Shown here: positions 1 through 53,560 of the stretch, one piece after another
How the letters are laid out: each line of letters begins with the position of its first letter
Numbering within the stretch: the first letter of the stretch is position 1
Assembly: GCA_030599585.1 (NCBI GenBank)
Contig: JAUVNS010000023.1
Coordinates: forward strand, 1 to 53,560
Direction of reading: 5' to 3'
From: Promethearchaeota archaeon
GTDB taxonomy: Archaea > Asgardarchaeota > Lokiarchaeia > Sigyniarchaeales > SOKP01
DNA: 53,560 nucleotides
Program-made: the position numbers and the translations under genes
Notes under the pieces: generated by a model
What the model saw: only the letters and a program-made list of their open reading frames with translations
Databases searched by the model: none
Told to the model about the DNA's origin: nothing

Positions 1-1158
1 AATTACAGTAAATATGGCGAATATAGTGGATCCTACTTACTGTTTCGATTATCTAGTAATTTTTCAATTGGGCTTCGCAGTTGCGATGGTTTAGGCGAAA
101 AACGGGCTTTTGAAGAGGAAAAAATACAATTAGATAATTATTTTCATAAAATTCTCGAAAGAGATTACGAATATCTCGAATACTGGACTTCCAGACAGTT
201 AAGAAATCATTGTAGGAAAAATTCCATCCCACTCCCAGGTGGAAGGAGGAAGATAGATTTAATTAAAACAATTCAAAATTCAAAACTTAGTAAAAAACCA
301 CGATTGTTGTTTATTCAGAATTTATTAAACTATCCTACGATCTTTCAAGAAATATGTGTCCGACACGCAGAATATTTTGAAAGTTATTACGTGTACACGA
401 TAGAGGCAGAGAAGTGGTCCAGACAAAAGATAAACGAGTTTTTTGAAAAAAACAATAGCGAAAGAACAGAATTTATGATAGAGTATTTGTTAGAAAACAA
501 AGAAAACGACATGTATCTCAAGCTTTTGGAAAGAGGTTTGGCACAAAAAGAAAATAAAATCCGAAAAGACGTTAAAAGATTATTTCAAGATAAGTATCGA
601 TTAATATTTCCTGAACTTATCAAGCCGAAAAAAATTGAAAAGTCAAAACTATATAAATCAAAAGTATTAAAATTTACCCAAGTAAAAATTAAAACTGACG
701 ATTTTCGAGTAACTCGCAACATTGGGCAGAGGGGAGAGTGTTACGTTTGCTACAACGTGTTGTTGTCAGATTTAGAAAAAAAATACCCACAAGGGAAAGT
801 GATTAACAACGAATGGGAAAACGGTTTTTACGTAGAAATTAATGGTAAAGAAATCGCGAGAGTTATATGGAATAACGAAATTGAGGAGTCTTTTGAACCC
901 TACGACCTTTTACTAATCGATAATAGTAAAGAATTTTTCGTTGAAGTGAAAGCGTCGATAAACAATTACATCGATTTTACCATTAGTAAAAAAGAACTCA
1001 ATTTCGCGAAAGAAAAAAAAGAAAACTATATTTTATATCAAGTTGTAAACGTAAATAACGATAATATTGGCAGCTATAAGTTTGACGGTTTCTACCAGAA
1101 ATATCAAGAGGGGAAATTCGAGATAGATTCGTACAAAATAAAATATCGCGAGCTTTAA
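1..1158 (+). CDS. 5'-partial DUF3883 (NO VEIN C-terminal-like, PD-(D/E)XK) nuclease-domain protein with a SAP-like motif
   Basis: Frame 1 is open from base 1. C-terminal GQRGE...PYDLL...FVEVKAS...ISKKEL..A...YILYQV matches the DUF3883 pattern. WTSRQLRNHCRKNSIPLPGGRRKIDLIKTI (about 184-273) resembles a SAP DNA-binding motif. Confidence 0.7.
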   Translation, partial: NYSKYGEYSGSYLLFRLSSNFSIGLRSCDGLGEKRAFEEEKIQLDNYFHKILERDYEYLEYWTSRQLRNHCRKNSIPLPGGRRKIDLIKTIQNSKLSKKPRLLFIQNLLNYPTIFQEICVRHAEYFESYYVYTIEAEKWSRQKINEFFEKNNSERTEFMIEYLLENKENDMYLKLLERGLAQKENKIRKDVKRLFQDKYRLIFPELIKPKKIEKSKLYKSKVLKFTQVKIKTDDFRVTRNIGQRGECYVCYNVLLSDLEKKYPQGKVINNEWENGFYVEINGKEIARVIWNNEIEESFEPYDLLLIDNSKEFFVEVKASINNYIDFTISKKELNFAKEKKENYILYQVVNVNNDNIGSYKFDGFYQKYQEGKFEIDSYKIKYREL

Positions 1159-1184
1159 GACACGTATTAAATTAAATATGTAAT

Positions 1185-2126
1185 CTATGGATAGTCAAAG
1201 TACAACCCGTGCCTGTGCTTCACCAACCTAAATATATCCTCTGGAACCCTAAAAGAAAATTTATAGGAGTTGAGCTCAACGAACTCTTTACGACCAACAA
1301 AACGATCTGAAGCGTTATTTAACTCTTTAATTAAAGCCTTGGTTTTCCCAACCTCTCCTTCGAACCAATATACCTGCGCGAGAAATTGTACAGCCTCGTC
1401 GTCTTTAGGATACAATTGTAACAGTTCCTTCAGGACAATTTTTGCTTTTACGAGGTTGTCGAGTTTTAAGTACACAAACGCTAAGACCAAGTGAGCTTTG
1501 CGATGGATAAGGTCTATCCCGAGAAGTCGCTTAAGAACCTTCAGGTTGTTGGAAAAATCGTTTTTGTCGTTAAAACGAGCACTAAGGAGCTCTAAAACTT
1601 CTTTATCGTCGATATAATCTATTAAATCTCTTAGTATAGAGCGTTTTAGGTGAGCAATGTGGTTTTCTATAACTAAATATTTCTGAACGGTCGGGGATTT
1701 GCTCTTAAACCGTTTGGTTACTTCTTGCGAAAATATTTTTTTCGCTTTGGCGTCACCTACGGTTGCTAGCCTTTTTAATAAGGGAAACGATAAATTTCTG
1801 TGTAACAAGCAAGTATTGTAATTATTCTCCACCCACACTTGTAAGTTCGAGCAGTGTCCTTTGAACTCTTCTTCTGGGCTCAATCCTATATCTTTTGGTG
1901 TGATTTCATATTCTAGTTGTTTACCGTAAAACTCGCTTGCTTGGTCGATTGACTCGAAATTGTTAACTTCGGTCAACGGAATGTTCATAAGTAAGTACTT
2001 ACAAGCAATAAACGGTTTATCCTTGACGTAAATTAATGTTTTTTGGTGCCTAAATCGAACTGAAAGGTATTTATTTAACTTAAAAACAGTCGATCCATCG
2101 AAGCTCAAGCTCACCCTAAGGCTCAT
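1185..2126 (-). CDS. Lokiarchaeal-type conserved N-terminal domain + TPR-like repeats
   Basis: FKLNKYLSVRF...CKYLLMNIP...EEEFKGHCSNLQVWVENNYNTCLLHRNLSFPLLKRL, then TPR-like helices (LQLYPKDDEAVQFLAQVY). Paralog of 4893-5846. Confidence 0.7.
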   Translation of the reverse strand: MSLRVSLSFDGSTVFKLNKYLSVRFRHQKTLIYVKDKPFIACKYLLMNIPLTEVNNFESIDQASEFYGKQLEYEITPKDIGLSPEEEFKGHCSNLQVWVENNYNTCLLHRNLSFPLLKRLATVGDAKAKKIFSQEVTKRFKSKSPTVQKYLVIENHIAHLKRSILRDLIDYIDDKEVLELLSARFNDKNDFSNNLKVLKRLLGIDLIHRKAHLVLAFVYLKLDNLVKAKIVLKELLQLYPKDDEAVQFLAQVYWFEGEVGKTKALIKELNNASDRFVGRKEFVELNSYKFSFRVPEDIFRLVKHRHGLYFDYP

Positions 2127-2196
2127 CTCGCGGGGTAAAAAACGTTATTGTAGAAAAACTCCTTAATTCCCTTTATAGAGGATTGATTTTAGTATG

Positions 2197-2210
2197 TTAA
2201 TAAACTTTTC
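2197..2210 (-). promoter_or_regulatory. Canonical BRE-TATA promoter
   Basis: Minus strand GAAAAGTTTATTAA upstream of the 2126 start. Confidence 0.45.
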
Positions 2211-2285
2211 TACCGGAGGGAGCTACCCTGTAAAAAAGGTAGGTTTTTAGTATAATTTTTTGCCTTGTGCTAAATAGAACTTATT

Positions 2286-3980
2286 TTACGGTTCTTTAAC
2301 ATTAATTTCTTCAGTATCGTTAAACCTTTGAGCAGAAATTCCGATTCTCTGTGTTTTTCGCGCTTTGCGATTTTGCCTGCGCTCTTCCATCACGAAATCG
2401 ATGACGTATTTCGCAACTCCGGCAGTTGTAAATCCCACGTTTCTGTCTGTTTCTTGAATTTGTCGTATTAACTGTACGACTTTCTGATTGGGTATAGGAC
2501 GCTCAAAAGTGTATGGAATCTCGGATAATTCGGCTTCAATGTTTTTGATCTGAGCTCTGTTTTTTCTTGATATATCCTTACAACTCCAAGGTTTTGTTGC
2601 AGATCCTATTTTTTCTTGGTAATCGAACGAACTCGGGACAAGATACATAGGTGCAGGACGAAATTGTATGGGAAGCGGAACTTGGTTCCCGTTTTCGGTT
2701 ATACGCTTTTGATTAGAATAGTGCTTTATTGTATTTATAACGTTTTCGCAATTGTTTAACTCGGTGTCAAGGTTGCTAAACCCGACTACTAACATTGCAA
2801 CCACGTTCACGCCTGCTTGAGTTAAGGTTTCGATCGTTTCCATGTTTTGATGCACGCTCGTACCTTTGTTCATTTGGAGTAAGTCCTCGTCAGAAAACGC
2901 CTCAAATCCCACCCAAGCGTCTTCAAATCCCGCTAATTTAGCCTTTTTAGCAAGTTCTAGGGTGATATTAGCTCTGAAATGCGTCCCGAATTTGATATTT
3001 AATTTTTTTTCGATCAAGGCGTCGCATAATCGCTCGAAATAGTCTAAATCGTCGTTTATTAACGATTCTCCAAACAACATAAATCCGGGATTGTGGTCGG
3101 CTACGATTTTTTCAACGTCTCGAACAACTTTTTCGACCGAACGAGTTCTGAACCGAGGTCCAAAGAGTTTCCATTCCGCACAGAACTTACATCTATTCGT
3201 ACACCCGCGTGATCGGTATGTTGAGGCGATGTTATAATAGGTATCTAAAGGAATGTCGGTATAGTCAGGGGTAGGCAACGAATCCAAATCGAGTTGCACT
3301 CCTACCAAGTAATAAATTTCTTTATTGCCATCTAAACTCATAACTCCTTTTATTTCTGACAGTTTTTTGCCTTGAGCTATCTCAAGTAGCGGTTGTTCGC
3401 CCTCCCCAATTACTAAACCATCGCACATCTTATTTTTGAGAAATAACTTAAATGCTCCAAACGATTGAGTGATAGAAGGTCCGCCCCATACTATTTTACA
3501 ATCGGGATTATGTAATTTTAAGTAACAAGATGAGATAACTGTTTCAGAAATGTTTAGGTAATTGAGCGAGAAACCAAGAGTTGTAAACCCTTTTAACGCT
3601 TCCAGAACTGTGTTTTTACAATAATTTATCGTGCTTTCAAACCGCTTTTTTGTTGTTTCGGGACTTTCGAACATCCTCGAGGAATAATCGTTTAAGATAT
3701 CTGGATACGCACCTTCAGCGAGATTTACTTCCCGATTATTTAAAATATCGTTCGTAATAGGGATTAAAAGCGGTAAATCTTGATGATTCACGATAAAATT
3801 GGTTAAGTTCAACTGGATAAGTGGATCGAAAACTACTTTAGGGAGGGTGTAATTTCTCGTTCTAAAATTAAATACCTTAACCGGAATTGAATTTTGTCTA
3901 AGAAACGCTTGTAAGCACGCGAGTCCGAGGGGTATTAACCTATCGTTGATACACGATACTTTTACTAAGGCAATTGTCAT
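2286..3980 (-). CDS. B12-binding radical SAM protein (class B methyltransferase-like)
   Basis: PLGLACL N-terminus, WGGP...GEGE B12-binding segment, SRGCTNRCKFC (CxxxCxxC). Confidence 0.9.
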   Translation of the reverse strand: MTIALVKVSCINDRLIPLGLACLQAFLRQNSIPVKVFNFRTRNYTLPKVVFDPLIQLNLTNFIVNHQDLPLLIPITNDILNNREVNLAEGAYPDILNDYSSRMFESPETTKKRFESTINYCKNTVLEALKGFTTLGFSLNYLNISETVISSCYLKLHNPDCKIVWGGPSITQSFGAFKLFLKNKMCDGLVIGEGEQPLLEIAQGKKLSEIKGVMSLDGNKEIYYLVGVQLDLDSLPTPDYTDIPLDTYYNIASTYRSRGCTNRCKFCAEWKLFGPRFRTRSVEKVVRDVEKIVADHNPGFMLFGESLINDDLDYFERLCDALIEKKLNIKFGTHFRANITLELAKKAKLAGFEDAWVGFEAFSDEDLLQMNKGTSVHQNMETIETLTQAGVNVVAMLVVGFSNLDTELNNCENVINTIKHYSNQKRITENGNQVPLPIQFRPAPMYLVPSSFDYQEKIGSATKPWSCKDISRKNRAQIKNIEAELSEIPYTFERPIPNQKVVQLIRQIQETDRNVGFTTAGVAKYVIDFVMEERRQNRKARKTQRIGISAQRFNDTEEINVKEP

Positions 3981-4039
3981 AATTTTTACACTTCTTTTTA
4001 TCTTTGATTTTTTATTAGTTTACCACGAAAATGAGGGAT

Positions 4040-4056
4040 TATATAAAAAGAAAAAA
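4040..4056 (-). promoter_or_regulatory. Pyrimidine-BRE class promoter
   Basis: Minus strand TTTTTTCTTTTTATATA upstream of the radical SAM gene. Confidence 0.55.
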
Positions 4057-4082
4057 TCGTAGGTCGCGAATTTTAAGTTTAA

Positions 4083-4343
4083 TTACGTGGATTCTTCTCC
4101 TAAAAGAATTCTCGCCGAGTTCATTAATATTTCGCAATCGCAACATCTCCCGTTTTCTTTACAGATTTCCAGTACTTTTTCTTGATCGGTATAGGATATT
4201 CCCATAGATTCAAGTATTTTCCTTGCGTAAGGAAATTTAGGACCTCCGCACTCCCATTTACCCCCTCCAAATTTGCACTTCCCCTCTAGAGCGTAGAGAA
4301 ATACGTGGAGCTGTAACTGGGAGAGTGGGAAACCTTCCATCAT
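4083..4343 (-). CDS. Small Cys-rich protein (DUF2695-like)
   Basis: C-terminal ENGRCCDCEILMN resembles the DUF2695 GGxCDCEVLxN motif. Confidence 0.6.
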   Translation of the reverse strand: MMEGFPLSQLQLHVFLYALEGKCKFGGGKWECGGPKFPYARKILESMGISYTDQEKVLEICKENGRCCDCEILMNSARILLGEEST

Positions 4344-4364
4344 GTGAGATCAAATACCTTGTTT

Positions 4365-4378
4365 TATTTAAAGAAAAA
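4365..4378 (-). promoter_or_regulatory. Pyrimidine-BRE class promoter
   Basis: Minus strand TTTTTCTTTAAATA, TATA starting 29 nt before ATG 4343 (leaderless spacing). Confidence 0.6.
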
Positions 4379-4379
4379 G

Positions 4380-4613
4380 TTAGCTTTCTTTCCGATGACT
4401 TAAATAGGATTGAAAGTAACTGTACTTATTTTTTTTGTACGGCCTCTCAGGAGCGTTAAGAAAACACGCGGGACAAAAAATTGATAATAGTTTGTCGTTC
4501 CAGACGAGAATGGCGCGTTTTGTGGAATACTGAGGGTGATTTTTTTTAAATTCGTCGAACGAGATACTTTCTTCACAATCAATACAATTCCGATCTTGAG
4601 AAATAGAGGCCAT
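4380..4613 (-). CDS. Small zinc-finger protein
   Basis: CIDC...CPAC pairs, 77 aa. Confidence 0.6.
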   Translation of the reverse strand: MASISQDRNCIDCEESISFDEFKKNHPQYSTKRAILVWNDKLLSIFCPACFLNAPERPYKKNKYSYFQSYLSHRKES

Positions 4614-4892
4614 AGTTGTAGTTCTTAAAAGAACTATATTAAAAATAGATGGGTATTAGCCCAGTAATTTTTCCACTTCTTATCGTTAATAACTGCGAAA
4701 AAAAAAGGTTTAGACGCCCACAACTACAAAATCGTATCCGTACTTAAAGTTTCGTCAGCTCTAAATACGGTAAAGATTTTTTTAATTATCGAAGCCTAAA
4801 CTTTTTTTTGTCAAAAATATAGAATAATCTCGCAAATAAATTTGTATTGTTTTACCTGAGGTATTCACTATTTTTTAAGAAACATAAACTCT

Positions 4893-5846
4893 CTAAGCTT
4901 TCCAAGTCTCAAATATCTCTTCCGACGCTCTATAACGGAAATCGCCAACGCGATCAAACGCGTTTAATTTTAACAGTTTGTACATGCCGCGGTCCAATGC
5001 GCTTAAGTTTTTGTATTTCGCGAATTTGATTTTCGAATTTTTTAATCGAGCGAGCATTTTTTTCGCTTTACTACTCTTCCTTTCGAACGTATACAAATGA
5101 CTCAAAAAAAAGAGAGCCATCTCGTCGTAAGGATAGAGCATCAGGATTTTTCTAAACGCGAGAATCGCGTTCTTGGTATCGTTATTTCTTATATATCTAT
5201 TTGCTAAGACCATGTTGTTGGTATAGTTTTTTGAATCCATCTGGACGAGCGAGTTTAACGCTTTTATTTCCGACCGTAAGTTTTGTGAGCGACCGTAATA
5301 CCCAGCGAGGGAATGAAGCACTTTTTTATCTACAATGCATTGAAAAAGGTCGTCAACGTAGTCGTCTTCCAAAAAACTGAGGAATCCTCCCTCGATTAAA
5401 AAAACTTGTACCGCAGTGGACTTACTTTTAAACCGGACCACAATTTCTTGAACCAAAGCTTCTTTCGCTACGGGGTCTCCAACGCTTGTAAGCTTTTTTA
5501 GCAAAGGGAACGCTAAATTTATGTGACACAAAAGCGTATCGTAATTATTCTCCGCCCACACTTGTAGGTTCGAGCAATGTCCCCTGAATTCTTCTTCCGG
5601 AGTCAACCCAACTTCTTTGGGCGTGATTTCATATTCTAGTTGTTTACCGTAAAACTCGCTTGCTTGGTCGATTGACTCGAAATCGTTAACTTCGGTCAAC
5701 GGAACGTTCGTAAGCAAGTACTTGCAAATTTTAAACGGCTCATTTTTTACATATATAACGGTTTTATTGTGTTCAAACCGTAAGGTTAAAAAATCGTTGA
5801 GCTTAAACTTAACCATAGGATACTTTTTTCTTAACAATTTTAGCAA
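4893..5846 (-). CDS. Lokiarchaeal-type conserved N-terminal domain + TPR-like repeats (true start possibly MVKFKLN near 5816)
   Basis: Same N-terminal domain as 1185-2126, with TPR-like C-terminus. Confidence 0.7.
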   Translation of the reverse strand: MLKLLRKKYPMVKFKLNDFLTLRFEHNKTVIYVKNEPFKICKYLLTNVPLTEVNDFESIDQASEFYGKQLEYEITPKEVGLTPEEEFRGHCSNLQVWAENNYDTLLCHINLAFPLLKKLTSVGDPVAKEALVQEIVVRFKSKSTAVQVFLIEGGFLSFLEDDYVDDLFQCIVDKKVLHSLAGYYGRSQNLRSEIKALNSLVQMDSKNYTNNMVLANRYIRNNDTKNAILAFRKILMLYPYDEMALFFLSHLYTFERKSSKAKKMLARLKNSKIKFAKYKNLSALDRGMYKLLKLNAFDRVGDFRYRASEEIFETWKA

Positions 5847-5930
5847 CGACTTTCCACCGCTTCAATTCAATTATCTTCATTAAATATGTATATTTAAATA
5901 AAAATATAAGACGAGGTCGAATTTAAATTT

Positions 5931-6179
5931 TTATTTGATGTGTTTATCGAAAAATCGTTCTATCTTATCCACGAGCATATCCTTACAGGCAGGATCGTTC
6001 CACTCGCCTCCAGAGAAAAGTTCTTCCTTTTTTGCTTCTAGTTGTAAGCCGTATTTCGCAACGACATAGAACACTCGCGTGTAAAAGCGAGTAAAATCGG
6101 CAACCTCTAATATTTCGTTAATTGCTTCTTGCTTTAGAAACTCTCGGGCTTGTTCCTTTGTGAAATTATTATCGTCCAT
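5931..6179 (-). CDS. Hypothetical protein
   Basis: 82-aa ORF with ATG start and protein-like composition. Confidence 0.6.
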   Translation of the reverse strand: MDDNNFTKEQAREFLKQEAINEILEVADFTRFYTRVFYVVAKYGLQLEAKKEELFSGGEWNDPACKDMLVDKIERFFDKHIK

Positions 6180-6258
6180 CTTAATAAGAAATTTGACTAT
6201 AAAATATATATCTTCTAAGAGTAGAAAATTTTTAAAAAAAAAAAGAAAAATGGTTAAA

Positions 6259-7431
6259 TTACTTTCTTAGGATTCGTTTCTGGACCACGAAGTGAGTTCT
6301 TAGGGGGGTGCTATGTGGAAAGATCGATTTGATTGCGCGGTCGTTATTTGCCCAAATAGTTGTTCCTTCGTAGTAATCGTACCCATAGACGGCTGCTGAA
6401 AGCATTTTTCCAATGTTATGCAAAGCAGAGAATATCCCTTTTCCAGCGTATTCCTTTTTAATGATTACTGTGTCCACGTTCATATGTGTTAGCGGTTCAT
6501 CAGCCCACAACTGATAAAGATTTGGTTGGCACATCAACACTCCAACTAGTTTTCCGGTGCGTTTATCGAACCCAAATACACACGTAGAGACGATGTTATC
6601 GAGATCGGCTGCGTTCCAAGTGTCTAAAAAGCCTGGCATGTCAGCATACGTCTGAGGATCGAAATCAGGGTTGACAATTTTTACTTTTTTGCTGGCCTGA
6701 TCGTAAATTTCCATAATTTCATCGAATCGATCCTTACCTCCTGCGGCGTCAGCTAACACGGCATAGAACGATTGTTGCGCTAATTGCAATATTTGGGGTT
6801 TTAACGCTTTGATTTCGTCGAGAGAGAGGAATCGGGCCATTATGTTGTCGTCTAATTTTTTTCCTTTCTTCCAAGTCGTCATAAACGTATCGACGCATGA
6901 ATATTTGGAATCGATTTTGTAGCCTAAATCTTTTAGATACTCTAGAACACTTGAGTCCGGATCGTTAAACGACACACCGCTCATCATTGGGGCAGTAAAT
7001 CCTTCGGTTTGGAAACCTATCCCTCCGACTTTTTTTGGATAGTTTATTGGGCCTCTGAGCTTTTTGAACTTGTGAACTTTCACGAACTTCTCGCACTCTC
7101 CCATGAGGGATTTACACGCTTCGAAATTTTGCGCGTGTAGCCAACCAAACGTAGGACAACGCATGCCATAACTTCGAAAATCTTGGTCGATTTGACAAAT
7201 CACAAACCCCACCCAAGTTTCGTTTCGAATCGCTGCGAACATTACTATCTCGTCTTCGGGGCTAATAGATTTGTGCTGGTAGAAAGTAATTATCTCGGAC
7301 ACGATTTTGGGCTTTAGCGCCTCGTTTGGAACGTATAAGAGTTCCGTTAAGATTTTTCTGATTTGAGCGGGCTTGCTCACTTCTACTACTTTTACGCTTT
7401 GAACTTGTTTTTTTTGTGTAATTAATTCCAT
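6259..7431 (-). CDS. GNAT-fold (tandem GNAT) N-acyltransferase-like protein; start reassigned to MELITQKK at 7431
   Basis: FGWLHA...KKLRGPIN...LKDLGY and KEYAGKGIFSAL acetyl-CoA-binding motif A. A promoter motif at 7476-7490 lies inside the longer ORF call and upstream of this ATG. Confidence 0.7.
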   Translation of the reverse strand: MELITQKKQVQSVKVVEVSKPAQIRKILTELLYVPNEALKPKIVSEIITFYQHKSISPEDEIVMFAAIRNETWVGFVICQIDQDFRSYGMRCPTFGWLHAQNFEACKSLMGECEKFVKVHKFKKLRGPINYPKKVGGIGFQTEGFTAPMMSGVSFNDPDSSVLEYLKDLGYKIDSKYSCVDTFMTTWKKGKKLDDNIMARFLSLDEIKALKPQILQLAQQSFYAVLADAAGGKDRFDEIMEIYDQASKKVKIVNPDFDPQTYADMPGFLDTWNAADLDNIVSTCVFGFDKRTGKLVGVLMCQPNLYQLWADEPLTHMNVDTVIIKKEYAGKGIFSALHNIGKMLSAAVYGYDYYEGTTIWANNDRAIKSIFPHSTPLRTHFVVQKRILRK

Positions 7432-7475
7432 TTTATACAACTTTCTTAGATGTTTATTATGTGAGATATAATTTG

Positions 7476-7490
7476 TATTTAAAGAAAAAA
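7476..7490 (-). promoter_or_regulatory. Pyrimidine-BRE class promoter
   Basis: Minus strand TTTTTTCTTTAAATA. Confidence 0.55.
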
Positions 7491-8081
7491 ATCTTTTTTC
7501 ATTAGTTGTTAGATAGCAATGTTCTATTATGGATGTAGGGATTATTTCTTCCGACATAGTTATTTCACGATTTTAAAATTTCTTAAGATGCTTCAAGGTT
7601 AGGAGCGCAAACTCGAATACCTCAAAAATTTTGATCTTTAAATTGATCACATTCAATTTTTTTTTAATTAGAACCATAGATCAAAAAACCAACTCTAGAC
7701 CGGTAGCTCCTATTATCTAAAGAATTAGTGTTAAAAAATGATGAGTATATATACTTATATCAAAAGACAAGAATAGAGGTTCATTTTATGCAGATAACAT
7801 TAAATGTAGTTCGCGGAGAAATTAGCGTTTCAGTCAAAAAAAGCAAGAATAGAAAACCATCCATATTATTGAAGGTTTTCGAAGAAAAAAAATATAGAAA
7901 ACTTGACTATTGGATGTAAATTAATATTCTGGCTGAGAATAACATCCTCAAGTTTCCTAATCATAAATCTACTTTTTTTTATTTAAACCCTCAACTTTTT
8001 TCTATTTAGAGCACTACTCTTTTTTATTATTAAAATAACTTGATGAAGTTGTTTGAACTTTATCTGAACAAAAAGAAATTT

Positions 8082-9320
8082 TTAAGTATTTATTTGCACA
8101 TTCAACATATCTACTAATTCTTGTCCCGCCGGAAGAAGTTCAGGTCTTGGAACGTTTCCTTCGAAGTAATTAAACACTACGTAATCTTCAAACGATTTAT
8201 CCTCTTTTCTGTAAGACCAACAAGGCATGTATCCCCTTGCTCTAAACCCGAACTCGTAAAATAATTGTTGGTGCTCCGGACTGAAGGCAGAAACGAACAC
8301 TTCGCTGTATCTAATACTGTTTTCTTTGATAACCTTTAGAAACTCTTCTAAATATACGTAAAGTTCTTCAGGCGAATTCACGTGATATTTAGTTTTTTCG
8401 AGGTTCTGAATGCAGGGAGTATGTAAAAAAGAAAAATAGGATTTTGTTCCTGTAATAAAAAACTGAAAGTATTGATAGCCGTACTTATCTTTGATTACGT
8501 CTTTCCTAAACTTTTTTTGCATGGAAGCAATTTTTTGGTAATCTAAGTGTAAATCGGGAGAGACTAACTGAAAATTTCCTAAATTATATAGGTTGTCGCA
8601 ATGTAAAAAACTGTCCAACGCGTTTCTGATAAGAAGCGGTGTCTGATGTTCCCGATATCCGTTGAGAGCTTTTTCCCTAAATACGACGCCCATCACGTCG
8701 GATTCTACCTTGTTAAAAAACACGTCCTTGTTAGGAAAGAACGCTACGGTGTTTATTCCGCACACAGAAGTTATGTATTGCGAAGCTGCGTGGGCCGTTC
8801 TGTTCTCGCAATACCACATGAGTATCTCGTCCTTATAAGTGCTCCACATCCACGCGTAGGAACCGATAATGGATTTGGTAACGTCGATAATTCCTTGGTA
8901 TTCTTTTCTAACCATAAAACCGCCGGTGTATCCTTTTCGGTTTTCGAAGTCTAACGCGCACCTGAAACAGCCAACTATATCCTCTTCGATCTTAAAGAGA
9001 ATGAAGTGATTTTCGGGACTTTCGATCATCTTTTTTACTTCTTTCGGATCTTCTATCTCTTTATATGGATATTTGCCTTCGTATACTTCCTTACAAATAG
9101 TAGAAATTTCAACTGCGTCTTTAGGCTTGGCTAGGTATAGGGTAGGGCTAATTTTATCCGAACCTAACTTAGAATCGATGGTAAAATCTAACTCCATACC
9201 TTTTTCCAGGTCGAGATCTAAAACGTGTAGAAAAACGTCTAAAAATTCGTCTACCGACCCGGGGTTGAGTTTCTGGTGCGAAATTATTTTAGGGATAGAA
9301 ATTGTTTCTGGGCTGATCAT
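8082..9320 (-). CDS. GNAT-family acyltransferase-like protein
   Basis: AKPKDAVEI..ICKEVY...YPY...GGFMVRKEYQG and C-terminal FYEFGFRARGYMP. Confidence 0.7.
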   Translation of the reverse strand: MISPETISIPKIISHQKLNPGSVDEFLDVFLHVLDLDLEKGMELDFTIDSKLGSDKISPTLYLAKPKDAVEISTICKEVYEGKYPYKEIEDPKEVKKMIESPENHFILFKIEEDIVGCFRCALDFENRKGYTGGFMVRKEYQGIIDVTKSIIGSYAWMWSTYKDEILMWYCENRTAHAASQYITSVCGINTVAFFPNKDVFFNKVESDVMGVVFREKALNGYREHQTPLLIRNALDSFLHCDNLYNLGNFQLVSPDLHLDYQKIASMQKKFRKDVIKDKYGYQYFQFFITGTKSYFSFLHTPCIQNLEKTKYHVNSPEELYVYLEEFLKVIKENSIRYSEVFVSAFSPEHQQLFYEFGFRARGYMPCWSYRKEDKSFEDYVVFNYFEGNVPRPELLPAGQELVDMLNVQINT

Positions 9321-9372
9321 TTTTTTGACTTGTAACTACGTTTTATGCGATGGAGAGCACATCTGACCAGAG

Positions 9373-9386
9373 TATATAAAGGAAAA
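9373..9386 (-). promoter_or_regulatory. Pyrimidine-BRE class promoter
   Basis: Minus strand TTTTCCTTTATATA in a divergent intergenic region. Confidence 0.6.
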
Positions 9387-9472
9387 GAGGATTAATATCA
9401 GAAAAAATCAGATTCCAAAAATAATATATTGCGAGTGTTTTAATTCTAACTTCAAAAAATTTTACAAAGTCG

Positions 9473-9488
9473 TTTTTTTCTTTATATA
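9473..9488 (+). promoter_or_regulatory. Pyrimidine-BRE class promoter
   Basis: TTTTTTTCTTTATATA upstream of the ThiF gene, in a divergent region. Confidence 0.6.
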
Positions 9489-9556
9489 TCTTCTTGGATT
9501 GAGCGCTATAACTTAACTAAATCTCAACAAGAACAAAATAAATAAGTGAATAATAA

Positions 9557-10426
9557 ATGTTTACTAATCAAAAATTAGAATCGTGGTCAGAACCCTATTG
9601 GGAACACGTTATAAGAAACATAGGACCTATAACCTTCGACGAGCAAGAAACGATAAGAACTTCGCGAGTTGCAGTGCTCGGAGTAGGCGGGTTAGGCGGT
9701 CCGCTCGCAGAAAATTTGGTAAGAGCAGGCTGTCAAAACTTAGTAATATGTGACTTTGATGTTTTCGACGAGTCCAACCTAAACCGGCAGATTTGCACAA
9801 TCGAGGACATCGGTAAGAGAAAAATAGATGTGGTAGCGGAGTTTTTACAAAAAATCGATCCTGAAGTAAGCGTGAGAAAATTTTTTAAGATTTCTCAACG
9901 AAACATTGATGCGGTCCTTGAGGGCGTGAAAGTAATTGCGCTAACCTTAGACGATCCTGCTACTTCCATCTTTATTGCTAGAGAGGCTCGGAAGCGTGGA
10001 ATTCCTATGATAGAGTCTTGGGGCGTGCCGTTCTTGTTTACGTGGTGGTTTGCTCCCGAGAGCGTAGATTACGAAGAATGTTACGGGTTAGAAACCAAAA
10101 AGTTCGACTATTTCGAGCTTTCCAACCTAAAAAAAGAGATCAACCTCGCAACTTACCAAGCTTTATTGCCAAAAGTATTTTCGATGCCAGGAGTCAGGGA
10201 AAAATACGACCGAGAACCTGGAGCGTTCGAAGAAATGATGGCGGGCAACATCGGAGCTCGCTCGTTTGCGCCTTTTGTCCGAATAACTGCAGATTTTCTT
10301 TCGGTAGACGTAATTTTCTCGGGAATTCTAAGCGTAAAACCGAAGAACTTAGCTCCAAACTTGAAAGGGTTCGATTACATCAACATGGAAGTCCTAGAAA
10401 CTAAACTAATACCTAATATTCTTTAA
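9557..10426 (+). CDS. ThiF/E1-like adenylyltransferase
   Basis: RNIG...EQETIRTSRVAVLGVGGLGG...DFDVFDESNLNRQ...GKRK. Lacks the C-terminal CxxC zinc pairs of MoeB. Confidence 0.85.
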   Translation: MFTNQKLESWSEPYWEHVIRNIGPITFDEQETIRTSRVAVLGVGGLGGPLAENLVRAGCQNLVICDFDVFDESNLNRQICTIEDIGKRKIDVVAEFLQKIDPEVSVRKFFKISQRNIDAVLEGVKVIALTLDDPATSIFIAREARKRGIPMIESWGVPFLFTWWFAPESVDYEECYGLETKKFDYFELSNLKKEINLATYQALLPKVFSMPGVREKYDREPGAFEEMMAGNIGARSFAPFVRITADFLSVDVIFSGILSVKPKNLAPNLKGFDYINMEVLETKLIPNIL

Positions 10427-10453
10427 CTATACCTAAATTTTTTTCTTTTTATT

Positions 10454-10506
10454 ATTCTTTAGATAACTCATTTTTAAGATTTTTGAGACATATTGAAAAA
10501 TAAAAG
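10454..10506 (+). repeat. Intergenic direct repeat, copy 1 (about 53 bp)
   Basis: ATTCTTTAGATAACTCATTTTTAA (24 bp) is identical to 12835-12858, and similarity continues through TTTGAGAC..ATTG....AAAAG. Confidence 0.8.
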
Positions 10507-10545
10507 ATTATTTAAATTTTTTTTAAAAAACGATTTTTTAAGTTT

Positions 10546-12687
10546 TTAAATGATTTCCTTAAGATAAGCGATGAAATCGATCAAAACTTTATAATCCGAA
10601 CCTATACTATCAACTGTTGATTTCGGATAATGTATTGATAGATACACGTTTTTGTTTCTTACTCGTTTTCCGTCCACAAGTCGTCTTACTAAAAATTGGT
10701 AAACTATATTAGTTCTATCACGTGTTAAATGAACTTCATAATTATAATCCCTAATAGTATCATCATTATGGAGATAAGCAAAACCATATTGTTTGAATAC
10801 TTCTTTTCCTTCAATAAAAAATAAACCCAAATTTTTAACTAGATCTTTCTCTATATCATCATTTCCTCTAAATTCGTGATAATTTTCGAAAATATCAATA
10901 ATCAGTTTGAAGATATATTTTATTTTATATTTGAACTTTCTAACTACTATTGTCTCACCAAAGTTATCACGATTATTATTCCTTAATCTTTTCTCAATTT
11001 GAATATTGTCCTCTAGCGAAAAGCTTTCCGACCCTCCATATTCCCCAATGTTTGTAAAAAATAGAATTAAATCCTTATAATCTTTGTAATCATGAAGGAA
11101 TAAATTTGAATGAAAAGGATAAACCTTTCCTGTTAAGGATGGGATTACTACATAATCTACATTATTTTTCCATACCCAATCAGATAAGATTTTATTAAAT
11201 CGTAAAAAATCTTTACATATTAATATAGCAATTCTACCGATACTTGTCATAAATATATTAATTTTCGCTAGTTTTTGACAAATTATATTCTCTTTTTCAT
11301 ATTTATTCTTAATACTATCAAAGATCCAAACTGGTGTTTGTTTTAATTGAAAATCTATGTTTCCATTATCAATTACAAAAGCACAATTTTGAAATAAACC
11401 ATTTTCTTTATTTCTAGTGTGCTCTAACCCCCCTACAATTACTAAATTTTCTTTCTCTGTTATCTTCTTTAATGAAGGAATTATACTATGTGGGATTGAA
11501 TTCTCCGGAAAAATAATTAAACTAGGTTTGAGAGGATTGAATTTTATAGAGAGGTCTATCAATTCTTCAATCTTTCTAGTAACTCGATGTTTTAATTTAT
11601 TATCATATGCTAAGATTCTATTTCTCTTTCTTTGTTTAATTGACCAAAAATGATCAAGAAAAAAATGAAAATGTCCTAGTTTTTCCTCTTTTAATGGTAA
11701 TTCAGGAGGATTTATTCCCTTTAATGAATGTAACTGTATTAAGTGGACAATTCCCACTTTATCTGTAGGAAAATGCGGATAAGAGAAAGGGGGATACCTT
11801 TTTAAGAGACTTTTACTAACTGGGGTTGTCTCTAAAAATACTCTATTCTGTTTCCATCGGTATTCTTGATTTTCTCGATGTGTCCCGATATTAACAAAAT
11901 CAATATCTTCTAATTTTAATAATGATTTTTCAAAGTTCTTTATATTCTCCTCTGGAGTTATAGTTGTATCATATAATTCTAAATTTTCAGGTTCACCTCT
12001 TTTTTTTCTTCTACAATATTCTACGATTTGCTGAGGATGTGAATAAAAACGACCCCAATATCTATCTGCAGCTTTAAAATAAGGAGAATCTATTCTAAGT
12101 GTCACTAACTTAGTTAGTTTTTCTAATCCACTAATATCTCTTAAGGGATTTCCGCTTAAGTTTAAATATTCTAAGTTAGTAAGGGTCTCAAGTCCATTAA
12201 TATGTTTAATTTGATTATGGTTTAAGTCCAAAAACTTCAAGTTATTCAATTGATTTATATTTTCAATTGAATTCAGATGGTTTCTAGAAAGGTCTAACCA
12301 TTCAAGGTGGTCTAAATGATTTAAATTCTCAATTTTTGTAATCCCATTAACAGCTAAGTATAAATATCTTAAATTTATTTGCGCGTCTAGCCCAGAAATT
12401 TTAGTAATTTCGTTACCTCCTAAATTAATTGCTTGTAACCTATTTAGATTTTCTATATTACTAATTTCGGAAATCTCATTCTCTGAGAGATATAACTCTT
12501 TTAAATTCGTGAGTTTCTCAATATTTCCGATTTCTTTAATATTGTTATTACTCAAAATTAAGGCTACAAGATTAGATAAATTTTCAAGACCAGAAACAGC
12601 TGAAAGATCTGAGATATTTCTGTCTGACAGATTCAAGATTTCATAAGTGATCTTTATCTCTTCACCATTAAAATTAAAAACGCTCAT
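10546..12687 (-). CDS. Leucine-rich-repeat protein fused to a carbon-nitrogen hydrolase (nitrilase) domain
   Basis: About 8 LxxLxLxxNxI repeats, then IIFPENS...QLKQTP...ILICKDF (Glu-Lys-Cys triad pattern). Confidence 0.8.
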   Translation of the reverse strand: MSVFNFNGEEIKITYEILNLSDRNISDLSAVSGLENLSNLVALILSNNNIKEIGNIEKLTNLKELYLSENEISEISNIENLNRLQAINLGGNEITKISGLDAQINLRYLYLAVNGITKIENLNHLDHLEWLDLSRNHLNSIENINQLNNLKFLDLNHNQIKHINGLETLTNLEYLNLSGNPLRDISGLEKLTKLVTLRIDSPYFKAADRYWGRFYSHPQQIVEYCRRKKRGEPENLELYDTTITPEENIKNFEKSLLKLEDIDFVNIGTHRENQEYRWKQNRVFLETTPVSKSLLKRYPPFSYPHFPTDKVGIVHLIQLHSLKGINPPELPLKEEKLGHFHFFLDHFWSIKQRKRNRILAYDNKLKHRVTRKIEELIDLSIKFNPLKPSLIIFPENSIPHSIIPSLKKITEKENLVIVGGLEHTRNKENGLFQNCAFVIDNGNIDFQLKQTPVWIFDSIKNKYEKENIICQKLAKINIFMTSIGRIAILICKDFLRFNKILSDWVWKNNVDYVVIPSLTGKVYPFHSNLFLHDYKDYKDLILFFTNIGEYGGSESFSLEDNIQIEKRLRNNNRDNFGETIVVRKFKYKIKYIFKLIIDIFENYHEFRGNDDIEKDLVKNLGLFFIEGKEVFKQYGFAYLHNDDTIRDYNYEVHLTRDRTNIVYQFLVRRLVDGKRVRNKNVYLSIHYPKSTVDSIGSDYKVLIDFIAYLKEII

Positions 12688-12834
12688 AATTTACTTTCAA
12701 TCCAAAATTAATTCAATTGGTTCTAATAATTGAATAATAAAAGATTCAATTTTTACCTTTTTACATAAATTAATACCTAATCATATTTTAAGATTGTAAA
12801 AAAATATTTTTTAACTTAACTAATTTTTTTTTTC

Positions 12835-12886
12835 ATTCTTTAGATAACTCATTTTTAACATTTGAGACTAATTGGAGAGCAAAAAG
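12835..12886 (+). repeat. Intergenic direct repeat, copy 2
   Basis: Matches 10454-10506. Confidence 0.8.
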
Positions 12887-12891
12887 CTTAC

Positions 12892-13554
12892 TTAGTTTTT
12901 CAACTCATTTAATTTTTTAAGCTTTCTTTTAAAATAATTTTCTAAATCCCTAATTAATTCCATTTTTCTCTCTTGAGGATTTAACAAAGGTTCTGCAACA
13001 TCCTCAATTGATTTTTCACCTTCTAGAACGCGTAATAATCTTTCTTTTTCTTCACTATAGGTAAATAGGGCTCTATCTATCTCGCGCAAAGTAAATTCTT
13101 CCTTACATTTTTTAAATATTTTAATTATCTCTCCTCTATATTCATTATACCTTGTTGTTGTTATCCCCATTAAACCTTTGTCTCTTAACGTTCCTACAGT
13201 TCTTACGTCTACAATTGGAAATTTATCGGGAAACTTGAAATGTAGAATTGTTGAGGCAATGGGTTCTCGAATACCAGGCAGCTTTTTTCTTTGCGTAGTT
13301 TTTTTAAAAAAATTAATTTTTTCCTCGTCGGGCAAATCAGATATCTCCTTGAAGACAGATAGATATAGCTCCTTGTTATCCTTATCTAAGTAATTTTTAC
13401 TTCTACTTGCTTTCCAATTGTAAATTCTCTCAAAAATCTTCCAATCGATATGTAAATCTTGTTCTTGAATTATTCTACGAATGTTTTCATACTCATCTTC
13501 CAATTTATTTTTTTTATTAGGTATCCAATTTTTTATGAAATTCCTATCAATCAT
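12892..13554 (-). CDS. HhH-GPD/OGG-like DNA glycosylase-fold protein
   Basis: IYNWK...LPGIREPIASTILHF..PDKFPIVDVR...LREIDRALF. Confidence 0.55.
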   Translation of the reverse strand: MIDRNFIKNWIPNKKNKLEDEYENIRRIIQEQDLHIDWKIFERIYNWKASRSKNYLDKDNKELYLSVFKEISDLPDEEKINFFKKTTQRKKLPGIREPIASTILHFKFPDKFPIVDVRTVGTLRDKGLMGITTTRYNEYRGEIIKIFKKCKEEFTLREIDRALFTYSEEKERLLRVLEGEKSIEDVAEPLLNPQERKMELIRDLENYFKRKLKKLNELKN

Positions 13555-13620
13555 AATATATTATAATGTCAGAAATTCATTAATAAAAAATTAATTAAAA
13601 GCAAAAATGAAGGCCTAATC

Positions 13621-14505
13621 CTATAAAACCATTTTAAGTTGCCTAGCTATTTCCTTGCGAAATATGGGATTACCGGTGAGCCGTTTAGAGAAAAAATTTG
13701 CTAACTCTTCGTATAAACTTTCCCTATCGCGTGAGAGAAATTCGATTTTTAGGTTGCTAACGATTAAATAAAGAAAAACATTTACGAACACTTCCCGCGC
13801 TAATTCCAAGTGAGATGGCAATATGTCGTCCATACTATGGTGGAATTTGTTGCGAATAGCGATGTATTTAATTACTAACGTCTCGATTTCTTCCGGAAAA
13901 CCGAGCTTTACTATCTTATTTGCCATAATTTCTTTTCCTTCGCTACTATTTTTTTCGCTTTCGCCAAACCGTTCCTTGTAAAGCGCTTCTAGTTTAGGGT
14001 ATAACTTCACGAAAAACTTATAATCGTCGTAATAGCTCATTTTAATCCACTGTTCTGCGCCAATCTGGGTTAAGCACCGATCAATTTCTTCTTTAACTCC
14101 CTCAATTGTGTTTGGCTTTTTTTCTTCCTCCGAATTATCGTTGCTAAGTTTGGATACCAGATTGTTTACTCGTATCGCAACCGTCTCCAAAAGATCGTTT
14201 TTTTCTTTTATTTCATTTCTTAGTTGCAATTCTACTTCAGTAGGCGAGGGAAGGTTTTCTTTACTTAATTGACTTTGCCCCGAGGTCTGAGTCTTCTTTT
14301 TTACGAAGAGAGAGATAAAAAACGCTACTTCTTCGGTCATACGACTTCGGCATTGAAGGAGCAATTGTTTTAACTCTTTTGCGCTGGTTTTCCTTTCGGT
14401 AAAGTTTTTTATTGCGATTTTAAGCTCTTCTAACTCCTCGTCCTTGAAAATAATTTTTTCTAACATTTGTTCGAAATTCGCTAATTCTTGACTCTTTGCC
14501 ATCAT
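13621..14505 (-). CDS. Coiled-coil protein with C-terminal HEPN-like motif
   Basis: IRNKFHH (RxxxxH) in a helical domain. Start overlaps the upstream stop by 4 nt (ATGA). Confidence 0.5.
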   Translation of the reverse strand: MMAKSQELANFEQMLEKIIFKDEELEELKIAIKNFTERKTSAKELKQLLLQCRSRMTEEVAFFISLFVKKKTQTSGQSQLSKENLPSPTEVELQLRNEIKEKNDLLETVAIRVNNLVSKLSNDNSEEEKKPNTIEGVKEEIDRCLTQIGAEQWIKMSYYDDYKFFVKLYPKLEALYKERFGESEKNSSEGKEIMANKIVKLGFPEEIETLVIKYIAIRNKFHHSMDDILPSHLELAREVFVNVFLYLIVSNLKIEFLSRDRESLYEELANFFSKRLTGNPIFRKEIARQLKMVL

Positions 14506-17500
14506 ACTGCCCCCATATCGCCCTCAACGTATTGTCTGAAACCGTCAAAAATCGTAGAATACGTTTCAAATATATTTTTACAGGTTTCTGCTACCTTTAC
14601 CTGATCGGTTACCTCGACGCTATTAATTAACGACAAATATTTCCTCAAGTCTTCTCCTGTAAACGGAAACCCTTGAATATTTCCGAATTTACCTAAGAAC
14701 TCGTTGATATCTTCGGAAGTTACTGCGTAATTTACGCTGTAATATTCTTTGTAAACGCTATGTAAAAACTTAGGAAGTAGTCCCTTAGCAGTTTTTAACA
14801 CGTTCTCGTATTTTTTGTAGCTCATGTTTTTGTGCATGGTAAAAAATTCGTAATACAAGATATGTACAAAATGCTTGGCTAAAGCACTTTTTATCTTAAT
14901 CGGGTTTAATTGATCTGGAGCGGGAGCTTCTTCTAGTATAAGCGCAGCTTCAGATTCTAATTCCACCGGTTCATAGGTGATGATCGAGCTATCTCGCGAA
15001 TCGTAGTAATCTTTTAACACCCTCTGGTAATGGGGTCCGACCGCAAAAGAAGTTTGCATGGATTCCGAACCGCTCGCTCTTTTTGGGTGGCTTTCTATTA
15101 AATATTGTTTACTTACCATAATCTCAAACACGTTATTTACGATTTCTCTTTCCCGTTTTTTGTCATTCGTAATTTTTGCGATGTAGGGCTTCAACACTTC
15201 CCGGAGTTCTTCTTTTACTTTTTTTTTGTAAAGATTCCCCACGGTATCGACCGCCTGGATGTTGTTTAAAAATTTCACAATTCCTTCAATTAAATCGCTA
15301 TAGCCTGCAAAATCGCTTTCGAAAAGAGTTGTCTGAGCCCTTTTCATGATTCTTACTTTAGTTTTTTCTAAGTCGTAGCCTTGCGAGCCCATATATTTCA
15401 CGAGTTCTTCCCACGAAAGAGGTTTGGTTTCTTCCAATTCTTCGAAGTCTAACTCAACGGGGAACGATTGGTAAATGTCCTCTCGTTTCACCACCGCCTC
15501 GTTTTGTTTCATAGCTGCGATATACCTCGTTTGGTAGCCTTCGTTCCTCCGATTGCTGTAGTAGCCGACTCCGTGTAAGTTCTCTAAATTCATCTGACCG
15601 TTGAGCACCGCCACGTCTCTTTTATCCGAAGCCCGAAAGGTTACGATGTTGTCGAAGTAATTAAATACATTCGGGTGTAAATATCTTATCTGAGAGGCAG
15701 AACAGATGGTTCCAAACCCTTTTTCTACGAAAGGCGAGAGGAATTTGTCTATTTTTCCGTATTGTATTTTTTTATCCAAGAAAAATCCATCAAAGACCAC
15801 GTCTATATGTGGCAGCACGATAAATTTAGGCACGAAGAATTCTCCAGTTTTTAGATAGTGAATAAACTTCGAAAGGACCACGAACGCAAAGTAACATTGT
15901 TTGTCGTAATCTCTTAGCTCGGAAAAATCTATTATTACGGTTTTATCGTTGGCGATAAATTCGTGCGCTTGGGCGGCGTCTTGAGACTCGGGTTGCTGAT
16001 TCTGGATAAACGAGGATTCTTGGGGAGTAAATTCTTTAAAGAAAGAAAGCAAAGTTTCGGTAACCGAAGATTTCTCCCAGTCGCGTTGCGTGGTTAAGTC
16101 TAACACTAAGGTAGATACGTCGATGTCTGGGTTCCGGAGTATAGTGTTTTTAAAAGTCTCGATAGTCCGCTCGTCTTTTTTAAAGCACATCATGTAAGCG
16201 TCAAACATGTAGTCCAAATATCCAGGGTTGTGTTTATCGAAAGGTATTCCCGAACGGAGCGGGTTGATCGTTATTGTTTTTCCTAATTTGTGGTAAATAA
16301 ATTGATTCTCGTAGATGGTGCCTTGGAACATTCCAATAATCTTAGACCAATTACCCGTAAAATCGAACACTACGGATGAATGGCCTACCTTTACCAATTC
16401 TACTACGATCTTTTGGGCTAGAAGTTCTCGGCTAGAGTTCTCACCGTTAGTTAAAAATAAATTACGCGCTTGCTCGATCAAAAAGCCTGCTGGCACTTCT
16501 CTTTCTAAATATTCCGTGTTAATGGTGGAGCCAACAACAATATCGTTTTTAAGTTGTAAAGGCGTGTTGAATTCGGCGGCTAACCTGGTTTCAACTCCTT
16601 TTTTAAACTGGTTGGCGATCATGGTAAGAAAATTTAAGGTTTTCCCTTGATACAACAAATAGTTGAGGTGCGAGCCATTTCTTCTGAAGAACCTATTCTT
16701 AAGCACTTCGAGCTCAAAACACGATTCTAACAAGTTGCCTCTTAATTGTTTTAATTTAAAGTTCATAAAATTATTCCCGTAAGCCGCTTTTAACACGCCC
16801 ATTTGCTCTATTAACGTTCTTTCGATCTTATCTATAGTTTCGTAATCGAGAGACGGCGAGTTAGAAACCACCGAGGTAGAATAGGTAGTAATAACGCTCC
16901 ACATCCCCGCTCGGTCTCTCAACCAAGCGTCTCGCCCTTCTGGGTTGTTGCGGAAAGCCATGAGTAGAATTTTTTCTCGTTCGTTTAGGTAATCAAACCC
17001 CTCTTCGTCAAATTTCTTGAAGTTTAACGGTTTTAACTGAAACGAGACGGTAAAAGGCGTTCCTTCTTTGTTTAACGATTCGTAAAACTTAGCGGGATTG
17101 CAATACGGTGGTGGGTTGCAAAAATATACGTTTGCCATTTTAATTCCGCCGGTAGTTTTTCCTTTTACTTGGTAAAAAATGGTCTCAGGAGTTTTTCTCG
17201 ATTTAAAGAATTCAATTTCGGCAAACGGATCGAGGAGTCCAATATCTTTAGATTTAAACAAGGACCCCTTCATTACTTGAAAAAACAATTCTTGCCACCA
17301 AAAAAGTAAAATCGTAACGATTATGCCAAGGCTTATTAAAAAGCGATATCCTATAGGTAAGGCAAAAAACAATAAAGACACATCTAACGCTATCGTTATG
17401 CCAATCACATACGCCACCTTCAAGATCGAAGCGGTAAGTTTGGATTTTGTAGTTTTACACGTAATTTTTTTAGGATTGGACTCTAGTGGAACGTCTCGCT

Positions 17501-18335
17501 TCAATACGGTGCTCCTAAACGAGTCAATTAACGCTTGTTCGGTTAAAAGCGATATTTTAAAATGGTGAAAATTGGACGAAATCCCCGTTTTTAAAGCCGC
17601 TACGCTTTTCCGGAGCTGTCCTACCATCTCAGTCACCTTAGATTTCTTGATTTTCCCGGTCATTTTGTAATAAGTAGAAAACAAAATAACCGTCTCGAAG
17701 GTTGTATTTTTGTCGTTTCCTTTACTATCGATTATCTGAAGCGGTTTGTGAATAATCTGGAAGGTATAAGGGGTTCGATTGTTGTACATTCCTTTGATAA
17801 AAGTATGTAAAGACGGGTTCACGTTTTCAGCCATGACTTCGACTTTTAAAGTGCTCACGCCAGTGGTAACCAAATCAACGCGATTTGTATAATACAACAC
17901 GGACTTATAATACTCGGGCTTATCGTAATCTTTCTTGTCGTATTCAGTCTGCCAAAAAATCAAGTTTTGAAAAGGGTTAAACGCTCCAAGCTCTAACAGG
18001 TGGTGTAAACCAAAGAAGCTTTTTCTAAAGACCAACACGAAACTTATCCCGACTATAACGGTTGCGCCAATTGAGAGCACAAAATCCATCGTGGTTAAAA
18101 CTAACGAAGCAAAAAAAAGAAATTCGATTATTACTAACGAGATCGCTTTTTTGAGCGTGTCGGTTTTATCTATATCTTTATAAGAAGGAAAAGCGTTCCA
18201 GACGCTATAGTAAGGGTCCTCGTCGCCTTCTCTGTTGTCACCTTTACTGTTTTCGCTATTTTCTTTTCCTTTTCTATTCCAATTATTAGCTTCGTCAAAA
18301 AATTCTCCATACGATTTTACCATTTTTTTTTTCAC
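14502..18335 (-). CDS. Large membrane-anchored VirB4/HerA-like P-loop protein with degenerate Walker motifs
   Basis: Two transmembrane pairs, then RNLFLTNGENSSRE (Walker A position), VVFDFTGNW, FIVLPHID (Walker B position) and KGFGTICSASQ...NIVTFR, in the HerA/FtsK motif order. Confidence 0.65.
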   Translation of the reverse strand: MKKKMVKSYGEFFDEANNWNRKGKENSENSKGDNREGDEDPYYSVWNAFPSYKDIDKTDTLKKAISLVIIEFLFFASLVLTTMDFVLSIGATVIVGISFVLVFRKSFFGLHHLLELGAFNPFQNLIFWQTEYDKKDYDKPEYYKSVLYYTNRVDLVTTGVSTLKVEVMAENVNPSLHTFIKGMYNNRTPYTFQIIHKPLQIIDSKGNDKNTTFETVILFSTYYKMTGKIKKSKVTEMVGQLRKSVAALKTGISSNFHHFKISLLTEQALIDSFRSTVLKRDVPLESNPKKITCKTTKSKLTASILKVAYVIGITIALDVSLLFFALPIGYRFLISLGIIVTILLFWWQELFFQVMKGSLFKSKDIGLLDPFAEIEFFKSRKTPETIFYQVKGKTTGGIKMANVYFCNPPPYCNPAKFYESLNKEGTPFTVSFQLKPLNFKKFDEEGFDYLNEREKILLMAFRNNPEGRDAWLRDRAGMWSVITTYSTSVVSNSPSLDYETIDKIERTLIEQMGVLKAAYGNNFMNFKLKQLRGNLLESCFELEVLKNRFFRRNGSHLNYLLYQGKTLNFLTMIANQFKKGVETRLAAEFNTPLQLKNDIVVGSTINTEYLEREVPAGFLIEQARNLFLTNGENSSRELLAQKIVVELVKVGHSSVVFDFTGNWSKIIGMFQGTIYENQFIYHKLGKTITINPLRSGIPFDKHNPGYLDYMFDAYMMCFKKDERTIETFKNTILRNPDIDVSTLVLDLTTQRDWEKSSVTETLLSFFKEFTPQESSFIQNQQPESQDAAQAHEFIANDKTVIIDFSELRDYDKQCYFAFVVLSKFIHYLKTGEFFVPKFIVLPHIDVVFDGFFLDKKIQYGKIDKFLSPFVEKGFGTICSASQIRYLHPNVFNYFDNIVTFRASDKRDVAVLNGQMNLENLHGVGYYSNRRNEGYQTRYIAAMKQNEAVVKREDIYQSFPVELDFEELEETKPLSWEELVKYMGSQGYDLEKTKVRIMKRAQTTLFESDFAGYSDLIEGIVKFLNNIQAVDTVGNLYKKKVKEELREVLKPYIAKITNDKKREREIVNNVFEIMVSKQYLIESHPKRASGSESMQTSFAVGPHYQRVLKDYYDSRDSSIITYEPVELESEAALILEEAPAPDQLNPIKIKSALAKHFVHILYYEFFTMHKNMSYKKYENVLKTAKGLLPKFLHSVYKEYYSVNYAVTSEDINEFLGKFGNIQGFPFTGEDLRKYLSLINSVEVTDQVKVAETCKNIFETYSTIFDGFRQYVEGDMGAV

Positions 18336-19186
18336 CTTTTTCCATAATATAATTTGTTAATAAATACAAAAATTACCATAACTCCTACGCAAATAAGAGT
18401 CGAATTACTTACTGTCGTTGATAACACACCGTACATGAACGATTCCACCAAAAGAATCGCTCCTAACATGCCAAATAAAATAATTAAGCCGAAAATTGCG
18501 AGCTGTCCCGCGTTTTCTTTTGAAGTTCGATACGAAATGTTGTCTTTTAGCGATCCTGAAACTGTAATTCTTCCCCTCGACTTCTGCTCTAGCTTTTTTT
18601 TGATTGTTTTCAGGTGTAAAATCTTTTCAAACGCGTTTTTATCGAATTGATTTTCGAGTTGTATCTGGAGGGCTTTCTCCTCGTATTTAAACCGTTGCAT
18701 TAATATCGGGCTAAACATATTGTCGCCTTTTCTCTTTCTATAGCGCCCACCCGAAAGAAAAGAAAACATAGATATGTTCCGGTTTGAATTAAAAGCGTCT
18801 GCGTTTATCTTCTCGTGTAAATTAGGAATTTCTAATTTCCGGAGCTCGTAATACGTCTCAATTACGGTTTTTACTTGTCCGAGGTTAATATTTCCTTTCC
18901 GTTTTAAAAATAAAAGTTCTATCTGAGAAAGTTTTTCTATCCATTCGAGCTTGAACACGATTATATCGAAGTTAAGCGCAAATATGTTGTTTACAAGTTT
19001 CATGTATTCAAAAATATTCTCCCCCGCTTCTTTATTTCTCGACCGTAACCCTAACTTGATTCCGATCTCGTCCACAGCGTTGCTTACGAACACGAAACTA
19101 ACTACTGCCAGCTTTTTGTAATTACCCGAATCCTTGCATAGTTGGATCAGCCGTCTTAACTTTAAATCTAACACTTGTTCGCTCAT
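18332..19186 (-). CDS. Membrane protein (helical N-domain + 2 C-terminal TM helices)
   Basis: C-terminal hydrophobic segments. 4-nt overlaps with both neighbours. Confidence 0.7.
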   Translation of the reverse strand: MSEQVLDLKLRRLIQLCKDSGNYKKLAVVSFVFVSNAVDEIGIKLGLRSRNKEAGENIFEYMKLVNNIFALNFDIIVFKLEWIEKLSQIELLFLKRKGNINLGQVKTVIETYYELRKLEIPNLHEKINADAFNSNRNISMFSFLSGGRYRKRKGDNMFSPILMQRFKYEEKALQIQLENQFDKNAFEKILHLKTIKKKLEQKSRGRITVSGSLKDNISYRTSKENAGQLAIFGLIILFGMLGAILLVESFMYGVLSTTVSNSTLICVGVMVIFVFINKLYYGKR

Positions 19187-19933
19187 TTTTTACCCCTCGT
19201 TTCCAAGAAATCTTCGTATATCAGCTCTACTTCGTTTTTAACGCCTTTTTTGCGCTTGACTCGAGAAGATTCGAGTTCTAATTCTTCTTGGGCTATTAAA
19301 TTGTCTAAATCGAACGGTTCCTTTGCGTTTGCAATGTACGCCTTTACCATCTTTTCGGGAGTTGATTGCTCCTTTTCGAAAGTGCTTACTACCGAATGGT
19401 TAAACAACGTATACGGAAAAGTACACCCGAAAGAAATTACTTGAAGCCAATATCCAGGACCAAGGGAGTAATACAAAGTAAGTTCTAATTCGTAATCGTA
19501 ATAGACCATAAAAGGATAATATAAGTCGTTTGGCAATAGAAAAAACAACGGGAACACCAAGACAAAAAAAACCAACCAACGTCACCAACGAGAGAGTAAT
19601 AAAGCCAAACCTTTTAACTTTTACCAAGTCATCTCCTTTTTCTACGTCGTGAAAAAGTGTTGAATAGGCAGAAAGGAAAATTATTATTACAAGAATTATC
19701 GCGATGACAACGGGCATAGTAGCGTTCTGAGGTTGGTAATGGCTATTAAACGCGTTTGCTTCCGTAAACGGAGTGCTCCACCCGAACAGAACGTTGTAAA
19801 CCCACGAGGTGATGGTCGCTCCGCTATCGAGTACTCCTTGAAAGTAATACCAATCCAAAAAAACGGAGGCAAAACTAAAGATAAGGCCAACTAAAAAAAT
19901 TATTTTATATCCTGATTTTATATTTATCGACAT
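19183..19933 (-). CDS. Multi-pass membrane protein split by a +1 frameshift in a T8 run (about 249 aa if corrected)
   Basis: Removing one T from GGTTTTTTTTGTC (A8 at 19564-19571) joins ...LVTLVG-FFVLVFPLFFLLP... into a continuous TM helix. Confidence 0.7.
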
Positions 19934-19983
19934 ATTGCGTTACGCTCTATTTATTTTCACTTGGAGGGTAAAATAGACGAGAA

Positions 19984-20000
19984 TTTATAAAGAAAAAAAA
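19984..20000 (-). promoter_or_regulatory. Pyrimidine-BRE class promoter of the 4-gene membrane/ATPase operon
   Basis: Minus strand TTTTTTTTCTTTATAAA in a divergent region. Confidence 0.6.
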
Positions 20001-20093
20001 ATATAAAGACATAAAAATACAAAAGAAATTAAATTCAGCGTTAAGGTTTGCTACGCTTCTTAAAGTGTTTACCTTTAGAGTTGTATTACTATC

Positions 20094-21377
20094 ATGAAAG
20101 ACTTAAAAAATCAAGATAAAATCGATATAGAAGAGAAGCAAGATAAAGAAGAGGAATTTATAACGGAAAAGAAAATCCGTTTTGTAAATATAAAAAATTT
20201 CTTCATAGACTTATCTGAATCGTCAAAAGAAACTTATAAACCCTTAGGTAAGTTTATAAAAACGCTATCCAACAAAGCAAAAATTGCGTTTAGCGTAATG
20301 CTCGCCGTTTTAATACTTTATTGGATAACCTCAATATGTTTGGGTTTCACTTTTGAAGTGTATTTTTTGAACCTTCAGTATTTTGCTGATAGTTACTTGA
20401 TATTCTTTATGCCGTATTCTTACTATCTGTTTAAAAAAATACCCGAAGAATTTAACAGCATCGTTAATGACATTACTACGTTTTTTAGCCCTACAGAGCT
20501 TGAAGAAATCGATTTAGATCAAATTACCAAGAAAAAGCGTATAAGATTTATATTCCCTAGTTTGCTTGGTGGTGCTTTATTTATTTTATCCGCTTGCTAT
20601 CTCTTCTTGCGCAATGCAGATTTAGGTTTTATACTTTGGGGGAAATTTCAATTGTATTTTGACCCATCACAAATTTGTATGGTTCGAGCATATATTTTAT
20701 TGGTTTCTTTTATGATTGGGTGGCTAGGATTTTTTGGATTTTACGCGATAGTTAGATATTGGACAATATCAAAAAATATCTCTAAATTTAGGAAAATTAA
20801 ATTTGAGATCACTCTCCAAAACTTAAGACCTAAATTAAAAGATACCTTCCGGTTGATAAATTTCAAAAAAATTTTTCATAATCACTTGAAAAGAACGTTT
20901 CAACTAAGTATGTTATGTTATCCGTTATTTGTAATTGGCGTTATGTATTCTTATTTGTTCGGTTTTGGAGAGGCTGGTTTGCTTTATCAAGTCATCGGAG
21001 GTGGTTTATGTGTTTTAATTCTAATTAGATACCTAGCAACAGGTAAAAAATTAAAGAGAAAAATTGACGAAAAAAAAAATAAAATTTTATTAGAAATTCA
21101 AGTAAAAATAAACAAATTCGATTTATTAGATGGACAAGAAGCAAAAGATATGTTTTATATTCAAAAAAGCTATGATAGATTAATAAATCTAGCCGTTGTA
21201 AAAAAAGTCCCACTTACAAACATTGCAATTTTAATTTCCATGATCTCTTTAATTATTATCTCAGTGAATATTTTTGCTCCAAACTTAGAGTATCTTTATA
21301 GCATGATTGTTTTTTACGTATCAATCGTTTTTATGATTTATTTTATAATGTATTTTAAAGTAAAGTTAAGCAACTAA
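20094..21377 (+). CDS. Polytopic membrane protein (accessory)
   Basis: About 8 hydrophobic segments, very AT-rich. Confidence 0.7.
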   Translation: MKDLKNQDKIDIEEKQDKEEEFITEKKIRFVNIKNFFIDLSESSKETYKPLGKFIKTLSNKAKIAFSVMLAVLILYWITSICLGFTFEVYFLNLQYFADSYLIFFMPYSYYLFKKIPEEFNSIVNDITTFFSPTELEEIDLDQITKKKRIRFIFPSLLGGALFILSACYLFLRNADLGFILWGKFQLYFDPSQICMVRAYILLVSFMIGWLGFFGFYAIVRYWTISKNISKFRKIKFEITLQNLRPKLKDTFRLINFKKIFHNHLKRTFQLSMLCYPLFVIGVMYSYLFGFGEAGLLYQVIGGGLCVLILIRYLATGKKLKRKIDEKKNKILLEIQVKINKFDLLDGQEAKDMFYIQKSYDRLINLAVVKKVPLTNIAILISMISLIIISVNIFAPNLEYLYSMIVFYVSIVFMIYFIMYFKVKLSN

Positions 21378-21402
21378 GAAATGTTTGTTTTTAAAATTTA
21401 GA

Positions 21403-23208
21403 TTAGTCTTCCAAAAACGAGGAGTATTTACCGCCGTATTTAGTTGGCGAAGGAGTAGCAATTTGAGTTTCTACTTGCTCAGTCTCGAACAAACTTTTTA
21501 ATTTGGGCTCGCTTCGCTTCGCGTCAATGTTATTTTTTAAAGATTTAGCTTCGACTCGTTCAATTACTCCATAGGACGCTTCTTTTCCTAAACATTCGTA
21601 TCCAAACTGAGTTATCAATTCGTCCGTCAGCTCTTCCTTAAGATCGAGTAAGTCGATCTCGCTAAATTCCAAAGTTTGTTGGTAGTAAGGAGTTTTAAAT
21701 TGAACTTTGAATTCTTTTTTAGTCTTGTACGCTTTAAAATACAAGAACGCGAGCAAAGAGAGGTAAATCCCTAAGACAGCGAACCCAATCGTGTTAAACA
21801 ACCGTAATAAGAAATATATTTTTGCAAAATAGAGAACTAAAAGCGCTACTGAATATCCGAAAATAGGAATTGAGATGTATCTTACGCGAGAACTAAGTTC
21901 GACTTCTGATTTCCGATAATCTTTTATTGAGCTCGTTTTTTTCGTTCTTTTTTCTATCATTTTATATTTCTTCTCTAAAAACTTGACCAAAGGGGGTAAA
22001 TCGGAGCGAACTACGGCGTGGAGGTTCGAGGTTCTTTGATACGGAAAGACCAGCGATTTTTCCATGCTTTTAGGCGGAGCGTTGCAAACTAAGATAGGTT
22101 CGATAACGACTTTGTATTGCGTGGTTCCAGAAAGAAACACCAAATTTTTGTTTCCGAGGTTTTTTTCCGAGCGTAAATCTAGTTGTAAGTATTTTTGGAA
22201 GAACTGAAGGATAGAGGTTCCATTCAGGACGTTTTCTTGCATCTTATCTCTGATTTGTAACAAATTCTGAGTAATTAATTTTACATCGTTGTGAACTCCA
22301 GAAACTCTGTTGTTCGGATAAGCTTTCGATTCTATTTTGGTTTCGCCAACCAATACCGTTCCTTTTGCGTCGAACCGCTTCACAGGGAACAAAAACAGAA
22401 TTATAAGGTTATCTGAAGCTTCCACCAACCTACACCCGAGATAGTCGAGGTTCTTAGTAAATTGGTTTAACGATTCTAAAGAGCTTGGGATTTCGTAGCA
22501 CCCAACATCCTTAAATGTGTCGCTAACGATATTTTCGAAAGTACTATCTCTAAAACTTTCAAAATTTACATTCTTTTGTTCCGCTAGGTTAGATTCTATA
22601 GGCTCTTCTTCTGTTGAGCTTTTCGATTCCGGTTGATTTTGTTGTATTTGTATTTCAGGAATAATTTCTTGTGAATACTTTTCTTCTTCGTATTCGTTTT
22701 CCTGTTCTATCTCTGGTTGAGTATCAAATTCAATACTGTTCGCTAATTGAATTGTTTTTGGTTCAATACTAATAACTTTTTCTTCTTCCTCAAAAGCTTC
22801 AGTTTGGGATTGATAAAACGCTTCTTCTAGTTCAGGTATGGTGTCCTCGTTAATTTCTTCGGGCACATCTACGATTACTTCTTCAACTTCGTATTTTTCA
22901 ATAGAATCTGGTACGGAGTTTTTTTTCATTGCGTCAGGAATTTGAGTAGTCTCGCTTACATCGCTTTCTTTTTGAGAACTCTCCAAGTAATTTTTAGCCG
23001 CAGTAATGAATTTTGTGGCGGTAGCTAAGCCAATTCCTGGAGTTTCCGAAAGTCGTTCAGGAGTCATCTCGGCAATTTGTCTTACAGATACAATTTTAGC
23101 GTTATACAATTTCTCGGCGGTTGTCGTCCCGATTCCTTTGATCTTGGTTAGATCCGCTCTGGAAAGTTCAACAACTACACTTTCTTGGGTTCCATATACA
23201 TCTGTCAT
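21403..23208 (-). CDS. Helix-hairpin-helix DNA-binding protein with acidic linker and 2 TM helices
   Basis: LTKIKGIGTTTAEKL...LSETPGIGLATATKF (tandem HhH, RadA-NTD-like), a Glu-rich linker, and a TM pair near the C-terminus. Confidence 0.75.
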   Translation of the reverse strand: MTDVYGTQESVVVELSRADLTKIKGIGTTTAEKLYNAKIVSVRQIAEMTPERLSETPGIGLATATKFITAAKNYLESSQKESDVSETTQIPDAMKKNSVPDSIEKYEVEEVIVDVPEEINEDTIPELEEAFYQSQTEAFEEEEKVISIEPKTIQLANSIEFDTQPEIEQENEYEEEKYSQEIIPEIQIQQNQPESKSSTEEEPIESNLAEQKNVNFESFRDSTFENIVSDTFKDVGCYEIPSSLESLNQFTKNLDYLGCRLVEASDNLIILFLFPVKRFDAKGTVLVGETKIESKAYPNNRVSGVHNDVKLITQNLLQIRDKMQENVLNGTSILQFFQKYLQLDLRSEKNLGNKNLVFLSGTTQYKVVIEPILVCNAPPKSMEKSLVFPYQRTSNLHAVVRSDLPPLVKFLEKKYKMIEKRTKKTSSIKDYRKSEVELSSRVRYISIPIFGYSVALLVLYFAKIYFLLRLFNTIGFAVLGIYLSLLAFLYFKAYKTKKEFKVQFKTPYYQQTLEFSEIDLLDLKEELTDELITQFGYECLGKEASYGVIERVEAKSLKNNIDAKRSEPKLKSLFETEQVETQIATPSPTKYGGKYSSFLED

Positions 23209-23236
23209 AGGGATCGATACGGGTAGAATGTAGCTT

Positions 23237-23251
23237 TATTTAAAGAAAAAA
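23237..23251 (-). promoter_or_regulatory. Pyrimidine-BRE class promoter
   Basis: Minus strand TTTTTTCTTTAAATA, about 36 nt before ATG, in a divergent region. Confidence 0.6.
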
Positions 23252-23305
23252 GTTATTTTCTAATTTTTTAGTGGTATTTTTAGACTCGTTATAAAAAATA
23301 TTACT

Positions 23306-23956
23306 ATGACAGATAATACCATAAGAATTGAAGTAAAACCATCATACATGAGAAAAGACAAAGGAAGTTTCCTAATTATCCCCAAAAGATTTAGACATCT
23401 TATGCCATCCAAATCTACTGATCTCAAAATTAAAGGATTAGGAGAAAACAATCATTACGAAGTTAAATATTATAGAGTTTCTGGGGTAACTAATTGGTAT
23501 AAAGAAAATAACGTAACACCTGGAACGATAATCTTTTTAATAAGAAGTAAGGACGAATACGAACTGGAAGCGTATTCGAAGAAACTTGATAAAAAAGCAA
23601 TAACAGGCTATAAAGAAATATTGTACGAGTTGTTTAGGCCAATGCCTTATAGCGATATGATAGCATACGATAAATTAGAAGGTGATTATGTAAACTCTTC
23701 AAATATAAAGTTCAAAGATCTAAAAGAAGAAATGATATATTTAGAAACGCTCTCATATCCTTTTAAATTCTTTTCGTTCAAAGCAAATTTTAAAATTTTA
23801 GCAAAATCTTCCTATTTTATGAAAAAGAAATTAAGATTGTTTTCGGTTATAAATTATCTTGTCGTTAATTTTGTTGGATTTGTATTAGGGCTTACCTTTA
23901 CCACTTTATTAAAATTCTTTACCAATTTATTAAAATTGTGGGGAATTCTTATTTAA
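23306..23956 (+). CDS. Hypothetical protein with possible B3/AbrB-like beta-barrel N-domain and C-terminal TM
   Basis: IEVKPSY...LIIPK...RVSGVTNWYKENNVTPGTIIFL pattern, hydrophobic C-terminus. Confidence 0.5.
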   Translation: MTDNTIRIEVKPSYMRKDKGSFLIIPKRFRHLMPSKSTDLKIKGLGENNHYEVKYYRVSGVTNWYKENNVTPGTIIFLIRSKDEYELEAYSKKLDKKAITGYKEILYELFRPMPYSDMIAYDKLEGDYVNSSNIKFKDLKEEMIYLETLSYPFKFFSFKANFKILAKSSYFMKKKLRLFSVINYLVVNFVGFVLGLTFTTLLKFFTNLLKLWGILI

Positions 23957-24049
23957 CTATTATTTACTCATGTCTCTTTTTTATTTTTCGCAAAAATTGA
24001 ATTAAAAAAATACAATAAACTATCTTTAAAAAAAAAGTAAAGAACTTTA

Positions 24050-25360
24050 TTATTCTACTGAAGAAGGATCTTCTTCATTAGTATGCTCATTTCCTTCATC
24101 TATTACTCTTATTACACTAATACTTTTAAAAACAGTCCCATCAATTAGTTGGCCTAAAATGTTTATTTCAACGACTTCTCCGGGGGTGACTGATGACTGA
24201 ACCCTAGTCCTATCAAACTTTAACATTAAATCTGGTATTCCATCATTATCATAGTCCCCAACAGAAGTAGGTTTAGATTCTGCGAGAATATTCTCCATAA
24301 GATATACTGTGCTTAAGTCAATGCTAGTAACATCATATCCCACAGGAAGCTCTATATATACTGTAACCCATTTACCTTTACTTTTAATATTTAAAGTATT
24401 AGGATCGAAGTCAAAACTAGCTTCGATATGAGGGCTCCAACTATCAATCGCGCCGCCGCCTCGATTACCTCCCATTGCGTAGATTCTTCCATTCAAACCT
24501 ACAGTGGCAGCACATCCAGTGCGAGCTAGTATCATAGGGGGGCCAATAGTCCATTGTTCTGTTTTTGTATCAAATATTTTCACTTCCTGACTCCCTACTC
24601 CCGAATTTCCACCCAAAATATAAAATACATCATCATAGATTACACCCTCCTCTTCACACGTTATAAAAGGTCCAGATGTCTTAGGAATCCAATTATCAGT
24701 AATAGGATCGTATTCCCCAATATTATCCGTATAACCACCGATAACCCAAATTTTATTATCAGAAGTCATCCCCACAACAGCTCCCCAACGGGTGGTTGCC
24801 ATTAAATTTGGTTTTTTTTGCCAAGTATCACTCCATGGGTCATACACAAACACTCGGTTATCAGGTTTTCCGGTAAAACCCCCAAAACAGTAAATCTTTC
24901 CATCTATCCATGTTGCTGCTGCAGAGAAGACAAAAAAAGGCGCATATGGAAAGGGGTTTTTAGTAATCCAGATATCTGTTATAGGATCATAGGCTTCGAT
25001 AATATTAGTGTCTATAACACTATAATAACCCTCTTTAACACGACGCCCTCCCATGCAATAAATTAATCCATCTCCTCCTATTGCTACTGTCATTGCCTCT
25101 CTGGGAGTAAGCATATCAGCACCTCTTGTAACGGTTCCTGCTTCTGGATCAAAAATTTCAACAGCACCACATATTCCCACCTTCCAGCCCGGAACTCCAC
25201 CTCCACCAAAAAGATATACTTTTCCATCAGTAAAAGTTATAGCATTAGCGTACCCCCGTCGAATTGTAGAAACTCCCGGTTCAAGACGCCACTCATTAGT
25301 GATTGCTGTAGCTCGCACTGCCATAATTGTTAAGACAAGTATAGTTAAAATATTGAGCAA
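24050..25360 (-). CDS. Secreted Kelch-repeat beta-propeller protein
   Basis: Signal-like N-terminus, six GxIYxxGG...YDPxxxxW repeats, C-terminal PNTLNIKSKGKW...GDYDNDGIPDLMLKFDR domain. Start codon uncertain. Confidence 0.85.
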   Translation of the reverse strand: MLNILTILVLTIMAVRATAITNEWRLEPGVSTIRRGYANAITFTDGKVYLFGGGGVPGWKVGICGAVEIFDPEAGTVTRGADMLTPREAMTVAIGGDGLIYCMGGRRVKEGYYSVIDTNIIEAYDPITDIWITKNPFPYAPFFVFSAAATWIDGKIYCFGGFTGKPDNRVFVYDPWSDTWQKKPNLMATTRWGAVVGMTSDNKIWVIGGYTDNIGEYDPITDNWIPKTSGPFITCEEEGVIYDDVFYILGGNSGVGSQEVKIFDTKTEQWTIGPPMILARTGCAATVGLNGRIYAMGGNRGGGAIDSWSPHIEASFDFDPNTLNIKSKGKWVTVYIELPVGYDVTSIDLSTVYLMENILAESKPTSVGDYDNDGIPDLMLKFDRTRVQSSVTPGEVVEINILGQLIDGTVFKSISVIRVIDEGNEHTNEEDPSSVE

Positions 25361-25771
25361 TAAACTAATTTTTATTGTTTTTTTCAGATTATTTATCTCA
25401 AATCACTCTCTTTTAGGTTAGATATATTAAATTTCACTTTCACTTTAACAAAAATTACTCATTGAATTCGAGATCAAAACTGATCAATGGATAATTATCA
25501 TGTTTAACTATTTAACATTTTTGTATAAACCTTCCTCTCTTTTTTATTTATATAGATACGAAAAATAGCTATAGTATGGTTTTTACCAACTCACCACCAA
25601 GAAATTCTATTCAATTTTTCATCTTCATTGGACTCTGGAAAATTTTTTTAAATTTTTTTTTTTAATTTGTAAAATCACTTTCTTTTTCTTGCATTGTTTG
25701 GTCGGTAAGCCGGTAAAAACCTCTTTCTTTTTCTTTTCTAATTATTTAGTTTTTTTTATTTATTCCCTAAG

Positions 25772-25786
25772 TTTTTCCTTTAAATT
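25772..25786 (+). promoter_or_regulatory. Pyrimidine-BRE class promoter
   Basis: TTTTTCCTTTAAATT upstream of the helicase. Confidence 0.5.
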
Positions 25787-25850
25787 TGCTCAAATCTAAC
25801 AAATGTAATGCAAAAAAACAATTTGAGGAGTAACAAATAAATCACGAACC

Positions 25851-28382
25851 ATGTCTCTTACTAACTATACCGACGCAAAAAATTCGCCAGATGAGGATGG
25901 AACGGAGGAAGAAATATTTGAATACGTTCAAGACGAGCGTATCCTTCGAGTATTGTTCGAGCAAAAGATATTTAAGCTCCGACAAATCCAAAAAGAAGCG
26001 ATCCAGAAAGGTCTTTTCTTTCGAAAGTCGTTCCTCGTAAGCGCACCCTCGGGAAGCGGTAAAACTCTGATAGGAGAAATTAGCGCCGTAAACAACGTGT
26101 TCCAAAAGTTTGGCAAATCGATTTATTTAGTCCCCTATAAAGCTCTCGCAACCGAAAAATACGTCCATTTTAAGAAAGCGTACGAGCGATTCGGCGTTAA
26201 AACCGAGTTATCGATAGGAGATTACGATGTGGACGATTCTCGGTTGGCTAAAGCAGATATTATCGTAACTACTTACGAGAAAATGGATTCGATTTTACGA
26301 AACTTCAGCGAAAAGGAATGGATTATCGACATCTCGACTATTATAATCGACGAAATCCATATTTTAGGGGAATCGAGCGGTTCTCGTGGTCCACGATTAG
26401 AGTCGTTAATCGTGAGACTGAACGAGTTCTTACACCAACCGCAACTAATAGGACTTTCGGCAACCATAAAAAATCCCCAATTTTTTAACGAGTGGCTCTC
26501 TTCACTTGGTAATAGTTCGACGCTTATAATATCCGATGCCCGACCCGTTCCTTTACATTATAGCGTAGATATAACCCAGAACAAAGACTCTACGATAAAA
26601 AAAATTATTAAAACAACTTTAGTAGATAGGGGGCAAATCCTAGTTTTTTTAAACAGGAGAAAATCTACGCAGCAAACCGCTCGAAACCTCAAAAATTTGG
26701 TGAAGACTCAATTATCCGAAGCCGAGCTAAAAGCGTGTAGGAAGATAGAAGAAAAGCTCAATAAAATTAAAGGAAGGCACGTAGAACTTAAAAAGGCGGT
26801 TAAGTGTGGTATAGCGTTCCATCACGCCGGGTTGCTTCCGAAGGAACGAAAACTCGTAGAAGATGGGTATCGAAAACACGTGATTAAAGTTATTTGCTGT
26901 ACAACTACCTTAAGTGCCGGCATTAACGTGCCTGCAAGAGTAGTAGTAGTCAAAGATTTCAAGAGATATGTGACCTCAGGGCATAACATTAAAAATTTCT
27001 CTGGTTATTACGAGAACGGAGATGGCTTCTCTTATTTCATGCCTTTCTCGGCTAATTCCGTGTTCCAAATGCTCGGTAGGGCGGGGAGACCGGGGCTTGA
27101 CTTAGAAGGGTTTGGTTATTTACTTGCAAAGAATGTAGACGAAAGGGATTGGATCGAGGATCATTACTTCCAAAACGCCCATACTACGGATTCCTACGTT
27201 CCTAAATACAACGATTTAATTTCGGGGCTCAACAAACTTAACACCTTGAAAGAACAAGTTCTTTTACGAATTTACGAGGAAAAAAATATGACCTTGGACA
27301 AGCTAAAAGATTTTTTCCAGAAAACCTTTTTTTGGTTCAGCATAAAAGATAAGATGTCAAAAGAACAAATACCGATAGATCAACTCTTAATGATTAAAGA
27401 AATAACTCCTGCAAACATTCTCAAACTTCACTCAGATCCAGAAAAAGTTAAGAAACTAGGTATTAGGCGTTACCAAATTAAGATCACCAAACTCACGAAA
27501 TCTAACGTGTCGGGATACATAAAGACCGATTTTGGAGTCTTTTTTACCGAGTTCGATGTTGACGTGGGAATACGATGTTCGTGCGGGTTCGAAAACGGTC
27601 TGTCAAACAATTACTCTAACGAGCAATTTTCGTTCGAGTTCTGCGACCATATTACCGCTTTTTTGCTCCACTTGATTCAAATCCCCGATAAAAACTTTCA
27701 AAAATACGTGGAAGATATCGTTCCTAAGTCGGTTAAGAACCAATACGTGCTCAACTATCTTTTTGAAAAAGGGTTAATTGTAAAGAGGGATAACGGCACC
27801 ATAAAATGTTCGCAGTTCGGAAAGCTCATCATAAGACTTTACCTTTATCCCGTTTCAGGAGTTTTAATACGATACAAGCTCGAAAACGCCGCGATTGAAA
27901 CCTACCAAGACGTAATTAAGGAAGCGTACGAGGTACTTAAATCGGAAATGAAGGTTCGGAACTACAAGTTACTCCAACCCATTTTAGAATGGTGCGACGA
28001 AGAACCAATCGACGACATTTTAGAAAGGCACAAGATAATGGCGGGCGATCTTTACACCATCAAAGATAACTTAGAACGCATTATAACGTTTATTGGAATT
28101 ATTGCGGTCCATTTAAGCGAGTCAGATCGAGACATAGCTGAGGCTATGGTTAAAGTAGCGGAGATGTCCGAGACGCTCAAAATTAGGGTGCATTACGGCA
28201 TTAGCGAGGAATTGTTTGATTTAGTCTTAAGATTGGACAATGTAGCAAGAGTAAGAGCGAGAATGTTGTATAACGCCGGTTATCACACCGCCACGAAGGT
28301 AAAAAGAGAAAATCCCTACGTATTAAATCGAAAGACGGGCTTAGGGATTAACTTGTGTAAGAAAATTGTTAAAGCCAAGTAA
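25851..28382 (+). CDS. Ski2-like/Hel308(Hjm)-family SF2 helicase with inserted SWIM zinc finger
   Basis: APSGSGKT, DEIH, GLSAT, AFHHAGL, TTTLSAGINVPA, QMLGRAGRPG; CSC...CDH (SWIM); C-terminal RVRARMLYNAG and HhH. Confidence 0.9.
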   Translation: MSLTNYTDAKNSPDEDGTEEEIFEYVQDERILRVLFEQKIFKLRQIQKEAIQKGLFFRKSFLVSAPSGSGKTLIGEISAVNNVFQKFGKSIYLVPYKALATEKYVHFKKAYERFGVKTELSIGDYDVDDSRLAKADIIVTTYEKMDSILRNFSEKEWIIDISTIIIDEIHILGESSGSRGPRLESLIVRLNEFLHQPQLIGLSATIKNPQFFNEWLSSLGNSSTLIISDARPVPLHYSVDITQNKDSTIKKIIKTTLVDRGQILVFLNRRKSTQQTARNLKNLVKTQLSEAELKACRKIEEKLNKIKGRHVELKKAVKCGIAFHHAGLLPKERKLVEDGYRKHVIKVICCTTTLSAGINVPARVVVVKDFKRYVTSGHNIKNFSGYYENGDGFSYFMPFSANSVFQMLGRAGRPGLDLEGFGYLLAKNVDERDWIEDHYFQNAHTTDSYVPKYNDLISGLNKLNTLKEQVLLRIYEEKNMTLDKLKDFFQKTFFWFSIKDKMSKEQIPIDQLLMIKEITPANILKLHSDPEKVKKLGIRRYQIKITKLTKSNVSGYIKTDFGVFFTEFDVDVGIRCSCGFENGLSNNYSNEQFSFEFCDHITAFLLHLIQIPDKNFQKYVEDIVPKSVKNQYVLNYLFEKGLIVKRDNGTIKCSQFGKLIIRLYLYPVSGVLIRYKLENAAIETYQDVIKEAYEVLKSEMKVRNYKLLQPILEWCDEEPIDDILERHKIMAGDLYTIKDNLERIITFIGIIAVHLSESDRDIAEAMVKVAEMSETLKIRVHYGISEELFDLVLRLDNVARVRARMLYNAGYHTATKVKRENPYVLNRKTGLGINLCKKIVKAK

Positions 28383-28388
28383 AACTAT

Positions 28389-29408
28389 TTATCTATTAGA
28401 ATGCTTCTTAACAATATATCTTGTTTCATTACTAACCCGAAATTTTTCATGACATTGAGGACATATAGCACCTACACATCTATCATCGTTCCCATTTTCT
28501 CCAGTTAAATATGCATCGAATTGTTCAACAGAATCACCTACCCAACATCCACAAACAACACATTCATTCTCCATTGACATATACCAGAGGTCTTTCTGAG
28601 TGACATTAAATATTTCCCTTATTTTTTTAGCAATGGGATTAATAGCTTCTACTTCTTTGATATGACATTGATAACAAATCTCGAATTTAGGATTTCGGTA
28701 ATTTTGATTACATTTTTCACAGAGAATTTGTCCCCTTTTATGTGCGTAGTGGCATCTTTTACAAACAACTGAAACCTCTGTCATATCTGAATAATTTTTG
28801 GTTAAGATTTCAATTTGTTTTTTATAATCTTTAATCGTCTCGTCGTAAATCTGAGGCAATAATATTCCAATCAGCTTAAAAGAAGCTTGCTGGGCAATAT
28901 AACTGAGGTTTTGGATGATATTGCGTTCTGGTTTTTCTCCTCCTGATCCAAAATTTTGTAATGCCTTCAATTTTTTTATTGTATTCTTTTTCCCGCTTTT
29001 TCCTGCTTTTTCCTTGTAAAATTTAATAGAATTCCTTAGTCCTAATTTATTTTCAAAGGAAAGAAATTCTTCGACCCAATCTTCTCGTTCAGGTTCAGCC
29101 TTTATAAAATTTTGAACCCTTTTCATTAAAAGATCTCCCCATATTTTTTCGTAAGTGCGGGAATTGATTTCTTGATTATGATGAATTGAAAACGGTTCTT
29201 TTTCACTTCCACACCATTCGCACTGATTTCCTCTTTCTTTAATAGTTTTTTTTCTATTCTCTCTCCAAATTTTTCTTCTCCGTACTAGTTGGTGTGGAAA
29301 CGATTGTTTTTTGTACATATAAGGAGCGCAATTTGTGCAGAGAGGTGATAGAGGGTGCTCTTTTGTATCCCCACAGATAATACAAATATTTGGTTTTTGT
29401 CTTTTCAT
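28389..29408 (-). CDS. Multi-zinc-finger, HNH-like protein
   Basis: CEWCGS...SIHH...VCKRCH plus several further CxxC pairs. Confidence 0.55.
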   Translation of the reverse strand: MKRQKPNICIICGDTKEHPLSPLCTNCAPYMYKKQSFPHQLVRRRKIWRENRKKTIKERGNQCEWCGSEKEPFSIHHNQEINSRTYEKIWGDLLMKRVQNFIKAEPEREDWVEEFLSFENKLGLRNSIKFYKEKAGKSGKKNTIKKLKALQNFGSGGEKPERNIIQNLSYIAQQASFKLIGILLPQIYDETIKDYKKQIEILTKNYSDMTEVSVVCKRCHYAHKRGQILCEKCNQNYRNPKFEICYQCHIKEVEAINPIAKKIREIFNVTQKDLWYMSMENECVVCGCWVGDSVEQFDAYLTGENGNDDRCVGAICPQCHEKFRVSNETRYIVKKHSNR

Positions 29409-30041
29409 AATTTTTTACGGAATATTATTGATAGAGACAAAAAAGTAATACAACCATTTAAATATAATCTATAAGAACATATTATTGTTATGCCAAATTG
29501 TTATGTTCTTAGCAATTTTTTATTTTATAGGTTGTAAAATAGAGTAAAACCATTGCTCAATTAAAATTGATATATTCTTTCTTACTTATATTGTTCTTGT
29601 TCTTGTTTTTTAACGATATTACTGTTAACTTCATAGCCCAAATGATAAAAAACTACTAAACTTAGATTTAAAGCGAATTTGCGTTTATTCTATCTACCTT
29701 TTCGATTGATCAGGTACAAGATCGTTAGGAGAAAAAAAAGCAGCACAATTCAATTCATTAGGTCTATATGCTGCAAAACTATCTTTAAAAATCTCATCGG
29801 TTTTGGATATTGTCTTGAGAAAAAGAATTGTATGTGAATATACATGAATACAAATGTTAATATCAATAGTGTAAAATATGTTCTTTATCTTCTTTTCTTA
29901 ATTTTTCATAATAATCTCGGTTTTTTGTAATCAGATCTTCCACTGATTCGAAAACTTCCGATTTTCAAAATTTCCCTATTTGAACGAAATTCCATAATTA
30001 AAAAAAAAAGATTTTTAATTGGATAATACTTTTGACGTTTC

Positions 30042-30545
30042 CTAAAATCCGATCCAACCATTAGCCTTCACAAATGATAAAAATCCTGTTTTTGGTCTAA
30101 TTAATATTATTTGCATCCAATTACCATCTATAGGTTTGTGAAAGTTTACATCAAATGAACTAAATCCGTTTATAGTGTAGTCCCTCTCTTTGGTAGTAAA
30201 GATATATGCTTCAGCTATATCTCCGTTGCCTTCTAAAGTTATCATAACAGAAACTTCAGCACCTTTAGGTATAGTGTTTGATAAAATTATTCCAATTTCT
30301 ATGGAGCTATGCTCTCTATATTCAGATATTTCATATTCACCTGCGTCAGCAACACTATCAAATCCAATTAATACTTGATTATCATTATTTTGCCAAGCAA
30401 AACTAGCGGGGAGTTCACCTATAAAAGGACTATGTGAAACATGAACGCCATAAAACCTAACCCATGCATAATATTTGAATTGAAACCACCATTCTTGATG
30501 GTAATAATCAGGGGCTCTTGGACTTAAATGATAATTATACTCCAT
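30042..30545 (-). CDS. Hypothetical beta-rich protein
   Basis: 167-aa ORF preceded by GGAGG, overlapping the upstream ORF end. Confidence 0.6.
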   Translation of the reverse strand: MEYNYHLSPRAPDYYHQEWWFQFKYYAWVRFYGVHVSHSPFIGELPASFAWQNNDNQVLIGFDSVADAGEYEISEYREHSSIEIGIILSNTIPKGAEVSVMITLEGNGDIAEAYIFTTKERDYTINGFSSFDVNFHKPIDGNWMQIILIRPKTGFLSFVKANGWIGF

Positions 30546-30852
30546 GTTGTCCCTCCTCCTTGATTTTCTTTCTATAATCTGATTTAATTTTTTCCAATTC
30601 CTTTAATTTCTTTTCATGCTCCATTTGAATTTTCGATATCTCGCTTAATTTGTCTTTATATTTCTTCTTAAATTGTGGATCTTTAATTTCCCAATCAAAA
30701 TCAACAAATTTTTTATCAAATCCTGCAAGTTCATTTAGGATCTTTTTCCCCTTTGGATTCTTTCCCAAGGTTTCCTCAAATTCTTTTTTTGCAGCCAAAA
30801 GTTGTTCTTTGGGTATAAAATTTTTTATTTTTTTTTCTTGCATTCGATACAC
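30535..30852 (-). CDS. Hypothetical Lys/Glu-rich helical protein
   Basis: 105-aa ORF. Canonical AAAAAAGTTAAATA promoter at 30910-30923 (minus). Confidence 0.6.
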   Translation of the reverse strand: MYRMQEKKIKNFIPKEQLLAAKKEFEETLGKNPKGKKILNELAGFDKKFVDFDWEIKDPQFKKKYKDKLSEISKIQMEHEKKLKELEKIKSDYRKKIKEEGQHGV

Positions 30853-31103
30853 CGAATCCTCTCAAATAAGACCGTTTACTACAGCCTATCTATATTTATG
30901 ATGTATCGATATTTAACTTTTTTGTAAAAAAATCTAAGGGTTTTCTATATTATACTATTAGGTTTTTAGGGTTACTTGAGCATACGTATTAATATCTAAC
31001 GTATAAGTTTTCACGCAATCTAGAAATTTATTATTCTACTTTTTTTATTTATAAACCTGTAATTCCAATAGACTGTAAAATCATTTGAAAACCGATCGAT
31101 ACC

Positions 31104-31535
31104 ATGAACCTAAATAATTTGGATATTGTCCGAAGAATCGTTCAGATAGCAACCATCATAACCGCGGTGAGTTGTGGTTCTTTAGGAATAATTGCCCCAT
31201 ACAGTTATGTGCAAGTGATCCATGATTACGGCACAATCTATTCTAGAACTTGGGAGGCTCGTTTTGACATCCTCCTTGCAATAGCTTTCTTTATTCCCGT
31301 GATTTTTACGCTCGCTACCAACGGAAGCTTAAAACGATATTGCAAACGACGTAGAGCCGATAGTTTGACGACTATTCGAGTTTCTCCAACAGAAACCGCT
31401 CTACTCCCCAATAACAACTCAAAAAAGCAACAAACACAACAGGTTAGAATCGTTAACATGAAACACTGTATTATTTGTGGTCAACCTAACGACTACAACG
31501 CAAAATTCTGCAAATATTGCGGAAATCAACTGTGA
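31104..31535 (+). CDS. 2-TM protein with C-terminal zinc ribbon
   Basis: Two hydrophobic helices, CIICG...AKFCKYCG. Confidence 0.75.
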   Translation: MNLNNLDIVRRIVQIATIITAVSCGSLGIIAPYSYVQVIHDYGTIYSRTWEARFDILLAIAFFIPVIFTLATNGSLKRYCKRRRADSLTTIRVSPTETALLPNNNSKKQQTQQVRIVNMKHCIICGQPNDYNAKFCKYCGNQL

Positions 31536-31805
31536 AACTCAGTTTTTTCCTTTTATTTATTTTTGTCTTTTTTTTTCTCGGACTTTCCAAGTTTTAGCAA
31601 GAGGGCCAACTCGAAAAGGTCGAAAAATTCAATTGCTCCTGGCATGATCACTACAAAACAATTTTAATATTTAAACTATTGTTCGAGAGTAAACGTTCTG
31701 TTGAGAGATTACAAATTTATAAAAATTAGATTTTATTGTGTTTGCTCCTATTACATTTTTCGCACAAAAGCTCAGTCCAATTTTTCTCTAATTTCTTTTA
31801 CAGGT

Positions 31806-32276
31806 TTATATATTATTAGATTTCTTTTTATTACAACTCTCACATAAGAGTTGAATGTTTCTTACTGTATTACTTCCACCCTTACTGAATGGAATGATGT
31901 GGTCAAATTCAAGCAACTCTTTGCTTTCACATTCCACACATCTTCCTTGATCTCTTCTCCAAACTTCTCTTTTTACTGATGTTGATATATATCTTGGATG
32001 TCTGGTTTGTTTTTCTAACTCTTGTTCTTTTTTCTTTTTTATTTTTTCAAGATTTATTCTTCGTTGTTCTTGGACTTTCTTTTCATCATATTCTTTTTTT
32101 AAAGGATCAGCTTTTATTAATCCTATTATTATTATACTTATTCCTACAATTCCACAAATTATACTAACAATAGTTTGGTTAAACCATAACCACGAAAAGA
32201 AAGAAAAGGGCATTAAACCAAACATTCCTATCATCCACATTAAATTATAACAGACTAATTTATTGTCATTATTCAA
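31806..32276 (-). CDS. Membrane-anchored HNH endonuclease
   Basis: Two TM helices, then VKREVWRRDQGRCVEC...EFDHIIPFSKGGSN...NIQLLCESCN. Confidence 0.85.
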   Translation of the reverse strand: MNNDNKLVCYNLMWMIGMFGLMPFSFFSWLWFNQTIVSIICGIVGISIIIIGLIKADPLKKEYDEKKVQEQRRINLEKIKKKKEQELEKQTRHPRYISTSVKREVWRRDQGRCVECESKELLEFDHIIPFSKGGSNTVRNIQLLCESCNKKKSNNI

Positions 32277-32286
32277 AAGAAATCAC

Positions 32287-32443
32287 CTATTCCTTTTTTA
32301 ATGTTTCTGCTAATATTTTTATAGCTAATTTGCTATTTTCTTTAATTTGTTCTACGTATTTATCCCTTTCGATCAACCATAATTTATATTAATAATCTTA
32401 TTCTGATCTTTCATTAATAATCTCTTGTAGTTTATCAACCATT
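32287..32443 (-). pseudogene. Degraded small ORF
   Basis: MVDKLQEIINERSE*DY*YKLWLIERDKYVEQIKENSKLAIKILAETLKKE*, with two in-frame stops in otherwise protein-like sequence. Confidence 0.4.
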
Positions 32444-32444
32444 T

Positions 32445-32600
32445 CAGTGCTTTTTTTTAACTCCCTTGCTAAACGGCATTATATGATCGTGCTCTAATCT
32501 TTCTCGCGAACCATAATTTGCACAGCGTCCAATATCTCTGCGCCACACCTCTCTTTGAACACTTAAAAAATCTTTTTTTATCTCATTATCAATAATAAGA
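32445..32600 (-). pseudogene. Truncated HNH endonuclease remnant
   Basis: SVQREVWRRDIGRCANYGSRERLEHDHIMPFSKG, paralogous to 31806-32276, with no start, a lost Cys and premature end. Confidence 0.75.
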
Positions 32601-32809
32601 TTCTGTTGCTATACATATCGATAATAAAAGACTCAATATATAAATTTCAGCGATAAATCTCACAGAGCGAAAATTTTTCTTTTTCTATTATTTCGCAATT
32701 GATAGTACAAAATACTATTATACATTACTGTATTCTGTTGGGAAATTTTAATAACTATGTTCTGTGTTAACAAGTAATAACGACAAAAATGATATTTTGG
32801 TAATAAATC

Positions 32810-33247
32810 ATGCATTTGAAATTAAAAGAATTTATGATTGCCACGAATCAAACGGCGAAGCAGAATCTAACGACGCACGGTTATTTAGAAAAAGTCCTTA
32901 TTGCGGTGACCGATCAAGGGGTATTCGTAAATAATCTTAAGTGGGCGGACAACGAACAAAAGGCAAAAGTTGTTAAGCAATGTATTGACGCGATGTCAGA
33001 ACGGAATTGCCAACTATATGTAATGGTCGGGGAAGCTTCAATGACAGAGATTTCGCCAGAAGGTATGACAAGACAAGATTGCATCCTTCTTTCGGGAGAG
33101 ACCAGAGAAGGTGACAAAATCTCCATTATGACGCCCTTTACAAAGCTCGATAACGTCGTCGATTTTAAAGAACCGATTTGGTCCAACGAAAAGGAGAACC
33201 CCGGTTCCATTAGTCAGTTTACGATGTTTAAAGGAATTTTTAAGTAA
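32810..33247 (+). CDS. Hypothetical protein
   Basis: 145-aa ORF with ATG start. Confidence 0.65.
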   Translation: MHLKLKEFMIATNQTAKQNLTTHGYLEKVLIAVTDQGVFVNNLKWADNEQKAKVVKQCIDAMSERNCQLYVMVGEASMTEISPEGMTRQDCILLSGETREGDKISIMTPFTKLDNVVDFKEPIWSNEKENPGSISQFTMFKGIFK

Positions 33248-33313
33248 CTCACTTTTATTAAGAACAAGTAAAATTTTTCCTTTTTAACTATTTACATTTT
33301 AATTACCTTTACG

Positions 33314-33598
33314 ATGGGATCTAATACCGAAAACGATCCGTTTGCCATTCACGACAAAAAGAAGGTGAGAATCACGGAGTTTTTGGTTTATTTAGAATCA
33401 GAAGACGGACAAGACAATTACGTTATAAAACAGTTCGATAAAACCAAAGAGCAGAACTTAGAGGCGCTTACATTTATCCAAAACCTTATTAAAAGCGAAC
33501 CTGACATCAATTCGGAGCGAATAAAAGGGTATTTGAAGCGACAACGCTTTTTTATGAAACTTTACCTAAAAGAAGTAAATAAAGATCCATCTGAGTAA
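33314..33598 (+). CDS. Hypothetical protein
   Basis: 94-aa ORF. TTTTTCCTTTTTAACTA at 33274-33290 upstream. Confidence 0.6.
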   Translation: MGSNTENDPFAIHDKKKVRITEFLVYLESEDGQDNYVIKQFDKTKEQNLEALTFIQNLIKSEPDINSERIKGYLKRQRFFMKLYLKEVNKDPSE

Positions 33599-33665
33599 AG
33601 CGGGTATTTTCTTTTATATACTTCTACCAATTATTCGCAGCAAAAATCAATAAAAAGCGATAATA

Positions 33666-33926
33666 TTGAGTTTAGAAGCCAGTAAAAAAAAAGAACACGA
33701 ACCAATTGTAATTGAACTATCGAACTACGATAACCTCGATGAGGTGTTGTCGAAAATGGTAATCCCTTTCTCGGAAGTTATGGGAAACACAAAAGTCCCA
33801 GACATATATGCAGGACACGAAAAAATTCCTTTTGAAAGACGATACCCGCTCTTTAAATCCATAATGAGACAAGAGTTTGGTAAGGCTGTGAGAGTTTTAA
33901 AAAACGATACTAAAAAAAGGGGTTAG
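33666..33926 (+). CDS. Hypothetical protein
   Basis: 86-aa ORF (TTG start). TTTTCTTTTATATA at 33607-33620 upstream. Confidence 0.55.
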   Translation: MSLEASKKKEHEPIVIELSNYDNLDEVLSKMVIPFSEVMGNTKVPDIYAGHEKIPFERRYPLFKSIMRQEFGKAVRVLKNDTKKRG

Positions 33927-34150
33927 AATTGTATTCTTCTTTTCTTCTATACAGCTTCAAGCCTCCAAATTTTATTTCTCGTGCTTGTATCATTATTTAT
34001 TTATTATTTGCCTATTAAAACTGATTGCTAGATAAGAAAAAAGAGAATATATGTCATATTTAAAATACATCAAAACATTTTTTACAATAATGTTTAAAAA
34101 TAAAAATTTCTAATATATATTAAAATTAACTTCGTAGAATAGTGATAAAA

Positions 34151-34312
34151 ATGACTAATCCTGTAATAACTTTCTTCAGAAAAGTAATGAAAATAAATAC
34201 AGCTAATACACCTGATCATAAGGATCAAGAGAAAATAGACAGAAAATGGAAAAAAAAGGAACGCAAGAAAGCAGAACGAGAAAAAGCATCGTTAAGATTA
34301 CATCAAGGCTAA
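34151..34312 (+). CDS. Small basic protein (53 aa), not in the ORF track
   Basis: MTNPVITFFRKVMKINTANTPDHKDQEKIDRKWKKKERKKAEREKASLRLHQG, with GTGAT SD-like sequence upstream and a hairpin + T-tract downstream. Confidence 0.5.
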   Translation: MTNPVITFFRKVMKINTANTPDHKDQEKIDRKWKKKERKKAEREKASLRLHQG

Positions 34313-34330
34313 TAATTATATATATATAAA

Positions 34331-34378
34331 AAATCATCGAAGCTATAAACTATTGATGATTTCAAATAGTTTTTTTTA
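34331..34378 (+). terminator. Hairpin + oligo-T terminator
   Basis: AAATCATCGA...TTGATGATTT inverted repeat followed by T8. Confidence 0.45.
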
Positions 34379-34507
34379 TTTTTTCATATCTTACCCCAAA
34401 GCATAACTATTATGAGACAAGAATTTTGCGACTAATTTTCCGATTCTTTCTCCTACATACATTAAATCTAAAAAAATACTTAAACAAAAACATTTTATTC
34501 TAATATT

Positions 34508-35614
34508 ATGGTGATAACTAAGGCAATGGTAGAAATCATAATAAGAAGGATAGAAGAGTCCAAAGACAAGTTGAAAGACGAATCGAATACAAGAGGGAGC
34601 ATTATTGACCCTATTTTACAATATTTAGAGTGGAATCTGGTCAATATTGATGAAGTAATCAGAGAGAAAAAGACATCAAGCGGTGGAAAAGTAGATTACG
34701 AATTAAGAACGAAGGATAAAAAGTTATACGTAGAAGCAAAAGCTCTTAATTCTAATCTAAGTAAGAAACATCAACTTCAAACTACAACTTATGCTTACGA
34801 AGATGAAGTGAGTTACTGCGTTCTTACGAATGGGAACCATTTCCAGATTTTTGACACTTTTCAAAAGAATTTTGACCAGAGACTGATATTGGAGTTTTCT
34901 TTGACAGACGAAAATCTTTTAATTGAGAAGAAAGTAGAATATCTAAACTTTATCTCAAAAAACAGCGTGAGCCAAGGTATATTAACAAAATTAAACGAAT
35001 ACCTGAGCTTAAAGGAAAAAGTTGGAGAAGCAGTCGATTATCTTCTTTTAAATCCAAACGAAACGTTTGTAGACTTGATTAACGACCAAATAGGAGAGAA
35101 TTTTGATAAAACATATTTAACAGAAGCAATTATCAAGATTGGAAACGATCTAAACGCCTTAAAATCTTACGAGGGAGATTCTTCCCTCCCATTCGAATTA
35201 ATACCAGAAGATAAAATGGTCGAACGCTCAAAAGAAAAAATTAATTATTTAATTGAAAGACTGCCTAAATTTAAAGAAATGTTTCTCTTGTTACACGAAG
35301 GAATTTTGGATTTAGGCGATGATATATCAGAACACTTATACGAAAAAATGAACAGTGTGACTTTTAAAAGAGATACCGAATTTTGTACGGTTAAAGCCAA
35401 GCCCTACAATCATCAAATAAGAATTTTTCTCAAGTTTGGAGAGGTTACTCCCGACATCTCTTTAATTAAAGGAATTGAGCTAGAACCCCTTGCTAAATCC
35501 ATGCGATGGGGTAGAGTTAACTATCGTATAAATGTAGTTAAATTAGCACAAGTAAATGATGCTTTGAACTTGATAAAACAATGTTACGATTTACAACTAA
35601 AATGGAGAAGATAA
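34508..35614 (+). CDS. Type I restriction HsdR N-terminal-like nuclease domain + DUF5655-like domain
   Basis: ESNTRGSIIDPILQYLEW...VDY...YVEAK...Q...YA...VLTNG. C-terminal region ends LNLIKQCY. Confidence 0.75.
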   Translation: MVITKAMVEIIIRRIEESKDKLKDESNTRGSIIDPILQYLEWNLVNIDEVIREKKTSSGGKVDYELRTKDKKLYVEAKALNSNLSKKHQLQTTTYAYEDEVSYCVLTNGNHFQIFDTFQKNFDQRLILEFSLTDENLLIEKKVEYLNFISKNSVSQGILTKLNEYLSLKEKVGEAVDYLLLNPNETFVDLINDQIGENFDKTYLTEAIIKIGNDLNALKSYEGDSSLPFELIPEDKMVERSKEKINYLIERLPKFKEMFLLLHEGILDLGDDISEHLYEKMNSVTFKRDTEFCTVKAKPYNHQIRIFLKFGEVTPDISLIKGIELEPLAKSMRWGRVNYRINVVKLAQVNDALNLIKQCYDLQLKWRR

Positions 35615-35636
35615 TTTTTCACTAACTACAATTATT

Positions 35637-36164
35637 TCAAGTTTTTTTTACTACTCTAAAGTAAGATTCTGCTTCTTCTACTACGATTAACGTGTTATTA
35701 TGTGTAAATTCACTTATTAACACACTTAGTTCCGATAGCGGAATCCCGTAATCATCGGCCATAATTGTCAGCAAATACTTCGGAAATCGGTTGTATAAGG
35801 ACGAAAGTTCCAGCAACATTTCGTTAAATTTTTCTGTGTAATTATTTTCTTGTTCCTCGCTTTTAATCGCTTTTACTTTGGGCTTAGGGGCAACTATTGT
35901 ATTTACCGCTACTACAAAATCGCCTCCGGAACGAAACTCCGGGATCGCTATTTCGTTCTGCTTTCTTTTTACCGCGTTAACGGCTTCCGTCATGCCAATT
36001 ACTTCTTCGCCATCGCTCAAAATATCTCGTACTTGGTGAGTTCTCCCGCACCTTAGACATTTTTTAGTTTTCTGGACAGTTTTTACGTAGGAAAACTCCT
36101 GACATTTTTTACAGGCAAACACTAAATACGGAGTTTCGTCTTTTTTAAAGCCAACATCTTCCAT
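35637..36164 (-). CDS. DUF1922-like zinc-ribbon protein
   Basis: YLVFACKKC...KTKKCLRCGR. Third gene of the hef operon. Confidence 0.6.
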   Translation of the reverse strand: MEDVGFKKDETPYLVFACKKCQEFSYVKTVQKTKKCLRCGRTHQVRDILSDGEEVIGMTEAVNAVKRKQNEIAIPEFRSGGDFVVAVNTIVAPKPKVKAIKSEEQENNYTEKFNEMLLELSSLYNRFPKYLLTIMADDYGIPLSELSVLISEFTHNNTLIVVEEAESYFRVVKKT

Positions 36165-36167
36165 AAT

Positions 36168-38363
36168 TTACAGCCCTCCTTCGTTTTTTACGTGTAAATA
36201 GATGTTTTTAACTACAAAATACAACTCTTCTGAAAGATCGATCGTTATAGCTTGAACGTTGTTGTTATTGCCCCAATCGTTAATTTTTCTCTTAAGGAGC
36301 TTTTCTTCCGATTCGAATCGTTCTTCGAAGTCTACGAAGTCGAATAGCGACGCTATAAGTTTATACTTTGTACTGAGCAGAGCGTATTTTTTTAGGGTTG
36401 CGATTCCGTCAAACGTTCGGGGGTCTATTACCTGGATTAACGCTTTATCAAATAAGGTTAGATCGAGTATAGACTTTGCTGTTGTAAAAAGTATTCCGTC
36501 TTTCTGAAACTTTTTTCGCAAACCAAATTTTACGGGAAAGGAAATGTTAATTTTTACTTCCGATTGGTTGCTAACCGTTTTCCTTGGCGATTCTTGGGAA
36601 AAGGAATGTAAATTCGATTGCACTTCCTTTTTGTTTGCGTTCTTACTAAACTTGGGAGGTTGTGCTGGTTGATTATGGTTGCTTACAAGCGTTTTTTTGG
36701 TATCCGCTTTGCTTACAAACTGTGGTTCTTCAAAGATATCGAGCGAAGTATCGGAATAAGCGGTTTGAAGTTGTTTTTCTCCCTTTAAATTTACGTTCAT
36801 TTTCTTGAGCTTTGTTAAGGCGATATGCATATATATTTCGTCGTGCGTGTCCTTACAATAAAGGATAATTACTTTACCTTCTCGGTGGCGGGCAGTTCGT
36901 CCTTTTCTCTGGATAAACCGTATTTCAGAAGCTACCACGTCGTAAAACACCACAAGGTCGCACTCTGCAATGTCCAATCCCTCCTCGCCCACATTGGTGC
37001 TAACCAAAATGTTATAATCGCCTTTCTTAAACATCTCTAACACCTCCAACTGTCTTTTCTGGGACATTCCTTTGTTGTCTTTAGATTTAGTCGCTTGCCC
37101 TACGAATCGAGTAGGTTTAAAAACTAGACTACCGCTCGTTTTAAGCTTGTTGTCTATATTTTTTACCGAGTCTCGCAGTTTCACGAACACCAGTACCCTT
37201 GAACTCGGGTTATTTTCAAATTCTTGAATCAACAACGATTCGAGCGCGTAATATTTGGGATGGATCAAATTCTCAGGAGAATATTCTTCGTTTTTTTTCA
37301 ACTCGATATATATCTGATTGAGCCTGTGATCGCTCACCAAAATTTTTAAGGCTTTGGAGCTGTTTTTCTTGCGAGCCTTGGCTTTCATCTTGGTTAAATA
37401 AATTAAAAGCACGTCCAAGCCTTGTTGCTCTATTAATTCTAACATGTGATACAAAATCAATCCTTGAGCGTTCACTGAAAGAGCGCTATACGCTCCGGTC
37501 TTGTCTCCGTCTCCTTTGATTATTCTCGTTAACTCGCCGTTTAGCGTTAGCAAATCTTTTCGAATGATTTTAGTATGCAACTTATCTGACTTCGTATTTA
37601 TGAAGTTAAGCTGAGAAAGGTATTGCAACCGCTCCTCCAAAAGAGATTGAACTGCGTAGTAAGTTTGGGCCATCAATTCGGTTAAGTTAACCCCAATTTT
37701 GTAAATATCCATCGGTTTTAAATAAGTTTTCACGTCTGCGTCTTTTCGAGTGCGGGTGTGTATGTATTCTTTTGAAACGTATAAATTTTCACATAAGATT
37801 CGTATTTTATCTTTCGAAGCGCCGGGACTTGCTGTTAACCCTAAGATTACACCGTCGGGGTTTTGGTATCGGAATTCGTCCGCAATATACGTGTACGCGT
37901 AATCTCCTGTGGCGTGGTGTGCTTCGTCAAAAATTATCAAACACGTATCCTTTAAAGAATATCTAAGATTCACTAAGTCGTTTCTTAGCGTCTGAGGAGT
38001 GTAAAAAATAATCTGGTTTTTTTCAAATAAATCTATTCTTTTCTCGGCGTTTATTTTACCGGTTAAAACCACGAATAACTCCTCGGAAATCGTCATTAAA
38101 TTTCTAAACGAGTCGTAATGTTGATTAATTAAAGGTCTTGTGGGGGCTAAAACGAGTATTTTGCTCTTAGGAGGAAAGTTTTCTAAAGTAAGTGCTACCA
38201 CAAAAACTCCAATAATCGTTTTTCCAAGACCGGTAGGGAGGACTACTAGCGAGTTTTTGGACGCGCATTTTTTTGCTATATCGAGCTGATATTTTCTGCT
38301 CTCAATGTTATCTTGGCGCAAGTATGAAGTAGTTATTCTCTCGGGCTCAATCACTTTTTTCAC
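36168..38363 (-). CDS. hef: Hef/FANCM-family DEAH helicase with degenerate C-terminal nuclease-like domain
   Basis: LPTGLGKT, APTRPL, DEAHHATGDYAY, GLTASPG, RFVGQA...GMSQKRQ, GEEGLDI, IQRKGRTAR. Confidence 0.9.
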   Translation of the reverse strand: MKKVIEPERITTSYLRQDNIESRKYQLDIAKKCASKNSLVVLPTGLGKTIIGVFVVALTLENFPPKSKILVLAPTRPLINQHYDSFRNLMTISEELFVVLTGKINAEKRIDLFEKNQIIFYTPQTLRNDLVNLRYSLKDTCLIIFDEAHHATGDYAYTYIADEFRYQNPDGVILGLTASPGASKDKIRILCENLYVSKEYIHTRTRKDADVKTYLKPMDIYKIGVNLTELMAQTYYAVQSLLEERLQYLSQLNFINTKSDKLHTKIIRKDLLTLNGELTRIIKGDGDKTGAYSALSVNAQGLILYHMLELIEQQGLDVLLIYLTKMKAKARKKNSSKALKILVSDHRLNQIYIELKKNEEYSPENLIHPKYYALESLLIQEFENNPSSRVLVFVKLRDSVKNIDNKLKTSGSLVFKPTRFVGQATKSKDNKGMSQKRQLEVLEMFKKGDYNILVSTNVGEEGLDIAECDLVVFYDVVASEIRFIQRKGRTARHREGKVIILYCKDTHDEIYMHIALTKLKKMNVNLKGEKQLQTAYSDTSLDIFEEPQFVSKADTKKTLVSNHNQPAQPPKFSKNANKKEVQSNLHSFSQESPRKTVSNQSEVKINISFPVKFGLRKKFQKDGILFTTAKSILDLTLFDKALIQVIDPRTFDGIATLKKYALLSTKYKLIASLFDFVDFEERFESEEKLLKRKINDWGNNNNVQAITIDLSEELYFVVKNIYLHVKNEGGL

Positions 38364-38369
38364 ATCCTC

Positions 38370-38945
38370 TCAAACGATTTGTATTAAGTAGTCTTCTATT
38401 TCTAATTTCGATAAAGTTTTTTTGCTTCGTTTGTATGACTGAATGAGCTTACCCGCCTCAACTGCTAATTTCGAAGGGTAAATCAGACCGTTCCCTCTAC
38501 GTTCGAACAAACAAGGGAGCGCTCGGTTAAGCTGTTTGACTTTCTTTGAAAGTTCCGTTCCATTCCTTTTCGCGTCAAATCCCTTACCAATCTTTACGTG
38601 GTGAAAATAATATACTATGTCGTTTAATAGATCGGCTTGTTCTTTATCGATTTCGATTTCTTTTAGCTCCAAAGCGTCAAAATTTTTAACTTCTATTTTA
38701 GGCTTTAAAGTGAGATACGAGTTTCCATTTTTCCACTTCTTTACGAGAACATATCCTTCAAACATCGAGCTAAATAGCTTTTGAAACCGAAACACCAGCT
38801 CTAACACCTCTTCCAAGTCTCGTTCGGATACGTTGAGGTAGGTAGCTAGCTTTTTGAGGCTAAAAAGACTATTCTTTCTAGTCTGAAATTGTTCTAACGC
38901 CGAAATAATTTTTTGTAATTGATTGATTTTATCGCTTTGAGCCAT
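38370..38945 (-). CDS. HTH/winged-helix-like protein, first gene of the hef operon
   Basis: FSLKKLATYLNVSERDLEEVL HTH-like segment. Confidence 0.6.
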   Translation of the reverse strand: MAQSDKINQLQKIISALEQFQTRKNSLFSLKKLATYLNVSERDLEEVLELVFRFQKLFSSMFEGYVLVKKWKNGNSYLTLKPKIEVKNFDALELKEIEIDKEQADLLNDIVYYFHHVKIGKGFDAKRNGTELSKKVKQLNRALPCLFERRGNGLIYPSKLAVEAGKLIQSYKRSKKTLSKLEIEDYLIQIV

Positions 38946-38967
38946 TACAGATTATATTTGTCGTGAG

Positions 38968-38982
38968 AATAAAAAGGAAAAA
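38968..38982 (-). promoter_or_regulatory. Pyrimidine-BRE class promoter
   Basis: Minus strand TTTTTCCTTTTTATT, TATA about 30 nt before ATG. Confidence 0.55.
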
Positions 38983-38990
38983 TTGTTCAC

Positions 38991-40736
38991 TTATGGACCT
39001 TGTTTTACTTTTGATGGTGTTTCTGTAAAAGCTTGTAGTAAAAAAACAGCTACCCATATATTATTTTCATAAAATATTTGAAAACATTTTTTTAATGGAA
39101 AAGCAGCAATGGCATTGTTTTTTATTTTTCTTCTAATATCTGCTATGCATAATATCCCAAATCCTGATTTTCCAGCTTCTCGAAAAATCTGACCTTTATG
39201 TTTATTGTATTTTTCTTCCAGAATGTTTTCGTGATTCAAATTTTCTTCTGATTTAAGTAATTTATCTTCAATTGGAATTTCGTCAATCCAATGATCAGAG
39301 TCACCTCCTGAAACACCAGATTTATCTTTCAATCTTTCTTTAAATTTATGTAATAAAACTGTTGATACCCAAGGGGACATATCTTTAGGTTCACTTTTCC
39401 ATTTTTGAGCAGGAGTTCGAAAATAAGATGGGTAATCGTAACAACTCTGTAAAATTGTAAAAAATTCTTTAATAATTTCCACCCAGACTTGAGTATTAGG
39501 TGTAAGACTCATTTCAAAGAATTTTAATTCTTCTAGTTGCCTATTTATTTCAAAATCACATTCTTTAAAACCAGAGTTAATTTCATTTACGAGTTTTTTC
39601 TTTAAAGTTAAAGAATTTACATTATTTCGAAGTTTTGGTTTAATGAGTTTAGGTTTTGGTCTAAGACCTAAATACGATTCAATAAACTGATATTTTGCAT
39701 TAAGCAATTGGGATTTACCTGATCTATATTCAAATTCTAAGTCTTTTAAAAGTTTTGAAAAGAAATCTTGGTCAATTAGCCTTCCTTCTTTAAAATTAAT
39801 AATACTAGAGTAATTAAACGCGTTAAAAATCAATCCAATTGAATGAATGTCATCCTTTTCTTTGAATTTATACGCTAAACTAAAATATTTCCTATAATAA
39901 TTTTTATAAAAAGGATGAAACCAATGCTCTGTCTTGAAATGGGAAACAAAATCAATTATTTTTGGTAAATATCTAGGATTATCTAGATTTTCATTGAGGT
40001 ACGCATCAATTTTTTTAAAAATGGGTAGCTCAGTAGAATACAAATTCACATATATAGATTTAACTATAGTAAGAACGTCTTGATCAAGAAATATTAGATT
40101 TATATTCGTATCCGCAAAATGGATGAGTGGGTCTAAATAAGTATTCAAAATTTCATTATTATCGTTAAAAATTTTTGAAAACAAATTTCTATATCGTAAA
40201 ATTTCGTGAATATCGAATGTTTTTTTTGTATTTTCCTTAATTTCATTTAATATGGTATTTGGAATTTTTATTTGTGCTTTTTCAATCAACCCTTTTAAAA
40301 CAGAATTTAAAATAATATCTTTTTTGTCTACCTTAATTTGATCCAGTAAGAGATTGGTTTCGTAATCAGAATAATCTCTTAATAGGAAAATTAAAGACAT
40401 AAATCCATAATCATAGTATTCTTCTGAGGATAATAATTGATCAATTATAAAACTTAAAAAAATCTTATCTTGAAGTCTAGGCGTTGTTCCAGAACACGAC
40501 AAAAAACCAATATTAATAACACTTATTATTTTTAATCTTATCTTCGCTTCGAAACCATTAAACTCTTGGATCAATACTTTTAAAATAATTTCTTTTTGGA
40601 GCGAATAATTCCTCTCTTTTATATGCTTTGAGAGCACCCCATCACCCAATACATCTTGAATGTTTTTTTTTATCCGATTAATTAATTTGGATTTTTCCTC
40701 CTCTGCAAAACGGTTAAAATTAAAATTTTCTGGCAA
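38991..40736 (-). CDS. Accessory helical protein with possible C-terminal PD-(D/E)XK-like domain
   Basis: GGDSDHWIDEIPIEDK...Q motif, very AT-rich. Confidence 0.5.
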   Translation of the reverse strand: MPENFNFNRFAEEEKSKLINRIKKNIQDVLGDGVLSKHIKERNYSLQKEIILKVLIQEFNGFEAKIRLKIISVINIGFLSCSGTTPRLQDKIFLSFIIDQLLSSEEYYDYGFMSLIFLLRDYSDYETNLLLDQIKVDKKDIILNSVLKGLIEKAQIKIPNTILNEIKENTKKTFDIHEILRYRNLFSKIFNDNNEILNTYLDPLIHFADTNINLIFLDQDVLTIVKSIYVNLYSTELPIFKKIDAYLNENLDNPRYLPKIIDFVSHFKTEHWFHPFYKNYYRKYFSLAYKFKEKDDIHSIGLIFNAFNYSSIINFKEGRLIDQDFFSKLLKDLEFEYRSGKSQLLNAKYQFIESYLGLRPKPKLIKPKLRNNVNSLTLKKKLVNEINSGFKECDFEINRQLEELKFFEMSLTPNTQVWVEIIKEFFTILQSCYDYPSYFRTPAQKWKSEPKDMSPWVSTVLLHKFKERLKDKSGVSGGDSDHWIDEIPIEDKLLKSEENLNHENILEEKYNKHKGQIFREAGKSGFGILCIADIRRKIKNNAIAAFPLKKCFQIFYENNIWVAVFLLQAFTETPSKVKQGP

Positions 40737-40858
40737 TTGAAACTCCTTTCATTGTTTTTTAATTAAGACTTTTTGATAAAATGTTAATTTAATTACTTAT
40801 AAATCATATACTGTTCGGGTAAATTTAAGAACTGAGAAAAAAGAGAAAAAATGATTTA

Positions 40859-43834
40859 TTATTTTGGAGTTCGCTTATTTTTGAACAGTTTAGTTATTAT
40901 TTTAATCCGAACCACTTTAGAAGTGCTAGATAAAGATATCGAAATCGCTCCTATCATCCCTATCGCTAATGGAATGGTTATTACGGCGTCTGCTTGGTAA
41001 AGATCGGTAGGATCGTTCTCAAGGTCAGGATCGGGATCGGGGTCGGGATTGGAATTAGGATCGATATAATCGAAGGTTGCGTTGCAGACGAACTGGGAGT
41101 CCCCTAAGTAAGGATCGTTAAGAAAAAATTCGAAATAATAGTTTCCGTAATAGTTTGGCGAGTAATCGAAGGTAAACGTCGAACTCTCTAAGGAATGAGA
41201 TAATGATAAGTCTATTACGTCGACATAACCCCCGTCACGATACACGTTGGCATACATCAAGCCATCGAAGATCGGTTCGTCTCCTGAAATAAAAGCGTGG
41301 CGTCCATAAATATTGGCTTGGATACGAGATTCGGTCTTTACGATCGAATACGAGAAAAAAGAATCAAATTCGGTAGTAAAAGAGAACGGAACGCTCGCTT
41401 TTTTTATGGCTCCGTCGTACACGCACAACTCCCCAGCCACAATTGGATAATTACCGGTATCAATAGACACATATACCATTTTCTGGTAAGTATAGTTGCT
41501 TAATTGGTCCAGTAATATTGTTCCTAATTGTGTGGACTCTATTTTAACCGTGGTATATTGTCCAAAATCAGAAAGTATGAGGTTCACCAATTCGACCGAG
41601 AACAAATTGTTGCTTCCTAAACCAATAGTATCGTAATAAGAAGTGCTCAATCTCAAGTTGTCAGTCTTTGCTATTTCGCATAACCACGTAAATACGTCAT
41701 GCTCCAACTCCCTTCTATCAATGGTGAGATAAAATTCGTTGTATATATCAGAATATATGTTTTGAACCAGTAAGTGCGTTTGCTCAACGTCGAATTGAAT
41801 ACCTAAGGCCAACGATTCCGAAATTTTATAGCTGTAATAAAGATTTTTTACATTTGAATAGTTCAGGTGATTTATTATGAAATTACTAATTTTATTTGAG
41901 TTCAGGTTGTATTGTTCGGTCAAGTTTAAAACAAATATCGCGTAATATAAGTTTTCTAATATCAATTCTACGCTATCGGAGTATTTAGCGTCAAAATATA
42001 ACTCGGTCGGAGTCTCCACGAGGTTCCTAGTAATGTAAGTCCCAAGCGCGGTTTTATCGAATCCTAGATCGGCGAAATACTGGCTATTTATGTTTCCTAG
42101 TCCCAGATATTGACTAATAAGTTCCATCGTTTGTATGGCATAATAAGAGTTTTTCAAGTAGACTAGATCGTTTTTCCACTCGGAAGAAGAGTTAATATTA
42201 ATATTAATTAAGAACCCTCCAAAGTTATCGATGTAGCTCAGATCGAGGAATTGCGAGGTGATCACGTCCTGTAAAACTGTATGTAGATCGTAGAGAGAGG
42301 CAAAGTCGTTTAATTTAAAAATTTTCCTTAAGGAGTCGAGAGATTTGAAAATATTTTGGTGAGAACTTATCAAATTGATCTCGTCTACGAATTCGTGATG
42401 TCCAGCAGTATCGTAGTCGAACGGTTTCGAGCGAAAACTCGCCTTCTCCAAATTCATACCGGTACACGCGAAAAAATCGTAATTACCACCACGATCTACA
42501 ACAGTGTCTACGAGTAAGTCGTATATAGATTGAATGTCAAGCTCTCCAATTTTGCCGAAGTATTCGTAAGACGATACTAGGTTATAGAGCAGGTCTATAG
42601 ATGTGTAATCCTCTGAAAGCAAAGAATATCCGCGCTCTTGAACAAACAAAGAAATAAACGAAGAGATATCGTTTCTATCCCCTAGCGAGAACCCTGAAAC
42701 ATCTCCTGTTTCCGAAAGCGATCGTACAATTTGGAAGGTGTCGATAAGTTCGTGATAACTCACCGAAGTCGAAGCTTCCCAACCCCCGCGATAATTTCGA
42801 TTGTTAACTATAAAGGCTAAGGCGTCGCTTCTCACAAAAGAAGTAAAACCCGTAATATCTGCTAGTTCTAAATTGATCGCAGTAGAAACGATGTTAGAAT
42901 AGTTAGCCGCCCACATTGAATCTGATACGTCAAAGTATGCTCCTTCGGAATGGTATAGCGCTGTAAGGTGCTGGTGAAACTTGGTAATATCAATAACATC
43001 AACGTAGCTACTTCCAAAGGTTTCTAACGTTTTCACGCAATAATAGGAAGCAAATTGGTTTGGCTCTGGCTCCATTAACGAGTCGAACATGCTTTCGTAA
43101 TCGTTATAAAAGCCAGTAGAAGAGCCTAACGATTGTAAACCGTCAATGTAAGACGTTATATCGCTCCTTTCTTGGGAATGTGCGTTCCAATCAACGCCTA
43201 AAGTATCTAAAGTAAGAACGGCGTAGTAGGTGTTGTCTGCGGTAGGGATTTTAAATCCTTCTTCTAACGAGCTATCGTAAGACTGTCCTATAAATCCATA
43301 CAAATATGGGTGATAACTATCCCAAATAAAATCGATCATGTCCGCAATATTTATCGAATTAACGGCATTCAAAATGTTCAAGGAAAGTACGGCGTAGCAA
43401 TTGACTTGTAAAAGCGTAGACAAAGGGTAATACCTGCCAGGTATTTTTGAAGCTAAGTATCTATCAGAATTTTTGTCCGAAAATATGTGGGAACTGGAGT
43501 TGTAAAACGATAAAACGTAGTTAATTACCGCTTGTTGGTCGATATCCCCTAACTTTCCGATAGCGTCTAAGACGTAGATCGCGTAATAAGTCGCTTGAAG
43601 AGAGTCCGAATAAATCTGAGGGTAATAGCCGTATGTTGCGTAATCGGCGTTTTTTGCGTCAAAAACTGATTGCAAAGTCTCGAGGTTCGAGGCATCAGAG
43701 GTGGCCAACAAGTCAAAATTTTCGTTTTGTGTTTCACTTGGATTTGCGAAAGTTCTTACGCCAATTGTTGAAACACAAGCTAAAACTACAATTAACACAA
43801 TGCTAACTAAAACTAGATGTTTTTTCCATTTCAT
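40859..43834 (-). CDS. Secreted, membrane-anchored prenyltransferase/squalene-oxidase-repeat (alpha/alpha barrel) surface protein
   Basis: Signal peptide, repeated TYYAxxxLxxL / GGF motifs, DPNSNPDPDPDPD linker, C-terminal TM and basic tail. Confidence 0.75.
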   Translation of the reverse strand: MKWKKHLVLVSIVLIVVLACVSTIGVRTFANPSETQNENFDLLATSDASNLETLQSVFDAKNADYATYGYYPQIYSDSLQATYYAIYVLDAIGKLGDIDQQAVINYVLSFYNSSSHIFSDKNSDRYLASKIPGRYYPLSTLLQVNCYAVLSLNILNAVNSINIADMIDFIWDSYHPYLYGFIGQSYDSSLEEGFKIPTADNTYYAVLTLDTLGVDWNAHSQERSDITSYIDGLQSLGSSTGFYNDYESMFDSLMEPEPNQFASYYCVKTLETFGSSYVDVIDITKFHQHLTALYHSEGAYFDVSDSMWAANYSNIVSTAINLELADITGFTSFVRSDALAFIVNNRNYRGGWEASTSVSYHELIDTFQIVRSLSETGDVSGFSLGDRNDISSFISLFVQERGYSLLSEDYTSIDLLYNLVSSYEYFGKIGELDIQSIYDLLVDTVVDRGGNYDFFACTGMNLEKASFRSKPFDYDTAGHHEFVDEINLISSHQNIFKSLDSLRKIFKLNDFASLYDLHTVLQDVITSQFLDLSYIDNFGGFLINININSSSEWKNDLVYLKNSYYAIQTMELISQYLGLGNINSQYFADLGFDKTALGTYITRNLVETPTELYFDAKYSDSVELILENLYYAIFVLNLTEQYNLNSNKISNFIINHLNYSNVKNLYYSYKISESLALGIQFDVEQTHLLVQNIYSDIYNEFYLTIDRRELEHDVFTWLCEIAKTDNLRLSTSYYDTIGLGSNNLFSVELVNLILSDFGQYTTVKIESTQLGTILLDQLSNYTYQKMVYVSIDTGNYPIVAGELCVYDGAIKKASVPFSFTTEFDSFFSYSIVKTESRIQANIYGRHAFISGDEPIFDGLMYANVYRDGGYVDVIDLSLSHSLESSTFTFDYSPNYYGNYYFEFFLNDPYLGDSQFVCNATFDYIDPNSNPDPDPDPDLENDPTDLYQADAVITIPLAIGMIGAISISLSSTSKVVRIKIITKLFKNKRTPK

Positions 43835-43888
43835 TATACTTCACGTAAAGTTTGTTACAAAAGCTTTGAACAGTTCTTAGATTGTGCG

Positions 43889-43903
43889 TATATAAAGAAA
43901 AAA
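43889..43903 (-). promoter_or_regulatory. Pyrimidine-BRE class promoter
   Basis: Minus strand TTTTTTCTTTATATA in a divergent region. Confidence 0.6.
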
Positions 43904-43972
43904 GCACATAAAAGAATATAGAAAAGATTTTTTATATTGGGCATACACTCTATATAGAAGACTTCGGAATGA

Positions 43973-44515
43973 ATGCAAATGAAATTAATTGAAATTATCG
44001 AGAAAGAACTTAATGAATCGGGTGCGATGGATATTTATAAGCGCATACGACTAAAAATTGACGAATTGAAAACATCTTGTGGGTTTGAATGTAAGATGTG
44101 TGGTAGGTGTTGCACTCCTAACGTAGATCTTTCTGAAGAAGATTTTTTTTATATGAAAGAGAAAAAAGCAAATCTGGAAGGCGTTGAAACATGGAAAGCC
44201 TCTGATGGTAGTTTAATGCCAAAAAAGAGTTTAAAGCATAAATTAGGCAGTTTAGGATATAAAAACACAGGAATTTGTTTTTATGAGGTAGAGAAATCCG
44301 AGAAAACTCTGTGTAAGATTCATCCAAATAATCCTTTAGTATGCCATAGTTTTCCTTTTGTTGTTAATTTATCAACTAAATTTTTTATGATAAAAGATAG
44401 TTGTACTTGGATGAAAGAAAATTTTGAATTTTTTTCTGTGAAAATTAAATATGTTAAAGAAATTAGAGATTTGATTGAAGAGTATTGGTACGCACTAGAA
44501 AGATATACAGAATAG
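43973..44515 (+). CDS. YkgJ-family (CxxCxxCC) Fe-S/Zn cluster protein
   Basis: FECKMCGRCC...C.FY...CKIH..NPLVCHSFPF. Canonical GAAAAGATTTTTTATA promoter at 43921. Confidence 0.85.
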   Translation: MQMKLIEIIEKELNESGAMDIYKRIRLKIDELKTSCGFECKMCGRCCTPNVDLSEEDFFYMKEKKANLEGVETWKASDGSLMPKKSLKHKLGSLGYKNTGICFYEVEKSEKTLCKIHPNNPLVCHSFPFVVNLSTKFFMIKDSCTWMKENFEFFSVKIKYVKEIRDLIEEYWYALERYTE

Positions 44516-44586
44516 TTTGAAATACAAAGAAAAGAAAAAGGAAAAAAAAAGAGAAAGACAAAATATCATAAATTTCTGACCTACCG

Positions 44587-45861
44587 TCAACAAACCGATG
44601 GTGGACCGGTTGGGTTGTGATATTTCCACAGTTCGACTTTCACGCCCTCCTCATCCATATTATCTTTTTTGTTAGATAAAGAAGCGTCTTGAAAGTTCGT
44701 TGAACTATCTTCTATTTCGTTATTTTGATTTTTGGCAACCGAGGCAACTAAATACCCGCTTGCGTCTTTTACAACGAAGTAATATTCCTCGCTCTCGTTT
44801 AAGTTGTTAAACACTTGACTTGCGTCCCCTAAGATTATCTGAACTATGTCGTCGCACTGTGCCTCGTCCTCTGAAATTTCACTAACGTCTATAAACGCAG
44901 GATCTAATACGCCTAATTTAATCATAACTCTTTTTAATAAACCAGCGGATTTTACGAGGCTTAGAAAACCCGGAACGTTAAGCCTTTGAATAACTTTTTT
45001 CTCGACTTGCCTGTGAATCGTTGACATTTTAACGCCTAAACGCTTGCAAATTGCGCTCACGCTCACTTCTTTCTTCTGGGAGCAGAGAAGCGTAATAGAA
45101 GTCACCAAGCCCACTACTACGTCGTCCTTAGTGTTTTTTATGACTTCGTAAAACCTGTCAAGTATCCGCTTCGATTGGTAGTAGAACGACATCCCCAGAT
45201 TGAAGTGTTCGCTGACCTCCAAAATTCTTTCTTTAATGTATTGCTTGCGATCTCGCTCTTGATACTCTGGCCAGATGCGAATAATCGAAAATTTAAAAGA
45301 GTTGAAATCGTTTTTTGAAACCTTGGACACCCCCAAAAGTTCTTTCTCGCTAATTGGTTTACCATTCTCTTTGTAGTACGCGTAAATAACGCAAGGGACT
45401 AACATTTCTGGACTTCTATATTTCGTTCCTTTGCCTAAATTAGCTCGAAATTGTTTAACTTTGCTAACAATTACCTCTACATCGCCTGAGGAGAAGCCTA
45501 ACGCGGTTAAAATTCGTTTTGCCTCCACTTTTATCGCAATATTAAATGTTTCTTCGGTAGGTCGGGAAGAGTCTATCTTGCTTAGACCTTCTAATTTCGC
45601 TGAATGTTGCATCCTTCTTCTTTCAGACCTAAATCCGATTTGTGTTTTTCCTAACACGGCGTATTGGACGATGTCTGCGTCGTACGGTCGGTGGTATTCT
45701 AATTTTTGTATTTCTAACACTATTCCACAAGCTCGACAAGTGTAACCTTCTTGAGTTTCTATTACGTCGGTAGAGCCACAGACATCGCATTGATACTGGG
45801 ACTCGAGACCTGAGATAATTTTTAACGATTTTATTTTATCAGCACTATGAGGTGTTGCCAT
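44587..45861 (-). CDS. tfb: Divergent transcription initiation factor IIB (TFB) paralog
   Basis: Zn ribbon CDVCGS...YTCRACGIVL, two cyclin-like repeats (YRSPEMLVPCVIY...PISEKEL; VSAICKRLGVKMSTI) and an acidic C-terminal extension. Confidence 0.8.
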   Translation of the reverse strand: MATPHSADKIKSLKIISGLESQYQCDVCGSTDVIETQEGYTCRACGIVLEIQKLEYHRPYDADIVQYAVLGKTQIGFRSERRRMQHSAKLEGLSKIDSSRPTEETFNIAIKVEAKRILTALGFSSGDVEVIVSKVKQFRANLGKGTKYRSPEMLVPCVIYAYYKENGKPISEKELLGVSKVSKNDFNSFKFSIIRIWPEYQERDRKQYIKERILEVSEHFNLGMSFYYQSKRILDRFYEVIKNTKDDVVVGLVTSITLLCSQKKEVSVSAICKRLGVKMSTIHRQVEKKVIQRLNVPGFLSLVKSAGLLKRVMIKLGVLDPAFIDVSEISEDEAQCDDIVQIILGDASQVFNNLNESEEYYFVVKDASGYLVASVAKNQNNEIEDSSTNFQDASLSNKKDNMDEEGVKVELWKYHNPTGPPSVC

Positions 45862-46529
45862 TTTTTTTCAACTTTTTTGTATTTTTTTGTAAAAACTTAC
45901 GATTACATTTTAATTAAAGAATTAAGATCACCAGTTTGCTATTTGAAGATTTGCTTCGAGCAATAAACACCTAGAAAGGTAAGAGATAATCAAACGATTA
46001 GCGAAAATTGAATCGAAATGTAACTATAAATTTTAGTTAATCCGTGTATTTAGTTGATTCCGTTCTATAGAACAAAGATAAATTGTGCATTTTTTCGTCA
46101 AAATCACAATTTTGCAATTCTATTCCAAATTAGGATATTTTTTGGATCATAGGCGCTAAAGTTACAGCTTAAATTGGGAGTATAAAGAGAATCGTAATGG
46201 AAATCTCGAGTTTATGACAATCTATATATCACTAGTATTGTGATTATACTAATAATTCTTATAGAATTATAATCTAAACGAACTGAAACCAATTTTCATA
46301 AATAATTAAACTTGGATTATTATTCTACGACTTTTCTTAAGTCTTCCGTTGAGGTTATTTTTAATTCCTAGGTTCGGTTATACGCTCAAAAGATCACTCA
46401 AAGTTGAGATTTTGAGTTTTTGATGCTTTTCTACTTTTTATTGCACTTTGATCTCTTTTTTTGAAATGATCTTTTTAAATCCCACGAATTTTTTCCAAAG
46501 AATTTTTTCTAATTTTTTTCTTCCTGAAA

Positions 46530-46543
46530 TTTTTTCTTTATAT
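46530..46543 (+). promoter_or_regulatory. Pyrimidine-BRE class promoter
   Basis: TTTTTTCTTTATAT, about 35 nt before ATG 46572. Confidence 0.6.
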
Positions 46544-46571
46544 GCTTCCTTAGCGTGACCAAATTACAATT

Positions 46572-47336
46572 ATGATAATGTTATATTTTTGGTTTTTTGT
46601 GTTATTAGTTGCCTCCGGCGCAATTCGAGCCCTCTACGGGTTAGCACATACGCCCGGTTACAAGTTATTTTTTAACTTGATAGCTATAGTTGGGGTGTTC
46701 GTCCACGAAGTAGCGCACTATACGGTGTCGCTTATTGTAGGCGGGAACCCCGGTAAAATACGGGTGAAATATCGAAACGAGGATAAAACGAGGGTATCGC
46801 CTCACGGATCGGTCAGCAATCCGGAATTCAAAAGGCAATCGGTCCTGCAAGCGTTTAGTATCAGTTTTGCCCCTCTTTTGGTATCCACTTTACTATTTAT
46901 GTTTTGCTTAGACGTTGTCTTTCACATCCAAACCGATCTCTGGGTAAAAGTAGTGGCAATTATTTTTAGCGTGTCGTTAGTGTTTGGCTTAAAACCTTCG
47001 GGACAAGACGCGAAAGTAGTCGGCTACGCGTATCAAAACGATCCTCGTTATTCGGTGTATCAAATATTTCTCTTACTATTATCGGGAGTGTTAGTGTGGT
47101 TATTTGTAGATTTATATTTTATTGTTCTACCCTTCGAGGTAATGTATTACGTCGAATATGTACTGGTTTTAGTCGTGTTTTACTTCGGGCTAAAAGCTTT
47201 GTTTTGGTTAGCCGGTAGAATTATAGGGAGCGTAGCTAAAAAATTGGGAAAAGCTCAAGTGTCAAGCCCTAAATTCCTTACCCGAAGAAGAAGGTTTAAA
47301 TACATAAAAGATTCTAACGAAAGAGAGGTGCAATAA
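46572..47336 (+). CDS. Membrane zinc metalloprotease (M50/site-2-like)
   Basis: GVFVHEVAH (HExxH) in TM context, ISFAPL, PSGQD. Confidence 0.75.
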   Translation: MIMLYFWFFVLLVASGAIRALYGLAHTPGYKLFFNLIAIVGVFVHEVAHYTVSLIVGGNPGKIRVKYRNEDKTRVSPHGSVSNPEFKRQSVLQAFSISFAPLLVSTLLFMFCLDVVFHIQTDLWVKVVAIIFSVSLVFGLKPSGQDAKVVGYAYQNDPRYSVYQIFLLLLSGVLVWLFVDLYFIVLPFEVMYYVEYVLVLVVFYFGLKALFWLAGRIIGSVAKKLGKAQVSSPKFLTRRRRFKYIKDSNEREVQ

Positions 47337-47341
47337 TAAAT

Positions 47342-47686
47342 ATGAAAGGTTTTTGTTTAATCGCAATAATAATCGCTATGCTGATGTTTTACCAGAGAGA
47401 GCCCATCTACACGGTAATTATAGTCGGGATTGGTCTGGCGTTATACATCGTTTACAAGGCAAGAAAAGGCGGTAATGGAACGATCGGCTCTTTTTTTAGC
47501 GGCAATCAATCGCGTCAAGACAACAGGTTAGACGATTTAATTGCTCTGATGATGCTCCAACAACTCTCCTCGACCAATTCTCAGAGCATGGGCGCTTCTG
47601 AGCAAATTTCTGAACAATCTCGAAAGCGACGAGAAGCGATCGAAAAGACGCAAAAAGAAACATTAGACTTACTGAGCGGTGATTGA
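47342..47686 (+). CDS. Small membrane protein
   Basis: N-terminal TM hairpin. Stop overlaps the radB start. Confidence 0.65.
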   Translation: MKGFCLIAIIIAMLMFYQREPIYTVIIVGIGLALYIVYKARKGGNGTIGSFFSGNQSRQDNRLDDLIALMMLQQLSSTNSQSMGASEQISEQSRKRREAIEKTQKETLDLLSGD

Positions 47687-48393
47687 AACTGGATACCTTT
47701 GACATAGCTTCTTTACTAAATTTGTTAAAAGAACGTAGAATCGTTTCGATCTCGGGAGAATCGGGCACCGGAAAAACCACATTAGCCTTACAGTTGGTCG
47801 CTTCTGCGTTAACTCAAGAGGACGGGAGCAAGAACCAAGCTTTATGGGTCCAAGCCAGCGAACAATTTCCCAAAAAACGGCTTCAAGTACTTTTTAAAAA
47901 TTCTCATGATAGCTATAAAGCCCTCCTGAAAAGAATTTTTGTATATCCAGGAACGAATCCTTTTTTGGATTATCAAACCCAGTCGACTTTTTTTACAAAC
48001 TTGGTATCCGTGATTTTGCCGTTTAACACTAAATACATCGTAATTGATAACATATCCCACTATCTAAGGTTTGCTGCTTCGTGTTGCTCCGATGTAAAAC
48101 AAAAGATGGCGCTCTTAGACGATTTTTTTAGCTCGCAGCTATTTCCCCTTATAATGCGTTGTCTAAGGGAAGAGATCGTTCTCGTGTTAATACACGAAGT
48201 CTCTTTTGACCCTGCGCTAGGAAAAAATCAACCGTTTTTTAACAAACTCTACTCGAGGATCAACAGCGTAAACGTAAGCTTGTCGAAACCGTTCGGTTCT
48301 AAAATTAAATTGATGGAACTCGCCTCGCGGGACGAGATAATTTCGAAAGACGTAAGATACATGATTAAAAATAAAGGAATTTCTCTAGTTTAA
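47683..48393 (+). CDS. radB: RadB-like RecA-fold ATPase
   Basis: ISGESGTGKTTLALQ, WVQASEQFPKKRL, IVIDNIS. Lacks the RadA N-terminal domain. Confidence 0.7.
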   Translation: MKLDTFDIASLLNLLKERRIVSISGESGTGKTTLALQLVASALTQEDGSKNQALWVQASEQFPKKRLQVLFKNSHDSYKALLKRIFVYPGTNPFLDYQTQSTFFTNLVSVILPFNTKYIVIDNISHYLRFAASCCSDVKQKMALLDDFFSSQLFPLIMRCLREEIVLVLIHEVSFDPALGKNQPFFNKLYSRINSVNVSLSKPFGSKIKLMELASRDEIISKDVRYMIKNKGISLV

Positions 48394-48439
48394 GACTAAA
48401 TGGCTATATAAAGCAAAAATTTCGCCTTCTTATTTTTTC

Positions 48440-48453
48440 TTTTCCTTTAAATA
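48440..48453 (+). promoter_or_regulatory. Pyrimidine-BRE class promoter
   Basis: TTTTCCTTTAAATA, TATA starting 29 nt before ATG 48475. Confidence 0.6.
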
Positions 48454-48474
48454 GTTCTACGTAGTATCTAGTGC

Positions 48475-48852
48475 ATGATCAAAGCGCCTGATTCTAAAAC
48501 TTCGCGAAGCATTAAATGTTCCATCTGTCGATCCGGGATTAAAGACCTCCGAACAATGTATCAATCAAGTTTAAAATTGGGAGTAATCTGTAAAGTTTGT
48601 CGGGAGCGATTCTCTGAAGAAGATATCGAGATGATCGTAAACCTTTTTTTTGCCTTTGGTGGATATTTCGGACAATTCGACAAATCCGACTTTTCCATGG
48701 ACGAAACAATCTTCGAATTTGCTGAAAAGTTAAGCGCAGGTAATTCTACTTTTCACGCCCAGAACGTGAAGATGTGGCACAAAATATTAACGCACGGCAT
48801 CGTCCCTAAAGAGTTTTTAGAAGAACTCTCTGTTATAGCGGAACAAGAGTAA
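48475..48852 (+). CDS. Zinc-binding hypothetical protein
   Basis: CSIC...CKVC. Confidence 0.7.
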   Translation: MIKAPDSKTSRSIKCSICRSGIKDLRTMYQSSLKLGVICKVCRERFSEEDIEMIVNLFFAFGGYFGQFDKSDFSMDETIFEFAEKLSAGNSTFHAQNVKMWHKILTHGIVPKEFLEELSVIAEQE

Positions 48853-49042
48853 GGTATACAACAGTTCCGAAATTCTTAGTTCTTAATCTTTTCAAATTTA
48901 TTATTGTTTCACTTTTCAACTTAGTAAAGTTTTATTAATTAATTATATTTTTTATTTACTACAAAGAAAATAGTTCAAAATAATGTTTTGGAAAACAAAT
49001 AGTCACAATTCATGCAATCTACTACGAGGAGGTGACATGTGA

Positions 49043-49219
49043 ATGAAGGTTGATTTATTGATATATAATACAATTTTGTTGATTATAGGTTTAATTTTAT
49101 TGTTTATCGTATTAGTTTTAGGCGTTGTAATAATTGCATTAGTAGTTAATAATTTTGTAATGTACGCAATAATTTATTTATACATAAATGAAAGAGCGGA
49201 CACGAATTCCAAGGTTTGA
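49043..49219 (+). CDS. Small hydrophobic membrane peptide (58 aa), not in the ORF track
   Basis: MKVDLLIYNTILLIIGLILLFIVLVLGVVIIALVVNNFVMYAIIYLYINERADTNSKV, with strong SD GAGGAGGTGA upstream. Confidence 0.5.
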   Translation: MKVDLLIYNTILLIIGLILLFIVLVLGVVIIALVVNNFVMYAIIYLYINERADTNSKV

Positions 49220-49348
49220 TTCTCTTTCTCCTTGTTTTTTTAATTTTTTTTTAGCTTTATTATGAGCGAGTCAAAATTAAATATAGTTTCTAGGTGCTTC
49301 ATTTACAAATAATATCTTATCTAATGGGATTATTAAGGAACAGCTATC

Positions 49349-49364
49349 TTTTTTTCTTTAAATA
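49349..49364 (+). promoter_or_regulatory. Pyrimidine-BRE class promoter of radA
   Basis: TTTTTTTCTTTAAATA. Confidence 0.6.
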
Positions 49365-49423
49365 AAACCGATGGTATACTGGTTTAATTCAAATTACACA
49401 TAAGAGATGATAGCAAAAAAATT

Positions 49424-50693
49424 ATGTCAGACTTAGACCAGGTAAAATCAATTAACGCTCGACAGATTAAACTGCTCCAAGAAAGCGGAATTAGCACGGC
49501 AGAAGCCCTTGCAATGTCTCCAAACAATATCGTTTCGGAAATCGACGGATTAGGCGATAAAACGGCGAAGAAATTAATTTGGAACGCAAGAAACGCCCTT
49601 GGAATGACGGAGTTCACAACTGCTGACGATATCGACGAGAACACCGAATACATAACCACCGGTTCTTCTGGACTAAACAAGATTTTAGGTGGCGGGTTCC
49701 AAACGGGAAAACTTACCGAGGTATACGGTCCTTTCAAAAGTGGAAAGACGAATTTGGCCCATACCATTGCGGTAACCATCCAACTTCCAAAGAAACAAGG
49801 AGGTTTGAGTTCGGCTGTAGCCTATATTGACACTGAAAACACGTTTGCTAAGGAAAAGATTAAAAGGATCGCAAAACGTTTCGGGCTCGATCCGAAAAAA
49901 GTTCTGTCCCAGATTTTTCACGCCAGAATTTATTCGTCAGACCATCAGATGCAAATGATTCAGAAGGCAGAGACGCTATGCAAAACTCGAAACGTGCGAT
50001 TAATCGTGGTAGACAGTTTAATGGCCCTAATGAGGGCAGAATACGTAGGAATTGGTATGTTAGCTCGTCGTCAAGGCGTTTTAAACAACATGATTCACGG
50101 TCTTTCTCGAATTGCAGAGACTTACAATTGCGGAATTCTTCTAACAAATCAAGTTTCGGTCAAGATGATGGGTATGTTCTCAGGAAACGACGCCATTGGG
50201 GGAAATAGTGATGTGACACTTCGTCAATCGCTTCTAAATCGTAGCCCATGGCTGCCACTTCCGTGTCATGTTTAAGACAAAAGGATTTTCGTCCAATAAC
50301 TCGCTAAAACGGAGAGCGGTAATAGTAGACGCCCCTGACTTACCACCAGAAGAAGCGGAGTTTTATATAACGGCTGTAGGCATTGCCGACACCGAGAAAG
50401 GAGAGGTTCCGGAAGCAAAAGGGTTGGACTTCGAAGTAGAAACGCTGTACGAAGAGGAGCAAGTTGTAGGGGAGGTATCTGTTGAAGAAAGTACCGGTTC
50501 AGGAGAGTATTCCTTAATAGACGTAAAAGGAATAGGAGCCGGAATGGCAAAGAACCTTATTAAAAACGGCGTTGCTTCGGTTGACGCCTTAATTGAATCC
50601 GATCCCGAACAACTTGCCTCCAAGATTAGTGGAATCTCCTCCAAAATGATAAATGATTGGCAAGCAAACGCCATTGCTCTTATAAACGCTTAA
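49424..50693 (+). CDS. radA: RadA/Rad51-family recombinase, join(49424..50206,50238..50693), 412 aa, with extra C-terminal HhH domain
   Basis: HhH N-domain, GPFKSGKT, YIDTENTF, LIVVDSL, LLTNQV. The spliced junction gives AIGGN-IVAHGCHFRVMFKTKG...RRAVIVDAPDLPPEEAEFYITAVGIAD. Confidence 0.92.
50207..50237 (+). other. 31-nt BHB-type (tRNA-endonuclease-type) intron in radA
   Basis: AGTGATGTGACACTTCGTCAATCGCTTCTAA. Central helix GGAA(50201-04):TTCT(50232-35), bulges AT|A(50205-07) and AA|A(50236-38), inner stems GTGAT:ATCGC and TGAC:GTCA. Removal restores the frame and the conserved motif. Confidence 0.88.
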
Positions 50694-50970
50694 ATTTCTT
50701 TTTTTTTTTTTTAATTTTTATTCGAATTTTTCAACAAAATCTTAAATTAGCACTCCAGTTAGCATTTTAGTTAATATATAGGAAAGGCGATACAGGAAAA
50801 TAAACAACTTAAAGAAATTTTTAAAAAAATTGATAATTACATCTAAAATTTTATAAAAGATTTTAAATTCTGTTCTGGTTTTGTTCCGATTTTGTCAAGA
50901 TTTGTAGCCAATTTTTGTGTTTTATTCCGTTTATGCTCTGTTTTGTTTTGTTGTGTTCTGGAATTAACCC

Positions 50971-50984
50971 AAAAAGTTTATATA
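50971..50984 (+). promoter_or_regulatory. Canonical BRE-TATA promoter
   Basis: AAAAAGTTTATATA upstream of 51028. Confidence 0.55.
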
Positions 50985-51027
50985 GCCGATTTCAATTAGT
51001 AACACAATACTAAAAAAATGAATCCTT

Positions 51028-51969
51028 ATGAAAGTGAACAATTTGAGTTTATCAAGTTTTATTAAATTACCAGAAGTTAAGACTAAACTCAGGGAAGAAT
51101 TCGAAAAACCCCCGTTTAGCGAAAAAAGAACAATGTTAGCTCCTGTATTAACTTCGGATACTTCAAGAATTGGAATAGCGTTCGATTACTTGATGAGATT
51201 TTACGCTAATTACGTAAATTCAAATGCAGTGTCTAGCGATTGGGTTGCAGAAAAAGCCCTAGAAAGATTAAACGAAATTAAAGACAATAAAGCCGTAATA
51301 ACAACCCCTAATTTCAAATTAATAACGGTAAGTAACATAGATAAATCACCCGAAGGTTTTATTGAAAACTGGACGAAATTTAAGATCGAGTATTATTCGC
51401 AGGCTAAGATTACAATTAGAAGGGCGAGAAAAAACTTTAAGACTTACCTAAAGACCGGTAAAATGAGCAATACATTGATCGCTTCTGCTTTAGATCTTGC
51501 CACATTAGATTTAATAAATACCGCAAATTATATGAAACCTCTAAACCAAGCGGAACCTGATAAAGACGACGTGGAAGATTTACGGAAACTTATCGCAATT
51601 ATAAATCCAGAGACAATCAAAGCAGAACATACCTGCGTGTTAAGTCCAAGCTTCGGTCCAGAAGCAGAGAAATTAATGAGCGCTGAGGGAGATTTAGTAA
51701 TAGATAACGCTTTAATCGACATTAAAACCTTTGGAAACTTGAAACTAAGAAGAGAAACTTTTAACCAGATAATTGGCTATTATACGTTGTACAGAATTGG
51801 CGGTATTCAGGGGATGTCTGACGACAACAAAATCACCAAAATAGGTGTGTATTTTTCAAGGCACGGATACCTTCACACCTATCAAGTTGAAGACATAATA
51901 AACGAATCAACATACTTAGACTTTATTGAGTGGTTCAAAGAAAGAGCGTTAGAATTCTGTCTACCCTAA
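51028..51969 (+). CDS. PD-(D/E)XK nuclease-superfamily protein
   Basis: IGIAFDY...PSFG...AEGDLVIDNALIDIKT...NQIIGY. Confidence 0.7.
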   Translation: MKVNNLSLSSFIKLPEVKTKLREEFEKPPFSEKRTMLAPVLTSDTSRIGIAFDYLMRFYANYVNSNAVSSDWVAEKALERLNEIKDNKAVITTPNFKLITVSNIDKSPEGFIENWTKFKIEYYSQAKITIRRARKNFKTYLKTGKMSNTLIASALDLATLDLINTANYMKPLNQAEPDKDDVEDLRKLIAIINPETIKAEHTCVLSPSFGPEAEKLMSAEGDLVIDNALIDIKTFGNLKLRRETFNQIIGYYTLYRIGGIQGMSDDNKITKIGVYFSRHGYLHTYQVEDIINESTYLDFIEWFKERALEFCLP

Positions 51970-52039
51970 TTTATTAAAAATAATAATCTGAAATTGAAAA
52001 AAAAAAAGTTAAAAAAAAAAATTAATTATTTAATTATTG

Positions 52040-53020
52040 CTATTTTTCAAAAGCGTTATTCCCTTCAATGACAAAAACAAAATTGGTAAAGTGTAACCCC
52101 GGTGGTGCGACGAATTCTAAGTCAATGAATTGCGAAACACCGTTGTTATAATCTGCACCAAGTACTTCCGTTTTTTTATCGTCGCTTTTTCTCAACAAAG
52201 ACCTTACTTGCCCATCTTCACAATGGATTGCCGATACTAATGGAAGTCTTATCCTTTGGTTGCTGGGTAATATTCCATACAACTCGACTTGATCTATGTC
52301 AGAGATGGTTTTTGGATGCTCGGTTAGTTTGAGATGATATCGATTGTCAATCGCAATTGGCGAATAGATAATTTCGTGTTGATACACAACATCGGTTCCG
52401 TCAGAATCGTGGATGTCTAGTAATCCTTCTTCTTGATATTGTTCCCCGTCAAATACGCTTAAAATAGGACATCCTCCGCCACCACCTGAAGAAGTATATT
52501 TTACACCTAAATAATCAATCCATACTCTAGCATCCTCTTGTGTTTCCCAATTGCCATAGATAGTGAAATGTACATATTCAACATCTACACCATATTCAGT
52601 TTCAAATATATCAGTATGGTAGGCGGGATAAAAGTCGGGATCGGGGTCTAAGATATAGTTGTCACTAGGTGTTGGTCCATAATAAGCTATTTCCATAAAT
52701 AGATAAGATTGGGTACTAATATACCTATATACTACTTTTAATTCACCTGGACCATTTGTATAACTAGGACGAGGGAAGAAATTATATACAATTACATTTA
52801 GACTATCCTCTCCACCTCTCATGTATACAACATCATTGGGCCCAATATTTCTAAAACTGTTTAAATTTCCTGAAATTAGCTCACCTGAAGTTTGATACAT
52901 CTGTTCTGGATATTCATACTCTGTGGCTGCCATAACCGATGGTAAGAAACTGAGAATAATGCAGAACGTTAAAAAACCGCTTAATAGTCCTGTTATTTTT
53001 TTATTCTTAATGCTTATCAC
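52040..53020 (-). CDS. Secreted protein with C-terminal domain starting GGGGCPILSVFDG
   Basis: Signal peptide, beta-rich N-domain, Gly linker followed by CP-x-L-x-x-F-D-G. Confidence 0.7.
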   Translation of the reverse strand: MISIKNKKITGLLSGFLTFCIILSFLPSVMAATEYEYPEQMYQTSGELISGNLNSFRNIGPNDVVYMRGGEDSLNVIVYNFFPRPSYTNGPGELKVVYRYISTQSYLFMEIAYYGPTPSDNYILDPDPDFYPAYHTDIFETEYGVDVEYVHFTIYGNWETQEDARVWIDYLGVKYTSSGGGGGCPILSVFDGEQYQEEGLLDIHDSDGTDVVYQHEIIYSPIAIDNRYHLKLTEHPKTISDIDQVELYGILPSNQRIRLPLVSAIHCEDGQVRSLLRKSDDKKTEVLGADYNNGVSQFIDLEFVAPPGLHFTNFVFVIEGNNAFEK

Positions 53021-53214
53021 CCTTTTTTTATATATTTTATTTTTAAATTTTTGATAAATTTTTGATAAATTTTTTTGCTTATTTAAAACTTACTCCCGTC
53101 CTCCTACAAATTATCCGGTGAAAATTGATCTGTCAAAATTCGCCGTACTTGAGTAACTTCAGATCCTTATATAAATAACAAAATTAGTAAGCAATAATTT
53201 TAGACATTTAATTT

Positions 53215-53406
53215 TTAAATATTTATTTCGTTTTGCTCCTTAATTTTCATGTTCTCTGACTTCCAAACCGTCAAGTATTTTTTGAAAAAATCCTGCGGAA
53301 ACCCAATAGAATTAACAGTTCTCGTATCGTTTGGTCGTTTTACTTTTTTAGCCTTCTTTTTTCTAAAAGTTTTTTCCCAATCAAAATACGATGCTGGTTT
53401 TTCCAT
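53215..53406 (-). CDS. Small basic hypothetical protein
   Basis: MEKPASYFDWEKTFRKKKAKK...; start uncertain (53406 or 53448). Confidence 0.45.
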   Translation of the reverse strand: MEKPASYFDWEKTFRKKKAKKVKRPNDTRTVNSIGFPQDFFKKYLTVWKSENMKIKEQNEINI

Positions 53407-53560
53407 ACAAAACGAAATTAATTTCGAACTATTAAGTGGTAAGACCATTTTAGTTTAGAAATTTTTCCCAATTTACCTTAATTGCGTCAGAGGAAATATT
53501 GTCGAGGTTACGTCGGACAGGTCGGGAATATATTTCTTAACGAAATTCTTAACGCGAAAA

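Follow-up and report, generated by a model that had tools for sequence, protein, structure and literature searches.

T-run promoters and the genes of the window

Three diverged copies (C49, C12 and C20) of an island of ~65–70 kb were recognised, and the window, i.e., the whole stretch of 53,560 nt analysed, is one of them (C49). About 17 of its transcription units carried a promoter in which a T-run followed by C or CC was located directly 5' of a TATA box, giving the motif T(5-6)-C/CC-TTTAWATA with an ordinary TATA box retained downstream of the T-run. The preliminary description had listed 15 such positions, and the motif was present at all of them in the same orientation as the gene that follows, the copy at 33274 being weak (TTTTTCCTTTTTAAC). 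Five more copies were identified at 5891–5905, 6229–6243, 25540–25554, 31041–31055 and 48405–48419.

The promoter at 4042–4056 (minus strand, TTTTTTCTTTTTATA, PWM 17.7) was located 69 nt before the B12/radical-SAM gene 2286–3980, and the same motif was found at the C12 and C20 orthologues. At 4365–4379 (−, PWM 19.9), the TATA box lay 29 nt before the ATG of 4083–4343 (DUF2695), which is leaderless spacing. A weaker island-type promoter with A replacing C at −1 (5891–5905, −, PWM 14.1) preceded the TPR-family gene 4893–5846, and a T-run joined to TTTAAAAA (6229–6243, −, PWM 14.7), not retained in C12, preceded the small gene 5931–6179. The site at 7476–7490 (−, PWM 20.5) preceded gene 6259–7431, 52 nt ahead of its true start at 7431; the C12 and C20 orthologues of this gene both possess the motif, and their start lies 43 codons into the longest ORF. 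The promoters at 9373–9387 (−, PWM 20.0), before 8082–9320, and at 9474–9488 (+, PWM 20.5), before the ThiF/E1-like gene 9557–10426, formed a divergent pair, the latter being kept at −74/−75 in C12 and C20. A further match at 10439–10453, just past the ThiF stop codon, resembled a terminator.

The promoter at 19984–19998 (−, PWM 18.7), a 15-mer identical in C12 and C20, preceded the operon running from 19933 to 13621, which includes a 1277-aa HerA/FtsK-like candidate (14502–18335) assigned on the basis of an atlas lead. The site at 23237–23251 (−) was located 36 nt before the HHH protein gene 21403–23208, with a PWM score of 20.5 in all three copies. An island-type promoter at 25540–25554 (+, PWM 16.6) was followed by a 29-codon ORF (25576–25665) beginning exactly 29 nt after the box, and the stretch was 92% identical in C12. 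The Hel308-type helicase gene 25851–28382 was preceded by the site at 25772–25786 (+, PWM 17.3 in all three copies), the only block conserved upstream of this gene across species. An island-type promoter at 31041–31055 (+, PWM 14.7) preceded the zinc-ribbon gene 31104–31535. The weak variant at 33274–33288 (+, TTTTTCC with TTTTTAAC, PWM 10.2), a 15-mer identical in C12 and C20, was positioned 33 nt before 33314–33598, and the promoter at 33606–33620 (+, PWM 14.3) preceded 33666–33926.

The site at 38968–38982 (−, PWM 14.5 in all three copies) was found 30 nt before the operon running from 38945 to 35637 (first ORF 38370–38945), encoding a 191-aa protein, a Hef-type helicase (36168–38363; Hef model, 569 bits) and a zinc-ribbon protein. 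The 991-aa gene 40859–43834 followed the promoter at 43889–43903 (−, PWM 20.5), and the site at 46530–46544 (+, PWM 18.1) was located 35 nt before the operon running from 46572 to 48393, which ends with a RadB-like ATPase (47683–48393, RadB model). Two sites were positioned back-to-back, an island-type promoter directed antisense into the RadB-like gene (48405–48419, −, PWM 15.1) and a promoter at 48439–48453 (+, PWM 20.0, identical in C12 and C20) 29 nt before 48475–48852, again at leaderless spacing. The genes 33314–33598, 33666–33926 and 48475–48852 encode small, uncharacterised proteins conserved in the island. The last promoter, at 49350–49364 (+, PWM 20.5), preceded a Rad51/RadA paralogue (49424–50275; Rad51 match with E 9.5e-59) and an HHH protein (50268–50693). 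The spacings of 29, 30, 33, 35 and 36 nt agree with the 29–36 nt between TATA and ATG described previously, and the sites 9373 (−), 9474 (+), 19984 (−), 23237 (−) and 43889 (−) were indeed located in divergent intergenic regions.

Comparison of the three copies showed that the motif preceded the first gene in 14 of 17 conserved transcription units and in none of the 14 window-only insertion genes (p 3.5e-6). Boxes of the AAAAG plus TATA type, reported before accessory genes, were recognised at 2197 (−), 30910 (−), 43921 (+) and 50971 (+), all before non-core genes, and the one at 25509 was poor and ~140 nt from its gene. The accessory genes, described at first as interspersed, turned out to be insertions private to this island copy. 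Between C49 and C20, the motif was 94% identical, against 59% for the remaining upstream 110 nt (p 3e-25). The motif marks the conserved backbone of a DNA recombination/repair island in one family of Loki-type Asgard archaea, with Hel308-, Hef-, RadA- and RadB-like proteins, HHH proteins and the large HerA/FtsK-like candidate among the products. The earlier interpretation was supported in part: the regulon members share a promoter class, yet they are not scattered among housekeeping genes but form the backbone of a multi-copy, family-wide island.

An integrated virus or mobile element, which would be recognised by an integrase, tRNA/att borders or viral hallmark genes, was considered as the nature of the island and was not supported. 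Neither C49 nor C12 carried a tRNA gene, nor did the surroundings of the C20 island, and no integrase or capsid domains were detected among the genes of the window, the island borders and the rest being annotated in part. A second, fragmented copy set suggests duplication or co-binning, and the contamination of the bin was estimated at 8.9%.

Statistics and distribution of the motif

A search with TTTTTCYTTTAWATA, allowing up to two mismatches, gave 28 matches in the window versus 9.1 +/- 3.0 in shuffled sequence, and none of 100 shuffles reached 28. The density was 0.39 hits/kb in C49 and 0.42 in C12, about eight times that of five background contigs (0.05). In the TATA contexts of C49 and C12, T accounted for 75–92% at positions −6 to −3 and C for 58–68% at −1, whereas the same positions were flat in the other 419 TATA contexts. 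Positions −7 to −1 read T-T-T-T-T-Y-C and not as the A-rich/purine BRE of the archaeal core promoter. No such element was found upstream of genes on the background contigs. The earlier view of a distinct, directional promoter class was supported, the element being neither a terminator nor AT-rich noise nor the general promoter of the organism.

Across 23 islands, 387 motif copies were identified, 276 of which were intergenic with a start codon on the same strand within 150 nt downstream. The distance to the start codon showed a spike at 29–30 nt (54 sites), the value that would be expected for leaderless mRNAs, and a second mode at 50–64 nt. The data show a genuine, directional motif that is subject to selection and restricted to the island regulon, and this motif would be predicted to fire at the corresponding start sites.

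Conservation in other species had been named beforehand as a check. The motif recurred around orthologous genes in 19 of 20 factor-gene neighbourhoods from other species, at 0.22–0.68 hits/kb. In the closed genome G093, it stayed with the orthologous genes 750 kb away from the factor (the TFB homologue described below). Among 126 genomes of the family, the factor was detected in 90 and the core gene in 94; outside the family, both were found in 0 of 24. The ratio of motif to control hits increased with the number of factor copies (0.92, 1.44, 1.9–2.0 and 3.07).

A divergent TFB homologue at 44587–45861

The gene 44587–45861 (−), which has no island motif of its own, encodes a divergent TFB/TFIIB-family factor of 424 aa, the candidate reader of the island promoters. 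Alignment (hhalign) with the 10 canonical TFBs of the genome gave a probability of 96% (E 4.4e-9, 259 columns, residues 18–284). The structural model was of moderate confidence (pLDDT 56 overall, 70–86 in the core); its top Foldseek matches were all TFIIB, Brf or TFB proteins (E 5e-6), and it matched 1d3u_B at TM 0.53. The zinc-ribbon cysteines C25, C28, C42 and C45 were invariant in 21 factor homologues and aligned with the canonical ribbon; Pfam Zn_Ribbon_TF scored 19.8 bits, under the cut-off of 29, and the Pfam TFIIB cyclin model gave nothing at E <= 0.01.

A helix-turn-helix was found at the aligned place in the second cyclin repeat, with the recognition helix KMSTIHRQV versus the canonical TEVTLRSRY. 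The consensus was K/R-M-S-T-I-H/Q-x-Q-V for the factor family, M-S-T-I being invariant, and T-E-V-T-L/I-R-x-R-Y for canonical TFBs. The B-reader/B-linker region was ~18 residues shorter than the canonical one and carried a different, strongly conserved sequence (LEYHRPYDADIVQ), and an extra C-terminal part of ~130 residues was present. A TFB homologue in which the zinc ribbon is intact, both cyclin folds are present and the BRE-recognition helix is replaced, the protein may be the factor that reads the island motif.

The factor gene was the sole conserved unit devoid of the motif in all three copies. Its own promoter (45905–45960, −) comprised a TTCAAATA box (45940–45947), a CAAACTGGTGATC block (45926–45938) and a ATTCTTTAATTA block (45911–45922); in most clades the box was preceded by a purine-rich stretch. 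This promoter was conserved although the factor proteins were only 36–100% identical.

Candidate readers and known systems

The motif is, somewhat probably, the core promoter of the recombination/repair island, read by its own TFB-family factor. The factor would bind TBP-bent DNA, its replaced helix-turn-helix would read the altered element upstream of TATA, and RNA polymerase would be recruited via the intact zinc ribbon. The factor gene has a promoter of a different, purine-rich kind, with a conserved operator-like block after it. The timing of factor production would therefore rest with host machinery, probably under a repressor, and once made the factor would turn on the whole regulon. We give even chances to an orthogonal initiation channel in this family, i.e., a rewired TFB-family factor recognising a strand-inverted (pyrimidine) BRE and driving a private recombination/repair regulon.

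It is possible, if rather unlikely, that the motif is a true regulon-specific signal with another reader, either one of the 7–10 canonical TFB paralogues of the host or a separate activator or repressor acting just upstream of TATA. The island protein would then act otherwise, e.g., as a co-activator that reads no sequence, like Sulfolobus TFB3, which sets a precedent for trans activation by a paralogue (PMC7289017). The genome G072 (99% complete) speaks for such a reader, as its island is motif-rich (0.61/kb) and the two usual neighbours of the factor are separated by ~350 bp that contain no factor; searches of the assembly and of the island contig detected neither the factor nor a distant paralogue or TFB-like ORF. 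The previous proposal of a different basal factor gained a candidate encoded in the window and met with a genome that keeps the motif without it. In G067 and G062, no factor match was obtained and the contigs end near the expected site. Family genomes with no detected factor still had a 1.44-fold motif excess, the helix type (H or Q) did not co-vary with C at −1 (54% vs 45%, p 0.2), and the small proteins 33314–33598, 33666–33926 and 48475–48852 could bind DNA. None of the canonical TFBs stands out as a reader of a strand-inverted element, because all 10 of the genome have one common recognition helix, which differs from that of the factor, and canonical TFB numbers were similar (~6–7) in genomes with and without the factor. 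That the factor has kept its zinc ribbon and the two cyclin folds, along with a helix that is different yet strictly conserved, suggests DNA reading and not its loss.

An improbable explanation is that the T-run has no dedicated reader and is a bent or easily melted tract aiding TBP/TFB binding, or that it also terminates or insulates the gene upstream. T-runs serve as terminators in archaea, 113 of the 276 sites lay within 150 nt past a co-directional gene, and the match after the ThiF stop codon looks terminator-like. However, 66 sites in the 23 island copies were located in divergent gaps with no co-directional gene upstream, C at −1 followed the T-run in 45–54% of island cases vs ~15% on background contigs, and the element is in fixed register with TATA and confined to one regulon, while a structural aid of a general kind should occur at host promoters too. 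An artefact of ancestry or composition (promoters duplicated together with a GC-richer segment or sitting in a mis-binned contig), to which the three homologous copies, the fragmented second set and the contamination estimate might point, is largely refuted and very improbable, since the motif is common to unrelated genes, is 94% identical where flanks are down to 59%, gave 6–27 hits versus 0–5 in reversed-sequence controls, occurs in a C20 copy within a 411 kb chromosomal contig and was found again in 19 other species.

Like the canonical archaeal core promoter (BRE and TATA; P. woesei TFB/TBP/BRE-TATA, PDB 1d3u), the island promoter has an 8-bp TATA of the usual consensus and a 6–7 bp element directly upstream that fixes direction, its spacing fits starts ~25 nt downstream, and its candidate reader is organised like a TFB. 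It differs in the pyrimidine composition of the element on the coding strand (T-run plus C/CC), the archaeal BRE being described as A-enriched (PMC7289017), and in the helix, B-reader region and C-terminus of the factor.

Sulfolobus TFB3 is a TFB paralogue induced by DNA damage (Paytubi and White 2009; Feng et al. 2018; Schult et al. 2018, all cited in PMC7289017), reported to work in trans alongside canonical TFB with no private promoter element. Both TFB3 and the island factor are non-housekeeping paralogues linked to a DNA damage or DNA transactions regulon, but the island targets have a common, sharply defined element and the island factor retains both cyclin folds and the helix-turn-helix. 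In haloarchaea with multiple TFBs and TBPs, paralogues reportedly select promoter subsets in a sigma-factor-like manner (Facciotti 2007; Turkarslan 2011). The same kind of choice applies to Sulfolobus TFB2 and its cell-division regulon, where BREs 'appeared similar' between the TFB2 and TFB1 targets and mainly the spacing differs (bioRxiv 10.64898/2026.09.06.749720), unlike the island element, whose composition is strand-inverted and which is restricted to a single island. TFB homologues occur on the Asgard viruses and mobile elements WyrdV1, 10H_0 and 7H_42, with no promoter motif linked there (bioRxiv 10.1101/2021.07.29.453957). These are likewise extra TFB-family genes on accessory Asgard DNA, but relatives of the island factor were not found on IMG/VR viral contigs, no tRNA gene lies at the island borders and most genomes of the family carry the island. 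Bacterial alternative sigma factors offer an analogy only, that of a dedicated factor expressed from a housekeeping-type promoter and turning on genes with a private promoter; the proteins and promoter architectures are unrelated.

Promoter choice by TFB paralogues is already known in archaea, and in the cases reviewed the BREs of different paralogues look alike. Here, the place of the BRE is taken throughout a regulon by a sharply different element, and a matching change falls in exactly the BRE-reading helix of the candidate reader. If true, alternative sigma factors would have an archaeal counterpart, and TFIIB-family divergence (TFIIB, Brf, Rrn7) toward separate promoter classes would gain a natural example, in the archaeal lineage nearest eukaryotes, which use TFIIB, Brf and Rrn7 for three polymerases. 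If confirmed, it would be the cleanest natural system for how a TFIIB-family factor acquires a new promoter specificity. The motif further indicates a second set of recombination proteins under joint regulation, with damage response, DNA uptake or DNA transfer as candidate roles. As an annotation tool, it flags island transcription units, small ORFs and antisense promoters in ~90 genomes. Back-to-back motif pairs ~20 nt apart, akin to the one at 48405/48439, were found in at least 10 other genomes.

Abundance and geometry of the motif

The window is the entire contig C49 of the 4.85 Mb assembly (52 contigs) of this Loki-type (Promethearchaeia) Asgard archaeon. The search with TTTTTCYTTTAWATA at ≤2 mismatches revealed 28 matches in the window versus 9.1 expected, and none of the shuffles reached 28. 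All positions listed in the preliminary description held the motif, a T-run ending in C or CC directly before a TTTAWATA box, on the strand of the next gene and with the spacings described. At a PWM score of ≥14, 17 copies headed genes; further copies in the window were a weak yet conserved one (33274) and two with only small ORFs downstream. The PWM matches at 2560–2574(+), within the radical-SAM gene and antisense to it, and at 10439–10453(+), directly past the ThiF stop codon, were off the promoter pattern, the latter being probably a T-run terminator.

The density of the near-exact motif was 0.19/kb in C49 and 0.18/kb in C12, which carries a diverged copy of the same island of DNA-transaction genes, compared with 0.034/kb genome-wide. 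Motif-rich 20-kb windows were also located inside large contigs (C20, 238–302 kb, and the end of C9). In gene-proximal TTTAWATA boxes of C49 and C12, T was found in 75–92% at positions -6 to -3 upstream of the box and C in 58–68% at -1, whereas the other 419 boxes of the genome had a flat upstream profile except for a weak A preference at -3. By both density and upstream base profile, the motif is distinct from the general promoter of the organism. TATA-like words at leaderless spacing in background contigs gave a flat upstream profile with no canonical host BRE, and the 17 tRNA genes found by aragorn were too few for a reference set. The "canonical" promoter of this host was taken from the literature and four AAAAG boxes; AAAAG followed by a TATA-like box indeed precedes four non-core genes. 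Nothing relevant on Asgard promoter motifs or TSS maps was found in the literature searched, in which journal coverage is incomplete.

Promoter geometry was scanned in 23 island copies from 21 genomes, containing 387 motif copies. The majority (276) were intergenic with a same-strand start codon at most 150 nt away, and just 28 lay within ORFs. Measured between the first box T and the start codon, the spacing peaked sharply at 29–30 nt (54 sites, 39 of them at exactly 29), as would be expected of leaderless mRNAs, with a second mode at 50–64 nt. Because 66 copies in these islands occupy divergent gaps lacking a co-directional upstream gene, the T-run is not merely an upstream terminator, in agreement with the initial reading. 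Judged by sequence, the motif behaves like a promoter, and the T-run/C promoter class itself is very probably real.

Two small features of the window stand out. At 25576–25665(+), an ORF of 29 codons, hydrophobic in its C-terminal half, begins exactly 29 nt past an island-type promoter box (25540–25554). C12 shares the stretch 25536–25736 at 92% identity, and this stretch may encode a leaderless micro-protein missed in annotation or specify a small RNA that belongs to the regulon. At 48405–48453, two island-type promoters lie back to back, spaced by 20 nt. The plus member heads 48475–48852, and the minus member points into the RadB-like gene at its 3' end, in antisense orientation, with a 37-codon ORF (48249–48362) beginning 50 nt downstream. 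The same pair spacing was seen in at least 10 other genomes, a recurrence which suggests a conserved antisense transcript.

Island backbone and its copies

C49 is collinear with C12 (11–54 kb) at 80–93% DNA identity and with C20 (238–272 kb) at 70–79%. Among unit-leading genes with orthologues in C12 or C20, 14 of 17 had the motif, at a near-identical offset in all copies, as opposed to none of the 14 exclusive to C49 (LRR, Kelch, HNH and others; p = 3.5e-6). In the comparison of C49 with C20, identity was 94% at the 15 motif positions and 59% over the rest of the 110-nt upstream sequence (p = 3e-25); the corresponding values for C12 were 95% and 70%. Copy-private insertions were identified at 10546–13554, 20094–21377, 23306–25360, 28389–33247, 34508–35614, 38991–40736, 43973–44515 and 51028–53020. 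Their cargo includes an LRR protein, a Kelch propeller, an HNH endonuclease, a DUF5655/HSDR_N protein, a CxxCxxCC protein and several unknowns, and the island promoter was absent from all of these insertions. Cargo genes seem to use the island backbone as a landing pad.

C49 is a fragment: C51, C49, C6/C37, C52/C23 and C38 jointly parallel C12 at 85–93% identity. The island regions of the genome are present as two parallel versions at 84–93% DNA identity, one contiguous and one fragmented (C51, C49, C6, C37, C52, C23 and C38 versus C12; C10 versus the end of C9). The second set represents either recent paralogous copies, as the near-closed relatives G054 and G116 have several island copies on one contig, or two co-binned strains, in line with the contamination estimate of 8.9% for the bin. 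A mis-binned foreign contig was ruled out because the C20 copy (~234–302 kb, with raised GC) is embedded in a 411 kb contig. A provirus found no support, with no tRNA gene at the borders of the C20 copy and no relatives on viral contigs.

Regulon across the family and its gene content

The motif marks a family-wide regulon. Conservation around orthologous genes was checked in other species at the gene of a divergent TFB homologue (the factor, 44587–45861(-), 424 aa; 37–71% identical), and 19 of 20 neighbourhoods were enriched, with 0.22–0.68 matches/kb against a background of 0.05/kb and 0–5 matches in reversed-sequence controls. The island of the relative G017 is collinear with the C49 core and has motifs at the same unit starts. 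In G093 (CP070831.1, closed chromosome), the regulon is split: the genes of the Hel308-like protein and of a 1277-aa core protein lie in a block that retains its motifs 750 kb away from the factor locus. The signal therefore accompanies the genes and is read in trans.

The factor was found in 90 and the 1277-aa protein in 94 of 126 sampled family genomes, and each in none of 24 genomes from six other families of the class. The ratio of exact motifs to reversed controls was 0.92 outside the family, 1.44 in family genomes in which no factor was found, 1.9–2.0 where there were one or two factor matches and 3.07 where there were at least three, a rise that is descriptive as related genomes are not independent. 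Genome-level counts of the exact motif are blunt: several factor-bearing genomes (G017, G023) had no overall excess yet clear local enrichment, and with one mismatch allowed the signal was lost in AT-rich genomes.

The regulon encodes a second set of DNA-transaction proteins, which may serve repair, DNA uptake or DNA transfer. It comprises a Hel308-type helicase (25851–28382), a Hef-type helicase (36168–38363, 569 bits), a Rad51/RadA paralogue with an HHH partner (49424–50693), a RadB-like ATPase (47683–48393), a 601-aa HHH protein, a B12/radical-SAM enzyme, a ThiF/E1-like enzyme and the operon including the 1277-aa protein (14502–18335(-)). Neither Pfam nor NCBIfam matched this family-restricted protein; among named Atlas clusters, DUF87/HerA/FtsK/TrwB-type ATPases were nearest (score 0.90–0.92), a likeness taken as a lead only. 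The first gene of the 19933-to-13621 operon (19183–19933(-)) seems to be broken into overlapping frames of 177 aa and 130 aa. In C12 and C20, the orthologue is a single ORF of 249–250 aa, and the split reflects either a frameshift in the C49 copy or an assembly error.

Candidate reader of the island promoters

The factor gene is conserved in all three island copies and is the sole conserved unit without the motif. Pfam gave only sub-threshold hints (TFIIB zinc ribbon at 19.8 bits, cyclin, HTH), and the factor escapes the TFIIB cyclin model, which recovers 10 canonical TFB genes from the genome. A profile of 21 factor homologues aligned with these 10 TFBs (96% probability, E = 4.4e-9) over the zinc ribbon, both cyclin repeats and up to the C-terminal HTH. 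The AlphaFold model is confident in the core only (pLDDT 70–86 at residues 100–295, 56 overall). Its best PDB matches were without exception TFIIB, Brf or TFB structures, one of them P. woesei TFB bound to BRE/TATA DNA.

The four zinc-ribbon cysteines are invariant. Compared with canonical TFBs, the B-reader region is shortened by about 18 residues. The recognition helix reads K/R-M-S-T-I-H/Q-x-Q-V in every member versus T-E-V-T-L/I-R-x-R-Y in all 10 canonical TFBs, whose V and R are base-contacting residues in TFIIB. In Sulfolobus, the BREs of TFB2 targets "appeared similar" to those of TFB1 targets (bioRxiv 10.64898/2026.09.06.749720). TFB homologues are encoded by Asgard viruses and mobile elements, with no promoter mentioned (bioRxiv 10.1101/2021.07.29.453957).

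The factor gene has a conserved promoter of its own that differs from the island motif: a TTYAAAWA box preceded by a mostly purine-rich stretch and immediately followed by a CAAACT-S-S-T block, with an ATTCTT...TAG block close to the expected start. This suggests a cascade, in which the host machinery would make the factor, possibly under the control of a repressor bound at the CAAACT block, and the factor would then turn on the island genes.

Evidence against this role came from G072 (99% complete). There, some 350 bp separate the two genes that bracket the factor in other genomes; they are immediate neighbours in divergent orientation, each preceded by a motif, and island motif density is 0.61/kb. 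No factor was detected in the assembly or on the contig with the family profile, a distant paralogue query or a TFB profile scan. A replacement was rejected as well, since no island factor, C9-type paralogue or TFB-like ORF was found. The loss cannot be called recent because the G072 island forms a deep lineage, in which the 1277-aa protein shares 32–36% identity with all others. Factors were also undetectable in G067 and G062, where the contigs end near the expected site. The helix type (H or Q) did not co-vary significantly with C at -1 (p = 0.2). Because of G072 and the absent co-variation, the factor is given little better than an even chance of being the reader of the T-run/C promoters; confidence in the promoter class is high.

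Distant cyclin-core and HTH proteins, 25–28% identical to the factor over about 180 residues, are encoded at C9:326327–327781, C9:334104–335963 and C10:6298–8076. The two C9 proteins have no zinc ribbon and the C10 protein has several TFIIB-type ribbons; their HTHs read GIRQSSLHKSI, GICQSTIYTSV and GVTQSSLYAHF. This group is located in another motif-rich region (C9:315–343 kb), paralleled by C10 at 84–90% identity.

Follow-up and report, generated by a model that had tools for sequence, protein, structure and literature searches.

An optional island of recombination, membrane and transcription factor B genes in one family of Lokiarchaeia

Comparison with described systems

In Sulfolobales, the transcription factor B (TFB) paralogue TFB3 switches on the DNA-damage response, with ups and ced among its targets (PMC6101594, PMC6101591). 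UV induces TFB3, and experiments showed it to act as an activator (PMC6101591, PMC6101594). Both Ced and Ted rely on VirB4-like ATPases (PMC9905601). In the 53,560-nucleotide stretch of DNA analysed here (the window), we found an optional gene island that is real and conserved in one Lokiarchaeia (Asgard) family. It contains extra DNA-recombination enzymes, a membrane complex, its own TFB and its own promoter type. As in the Sulfolobales TFB3/Ups/Ced programme (PMC6101594, PMC6101591, PMC11823120), a TFB paralogue is tied to membrane, VirB4/HerA-type and homologous-recombination genes, and both are accessory and lineage-specific. Unlike in that programme, the island TFB retains both cyclin folds as well as the Zn ribbon and is extended at its C-terminus, pilus genes are missing, the ATPase appears dead, and the recombination enzymes lie inside the island.

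The island also resembles Ced/Ted and bacterial type IV secretion (VirB4, VirB6, VirB2; PMC9905601) in the C-domain fold of a 1277-aa protein and in an operon with small membrane proteins. However, its ATPase-like domain has no Walker A/B motifs and forms one chain with three TM segments and two large N-terminal modules, and neither a conserved VirB6/CedA-like polytopic channel nor a VirB2-like pilin was recognised in the island. The best Foldseek E-values, 5e-9 to 1e-5, were obtained with HerA-NurA and HerA-scaffold defence complexes (4d2i, 9x1m, 8wod, 8sub), which are likewise genomically associated with recombination genes. Those HerA proteins are active translocases, hexameric and soluble, that pair with a nuclease or Sir2, whereas the island protein is membrane-anchored, predicted to be inactive and without such a partner. 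Archaeal RadA/RadB, Hef and Hel308 (Hjm) were matched at family level by island proteins with intact motor motifs. Compared with archaeal RadA, the island RadA bears an additional HhH domain at its C-terminus, and a 31-nt insert occurs in some lineages; the ERCC4 nuclease domain of the canonical Hef on C4 is missing from the Hef-like protein. The gene of the promoter-specificity factor, here the TFB, stands back to back with an operon that encodes an M50-type protease and a small TM protein, as in bacterial ECF sigma/anti-sigma/site-2 protease switches; with a weak M50 call (19 bits, HEVAH), this likeness may be read as an analogy only.

Extent, conservation and gene content

All of the genes listed in the original prediction for 13621-50693 were present. 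As limits of the module these positions were not borne out, and the module runs past both ends. On the right side, the conserved block continues on homologous contigs with FEN1/XPG-like, RPA-like and Arf-like GTPase genes; it is kept in G015 and G027 and was seen in part in G011 and G016, where the fetched stretches end inside it. On the left side, the island-type promoter extends to ThiF/GNAT genes, with exact promoters at 4365-4377, 7476-7488 and 9373-9385 on the minus strand and 9476-9488 on the plus strand, ahead of a DUF2695 ORF, two GNAT-like genes and ThiF. These flanking genes also border the cluster in G005, G011 and G015.

The conserved set comprises about 18 genes in about 10 transcription units. 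The proposed synteny comparison with relatives was run and showed a linked and conserved unit. Gene order was identical in G011, G015, G016 and G027 and matched over the first part only in G005, whose contig ends there; synteny of the set extends across the genus, and another genus of the same family (g22) has the set in rearranged order. All 16 genes compared were under purifying selection (dN/dS 0.03-0.27), including that of the apparently dead ATPase. In G055, from a different family, a remote HerA-like gene adjoins Hef-like and Hel308-like genes. The island is dispensable: searches of several genomes with 92-95% completeness did not find it, and G017 has one decayed copy. The largest of five variable inserts (28389-35614) carries an HNH nuclease, an HSDR_N/DUF5655 protein and small ORFs, mostly without counterpart on C12 or C20, and contains short conserved pieces, a Zn-ribbon ORF at 31104 and 33270-33906. 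The other four lie at 20094-21377, 23306-25360, 38991-40736 and 43973-44515.

The membrane operon is read from the minus strand, and a motif search located its island-type promoter TTTTCTTTATAAA at 19984-19996 (minus strand), a position also filled in G011, G016 and G027. Its first gene, for a 4-TM protein (19183-19933), is split into overlapping frames (19400-19933 and 19183-19575) and forms one frame of 249-250 aa on C12 and C20. The next gene encodes a 284-aa protein with two C-terminal TM segments (18332-19186; dN/dS 0.15), and its stop overlaps the start of the gene for the 1277-aa protein (14502-18335; dN/dS 0.08). The last gene (13621-14505) encodes a 294-aa protein of no known family with one weak TM segment; it gave zero hits in Pfam, NCBIfam, PADLOC and PHROG, is syntenic in relatives and has a dN/dS of 0.27 against the C12 copy.

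The 1277-aa protein has three TM segments (85-103, 310-350). An AF2 model of residues 545-1277, of medium confidence (pLDDT 64), placed a HerA/VirB4 fold at its C-terminus: Foldseek matched HerA 4d2i with an E-value of 5e-9 and both VirB4 4ag5 and the DndH C-domain with a TM-score of 0.64 on the target, and the ESM Atlas neighbours were DUF87/HerA_C clusters. The Walker A/B positions are degenerate (TNGENSSRE, LPHID), as in eight orthologues, none of which keeps Walker A or B. From these motifs the protein is predicted to be catalytically dead and unable to hydrolyse ATP. The fold and the operon of the proposed VirB4/HerA-like membrane operon were recovered, but functional ATPase motifs were lost in every orthologue. 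There was no sequence similarity to any Ced/Ted component or solved structure. Profile and TM scans recognised neither a conserved VirB6/CedA-like 6-7-TM channel nor a pilin or pilus-assembly gene in the island; the sole 7-TM ORF, at 20094-21377, has no counterpart on C12 or C20. Most island membrane proteins have no recognisable family.

The expected membrane-anchored HhH protein and large surface protein were both found on the minus strand, at 21403-23208 and 40859-43834, respectively, with promoter motifs at 23237-23249 and 43889-43901. The 601-aa HhH protein (dN/dS 0.24) has an N-terminal HhH domain (19-72; PF14520, E 1e-11) and, in a TM scan, two TM segments (444-482). As the HhH domain is N-terminal and no signal peptide is present, it probably lies in the cytoplasm. 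The 991-aa protein, surface-anchored according to the TM scan, consists of an N-terminal signal/anchor, helical repeats, beta domains, a DP-rich linker and a C-terminal TM segment; the pLDDT of its model, 41, was too low to give a fold.

The Hel308-family helicase (25851-28382, plus strand; 843 aa) was identified by profile match and is preceded by a one-mismatch promoter motif at 25774-25786. It has intact GSGKT, DEIH and QMLGRAGR motifs and a dN/dS of 0.03, and scored 413 bits on Hel308-type models, under half of the equivalog cut-off. A role as a spare copy was rejected, as this is the best Hel308 match in the whole genome. A three-gene unit on the minus strand (35637-38945), syntenic in relatives and with the variant promoter TTTTTCCTTTTTAT upstream of 38945, encodes a 191-aa protein (38370-38945), a Hef-like helicase with GLGKT and DEAH (36168-38363; 569 bits against a cut-off of 610) in which no ERCC4 nuclease domain was found, and a Zn-ribbon DUF1922-like protein (35637-36164). 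The ATPase with GESGTGKT at 47683-48393 (plus strand), predicted as RadB, is present but scored 38.7 bits, far below the RadB cut-off of 172, and is therefore called RadB-like. The RadA paralogue (49424-50693, plus strand; promoter motif at 49352-49364) has an HhH domain, an ATPase domain and a second HhH domain, and measures 412-413 aa without the insert. Its two parts (49424-50206 and 50238-50693) reached 272 bits on NF003301 against a cut-off of 259 and are both under purifying selection (dN/dS 0.04); the paralogue on C20 is a single intact 413-aa frame. The RadA, RadB-like, Hef-like and Hel308-family proteins are all predicted to be catalytically intact.

The frame-shifting 31-nt insert in RadA (50207-50237, plus strand) forms a hairpin and is a candidate bulge-helix-bulge-type intron. 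It occurs at six loci of only four genomes (C49, C12, G016, G020 and two loci in G028); the stem shows compensatory changes among loci, and the folds consist of a hairpin flanked by short helices. The insert is missing from the C20 copy in the same genome and from G011, G015 and G027. The insert behind the proposed intron-gated RadA and splicing control layer thus exists, but it is lineage-restricted and not general. Outside the island, the search for separate housekeeping copies recovered two canonical RadA genes, a Hef with ERCC4 on C4 and about 10 TFBs, but no better Hel308. Because there are canonical copies elsewhere, linkage in relatives and no markers of an element, the findings differ from the sole, unlinked housekeeping genes or the virus or plasmid that would have spoken against the original prediction.

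The divergent TFB and the island-type promoter

The TFB paralogue (44587-45861, minus strand; 424 aa) combines a Zn ribbon and two cyclin folds with an altered recognition helix, and about 135 aa extend its C-terminus. The PF00382 profile search missed it, and its seven PDB profile hits were all TFIIB, at E-values of about 0.2-0.4. Alignment with hhalign against the canonical TFBs of the genome gave a probability of 96.5% and an E-value of 7e-10, confirming a genuine divergent TFB. The paralogue was found in 75 of the 102 genomes of the family; outside it, only one genome, from a different family, gave matches, which were partial and weak. An operon divergent from the TFB gene (46572-48393, plus strand), with a one-mismatch promoter motif at 46532-46544, encodes an M50-like 6-TM protein with HEVAH (46572-47336), a small TM protein (47342-47686) and the RadB-like ATPase. 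The gene and the HEVAH motif of the proposed intramembrane protease are present, but the M50 call is weak, with a Pfam score (19 bits) under the cut-off. The adjacent plus-strand gene (48475-48852; promoter motif at 48441-48453) encodes a 125-aa C4 Zn-ribbon protein, and members of its unnamed family also adjoin TFB genes in C15 and G094.

The promoter common to the roughly 10 transcription units is a T-rich stretch ending in C, immediately 5' of a TATA box. With up to one mismatch, the motif had 25 matches, against 10.3 +/- 3.2 in shuffles, and none of 100 shuffles reached 25. Exact TTTYCTTTAWAWA occurred 1.7 times per 10 kb on the contig of the window and 0.26 times per 10 kb genome-wide, and 38 of the 125 exact genome-wide sites fell within three island copies. 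In the island copies, T makes up 63-75% of the bases 5' of TATA-like boxes; in the remaining genome, this composition is flat. The motif is kept upstream of orthologous units in three other species of the genus and in another genus, despite changes in gene order. The proposed shared promoter motif goes beyond chance. The promoter also stands 5' of genes without a link to DNA (ThiF, GNAT, radical SAM, MFS and histidine kinase). Motif counts per whole genome are noisy and do not separate island-bearing from island-free genomes.

Interpretation of the island

We lean slightly towards a regulon that one Lokiarchaeales family carries as an accessory genomic island and that has its own TFB. The same unusual promoter precedes the units, and a very divergent TFB accompanies the gene set. 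It is highly improbable that the motif is a strong form of the general promoter and that local duplication clustered the genes by accident. In favour of this reading, one half of the motif consists of a TATA box, about half of the exact sites beyond the islands have no ORF after them and genome-wide counts are noisy. Against it, TATA-like boxes elsewhere do not carry the T-rich/C prefix and the motif stays with the same genes across three other species and another genus. Least probable of all is a defence island against viruses or plasmids in which helicases and nucleases join a HerA-type scaffold. HerA of Sir2-HerA and DUF4297-HerA complexes is among the top fold matches, HamB models match the motor domains of the Hel308-like helicase, and variable inserts carry HNH and restriction-like domains. 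However, among the proteins tested PADLOC matched only the two helicases (motor domains) and the RadB-like ATPase (two weak P-loop matches), the helicase is far better on Hel308-type models (413 bits), RadA, RPA-like, FEN1-like and TFB genes are not components of defence, and no effector partner (Sir2, NurA-like nuclease, HamA) was found.

A dedicated mating-like apparatus for DNA import or export, coupled to recombination and analogous to Ced/Ups under TFB3, is possible but doubtful. It would account for the VirB4/HerA/TrwB-type fold of the central membrane protein, its five or more membrane partners, the surface-anchored and membrane HhH proteins and the second recombination toolkit with its own TFB, and it has a precedent in Sulfolobales (PMC9905601, PMC6101594). 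The loss of ATPase motifs in all orthologues, the missing channel, pilin and pilus-assembly genes, the probably cytoplasmic HhH domain and the lack of sequence similarity to Ced/Ted components or solved structures argue against it. Rather unlikely, though more probable than the general-promoter and defence readings, is a resident or domesticated mobile element, an integrated plasmid- or virus-like entity in which TFB, promoters, recombination and envelope proteins serve its own maintenance, recombination-driven replication or transfer and not a host programme. Copy number ranges from zero to several, with three haplotypes within G000; the 10-contig assembly G094 has two TFB copies on one contig and a third on another, and several genomes have many TFB fragments containing stop codons. 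The decayed or missing copies, a GC content 3-4 points above the genome average, promoters of the island's own and cargo inserts with an HNH nuclease also fit an element. Nevertheless, the genome has only two tyrosine recombinases, neither within an island copy, and PHROG, IMG/VR and repeat searches found no integrase, virus hallmark, relative or flanking att-like repeat at the island, in line with the predicted chromosomal look without integrase or capsid. The same flanking genes occur in several species, and the identity of the cluster Hel308 tracks that of canonical RadA in about 30 genomes, with G064 as outlier, as for vertical descent. The island mostly follows the species tree.

Several observations count against the regulon reading: membrane genes and DNA enzymes could adjoin for historical reasons, the promoter stands before non-DNA genes, motif counts do not separate genomes, the island is dispensable and the central model has a pLDDT of 64. 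In the favoured regulon, the TFB paralogue would read the altered element beside the TATA box and switch on the whole island as one programme. The dead HerA/VirB4 ring, its four membrane partners and the membrane HhH protein would hold DNA at the cytoplasmic membrane face, where helicases, recombinases, a flap nuclease and a ssDNA-binding protein would convert it into recombinants. As a speculation, the M50-like protease and its small TM neighbour may provide the on-switch through intramembrane proteolysis. A link to the origin of meiosis, raised in the original prediction, is likewise speculative. For this family, such a regulon would serve either DNA exchange or internal membrane-linked repair and recombination, and we give the two roughly equal weight.

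Proteins encoded in the island

The assembly G000 has a size of 4.85 Mb in 52 contigs with a GC content of approximately 32%, and the window is its entire 53.6-kb contig C49. Nearly all gene calls of the original prediction were upheld by Pfam, NCBIfam, profile and fold comparisons. Between C49 and the island copy on contig C12, dN/dS values were 0.03-0.27 for each of the 16 genes compared.

The RadA paralogue is encoded at 49424-50206 and continues in another frame at 50238-50693. Its first part scored 272 bits against NF003301 (cut-off 259), and the uninterrupted copy on contig C20 scored 315 bits. The protein carries intact Walker A (GPFKSGKT) and Walker B (LIVVDS) motifs and an extra C-terminal HhH domain. 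The gene called RadB (47683-48393) does encode a P-loop ATPase with Walker A and B motifs, but the protein is only RadB-like, with 38.7 bits to TIGR02237 against a cut-off of 172.4. Likewise, the product at 36168-38363, named Hef/FANCM at the outset, has the Hef helicase part (model positions 4-569 of 781, 569 bits, cut-off 610) and PF21210 but no ERCC4 nuclease domain; PF02732 matched only contigs C4 and C26 in the genome. The Hel308-family helicase (25851-28382) matched NF002654, NF040935 and PF21280 with 413 bits (cut-off 887), 325 bits (cut-off 1200) and 27.4 bits, respectively. Other products were an HhH protein with an N-terminal HhH domain and two transmembrane segments (21403-23208), an M50-like protein (46572-47336) that has six transmembrane segments, HEVAH at residues 45-49 and an M50B match below threshold (PF13398, 19.3 bits, cut-off 26), and a 991-aa surface protein with an N-terminal signal or anchor and a C-terminal transmembrane anchor (40859-43834). 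The structural model of the surface protein was unusable (pLDDT 41), and the ESM Atlas gave no match above 0.76.

Separate housekeeping copies of radA, hef and tfb exist elsewhere in the genome, but not of Hel308, for which the three cluster copies were the best matches in the genome (280 bits; the next had 124). Canonical RadA is encoded on C24 (449 bits) and C27 (448 bits); these two proteins are 68% identical to each other and are thus true paralogues, and the island RadA is 41-43% identical to them. A canonical Hef with ERCC4 is located on C4, and about ten canonical TFBs are dispersed through the genome. Full-length RadA genes outside the island were found at C24:157968-158963, C27:3879-5150 and C15:46438-47475. 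The C27 protein is extended at its N-terminus by about 110 aa that include Cys pairs, and the C24 and C27 types recur across the genus.

The largest membrane protein (1277 aa, 14502-18335) has three transmembrane segments and a C-terminal domain for which sequence searches found no known family; its profile gave no PDB match even at an E-value of 10. The AlphaFold2 model of this domain (pLDDT 64) matched HerA, VirB4, the DndH C-domain and TrwB, with 125 PDB matches in Foldseek at E <= 0.001, a best E-value of 5e-9 and TM-scores on the target of up to 0.64, and the domain is therefore predicted to have a RecA-like core with HerA/VirB4 topology. The Walker A and Walker B positions read TNGENSSRE and LPHID, neither of which fits GxxxxGK[ST] or hhhhDE, and they are likewise degenerate in eight orthologues down to 18% identity. 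Despite this, the gene is under strong purifying selection (dN/dS 0.08), and its product is a conserved pseudo-ATPase. An apparent in-frame TAA in many homologues proved to be a stop codon just 5' of the true start, and an apparent split into type I and type II clusters reflected fast membrane-protein divergence along the species tree.

The conserved proteins of the membrane operon have one to four transmembrane segments in a hydropathy scan, and none resembles a VirB6/CedA-like channel with six or seven. The sole ORF with seven (20094-21377) is missing from C12, C20 and the relatives. Small membrane proteins are present at 19183-19933 and 18332-19186; in the search for a VirB2/CedA1/TedC-like pilin, they showed no recognisable family. 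The first gene of the operon (19183-19933, minus strand), which encodes a protein with four transmembrane segments, consists of two overlapping frames on C49 and of a single frame of 249-250 aa on C12 and C20; the split could be due to a frameshift, a sequencing error or recoding.

Transcription factor, promoter and RadA insert

The divergent TFB (44587-45861) matched canonical TFBs at the profile level over the Zn ribbon and both cyclin folds. In hhalign, seven orthologues aligned to eight canonical TFBs of the same genome with a probability of 96.5% and an E-value of 7e-10 (columns 19-288 against 14-302 of the canonical profile), and all seven matches in a PDB profile search were TFIIB (E 0.2-0.4). 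PF00382, the Pfam TFIIB model, misses this protein, though it finds about ten other TFBs in the genome. From these alignments, the protein is best placed in the TFB/TFIIB family, with a predicted N-terminal Zn ribbon followed by two cyclin-fold repeats. Its recognition helix reads KMSTIHRQV versus TEVT(L/I)R in canonical TFBs; neither the canonical BRE-recognition helix nor the B-reader was found, and past the Zn ribbon the sequence shows no relation to that of the canonical TFBs. The gene was present in 75 of the 102 genomes of the family and was not found in the other families searched, except for weak partial matches in one genome. Members of the 125-aa C4 Zn-ribbon family (conserved motifs FFAFGGYFG and WHK.LTHGI.P) are encoded back to back with a TFB gene at three separate places, namely window 48475-48852, C15:39898-40605 of G000 (L056) and around position 551000 of contig C9 in G094, a genome of another genus of the family. 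In the C15 member, the domain is duplicated in tandem.

The promoter common to the island units is real, as originally proposed. The element TTTTYCTTTAWAWA or a near variant was located 33-70 nt 5' of the start codons of the membrane operon, the HhH protein, Hel308, the Hef unit, the surface protein, the M50 operon, the Zn-ribbon protein and RadA. The exact TTTYCTTTAWAWA occurs at 125 sites genome-wide (0.26 per 10 kb), with 9 on C49, 19 on C12 and 10 in C20:244-294k. With one mismatch allowed, the window contained 25 sites versus 10.3 +/- 3.2 in shuffles. In the island copies, 63-75% T followed by C precedes TATA-like boxes upstream of ORFs, while the profile is flat elsewhere in the genome. 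The motif was also found 5' of the orthologous units in three genomes of the genus (G011, G016 and G027), and in G094, which has another gene order, it was again 5' of the same genes. Left of position 13621, it precedes ThiF, two GNAT-like genes and one small ORF. The motif count per whole genome was too noisy to be compared with island presence.

Elsewhere in G000, the motif precedes genes for an XPD-like helicase, two mTERF-domain proteins, and radical-SAM and TFB-cyclin-related proteins. A second gene set with the same promoter is located at C9:324000-341000 (L053), C10:6298-8076 (L045) and C35:89622-91490 (L055), and comprises an XPD-like helicase, two mTERF-domain proteins, a radical-SAM/B12 protein and proteins of 484-619 aa that have the cyclin-like part in common with the divergent TFB. 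Several TFIIB-type Zn ribbons were seen in one of the latter.

The two RadA frames are separated by an insert of exactly 31 nt (50207-50237) between GGN and IVAH in C49, C12 and G016, which was absent from the copies on C20 and in G011, G015 and G027. A pattern search found the insert at six loci in four genomes (two each in G000 and G028, one each in G016 and G020), all within the genus; the loci other than that of the window are L080, L081, L082, L083 and L084. The insert is missing from G002 and G027, the closest genomes by canonical RadA, and its spread is thus at odds with the species order. Its stem, AGYGAY / RTCRCT, shows compensatory changes (U-A to C-G at two pairs), and the predicted folds consist of a hairpin flanked by short helices. 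Each half of RadA is under strong purifying selection in its own frame (dN/dS 0.04), and therefore the insert must be removed or bypassed. The obvious candidate is a bulge-helix-bulge-type intron. Splicing had been proposed as a second layer of control; because the insert is restricted to some lineages and C20, in this very assembly, lacks it, the insert does not form a general layer of this kind.

Copies, conservation and loss

The cluster occurs three times in G000, on C49, on C12 and at C20:239-272k within a 411-kb contig, with 57-98% amino-acid identity among the copies. The three haplotypes are either paralogous islands within a single genome or sister populations binned together (bin contamination 8.9%). 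C12 is homologous along all of its 92 kb to a chain of other contigs plus C20:234-294k, inversion included. For related genera, assemblies of 10 contigs contained between two and four full-length copies of the TFB, some sharing one contig; since multi-copy TFBs lie on single contigs of these better assemblies, multiple copies per genome do occur, which speaks for real multi-copy islands.

A 40-nt direct repeat with 90% identity (10443-10482 and 12824-12863) flanks an LRR-protein gene, which together with 12892-13554 forms an insert between ThiF and the cluster that is absent from C12. A variable insert at 28389-35614 encodes an HNH endonuclease (31806-32276; partial second copy 5' at 32462-32563), an HSDR_N/DUF5655 protein and small ORFs; for most of these genes, C12 and C20 have no counterpart. 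A 300-nt direct repeat with 81% identity (1722-2021 and 5445-5744) lies inside two TPR-protein genes that are paralogous (1185-2126 and 4893-5846). At the contig start, the first ORF (NOV_C domain, 1-1158) is truncated, and its remainder is on C51. C23, C51 and C49 are joined by exact overlaps of their ends (141 and 61 nt), as is C52 to both C6 and C16; these ends are therefore assembly breaks at branch points between island haplotypes. The end of C32 (199000-213232) contains homologues of genes from both C12 ends and one of the only two tyrosine recombinases of the genome (210086-210580), and it may be a further, integrase-bearing island fragment.

Within the genus, the 1277-aa gene was present in 28 of the 36 and Hel308 in 30 of the 40 genomes searched. 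The cluster is syntenic in relatives, with identical gene order in G011, G015, G016 and G027 and, for the first part of the cluster, in G005, where the contig ends. Past RadA, a conserved block encodes a 344-aa protein, a Zn-ribbon protein, a FEN1/XPG-like nuclease, an RPA-like OB-fold protein and an Arf-like GTPase; it is whole in G015 and G027 and partial in G011 and G016, whose fetched stretches stop inside it. G094 has the same gene set rearranged, with the RadA paralogue adjoining a second TFB copy. Identities of cluster Hel308 and canonical RadA to the G000 proteins were 91/89, 85/78, 75/70 and 71/64, respectively, with one outlier (G064), a pattern consistent with vertical descent of the cluster.

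The island is dispensable: searches of G029 (95% complete), G022 (92%), G010 and G030 recovered neither Hel308 nor the 1277-aa gene. Genome G017 has a decayed copy inside a 528-kb contig (C17:129900-144600; L051 and L052), in which internal deletions affect the HerA-like, Hel308 and surface genes; all that is left of the first is an N-terminal fragment, and the surface protein is truncated. This copy lacks Hef and RadA but keeps the TFB, M50, RadB-like and Zn-ribbon genes.

Possible function of the island

The island is a co-located set of genes that is conserved and under selection and has a promoter type and a TFB of its own, and no description of it was found in the literature. That the contig is a virus or plasmid, or that the island is an integrated element, was kept as a rival explanation, against which several observations stand. 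As in the original prediction, no integrase was seen: PF00589 matched only C31 and C32 and no tyrosine recombinase lies on the island copies. None of the 10 proteins of unknown family tested had a PHROG match, and IMG/VR contained no relatives of the 1277-aa protein or the TFB. Furthermore, no direct repeats bounding the island were detected, the contig has no terminal repeat, and there is no tRNA gene on C49. Rfam also gave no match on this contig. A defence system was rejected, as PADLOC matches were limited to helicase motors and two weak P-loop matches to the RadB-like ATPase.

For the conserved gene set with its own TFB, we propose that the TFB paralogue would recognise the T-rich/C element at the BRE position and would switch on all island units together. 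The membrane set, consisting of the dead HerA/VirB4 scaffold, four partners and the HhH protein, would position DNA at the membrane, where it would be processed by Hel308, the Hef-like protein, RadA and the RadB-like protein, all intact, together with the FEN1-like and RPA-like proteins. The closest precedent is the response of Sulfolobales, with TFB3 as the activator of ups and ced (PMC6101594, PMC6101591). VirB4-, VirB6- and VirB2-like parts make up Ced and Ted (PMC9905601), whereas the island has only a VirB4-like fold, which is inactive; the island is therefore not a member of these systems, although by analogy it may possibly work like them. Cell-to-cell DNA exchange would be a reasonable sub-reading. 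The joint reading, in which a sigma-like, lineage-specific TFB paralogue with an altered element beside TATA, a family-wide envelope complex, intercellular DNA transfer, dedicated RadA/RadB/Hel308/Hef/FEN1/RPA recombination and, in some lineages, the required removal of a 31-nt non-spliceosomal intron from the recombinase mRNA all belong to one programme, is unlikely to hold in full.

Even as no more than a repair cluster or an old mobile element, the island would be useful for tracking accessory genome dynamics in the family. The RadA insert would be a rare case of a candidate protein-coding bulge-helix-bulge-type intron under selection. If the TFB paralogue reads its own promoter class, this would be a clean, sequence-defined case of sigma-like promoter selection in the archaeal lineage nearest to eukaryotes, with a regulon legible directly from genomes. 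Whether Asgard archaea have a regulated programme of DNA exchange or recombination is a long-standing question, and the regulon content, which combines a second set of recombination proteins with a membrane complex whose VirB4/HerA scaffold is dead, makes it testable in cultured Lokiarchaeia. If the joint reading were true, the island would represent an archaeal precursor to a programme of regulated sexual recombination.

Follow-up and report, generated by a model that had tools for sequence, protein, structure and literature searches.

The locus described here raises the question of whether a copy of TFB, the basal transcription factor of archaea, can be turned to a promoter class of its own. 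In archaea and eukaryotes alike, TFB/TFIIB is the universal factor for orienting promoters; to our knowledge all known archaeal and eukaryotic promoters use a purine-rich BRE, and the TFB paralogues known to us read much the same BRE. In a 53,560-nucleotide stretch of DNA from a Promethearchaeota archaeon (the window), an initial annotation picked out a divergent TFB gene with a rewritten BRE-recognition helix and proposed that its product recognizes the pyrimidine-type promoters lying around it. The positions of the gene, of the parts of its product, of the upstream elements and of the island promoters are collected in Table 1.

Table 1. Coordinates in the window of the TFB-like gene and its domains, the elements upstream of it and the island promoters
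Feature	Position	Strand	Remarks
Divergent TFB-like coding sequence	44587..45861	-	424 aa plus stop
Zinc ribbon, residues 23-48, CxxC...CxxC	45718..45795	-	Pfam Zn_Ribbon_TF E 6e-4; four invariant Cys
Remodeled B-reader and retained B-linker, residues 49-100	45562..45717	-	hhalign, opposite canonical B-reader/B-linker; column counts
Two cyclin-like repeats, residues 101-295	44977..45561	-	AF2 pLDDT >90; 1d3u_B match; profile matches TFIIB/TFB
C-terminal HTH with rewritten recognition helix, residues 266-290, invariant C272	44992..45066	-	hhalign; column counts
Acidic C-terminal domain, residues 323-424, β-strands, invariant GPP near end	44590..44895	-	Low AF2 confidence; dN/dS 0.22-0.26
Proximal upstream element	45908..45929	-	7.5 bits on island matrix; block conserved in C20, L016, L017
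Distal TATA-like element	46176..46197	-	6.7 bits; ~315 nt before ATG; conserved
5-N5-5 inverted repeat, candidate regulator site	46329..46343	-	~470 nt upstream; conserved
Island promoter	49346..49367	+	21.9 bits; RadA-paralogue/HHH operon
Island promoter	48435..48456	+	19.6 bits; gene 48475-48852
Island promoter	46526..46547	+	19.9 bits; divergent operon 46572-48393
Island promoter	43886..43907	-	23.8 bits; 991-aa surface-protein gene 40859-43834
Island promoter	38965..38986	-	14.7 bits; operon 38945-35637 (191 aa, helicase, Zn-ribbon protein)
Island promoter	25768..25789	+	18.6 bits; Hel308-like helicase 25851-28382
Island promoter	23234..23255	-	20.9 bits; HHH protein gene 21403-23208
Island promoter	19981..20002	-	20.5 bits; operon 19933-13621
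Island promoter	9470..9491	+	20.3 bits; ThiF-family gene 9557-10426
Island promoter	9370..9391	-	23.1 bits; gene 8082-9320
Island promoter	7467..7488	-	Within over-called N terminus of ORF 6259-7557
Island promoter	4037..4058	-	19.8 bits; radical-SAM gene 2286-3980

Identity and Architecture of the TFB-like Protein

A search across 5.8 billion proteins returns 356 relatives of the TFB-like protein, and among the 120 matches listed most are 415-430 residues in length and are covered over nearly their whole length at 59-93 % identity, with the named sources being Lokiarchaeota-type metagenome genomes. An exhaustive search extends to 342 representative clusters, reaching down to ~25 % identity. 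In the ribbon, linker and core, dN/dS between the copies within this assembly is 0.06-0.08, compared with 0.22-0.26 in the C-terminal part. These results together mean that the open reading frame is a genuine gene encoding a real protein under purifying selection along its entire length. A literature search found no published description of this TFB-like family.

The arrangement of the protein from the N to the C terminus follows that of TFB, with a zinc ribbon, a linker, two cyclin repeats and an HTH. The ribbon cysteines Cys-25, Cys-28, Cys-42 and Cys-45 are invariant in an alignment of 48 relatives. Pfam matches to the single protein are all below threshold (Zn_Ribbon_TF with E 6e-4, Cyclin_N with 0.016 and several HTH models at residues 257-290); the ribbon model PF08271 falls under its curated cut-off here and matches 27 of the 48 relatives (best 5e-7), and the TFIIB repeat model PF00382 does not match this protein and matches two of the 48. 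NCBIfam and single-sequence PDB searches with the protein return nothing. A family profile built from the 48 diverse relatives (A2) matches human TFIIB (1e-6), Pyrococcus woesei TFB (9e-5), BRF2 (9e-4) and Brf1 (2e-3), and hhalign against the 10 canonical TFBs of the genome gives a probability of 99 % and an E value of 9e-18 over 263 columns that run from the ribbon to the HTH. The AF2 model has pLDDT values above 90 across residues 100-320, and the top Foldseek matches of this core are all TFIIB, TFB, Brf1 or Brf2. The best structural alignment is with 1d3u_B (Z 16.8, rmsd 2.7 Å, 197 of 201 residues), the core of P. woesei TFB as solved in complex with TBP and BRE-TATA DNA. The retention of the ribbon and both cyclin folds, as originally read from the sequence, is therefore confirmed by the four cysteines, the profile alignment and the structural match, and homology and fold together show that the TFB architecture is complete.

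Compared with canonical TFB/TFIIB (1d3u, 1ais) the order of ribbon, linker, cyclin repeats and HTH is the same and the core superposes closely, but the identity is only ~14-18 % and both the BRE-contact positions and the B-reader motif are replaced. Canonical TFB also lacks the acidic domain of 100 amino acids present here, and the pI of the canonical paralogues is 9.4-10.1 compared with 7.9 for this protein. The gene is thus a real but strongly remodeled copy of the archaeal basal factor.

The Recognition Helix and the B-reader

The HTH string quoted in the initial annotation corresponds to residues 266-285. In the hhalign pairing the segment G-V-K-M-S-T-I-H-R-Q lies opposite the canonical G-V-T-E-V-T-I-R-N-R, the substitutions being Glu to Met-279, Val to Ser-280, Arg to His-283 (Gln in most relatives) and Arg to Gln-285. 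Column counts in the 48 relatives are 41 for Met-279, 45 for Ser-280, 42 for Thr-281, 43 for Gln/His-283 and 40 for Gln-285, and Cys-272 within the HTH is invariant, whereas the V-T-x-R-x-R pattern is kept by all 10 canonical TFB paralogues of the same genome. In the TFIIB/TFB ternary structures the base contacts to the BRE are made by the Val and the first Arg of the recognition helix, and it is these positions that are replaced here. The canonical BRE-contact residues are replaced family-wide, so that the description of the helix as rewritten holds for the family and not for this copy alone.

The conserved B-reader had been reported as absent. The EWR motif is literally missing, but the segment is remodeled rather than lost, with a conserved E/Q-Y-H/N-R-P-Y in its place (Tyr-56 in 39, Pro-59 in 43 and Tyr-60 in 39 of the 48 relatives). 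The canonical B-linker G-L-S-T-x-I is kept as G-x-T-Q-I-G, and by column counts the whole stretch between the ribbon and the cyclin repeats ranks with the best-conserved parts of the family, which would be expected of a segment contacting the polymerase. The change in the canonical B-reader motif means that start-site functions may differ from those of TFB.

The Acidic C-terminal Domain

The acidic tail of roughly 100 residues noted at the outset is present, yet it is a conserved β-rich domain. Residues 323-424 include 21 acidic (Asp/Glu) and 6 basic (Lys/Arg) amino acids with a pI of 4.05, and the length of the domain is conserved across the relatives. Three to four β-strands occur around residues 336-345, 359-365, 371-377 and 408-414, followed by a variable Asn-rich spacer; the GPP does not vary among the 32 C-terminal regions aligned (A3), and the closer clade has a terminal cysteine. 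An AF2 model of the domain calculated on the 32-sequence alignment has a pLDDT of 57, too poor for a fold search. Searches with the domain find no relatives outside the family, a search among shorter proteins gives fragments of the same family only, and an Atlas feature search gives no usable match.

A TFIIB-like core followed by a C-terminal extension is also the arrangement of Brf1, Brf2 and Rrn7/TAF1B, and an Asgard counterpart of these factors, dedicated to RNA genes rather than to the island, would account for the extension, for the profile matches to BRF2 and Brf1 and for the naming of two relatives as 'TFIIIB Brf1 / TFIIB' by JGI. Brf2 has a functionally important cysteine, to which the invariant Cys-272 in the HTH may be likened. 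The Brf matches span only the ribbon and the first cyclin repeat, however, and are weaker than those to TFIIB/TFB, the extension has no detectable similarity to theirs, the window contains no tRNA genes, and the family is accessory, being found in one family of the phylum only. An RNA-gene factor of this kind is considered extremely unlikely.

A Multi-copy DNA-repair Island

The TFB-like gene resides in a DNA-repair/recombination island of ~50 kb that is present in multiple copies in Loki-type Asgard archaea. The entire window is collinear with contig C12 (~88 % nucleotide identity) and with C20 between 238 and 293 kb (~75 %). The shared core of the island consists of three helicases (one of them Hel308-like), a RadA paralogue, two HHH proteins, ThiF-family and radical-SAM enzymes, a 1273-amino acid protein, a 991-amino acid surface protein and others, and interspersed among these are genes specific to single copies (LRR, Kelch, HNH and others). 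The only integrases of this genome are on contigs C31 and C32, away from the islands; no virion genes are found in the window, which has two weak PHROG matches, and no relative of the TFB-like protein is found on IMG/VR viral contigs. The gene is therefore not carried by a recognizable virus or integrative element, and the islands are nevertheless multi-copy.

Strong matches over the full length are confined, among 301 genomes of the phylum, to the family to which the window belongs (f1, one Lokiarchaeial family), and the weaker matches listed outside it lie in open reading frames of canonical TFB length. Within f1 no full-length match is found in 15 of 68 genomes. Three copies of the gene occur in this assembly, three in genome G210 and at least four in G171, and fragments with stop codons also exist. 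The three island copies here may be either paralogues or co-binned strains (contamination 8.9 %), a question on which G210 bears, as its three full-length copies are held in an assembly of 10 contigs. Further relatives are present in this assembly: contig C9 encodes two without a ribbon (621 and 492 amino acids) and contig C10 one with approximately nine tandem ribbons (604 amino acids). The C9 and C10 relatives share the helix signature S-S/T-I/L-H/Y.

The Island Promoter Class

The core genes of the island share a promoter formed by five to seven T, then C, then in some copies C or T, and then a TATA box TTTAWATA. In the window it is placed 18-65 nt ahead of the start codon and is aimed at the gene. 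Twelve core transcription units carry it at scores of 14.7-23.8 bits on a 22-nt matrix derived from 13 window sites and hence trained on this window, compared with none of the 15 variable, copy-specific genes reaching 14 bits. The promoter type would serve as a rule separating the core genes of the island from its cargo. A reading of the T-run as the terminator of the upstream gene was rejected, as many of the sites lie in divergent gaps and all are aimed at the downstream gene.

With the training contig left out, 37 promoter-like matches to the matrix fall in the C12, C20 and C9 islands (143 kb) compared with 45 in the other 4.66 Mb of the genome, a density in the islands ~27-fold that elsewhere. 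Within 20 kb on either side of the family genes, matches exceed expectation on C12 (18 versus 4.3), on C20 (12 versus 4.3) and on C9 (13 versus 3.8), the last being the site of the ribbon-less relatives; the C10 family gene is the sole exception in the genome (three versus 2.9). The flanks of the TFB-like gene in 11 other genomes contain 18 matches in 45 kb. A pyrimidine element plus TATA is not a general promoter form in this genome, there being 27 sense and 29 antisense occurrences genome-wide, whereas an A-rich element plus TATA has a mild sense enrichment (231 versus 168). A profile of the flanks of every TTTAWA hexamer has no signal because background TATA-like hexamers swamp it. The pyrimidine-type promoter class originally noticed around the gene is accordingly real and local.

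The position of the ribbon-less C9 relatives within a cluster of the motif bears on a second reading of the family, as a non-initiating competitor that would act as a repressor or decoy on the TBP-DNA complex or on the polymerase dock and keep island or host genes silent until relieved through the acidic domain. Such relatives would be unable to recruit polymerase, and both the altered B-reader motif for start-site selection and the extra acidic domain are consistent with a role of this kind. The ribbon, B-linker and linker of the TFB-like protein are nevertheless strongly conserved, with a dN/dS of 0.06 for the ribbon and linker, which a decoy that does not position polymerase would not require, and a competitor role is judged quite improbable.

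The Upstream Region of the TFB-like Gene

The TFB-like gene is itself the one core unit inside the window that does not have the island motif, the sole other exception lying at the contig margin. The gap upstream of it is 710 bp, and the two weak sites cited there in the initial annotation are present on the minus strand (45922-45911 and 46191-46180), the second having been given one base too long. Their scores of 7.5 and 6.7 bits compare with 18-24 bits for real island promoters, and the opposite strand of the gap yields scores of about the same height. Approximately 450 nt of the upstream region have been conserved in C49, C20 and two further genomes, including the distal TATA-like site, the inverted repeat and the proximal 75 nt. 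Upstream of the C12 copy the sequence is different and contains a purine-rich BRE and a TATA box. With no Rfam match between 45700 and 46700 and a weak consensus fold of the conserved leader (-7.6 kcal/mol, one compensatory pair), no RNA element is claimed. The autoregulation suggested for the gene finds no support in the weak sites, the missing island motif and the purine-rich BRE and TATA box of C12; instead the upstream region fits a regulator expressed by the host machinery under its own control.

Co-occurrence of the Gene and the Motif

Exact counts of two pooled motif variants in 56 f1 genomes, with the same patterns read backwards as the control, show the motif-to-control ratio to be 1.20 (median excess 1) in the 11 genomes in which no TFB-like copy is found, 1.84 (median excess 12) in 33 genomes with one copy, and 1.87-2.13 in the 11-12 genomes with at least two. 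The gene is found in 39 of 42 genomes having the island helicase, usually on the same contig as the helicase and within 10-20 kb of it, and in six of 14 that do not, making it a near-constant component of the island. The shared occurrence of factor and motif is mainly due to both being part of the island, and as related genomes are not independent these statistics overstate the case.

Three genomes of the same genus, G252, G234 and G267 (95-99 % complete), carry strong motifs at their island genes. Queries with the profile, with residues 200-424, with the C9-type core and with the family-specific C-terminal alignment find no family member in them, and the last of these queries detected the positive controls G264 and G057 in parallel. 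G234 has nine motif matches of at least 15 bits within 20 kb of contig C43; in both G234 and G252 the expected gene slot lies beyond the contig end. In G267 (99 % complete) the island contig C31 of 19.5 kb has four matches of at least 15 bits, and the homologues of the 254- and 991-amino acid flanking genes are adjacent and divergent, ~200 bp apart, with the TFB slot between them empty; three queries of G267, one of them accompanied by positive controls, detect no family member. Comparison across genomes, proposed at the outset as a check on the pairing, thus gives a divided result: there is little motif excess where the gene is not found, yet in G267 the motif persists although the slot is empty. 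Confinement of the motif to genomes having this TFB clade fails at least in this case, and G267 argues against a strict dependence of the motif on the gene.

The G267 island also counts in favor of the main alternative, in which the host machinery would read the motif, for example through a canonical TFB paralogue or through TBP and an activator recognizing the T-run, with the TFB-like protein in an auxiliary or modulatory role that would boost or time expression but not determine specificity. Two genomes with the island helicase in which no TFB-like gene is found, G150 and G159, retain a motif excess, and on contig C15 of this assembly a TFB with a canonical HTH occurs together with a RadA paralogue and a mild motif excess (nine matches versus 4.0 expected). 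Against this, a coherent and fixed change of the recognition helix is hard to explain if nothing new is read, the other nine of the 10 canonical TFB genes have no association with the motif, and the TFB-like gene is a near-constant part of the island. Reading by the host machinery is regarded as rather unlikely, and the TFB-like protein stands as the strongest candidate, though an unproven one, for the reader of the island promoter.

Discussion

The most economical explanation of the locus is that the TFB-like protein is an alternative initiation factor encoded by the island, in which the BRE-reading head has been re-specified. This explanation is put forward as quite possible though short of probable, because each binding step is inferred and G267 argues that the motif can persist in the absence of the factor. 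The cyclin core would bind TBP on the TATA box, the rewritten HTH would read the T-run-plus-C element directly upstream of the TATA in place of a purine-rich BRE, and the ribbon and linker would recruit the host RNA polymerase, so that a dozen core transcription units of the island could be switched on in the style of an alternative sigma factor. The gene itself appears to be driven by the ordinary host machinery behind its long conserved leader and, not having an island promoter, would occupy the uppermost level of the cascade. Gating of the factor by its acidic C-terminal domain is a speculative possibility, for example with the domain as an autoinhibitory DNA mimic or as a module for docking a partner. 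A wider form of the proposal, possible but doubtful in our estimation, is that the factor and its promoters are an orthogonal pair serving as the private channel of a duplicating island, with the pyrimidine element being read by the factor, the acidic domain gating it and the ribbon-less and multi-ribbon relatives acting as antagonists or variants.

Basal-factor paralogues devoted to a gene set are known elsewhere in archaea. Haloarchaea have multiple TFBs with regulon-specific paralogues, and Sulfolobus TFB3 is a truncated protein without the core. The likeness to the present case is that in Sulfolobus and the haloarchaea a TFB paralogue likewise serves particular genes. Sulfolobus TFB2 drives a dedicated regulon, with the BREs of TFB2 and TFB1 promoters being similar and differing in spacing (bioRxiv 10.64898/2026.09.06.749720), and TFB3 activates DNA-damage-responsive expression and serves DNA-damage and DNA-transfer genes (PMC6101594). 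In contrast with TFB2 and TFB3, the whole core is kept here, the helix is rewritten, a pyrimidine element is found at the promoters, and the factor is encoded inside its putative regulon. TFB homologues are also reported to be encoded by the Asgard viruses and mobile elements WyrdV1, 10H_0 and 7H_42, where they are thought to redirect the host polymerase (bioRxiv 10.1101/2021.07.29.453957). These are likened to the present gene by description as TFB-like genes on accessory DNA, and differ in that for the family here no relative is found on IMG/VR contigs, no integrase near the islands and no virion genes in the window. The resemblance to alternative sigma factors of bacteria and phages, in which an element encodes a specificity subunit together with a private promoter class, is functional only and implies no membership of that group.

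The observations that are new here are the promoter rule dividing core from cargo, the cross-tabulation of helicase and TFB-like gene, the island variant without the TFB-like gene, the conserved upstream region and the selection figures. If the re-specified helix does pair with the private promoter class, an orthogonal promoter and factor pair would become available for archaeal genetics, and recognition of the BRE would be evolvable in the way that sigma specificity is.

Island Copies and Variants

The ~50-kb DNA-repair island is present in the assembly as three collinear copies (listed in the table), with the window sharing about 88% and 75% nucleotide identity with the other two. Core genes are kept among the three copies, with cargo particular to each scattered between them. 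The copies may be genuine paralogues or may come from strains binned together, the assembly contamination being 8.9%. A more compact variant of the island, diverged to 35-70% protein identity, occurs in three genomes of a single genus (G267, G234, and G252) and keeps the island promoter motif. The TFB-like gene was sought in this variant in all three genomes and not found, and its syntenic slot is empty in G267.

Core genes of the window behind the island promoter include one for an E1-like enzyme of the ThiF family and one for a radical-SAM enzyme that binds B12, both with helicases and RadA as neighbours in the island core. The strongest island promoter belongs to another core gene, which encodes a 991-aa protein having a signal-like N terminus, a match to the prenyltransferase-type alpha-alpha toroid, and a C-terminal membrane anchor.

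Upstream Region and C Terminus of the TFB-like Gene

A stretch of about 450 nt lying 5' of the TFB-like gene, within 45862-46571 of the window, is conserved across species. Comparison of the upstream region with Rfam gave no match, and a search there for a conserved RNA fold gave none that was clear. The conserved stretch, which contains the inverted repeat and the distal TATA-like element, suggests either a long leader or a regulator site upstream of the gene. The encoded protein ends in P-x-G-P-P-x-x-C, of which GPP is invariant among 32 aligned C-terminal regions of the family and the final Cys is shared by the closer clade.

Features of the island and of the TFB-like family
Feature	Location	Strand	Remark
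Island copy	window 1-53560		
Island copy	C12:11199-54131		
Island copy	C20:238139-293000		
Compact variant (L040)	G267:C31:1-19539		
Compact variant (L041)	G234:C43:1-20000		
Compact variant (L039)	G252:C8		
Radical-SAM enzyme	window 2286-3980	-	
ThiF-family enzyme	window 9557-10426	+	
991-aa protein	window 40859-43834	-	
C-terminal motif	window 44590-44610	-	residues 417-424
TATA-like element	window 46176-46197		about 315 nt 5' of ATG
5-N5-5 inverted repeat	window 46329-46343		
Distant relative	C9:326330-327805		no zinc ribbon
Distant relative	C9:334107-335969		no zinc ribbon
Distant relative	C10:6262-8073		about nine tandem zinc ribbons

Related Factors in the Same Genome

Three distant relatives of the TFB-like core are encoded elsewhere in the genome, one with its zinc ribbons N-terminal to the core and two, on contig C9, with a long HTH-rich C-terminal part. 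This ribbon-less pair lies where the island promoter motif forms a fourth cluster. A further motif-rich stretch (C15:30000-49999, L044) carries a RadA paralogue and a protein homologous to the 125-aa one of the window. The TFB encoded there retains the canonical recognition helix, and the stretch may represent a related type of island whose TFB is an ordinary one. Genome-wide there are ten canonical TFB genes, three TBP genes (two in tandem at C9:164.7-166.0 kb), and eleven Rad51/RadA-family matches, an unusually large repertoire of basal factors and recombinases.

What the first reader, a model, noticed from the sequence alone, without database searches (positions are those of the whole stretch)
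50192..50252. Frameshifting 31-nt bulge-helix-bulge intron in the radA mRNA
Seen: radA is split into two frames at the conserved GGN|IVAH motif, which follows ssDNA-binding loop L2. Deleting 50207-50237 gives GGA AAT ATC GTA GCC CAT (GNIVAH) and a complete 412-aa RadA. The region folds as a BHB: 4-bp central helix GGAA:UUCU, two 3-nt bulges AUA and AAA (both ending in A), an intron stem GUGAU:AUCGC plus UGAC:GUCA, and exon-exon pairing GG:UC and GCCAU:AUGGC. Established: archaeal splicing endonuclease EndA cuts after the second nt of each bulge. That puts the cuts after 50206 and after 50237, exactly the boundaries deduced independently from the protein. Archaeal mRNA introns are established for only a few genes, such as crenarchaeal cbf5, and I do not know of one in radA or in Asgard archaea. 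The intron ends in TAA in the exon-2 frame, and unspliced mRNA gives a truncated 283-aa protein. Inference: splicing may act as an on/off switch for the recombinase, conceptually like the 26-nt XBP1 intron.
Basis: partly seen in the sequence, partly recalled or inferred. Interest (0 to 1): 0.95.

Follow-up and report, generated by a model that had tools for sequence, protein, structure and literature searches.

The report
tRNA-type mini-intron in Asgard radA paralogue
A 31-base insert, shaped like the introns archaea cut out of tRNAs, breaks an extra copy of the DNA-recombination gene radA in an Asgard archaeon and many relatives, so the messenger RNA very probably has to be spliced; the papers I could search report this for only two other archaeal mRNAs, and no spliced transcript was seen here.

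Summary
Deleting 50207-50237 restores a 412-aa RadA, and the bulge-helix-bulge cut sites match the boundaries set by intron-less orthologues. The same 31-nt insert sits at this site in 9 of 81 family genomes and 44 metagenome contigs (34 sequence variants). Its stems carry many compensatory changes, one pairing exon with intron. Exon 2 is under strong purifying selection in the spliced frame. The host (Promethearchaeota/Lokiarchaeia) encodes a two-subunit EndA with the broad-specificity loop, and RtcB. Best reading: an EndA/RtcB-spliced mRNA intron like that of cbf5 (0.88). Corrections: the exon-exon helix is not conserved, so the motif is the relaxed type; the gene is an accessory paralogue beside two intact canonical radA genes; most orthologues lack the intron; the single uL11 and Elf1 genes here carry similar inserts. 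The XBP1-like on/off switch is therefore unsupported (about 0.07). The scan has noted such introns before, in this genome and in many other Asgard genomes.

The parts
49424..50206 (+). Exon 1 of the radA paralogue, codons 1-261 (N-terminal HhH domain, Walker A/B, loops L1 and L2 up to GGN)
50207..50237 (+). 31-nt insert, predicted BHB-type intron; shifts the frame by +1
50238..50693 (+). Exon 2, codons 262-412 (His265 = M. voltae RadA His280; Asp292 = Asp302; acidic linker; C-terminal HhH)
50201..50204 (+). 5' (exon) strand of the 4-bp central helix
50232..50235 (+). 3' (intron) strand of the central helix
50205..50207 (+). 5' 3-nt bulge; predicted cut after 50206
   Evidence: cut rule from PMC2738675
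50236..50238 (+). 3' 3-nt bulge position (opens into a larger loop in the lowest-energy folds); predicted cut after 50237
50208..50231 (+). Intron hairpin: 50208-12 with 50227-31, and 50214-17 with 50223-26, 5-nt loop; covaries across variants
49424..50275 (+). Unspliced reading frame: 283 aa, the last 22 residues out of frame
49349..49364 (+). T-rich element ending in a TATA-like box, shared with several neighbouring genes; candidate promoter
   Evidence: seen in sequence; function inferred

Best explanation
The 31 nt are a tRNA-type (relaxed bulge-helix-bulge, HBh') intron in the mRNA of an accessory RadA paralogue of a Lokiarchaeia/Promethearchaeota archaeon. SHOWN: the insert breaks the frame; its removal restores the orthologous protein exactly; the central helix and intron stem are conserved by compensatory change; exon 2 is under purifying selection in the spliced frame; EndA and RtcB genes are present. 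INFERRED: the transcript folds, the host (alpha-beta)2 EndA cuts after 50206 and 50237, and RtcB joins the exons, giving the 412-aa protein. Unspliced mRNA gives a 283-aa product lacking the ATP-contacting His and Asp, most likely inactive. Splicing is probably constitutive, and the intron is probably a tolerated, near-neutral passenger, one of several in protein genes of this genome, that has been lost precisely and/or spread by recombination many times.
For: Boundaries from intron-less orthologues coincide with the BHB cut sites. In 30 variants the central helix is 100% paired and the intron stem 90%, with 47 cells changed on both sides against 17.8 in shuffles (0 of 500) and at most 11 in slid controls. 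In genome G093 an exon synonymous change is matched by an intron change, A-U to G-C. Three further variants found by protein search, not by my DNA pattern, are again 31 nt with 4 of 4 central pairs and 14 of 15 lower-stem pairs. pN/pS in carriers is 0.071 for exon 2 codons 262-312 and 0.003 for codons 262-270, against 0.081 and 0.039 in intron-less genes. The EndA catalytic subunit aligns to A. pernix EndA, including the loop Lys equivalent to K44; a second subunit lacking the catalytic His and RtcB are present. This enzyme type cleaves relaxed motifs (PMC6379350). The only uL11 and Elf1 genes found in this genome carry 28- and 30-nt inserts with BHB-like boundaries that many congeners lack.
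Against: No spliced RNA, circular intron or cleavage was observed. The exon-side helix is weak and not conserved. In the computed ensemble the fourth central pair competes with an extension of the intron stem (probability 0.10 against 0.84). The 44 metagenome copies were found with a pattern that fixed both ends, so their end conservation is circular; only the genome set and one search are free of that. The variants are related, so the shuffle counts overstate independence.
Confidence: 0.88

Rival explanations
1. The intron is real and its splicing is regulated (for example by DNA damage or a mating-like programme), so it works as an on/off switch for this RadA paralogue, like XBP1/HAC1. This is a sub-case of the best explanation.
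For: Unspliced mRNA loses the equivalents of His280 and Asp302, which contact ATP and the second metal ion. Length is 31 nt in all 34 variants. The suboptimal motif could make cleavage rate-limiting.
Against: Most orthologues lack it, including close relatives nested among carriers. At least 11 state changes on the tree, and carriers are not a clade (p-AU 1.3e-7). Intact canonical radA genes exist. EndA is a housekeeping tRNA enzyme that would also serve uL11 and Elf1. Any frameshifting intron gives the same on/off arithmetic.
Confidence: 0.07
2. Ribosomal recoding: the hairpin drives a +1 frameshift or a hop, and no RNA is cut.
For: No variant has a stop in the exon-1 frame inside the insert (0 of 31). 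A conserved hairpin could stimulate recoding.
Against: 29 of 31 variants have a stop in the exon-2 frame inside the insert, so the shift would have to occur at the very end. No matching take-off and landing codons restore the frame (sequence). The encoded residues vary freely and would sit inside the conserved GGN-IVAH helix. Exon-intron pairing with 3-nt bulge geometry is not needed for recoding. The conserved stem positions leave essentially one codon able to become a stop.
Confidence: 0.04
3. A DNA-level element that is precisely excised from the chromosome, or a tiny mobile element.
For: Patchy distribution with exact absence in close relatives; intron-less alleles 87-91% identical to carriers.
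Against: The insert consensus is found as a hairpin only in this gene across 161 genomes, and only twice in G000. There is no target duplication beyond one base and no terminal repeats. Pairing with the exon fits RNA geometry.
Confidence: 0.03
4. The split copies are pseudogenes, or two separately translated genes (283 aa plus 141 aa from the ATG at 50268).
For: The ATG at 50268 overlaps the end of the unspliced ORF; the gene is accessory and redundant.
Against: Codons 262-270, upstream of that ATG, have pN/pS 0.003 in the spliced frame in carriers; both exons are as constrained as in intron-less genes. The Met is conserved in most intron-less orthologues too.
Confidence: 0.03
5. Assembly or sequencing artefact.
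For: G000 has 8.9% contamination and a homopolymer frameshift elsewhere in the window.
Against: 34 different 31-nt sequences at one site in many assemblies, with compensatory changes.
Confidence: 0.005

Closest known systems
cbf5 pre-mRNA intron of Desulfurococcales and Sulfolobales (Watanabe 2002; Yoshinari 2006; Yokobori 2009, PMC2738675)
   Same: Short intron (16-44 nt there, 31 here) inside a conserved functional motif of a protein-coding gene; relaxed BHB at the boundaries; cuts between the second and third bulge bases match the protein-derived borders; host with heteromeric EndA; losses in some lineages.
   Different: Different gene and phylum (Asgard); fixed length; far patchier distribution; accessory paralogue rather than a core gene; splicing not demonstrated here.
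HVO_1309 mRNA of Haloferax volcanii (PMC7714728; PMC10485636)
   Same: EndA acts on a BHB in an mRNA.
   Different: That motif lies in the 5' UTR and the enzyme is the homodimeric type; here the insert is in the coding sequence and shifts the frame.
Non-canonical tRNA introns of Asgard archaea (bioRxiv 10.64898/2026.10.13.758758)
   Same: Same group of organisms, BHB boundaries, repeated gains, mostly two-subunit EndA.
   Different: That study covers tRNA genes only; 'mRNA' and 'cbf5' do not occur in its text.
XBP1/HAC1 non-conventional introns of eukaryotes (own knowledge)
   Same: Short frameshifting intron removed by a protein nuclease and joined by a tRNA ligase (RtcB in animals).
   Different: Cut by stress-activated Ire1 at two separate stem-loops; here one BHB hairpin, a housekeeping nuclease, and no evidence of regulation.
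Archaeal RadA / eukaryotic Rad51 and Dmc1; duplicated Asgard RadA (PMC12722695)
   Same: An intact orthologue passes NCBIfam NF003301 (331 against cut-off 259) and aligns to P. furiosus, M. voltae and yeast structures.
   Different: Below the TIGR02236 cut-off (293 against 361); variant Walker A and an extra C-terminal HhH domain; about 41-43% identical to the genome's canonical RadA copies. I did not test which published Asgard RadA clade it belongs to.

Membership tests
Archaeal BHB pre-mRNA intron (cbf5 type) | Insert interrupts a coding sequence and its exact removal restores the orthologous protein | tested here: met
Archaeal BHB pre-mRNA intron (cbf5 type) | 4-bp central helix between exon end and intron end, 3-nt bulges, cuts after the second bulge base equal to the protein-derived borders | tested here: met
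Archaeal BHB pre-mRNA intron (cbf5 type) | Intron-side helix h' conserved by covariation | tested here: met
Strict (canonical hBHBh') motif | Exon-exon helix h closing the 3' bulge | tested here: not met
   50% paired in 30 variants; pair probability 0.002 in the window copy; an alternative register shows no convincing covariation. The cbf5 introns are themselves described as unconventional or relaxed.
Archaeal BHB pre-mRNA intron (cbf5 type) | Host encodes a heteromeric EndA with the broad-specificity loop, and an RNA ligase | tested here: met
   (sequence only; G000 is a bin with 8.9% contamination)
Archaeal BHB pre-mRNA intron (cbf5 type) | Spliced mRNA exists in the cell | not tested
Archaeal BHB pre-mRNA intron (cbf5 type) | Cleavage by EndA in vitro | not testable with these tools
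   needs purified enzyme
XBP1/HAC1-type regulated intron | Two separate stem-loops, each with an Ire1 cut site in its loop | tested here: not met
   one hairpin with staggered bulges; the Ire1 motif is from own knowledge
XBP1/HAC1-type regulated intron | Condition-dependent splicing | not testable with these tools
   needs RNA from several conditions
Mobile DNA element (IS or MITE) | Copies at unrelated sites, terminal repeats or target duplication | tested here: not met
Group I/II introns or other Rfam families | Match to a covariance model | tested here: not met
   no Rfam match up to E 5; 31 nt is far too short
RadA (NF003301) | Score over the curated cut-off | tested here: met
   (intact orthologue L002); TIGR02236 cut-off not reached

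The most novel reading that the evidence does not exclude
Lokiarchaeia regulate an accessory, Rad51/Dmc1-like recombinase by conditional EndA/RtcB splicing of a frameshifting micro-intron, an archaeal counterpart of XBP1/HAC1-style control in relatives of the eukaryotic ancestor.
Probability: 0.07. Interest if true: 0.95.

Novelty: new member of a known kind. Interest (0 to 1): 0.72.

Why it matters
Reviews list two archaeal mRNAs spliced by the tRNA endonuclease, cbf5 and HVO_1309, and my searches found none in radA or in Asgard archaea. This case has unusually good comparative support (34 variants, exon-intron covariation, selection on exon 2) and gives a small, direct substrate for testing whether Asgard EndA/RtcB splice coding mRNA. 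With uL11 and Elf1 in the same genome it suggests that protein-catalysed mRNA splicing is routine in this lineage, which bears on how interrupted genes became tolerable before spliceosomal introns. It also affects annotation: truncated read-through products are deposited as RadA (TKJ26610.1, TKJ18029.1).

Tried and rejected
I did not resend it, and read laying needs its run ids, so no reads were examined. I then ran an ordinary homologue search: no intact protein was identical to a carrier's predicted spliced product (best 97.7%), and the three closest candidates traced were intron-less alleles 87-91% identical in DNA to carriers. The genome contigs pattern scan was too loose and returned mostly chance hits, with one true hit that gave the taxon. 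A genome-wide BHB-plus-ORF scan showed no enrichment over control bulge sizes, so it gives no intron count; it also missed uL11 and Elf1, whose motifs have mismatches. The energy ranking gave implausible positive values and was discarded. Searches failed (time-out, script error) and were redone. A test for co-conversion of exon flanks, as expected from homing-like spread, was negative at 10-codon resolution, with synonymous sites near saturation. An alternative exon-exon helix was not supported. The split gene at 19183-19933 is a 1-nt homopolymer slip, not an intron, and the Hef-like helicase gene is not interrupted. Rfam and the bacterial promoter/terminator scan gave nothing useful. No structure or complex prediction was run, as none bears on the question.

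Full report
1. Observation. The window has an ORF at 49424-50275 (283 aa) that follows RadA up to GGN at codon 261 and then leaves the family; the rest of RadA lies in the +1 frame up to 50693. Of the deletion lengths tried, only 50207-50237 and the equivalent 50208-50238 restore GGNIVAH and a 412-aa protein. In the 50207 register the four exon bases 50201-04 pair with intron bases 50232-35 (G-U, G-C, A-U, A-U), both bulges have three bases ending in A, and five intron pairs follow. The other register does not pair. Cleavage between the second and third bulge base is the rule used for cbf5 (PMC2738675), so structure and protein give the same borders. The motif alone proves little: a genome scan for motif plus ORF repair gives 419 hits against 381-433 for wrong bulge sizes.

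2. Host and gene. A congener's junction is identical to one in a contig titled Promethearchaeota archaeon Hel_238_bin105, and named homologues are from Lokiarchaeota/Promethearchaeota. The gene is not the housekeeping radA. G000 has two intact canonical genes on C24 and C27 and a more divergent one on C15. The window gene has a variant Walker A and an extra C-terminal HhH domain, and was found in 81 of 135 family genomes. G000 holds three copies within a repeated block of about 55 kb: C49 and C12 with the insert, C20 without. With 8.9% contamination I cannot say whether all three lie in one cell.

3. Comparative evidence. A protein search, blind to the insert, found split copies in 9 genomes of 4 genera (11 copies), all with 31 nt at the same codon boundary. 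A pattern scan added 44 metagenome contigs, all in this gene; that pattern fixed both ends, so end conservation in this set is circular. On 30 variants the central helix is 100% paired and the intron stem 90%; 47 cells show changes on both sides against 17.8 in shuffles and at most 11 in slid registers. One stem pair occurs as G-C, C-G and U-A. In G093 the synonymous exon change GGA to GGG is matched by a U-to-C change in the intron. The second Gly codon ends in a purine, as pairing requires, in 10 of 10 genome carriers against 24 of 33 intron-less genes, which is suggestive only. Three more variants reached through the protein database kept length 31, 4 of 4 central pairs and 14 of 15 lower-stem pairs. 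The exon-exon helix is 50% paired, and an alternative register shows no convincing covariation. The motif is thus the relaxed HBh' type.

4. The split genes are alive. Among 25 carriers pN/pS is 0.127 for exon 1, 0.071 for exon 2 codons 262-312 and 0.003 for codons 262-270, which lie before the internal ATG at 50268; intron-less genes give 0.169, 0.081 and 0.039. These codons are therefore translated in the spliced frame, which argues strongly against a pseudogene and against re-initiation alone. The residues encoded by the insert vary freely, 29 of 31 variants have a stop in the exon-2 frame, and no codon pair allows a frame-restoring hop, so recoding is unlikely. The insert consensus occurs as a hairpin only in this gene in 161 genomes, with no target duplication, so a DNA element is unlikely.

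5. Machinery. G000 has one EndA subunit with Tyr, His and Lys at the catalytic positions that aligns best to A. pernix EndA, including the Crenarchaea-specific loop and the Lys matching K44 (my count on the alignment); a second subunit without the His; and one RtcB. Enzymes with this loop cleave relaxed motifs (PMC6379350), which fits the weak exon helix.

6. Mechanism. Shown: frame break, exact repair, conserved pairing, selection on exon 2, enzyme genes. Inferred: EndA cuts after 50206 and 50237 and RtcB joins the exons; the intron may circularise. The junction equals M. voltae RadA His276/Ile277; exon 2 supplies the equivalents of His280 and Asp302. In human RAD51 the GNI residues of this helix pack on the DNA backbone, and H294 and D316 contact ATP and the second metal ion (PMC10192527; the mapping to human numbering is from own knowledge). 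The unspliced product is therefore very likely inactive. I put EndA-type splicing at 0.88.

7. Switch or passenger. On an exon-only tree carriers fall in at least five separate groups; parsimony needs 11 changes (15 if only losses or only gains are allowed) and a single carrier clade is rejected (p-AU 1.3e-7). Intron-less alleles nest among carriers, for example G005. The similar sequence and fixed length of all inserts point to one origin followed by repeated precise loss and/or spread by recombination; no co-conversion signal was found, so the direction is open. Following leads from earlier scan notes, I checked two other genes: the only uL11 found in G000 has a 28-nt frameshifting insert with a perfect central helix, and the only Elf1 a 30-nt stop-containing insert with three of four central pairs; many congeners lack them. 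The radA insert is thus one of several in this genome, in a redundant gene, and dispensable in most relatives. Nothing points to regulation; I give it 0.07.

8. Known systems and novelty. It works like the cbf5 intron and meets every sequence-level feature of that class; the strict BHB is not met, and the RNA-level features are untested. A 2023 review lists cbf5 and HVO_1309 as the archaeal mRNA cases; the 2009 paper notes that others were predicted but unconfirmed; a 2026 preprint on Asgard introns covers tRNAs only. I found no report for radA or for Asgard mRNAs in the searchable library, which lacks most subscription journals. This scan has noted the same kind of insert many times, including the C12 copy; those notes are leads, not support. 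Verdict: new member of a known kind, interest 0.72.

Noticed in passing
window 1-50720; G000 C12 about 11-54 kb; G000 C20 about 238-293 kb: A block of about 55 kb is present in three diverged, largely syntenic copies (about 88% and 75% nucleotide identity), with slightly raised GC (35-36% on C49 and C12 against about 32% on most contigs). It carries helicases, a TFIIB zinc-ribbon protein, a RadB-like ATPase and this RadA; on C12 and C20 it continues into genes that look like FEN1 and RPA. It accounts for a large share of the genome's duplicated ORFs. Accessory region, mobile element or co-binned strains: unresolved.
   Followed up: partly
G000 C28:32757-32730 (-), locus L296: The only uL11 gene found has a 28-nt frameshifting insert with a perfect 4-bp central helix and two AAA bulges; several congeners carry different inserts at or near this site, others none.
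   Followed up: yes
G000 C32:69782-69753 (-), locus L265: The only Elf1 gene found has a 30-nt insert with an in-frame stop inside the first CxxC; the same insert type is in 9 of the 30 loci read and absent from 21.
   Followed up: yes
G000 C32:105878-105846 (-): 33-nt insert with a full BHB (both outer helices) splitting an HPHP motif; not compared with orthologues.
   Followed up: partly
window 19183-19933 (-), near 19570: Gene split by one extra T in a T run relative to the C12 copy; probably a homopolymer error or a true slip.
   Followed up: yes
window 49349-49364 and upstream of ORF starts at 48475, 46572, 43834, 25851, 23208, 19933, 9557, 9320, 3980: Shared T-run followed by C and a TATA-like box upstream of many genes in the block; possible common promoter type. 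No statistics run.
   Followed up: partly
public proteins TKJ26610.1 and TKJ18029.1; 28 of the top 120 homologue clusters: Read-through truncated forms of the split gene are in the databases, some annotated as RadA.
   Followed up: yes
G000 whole genome: ARAGORN finds only 21 tRNA genes, many with odd intron calls, in a genome rated 100% complete; probably many tRNAs hidden by non-canonical introns.
   Followed up: no
L221 (G054:C56): An intron-less orthologue with an in-frame stop in exon-1 sequence; possible pseudogene or error.
   Followed up: no
G000 C23:69878-70060: A separate sequence 79% identical to the C-terminal HhH domain of this RadA.
   Followed up: no
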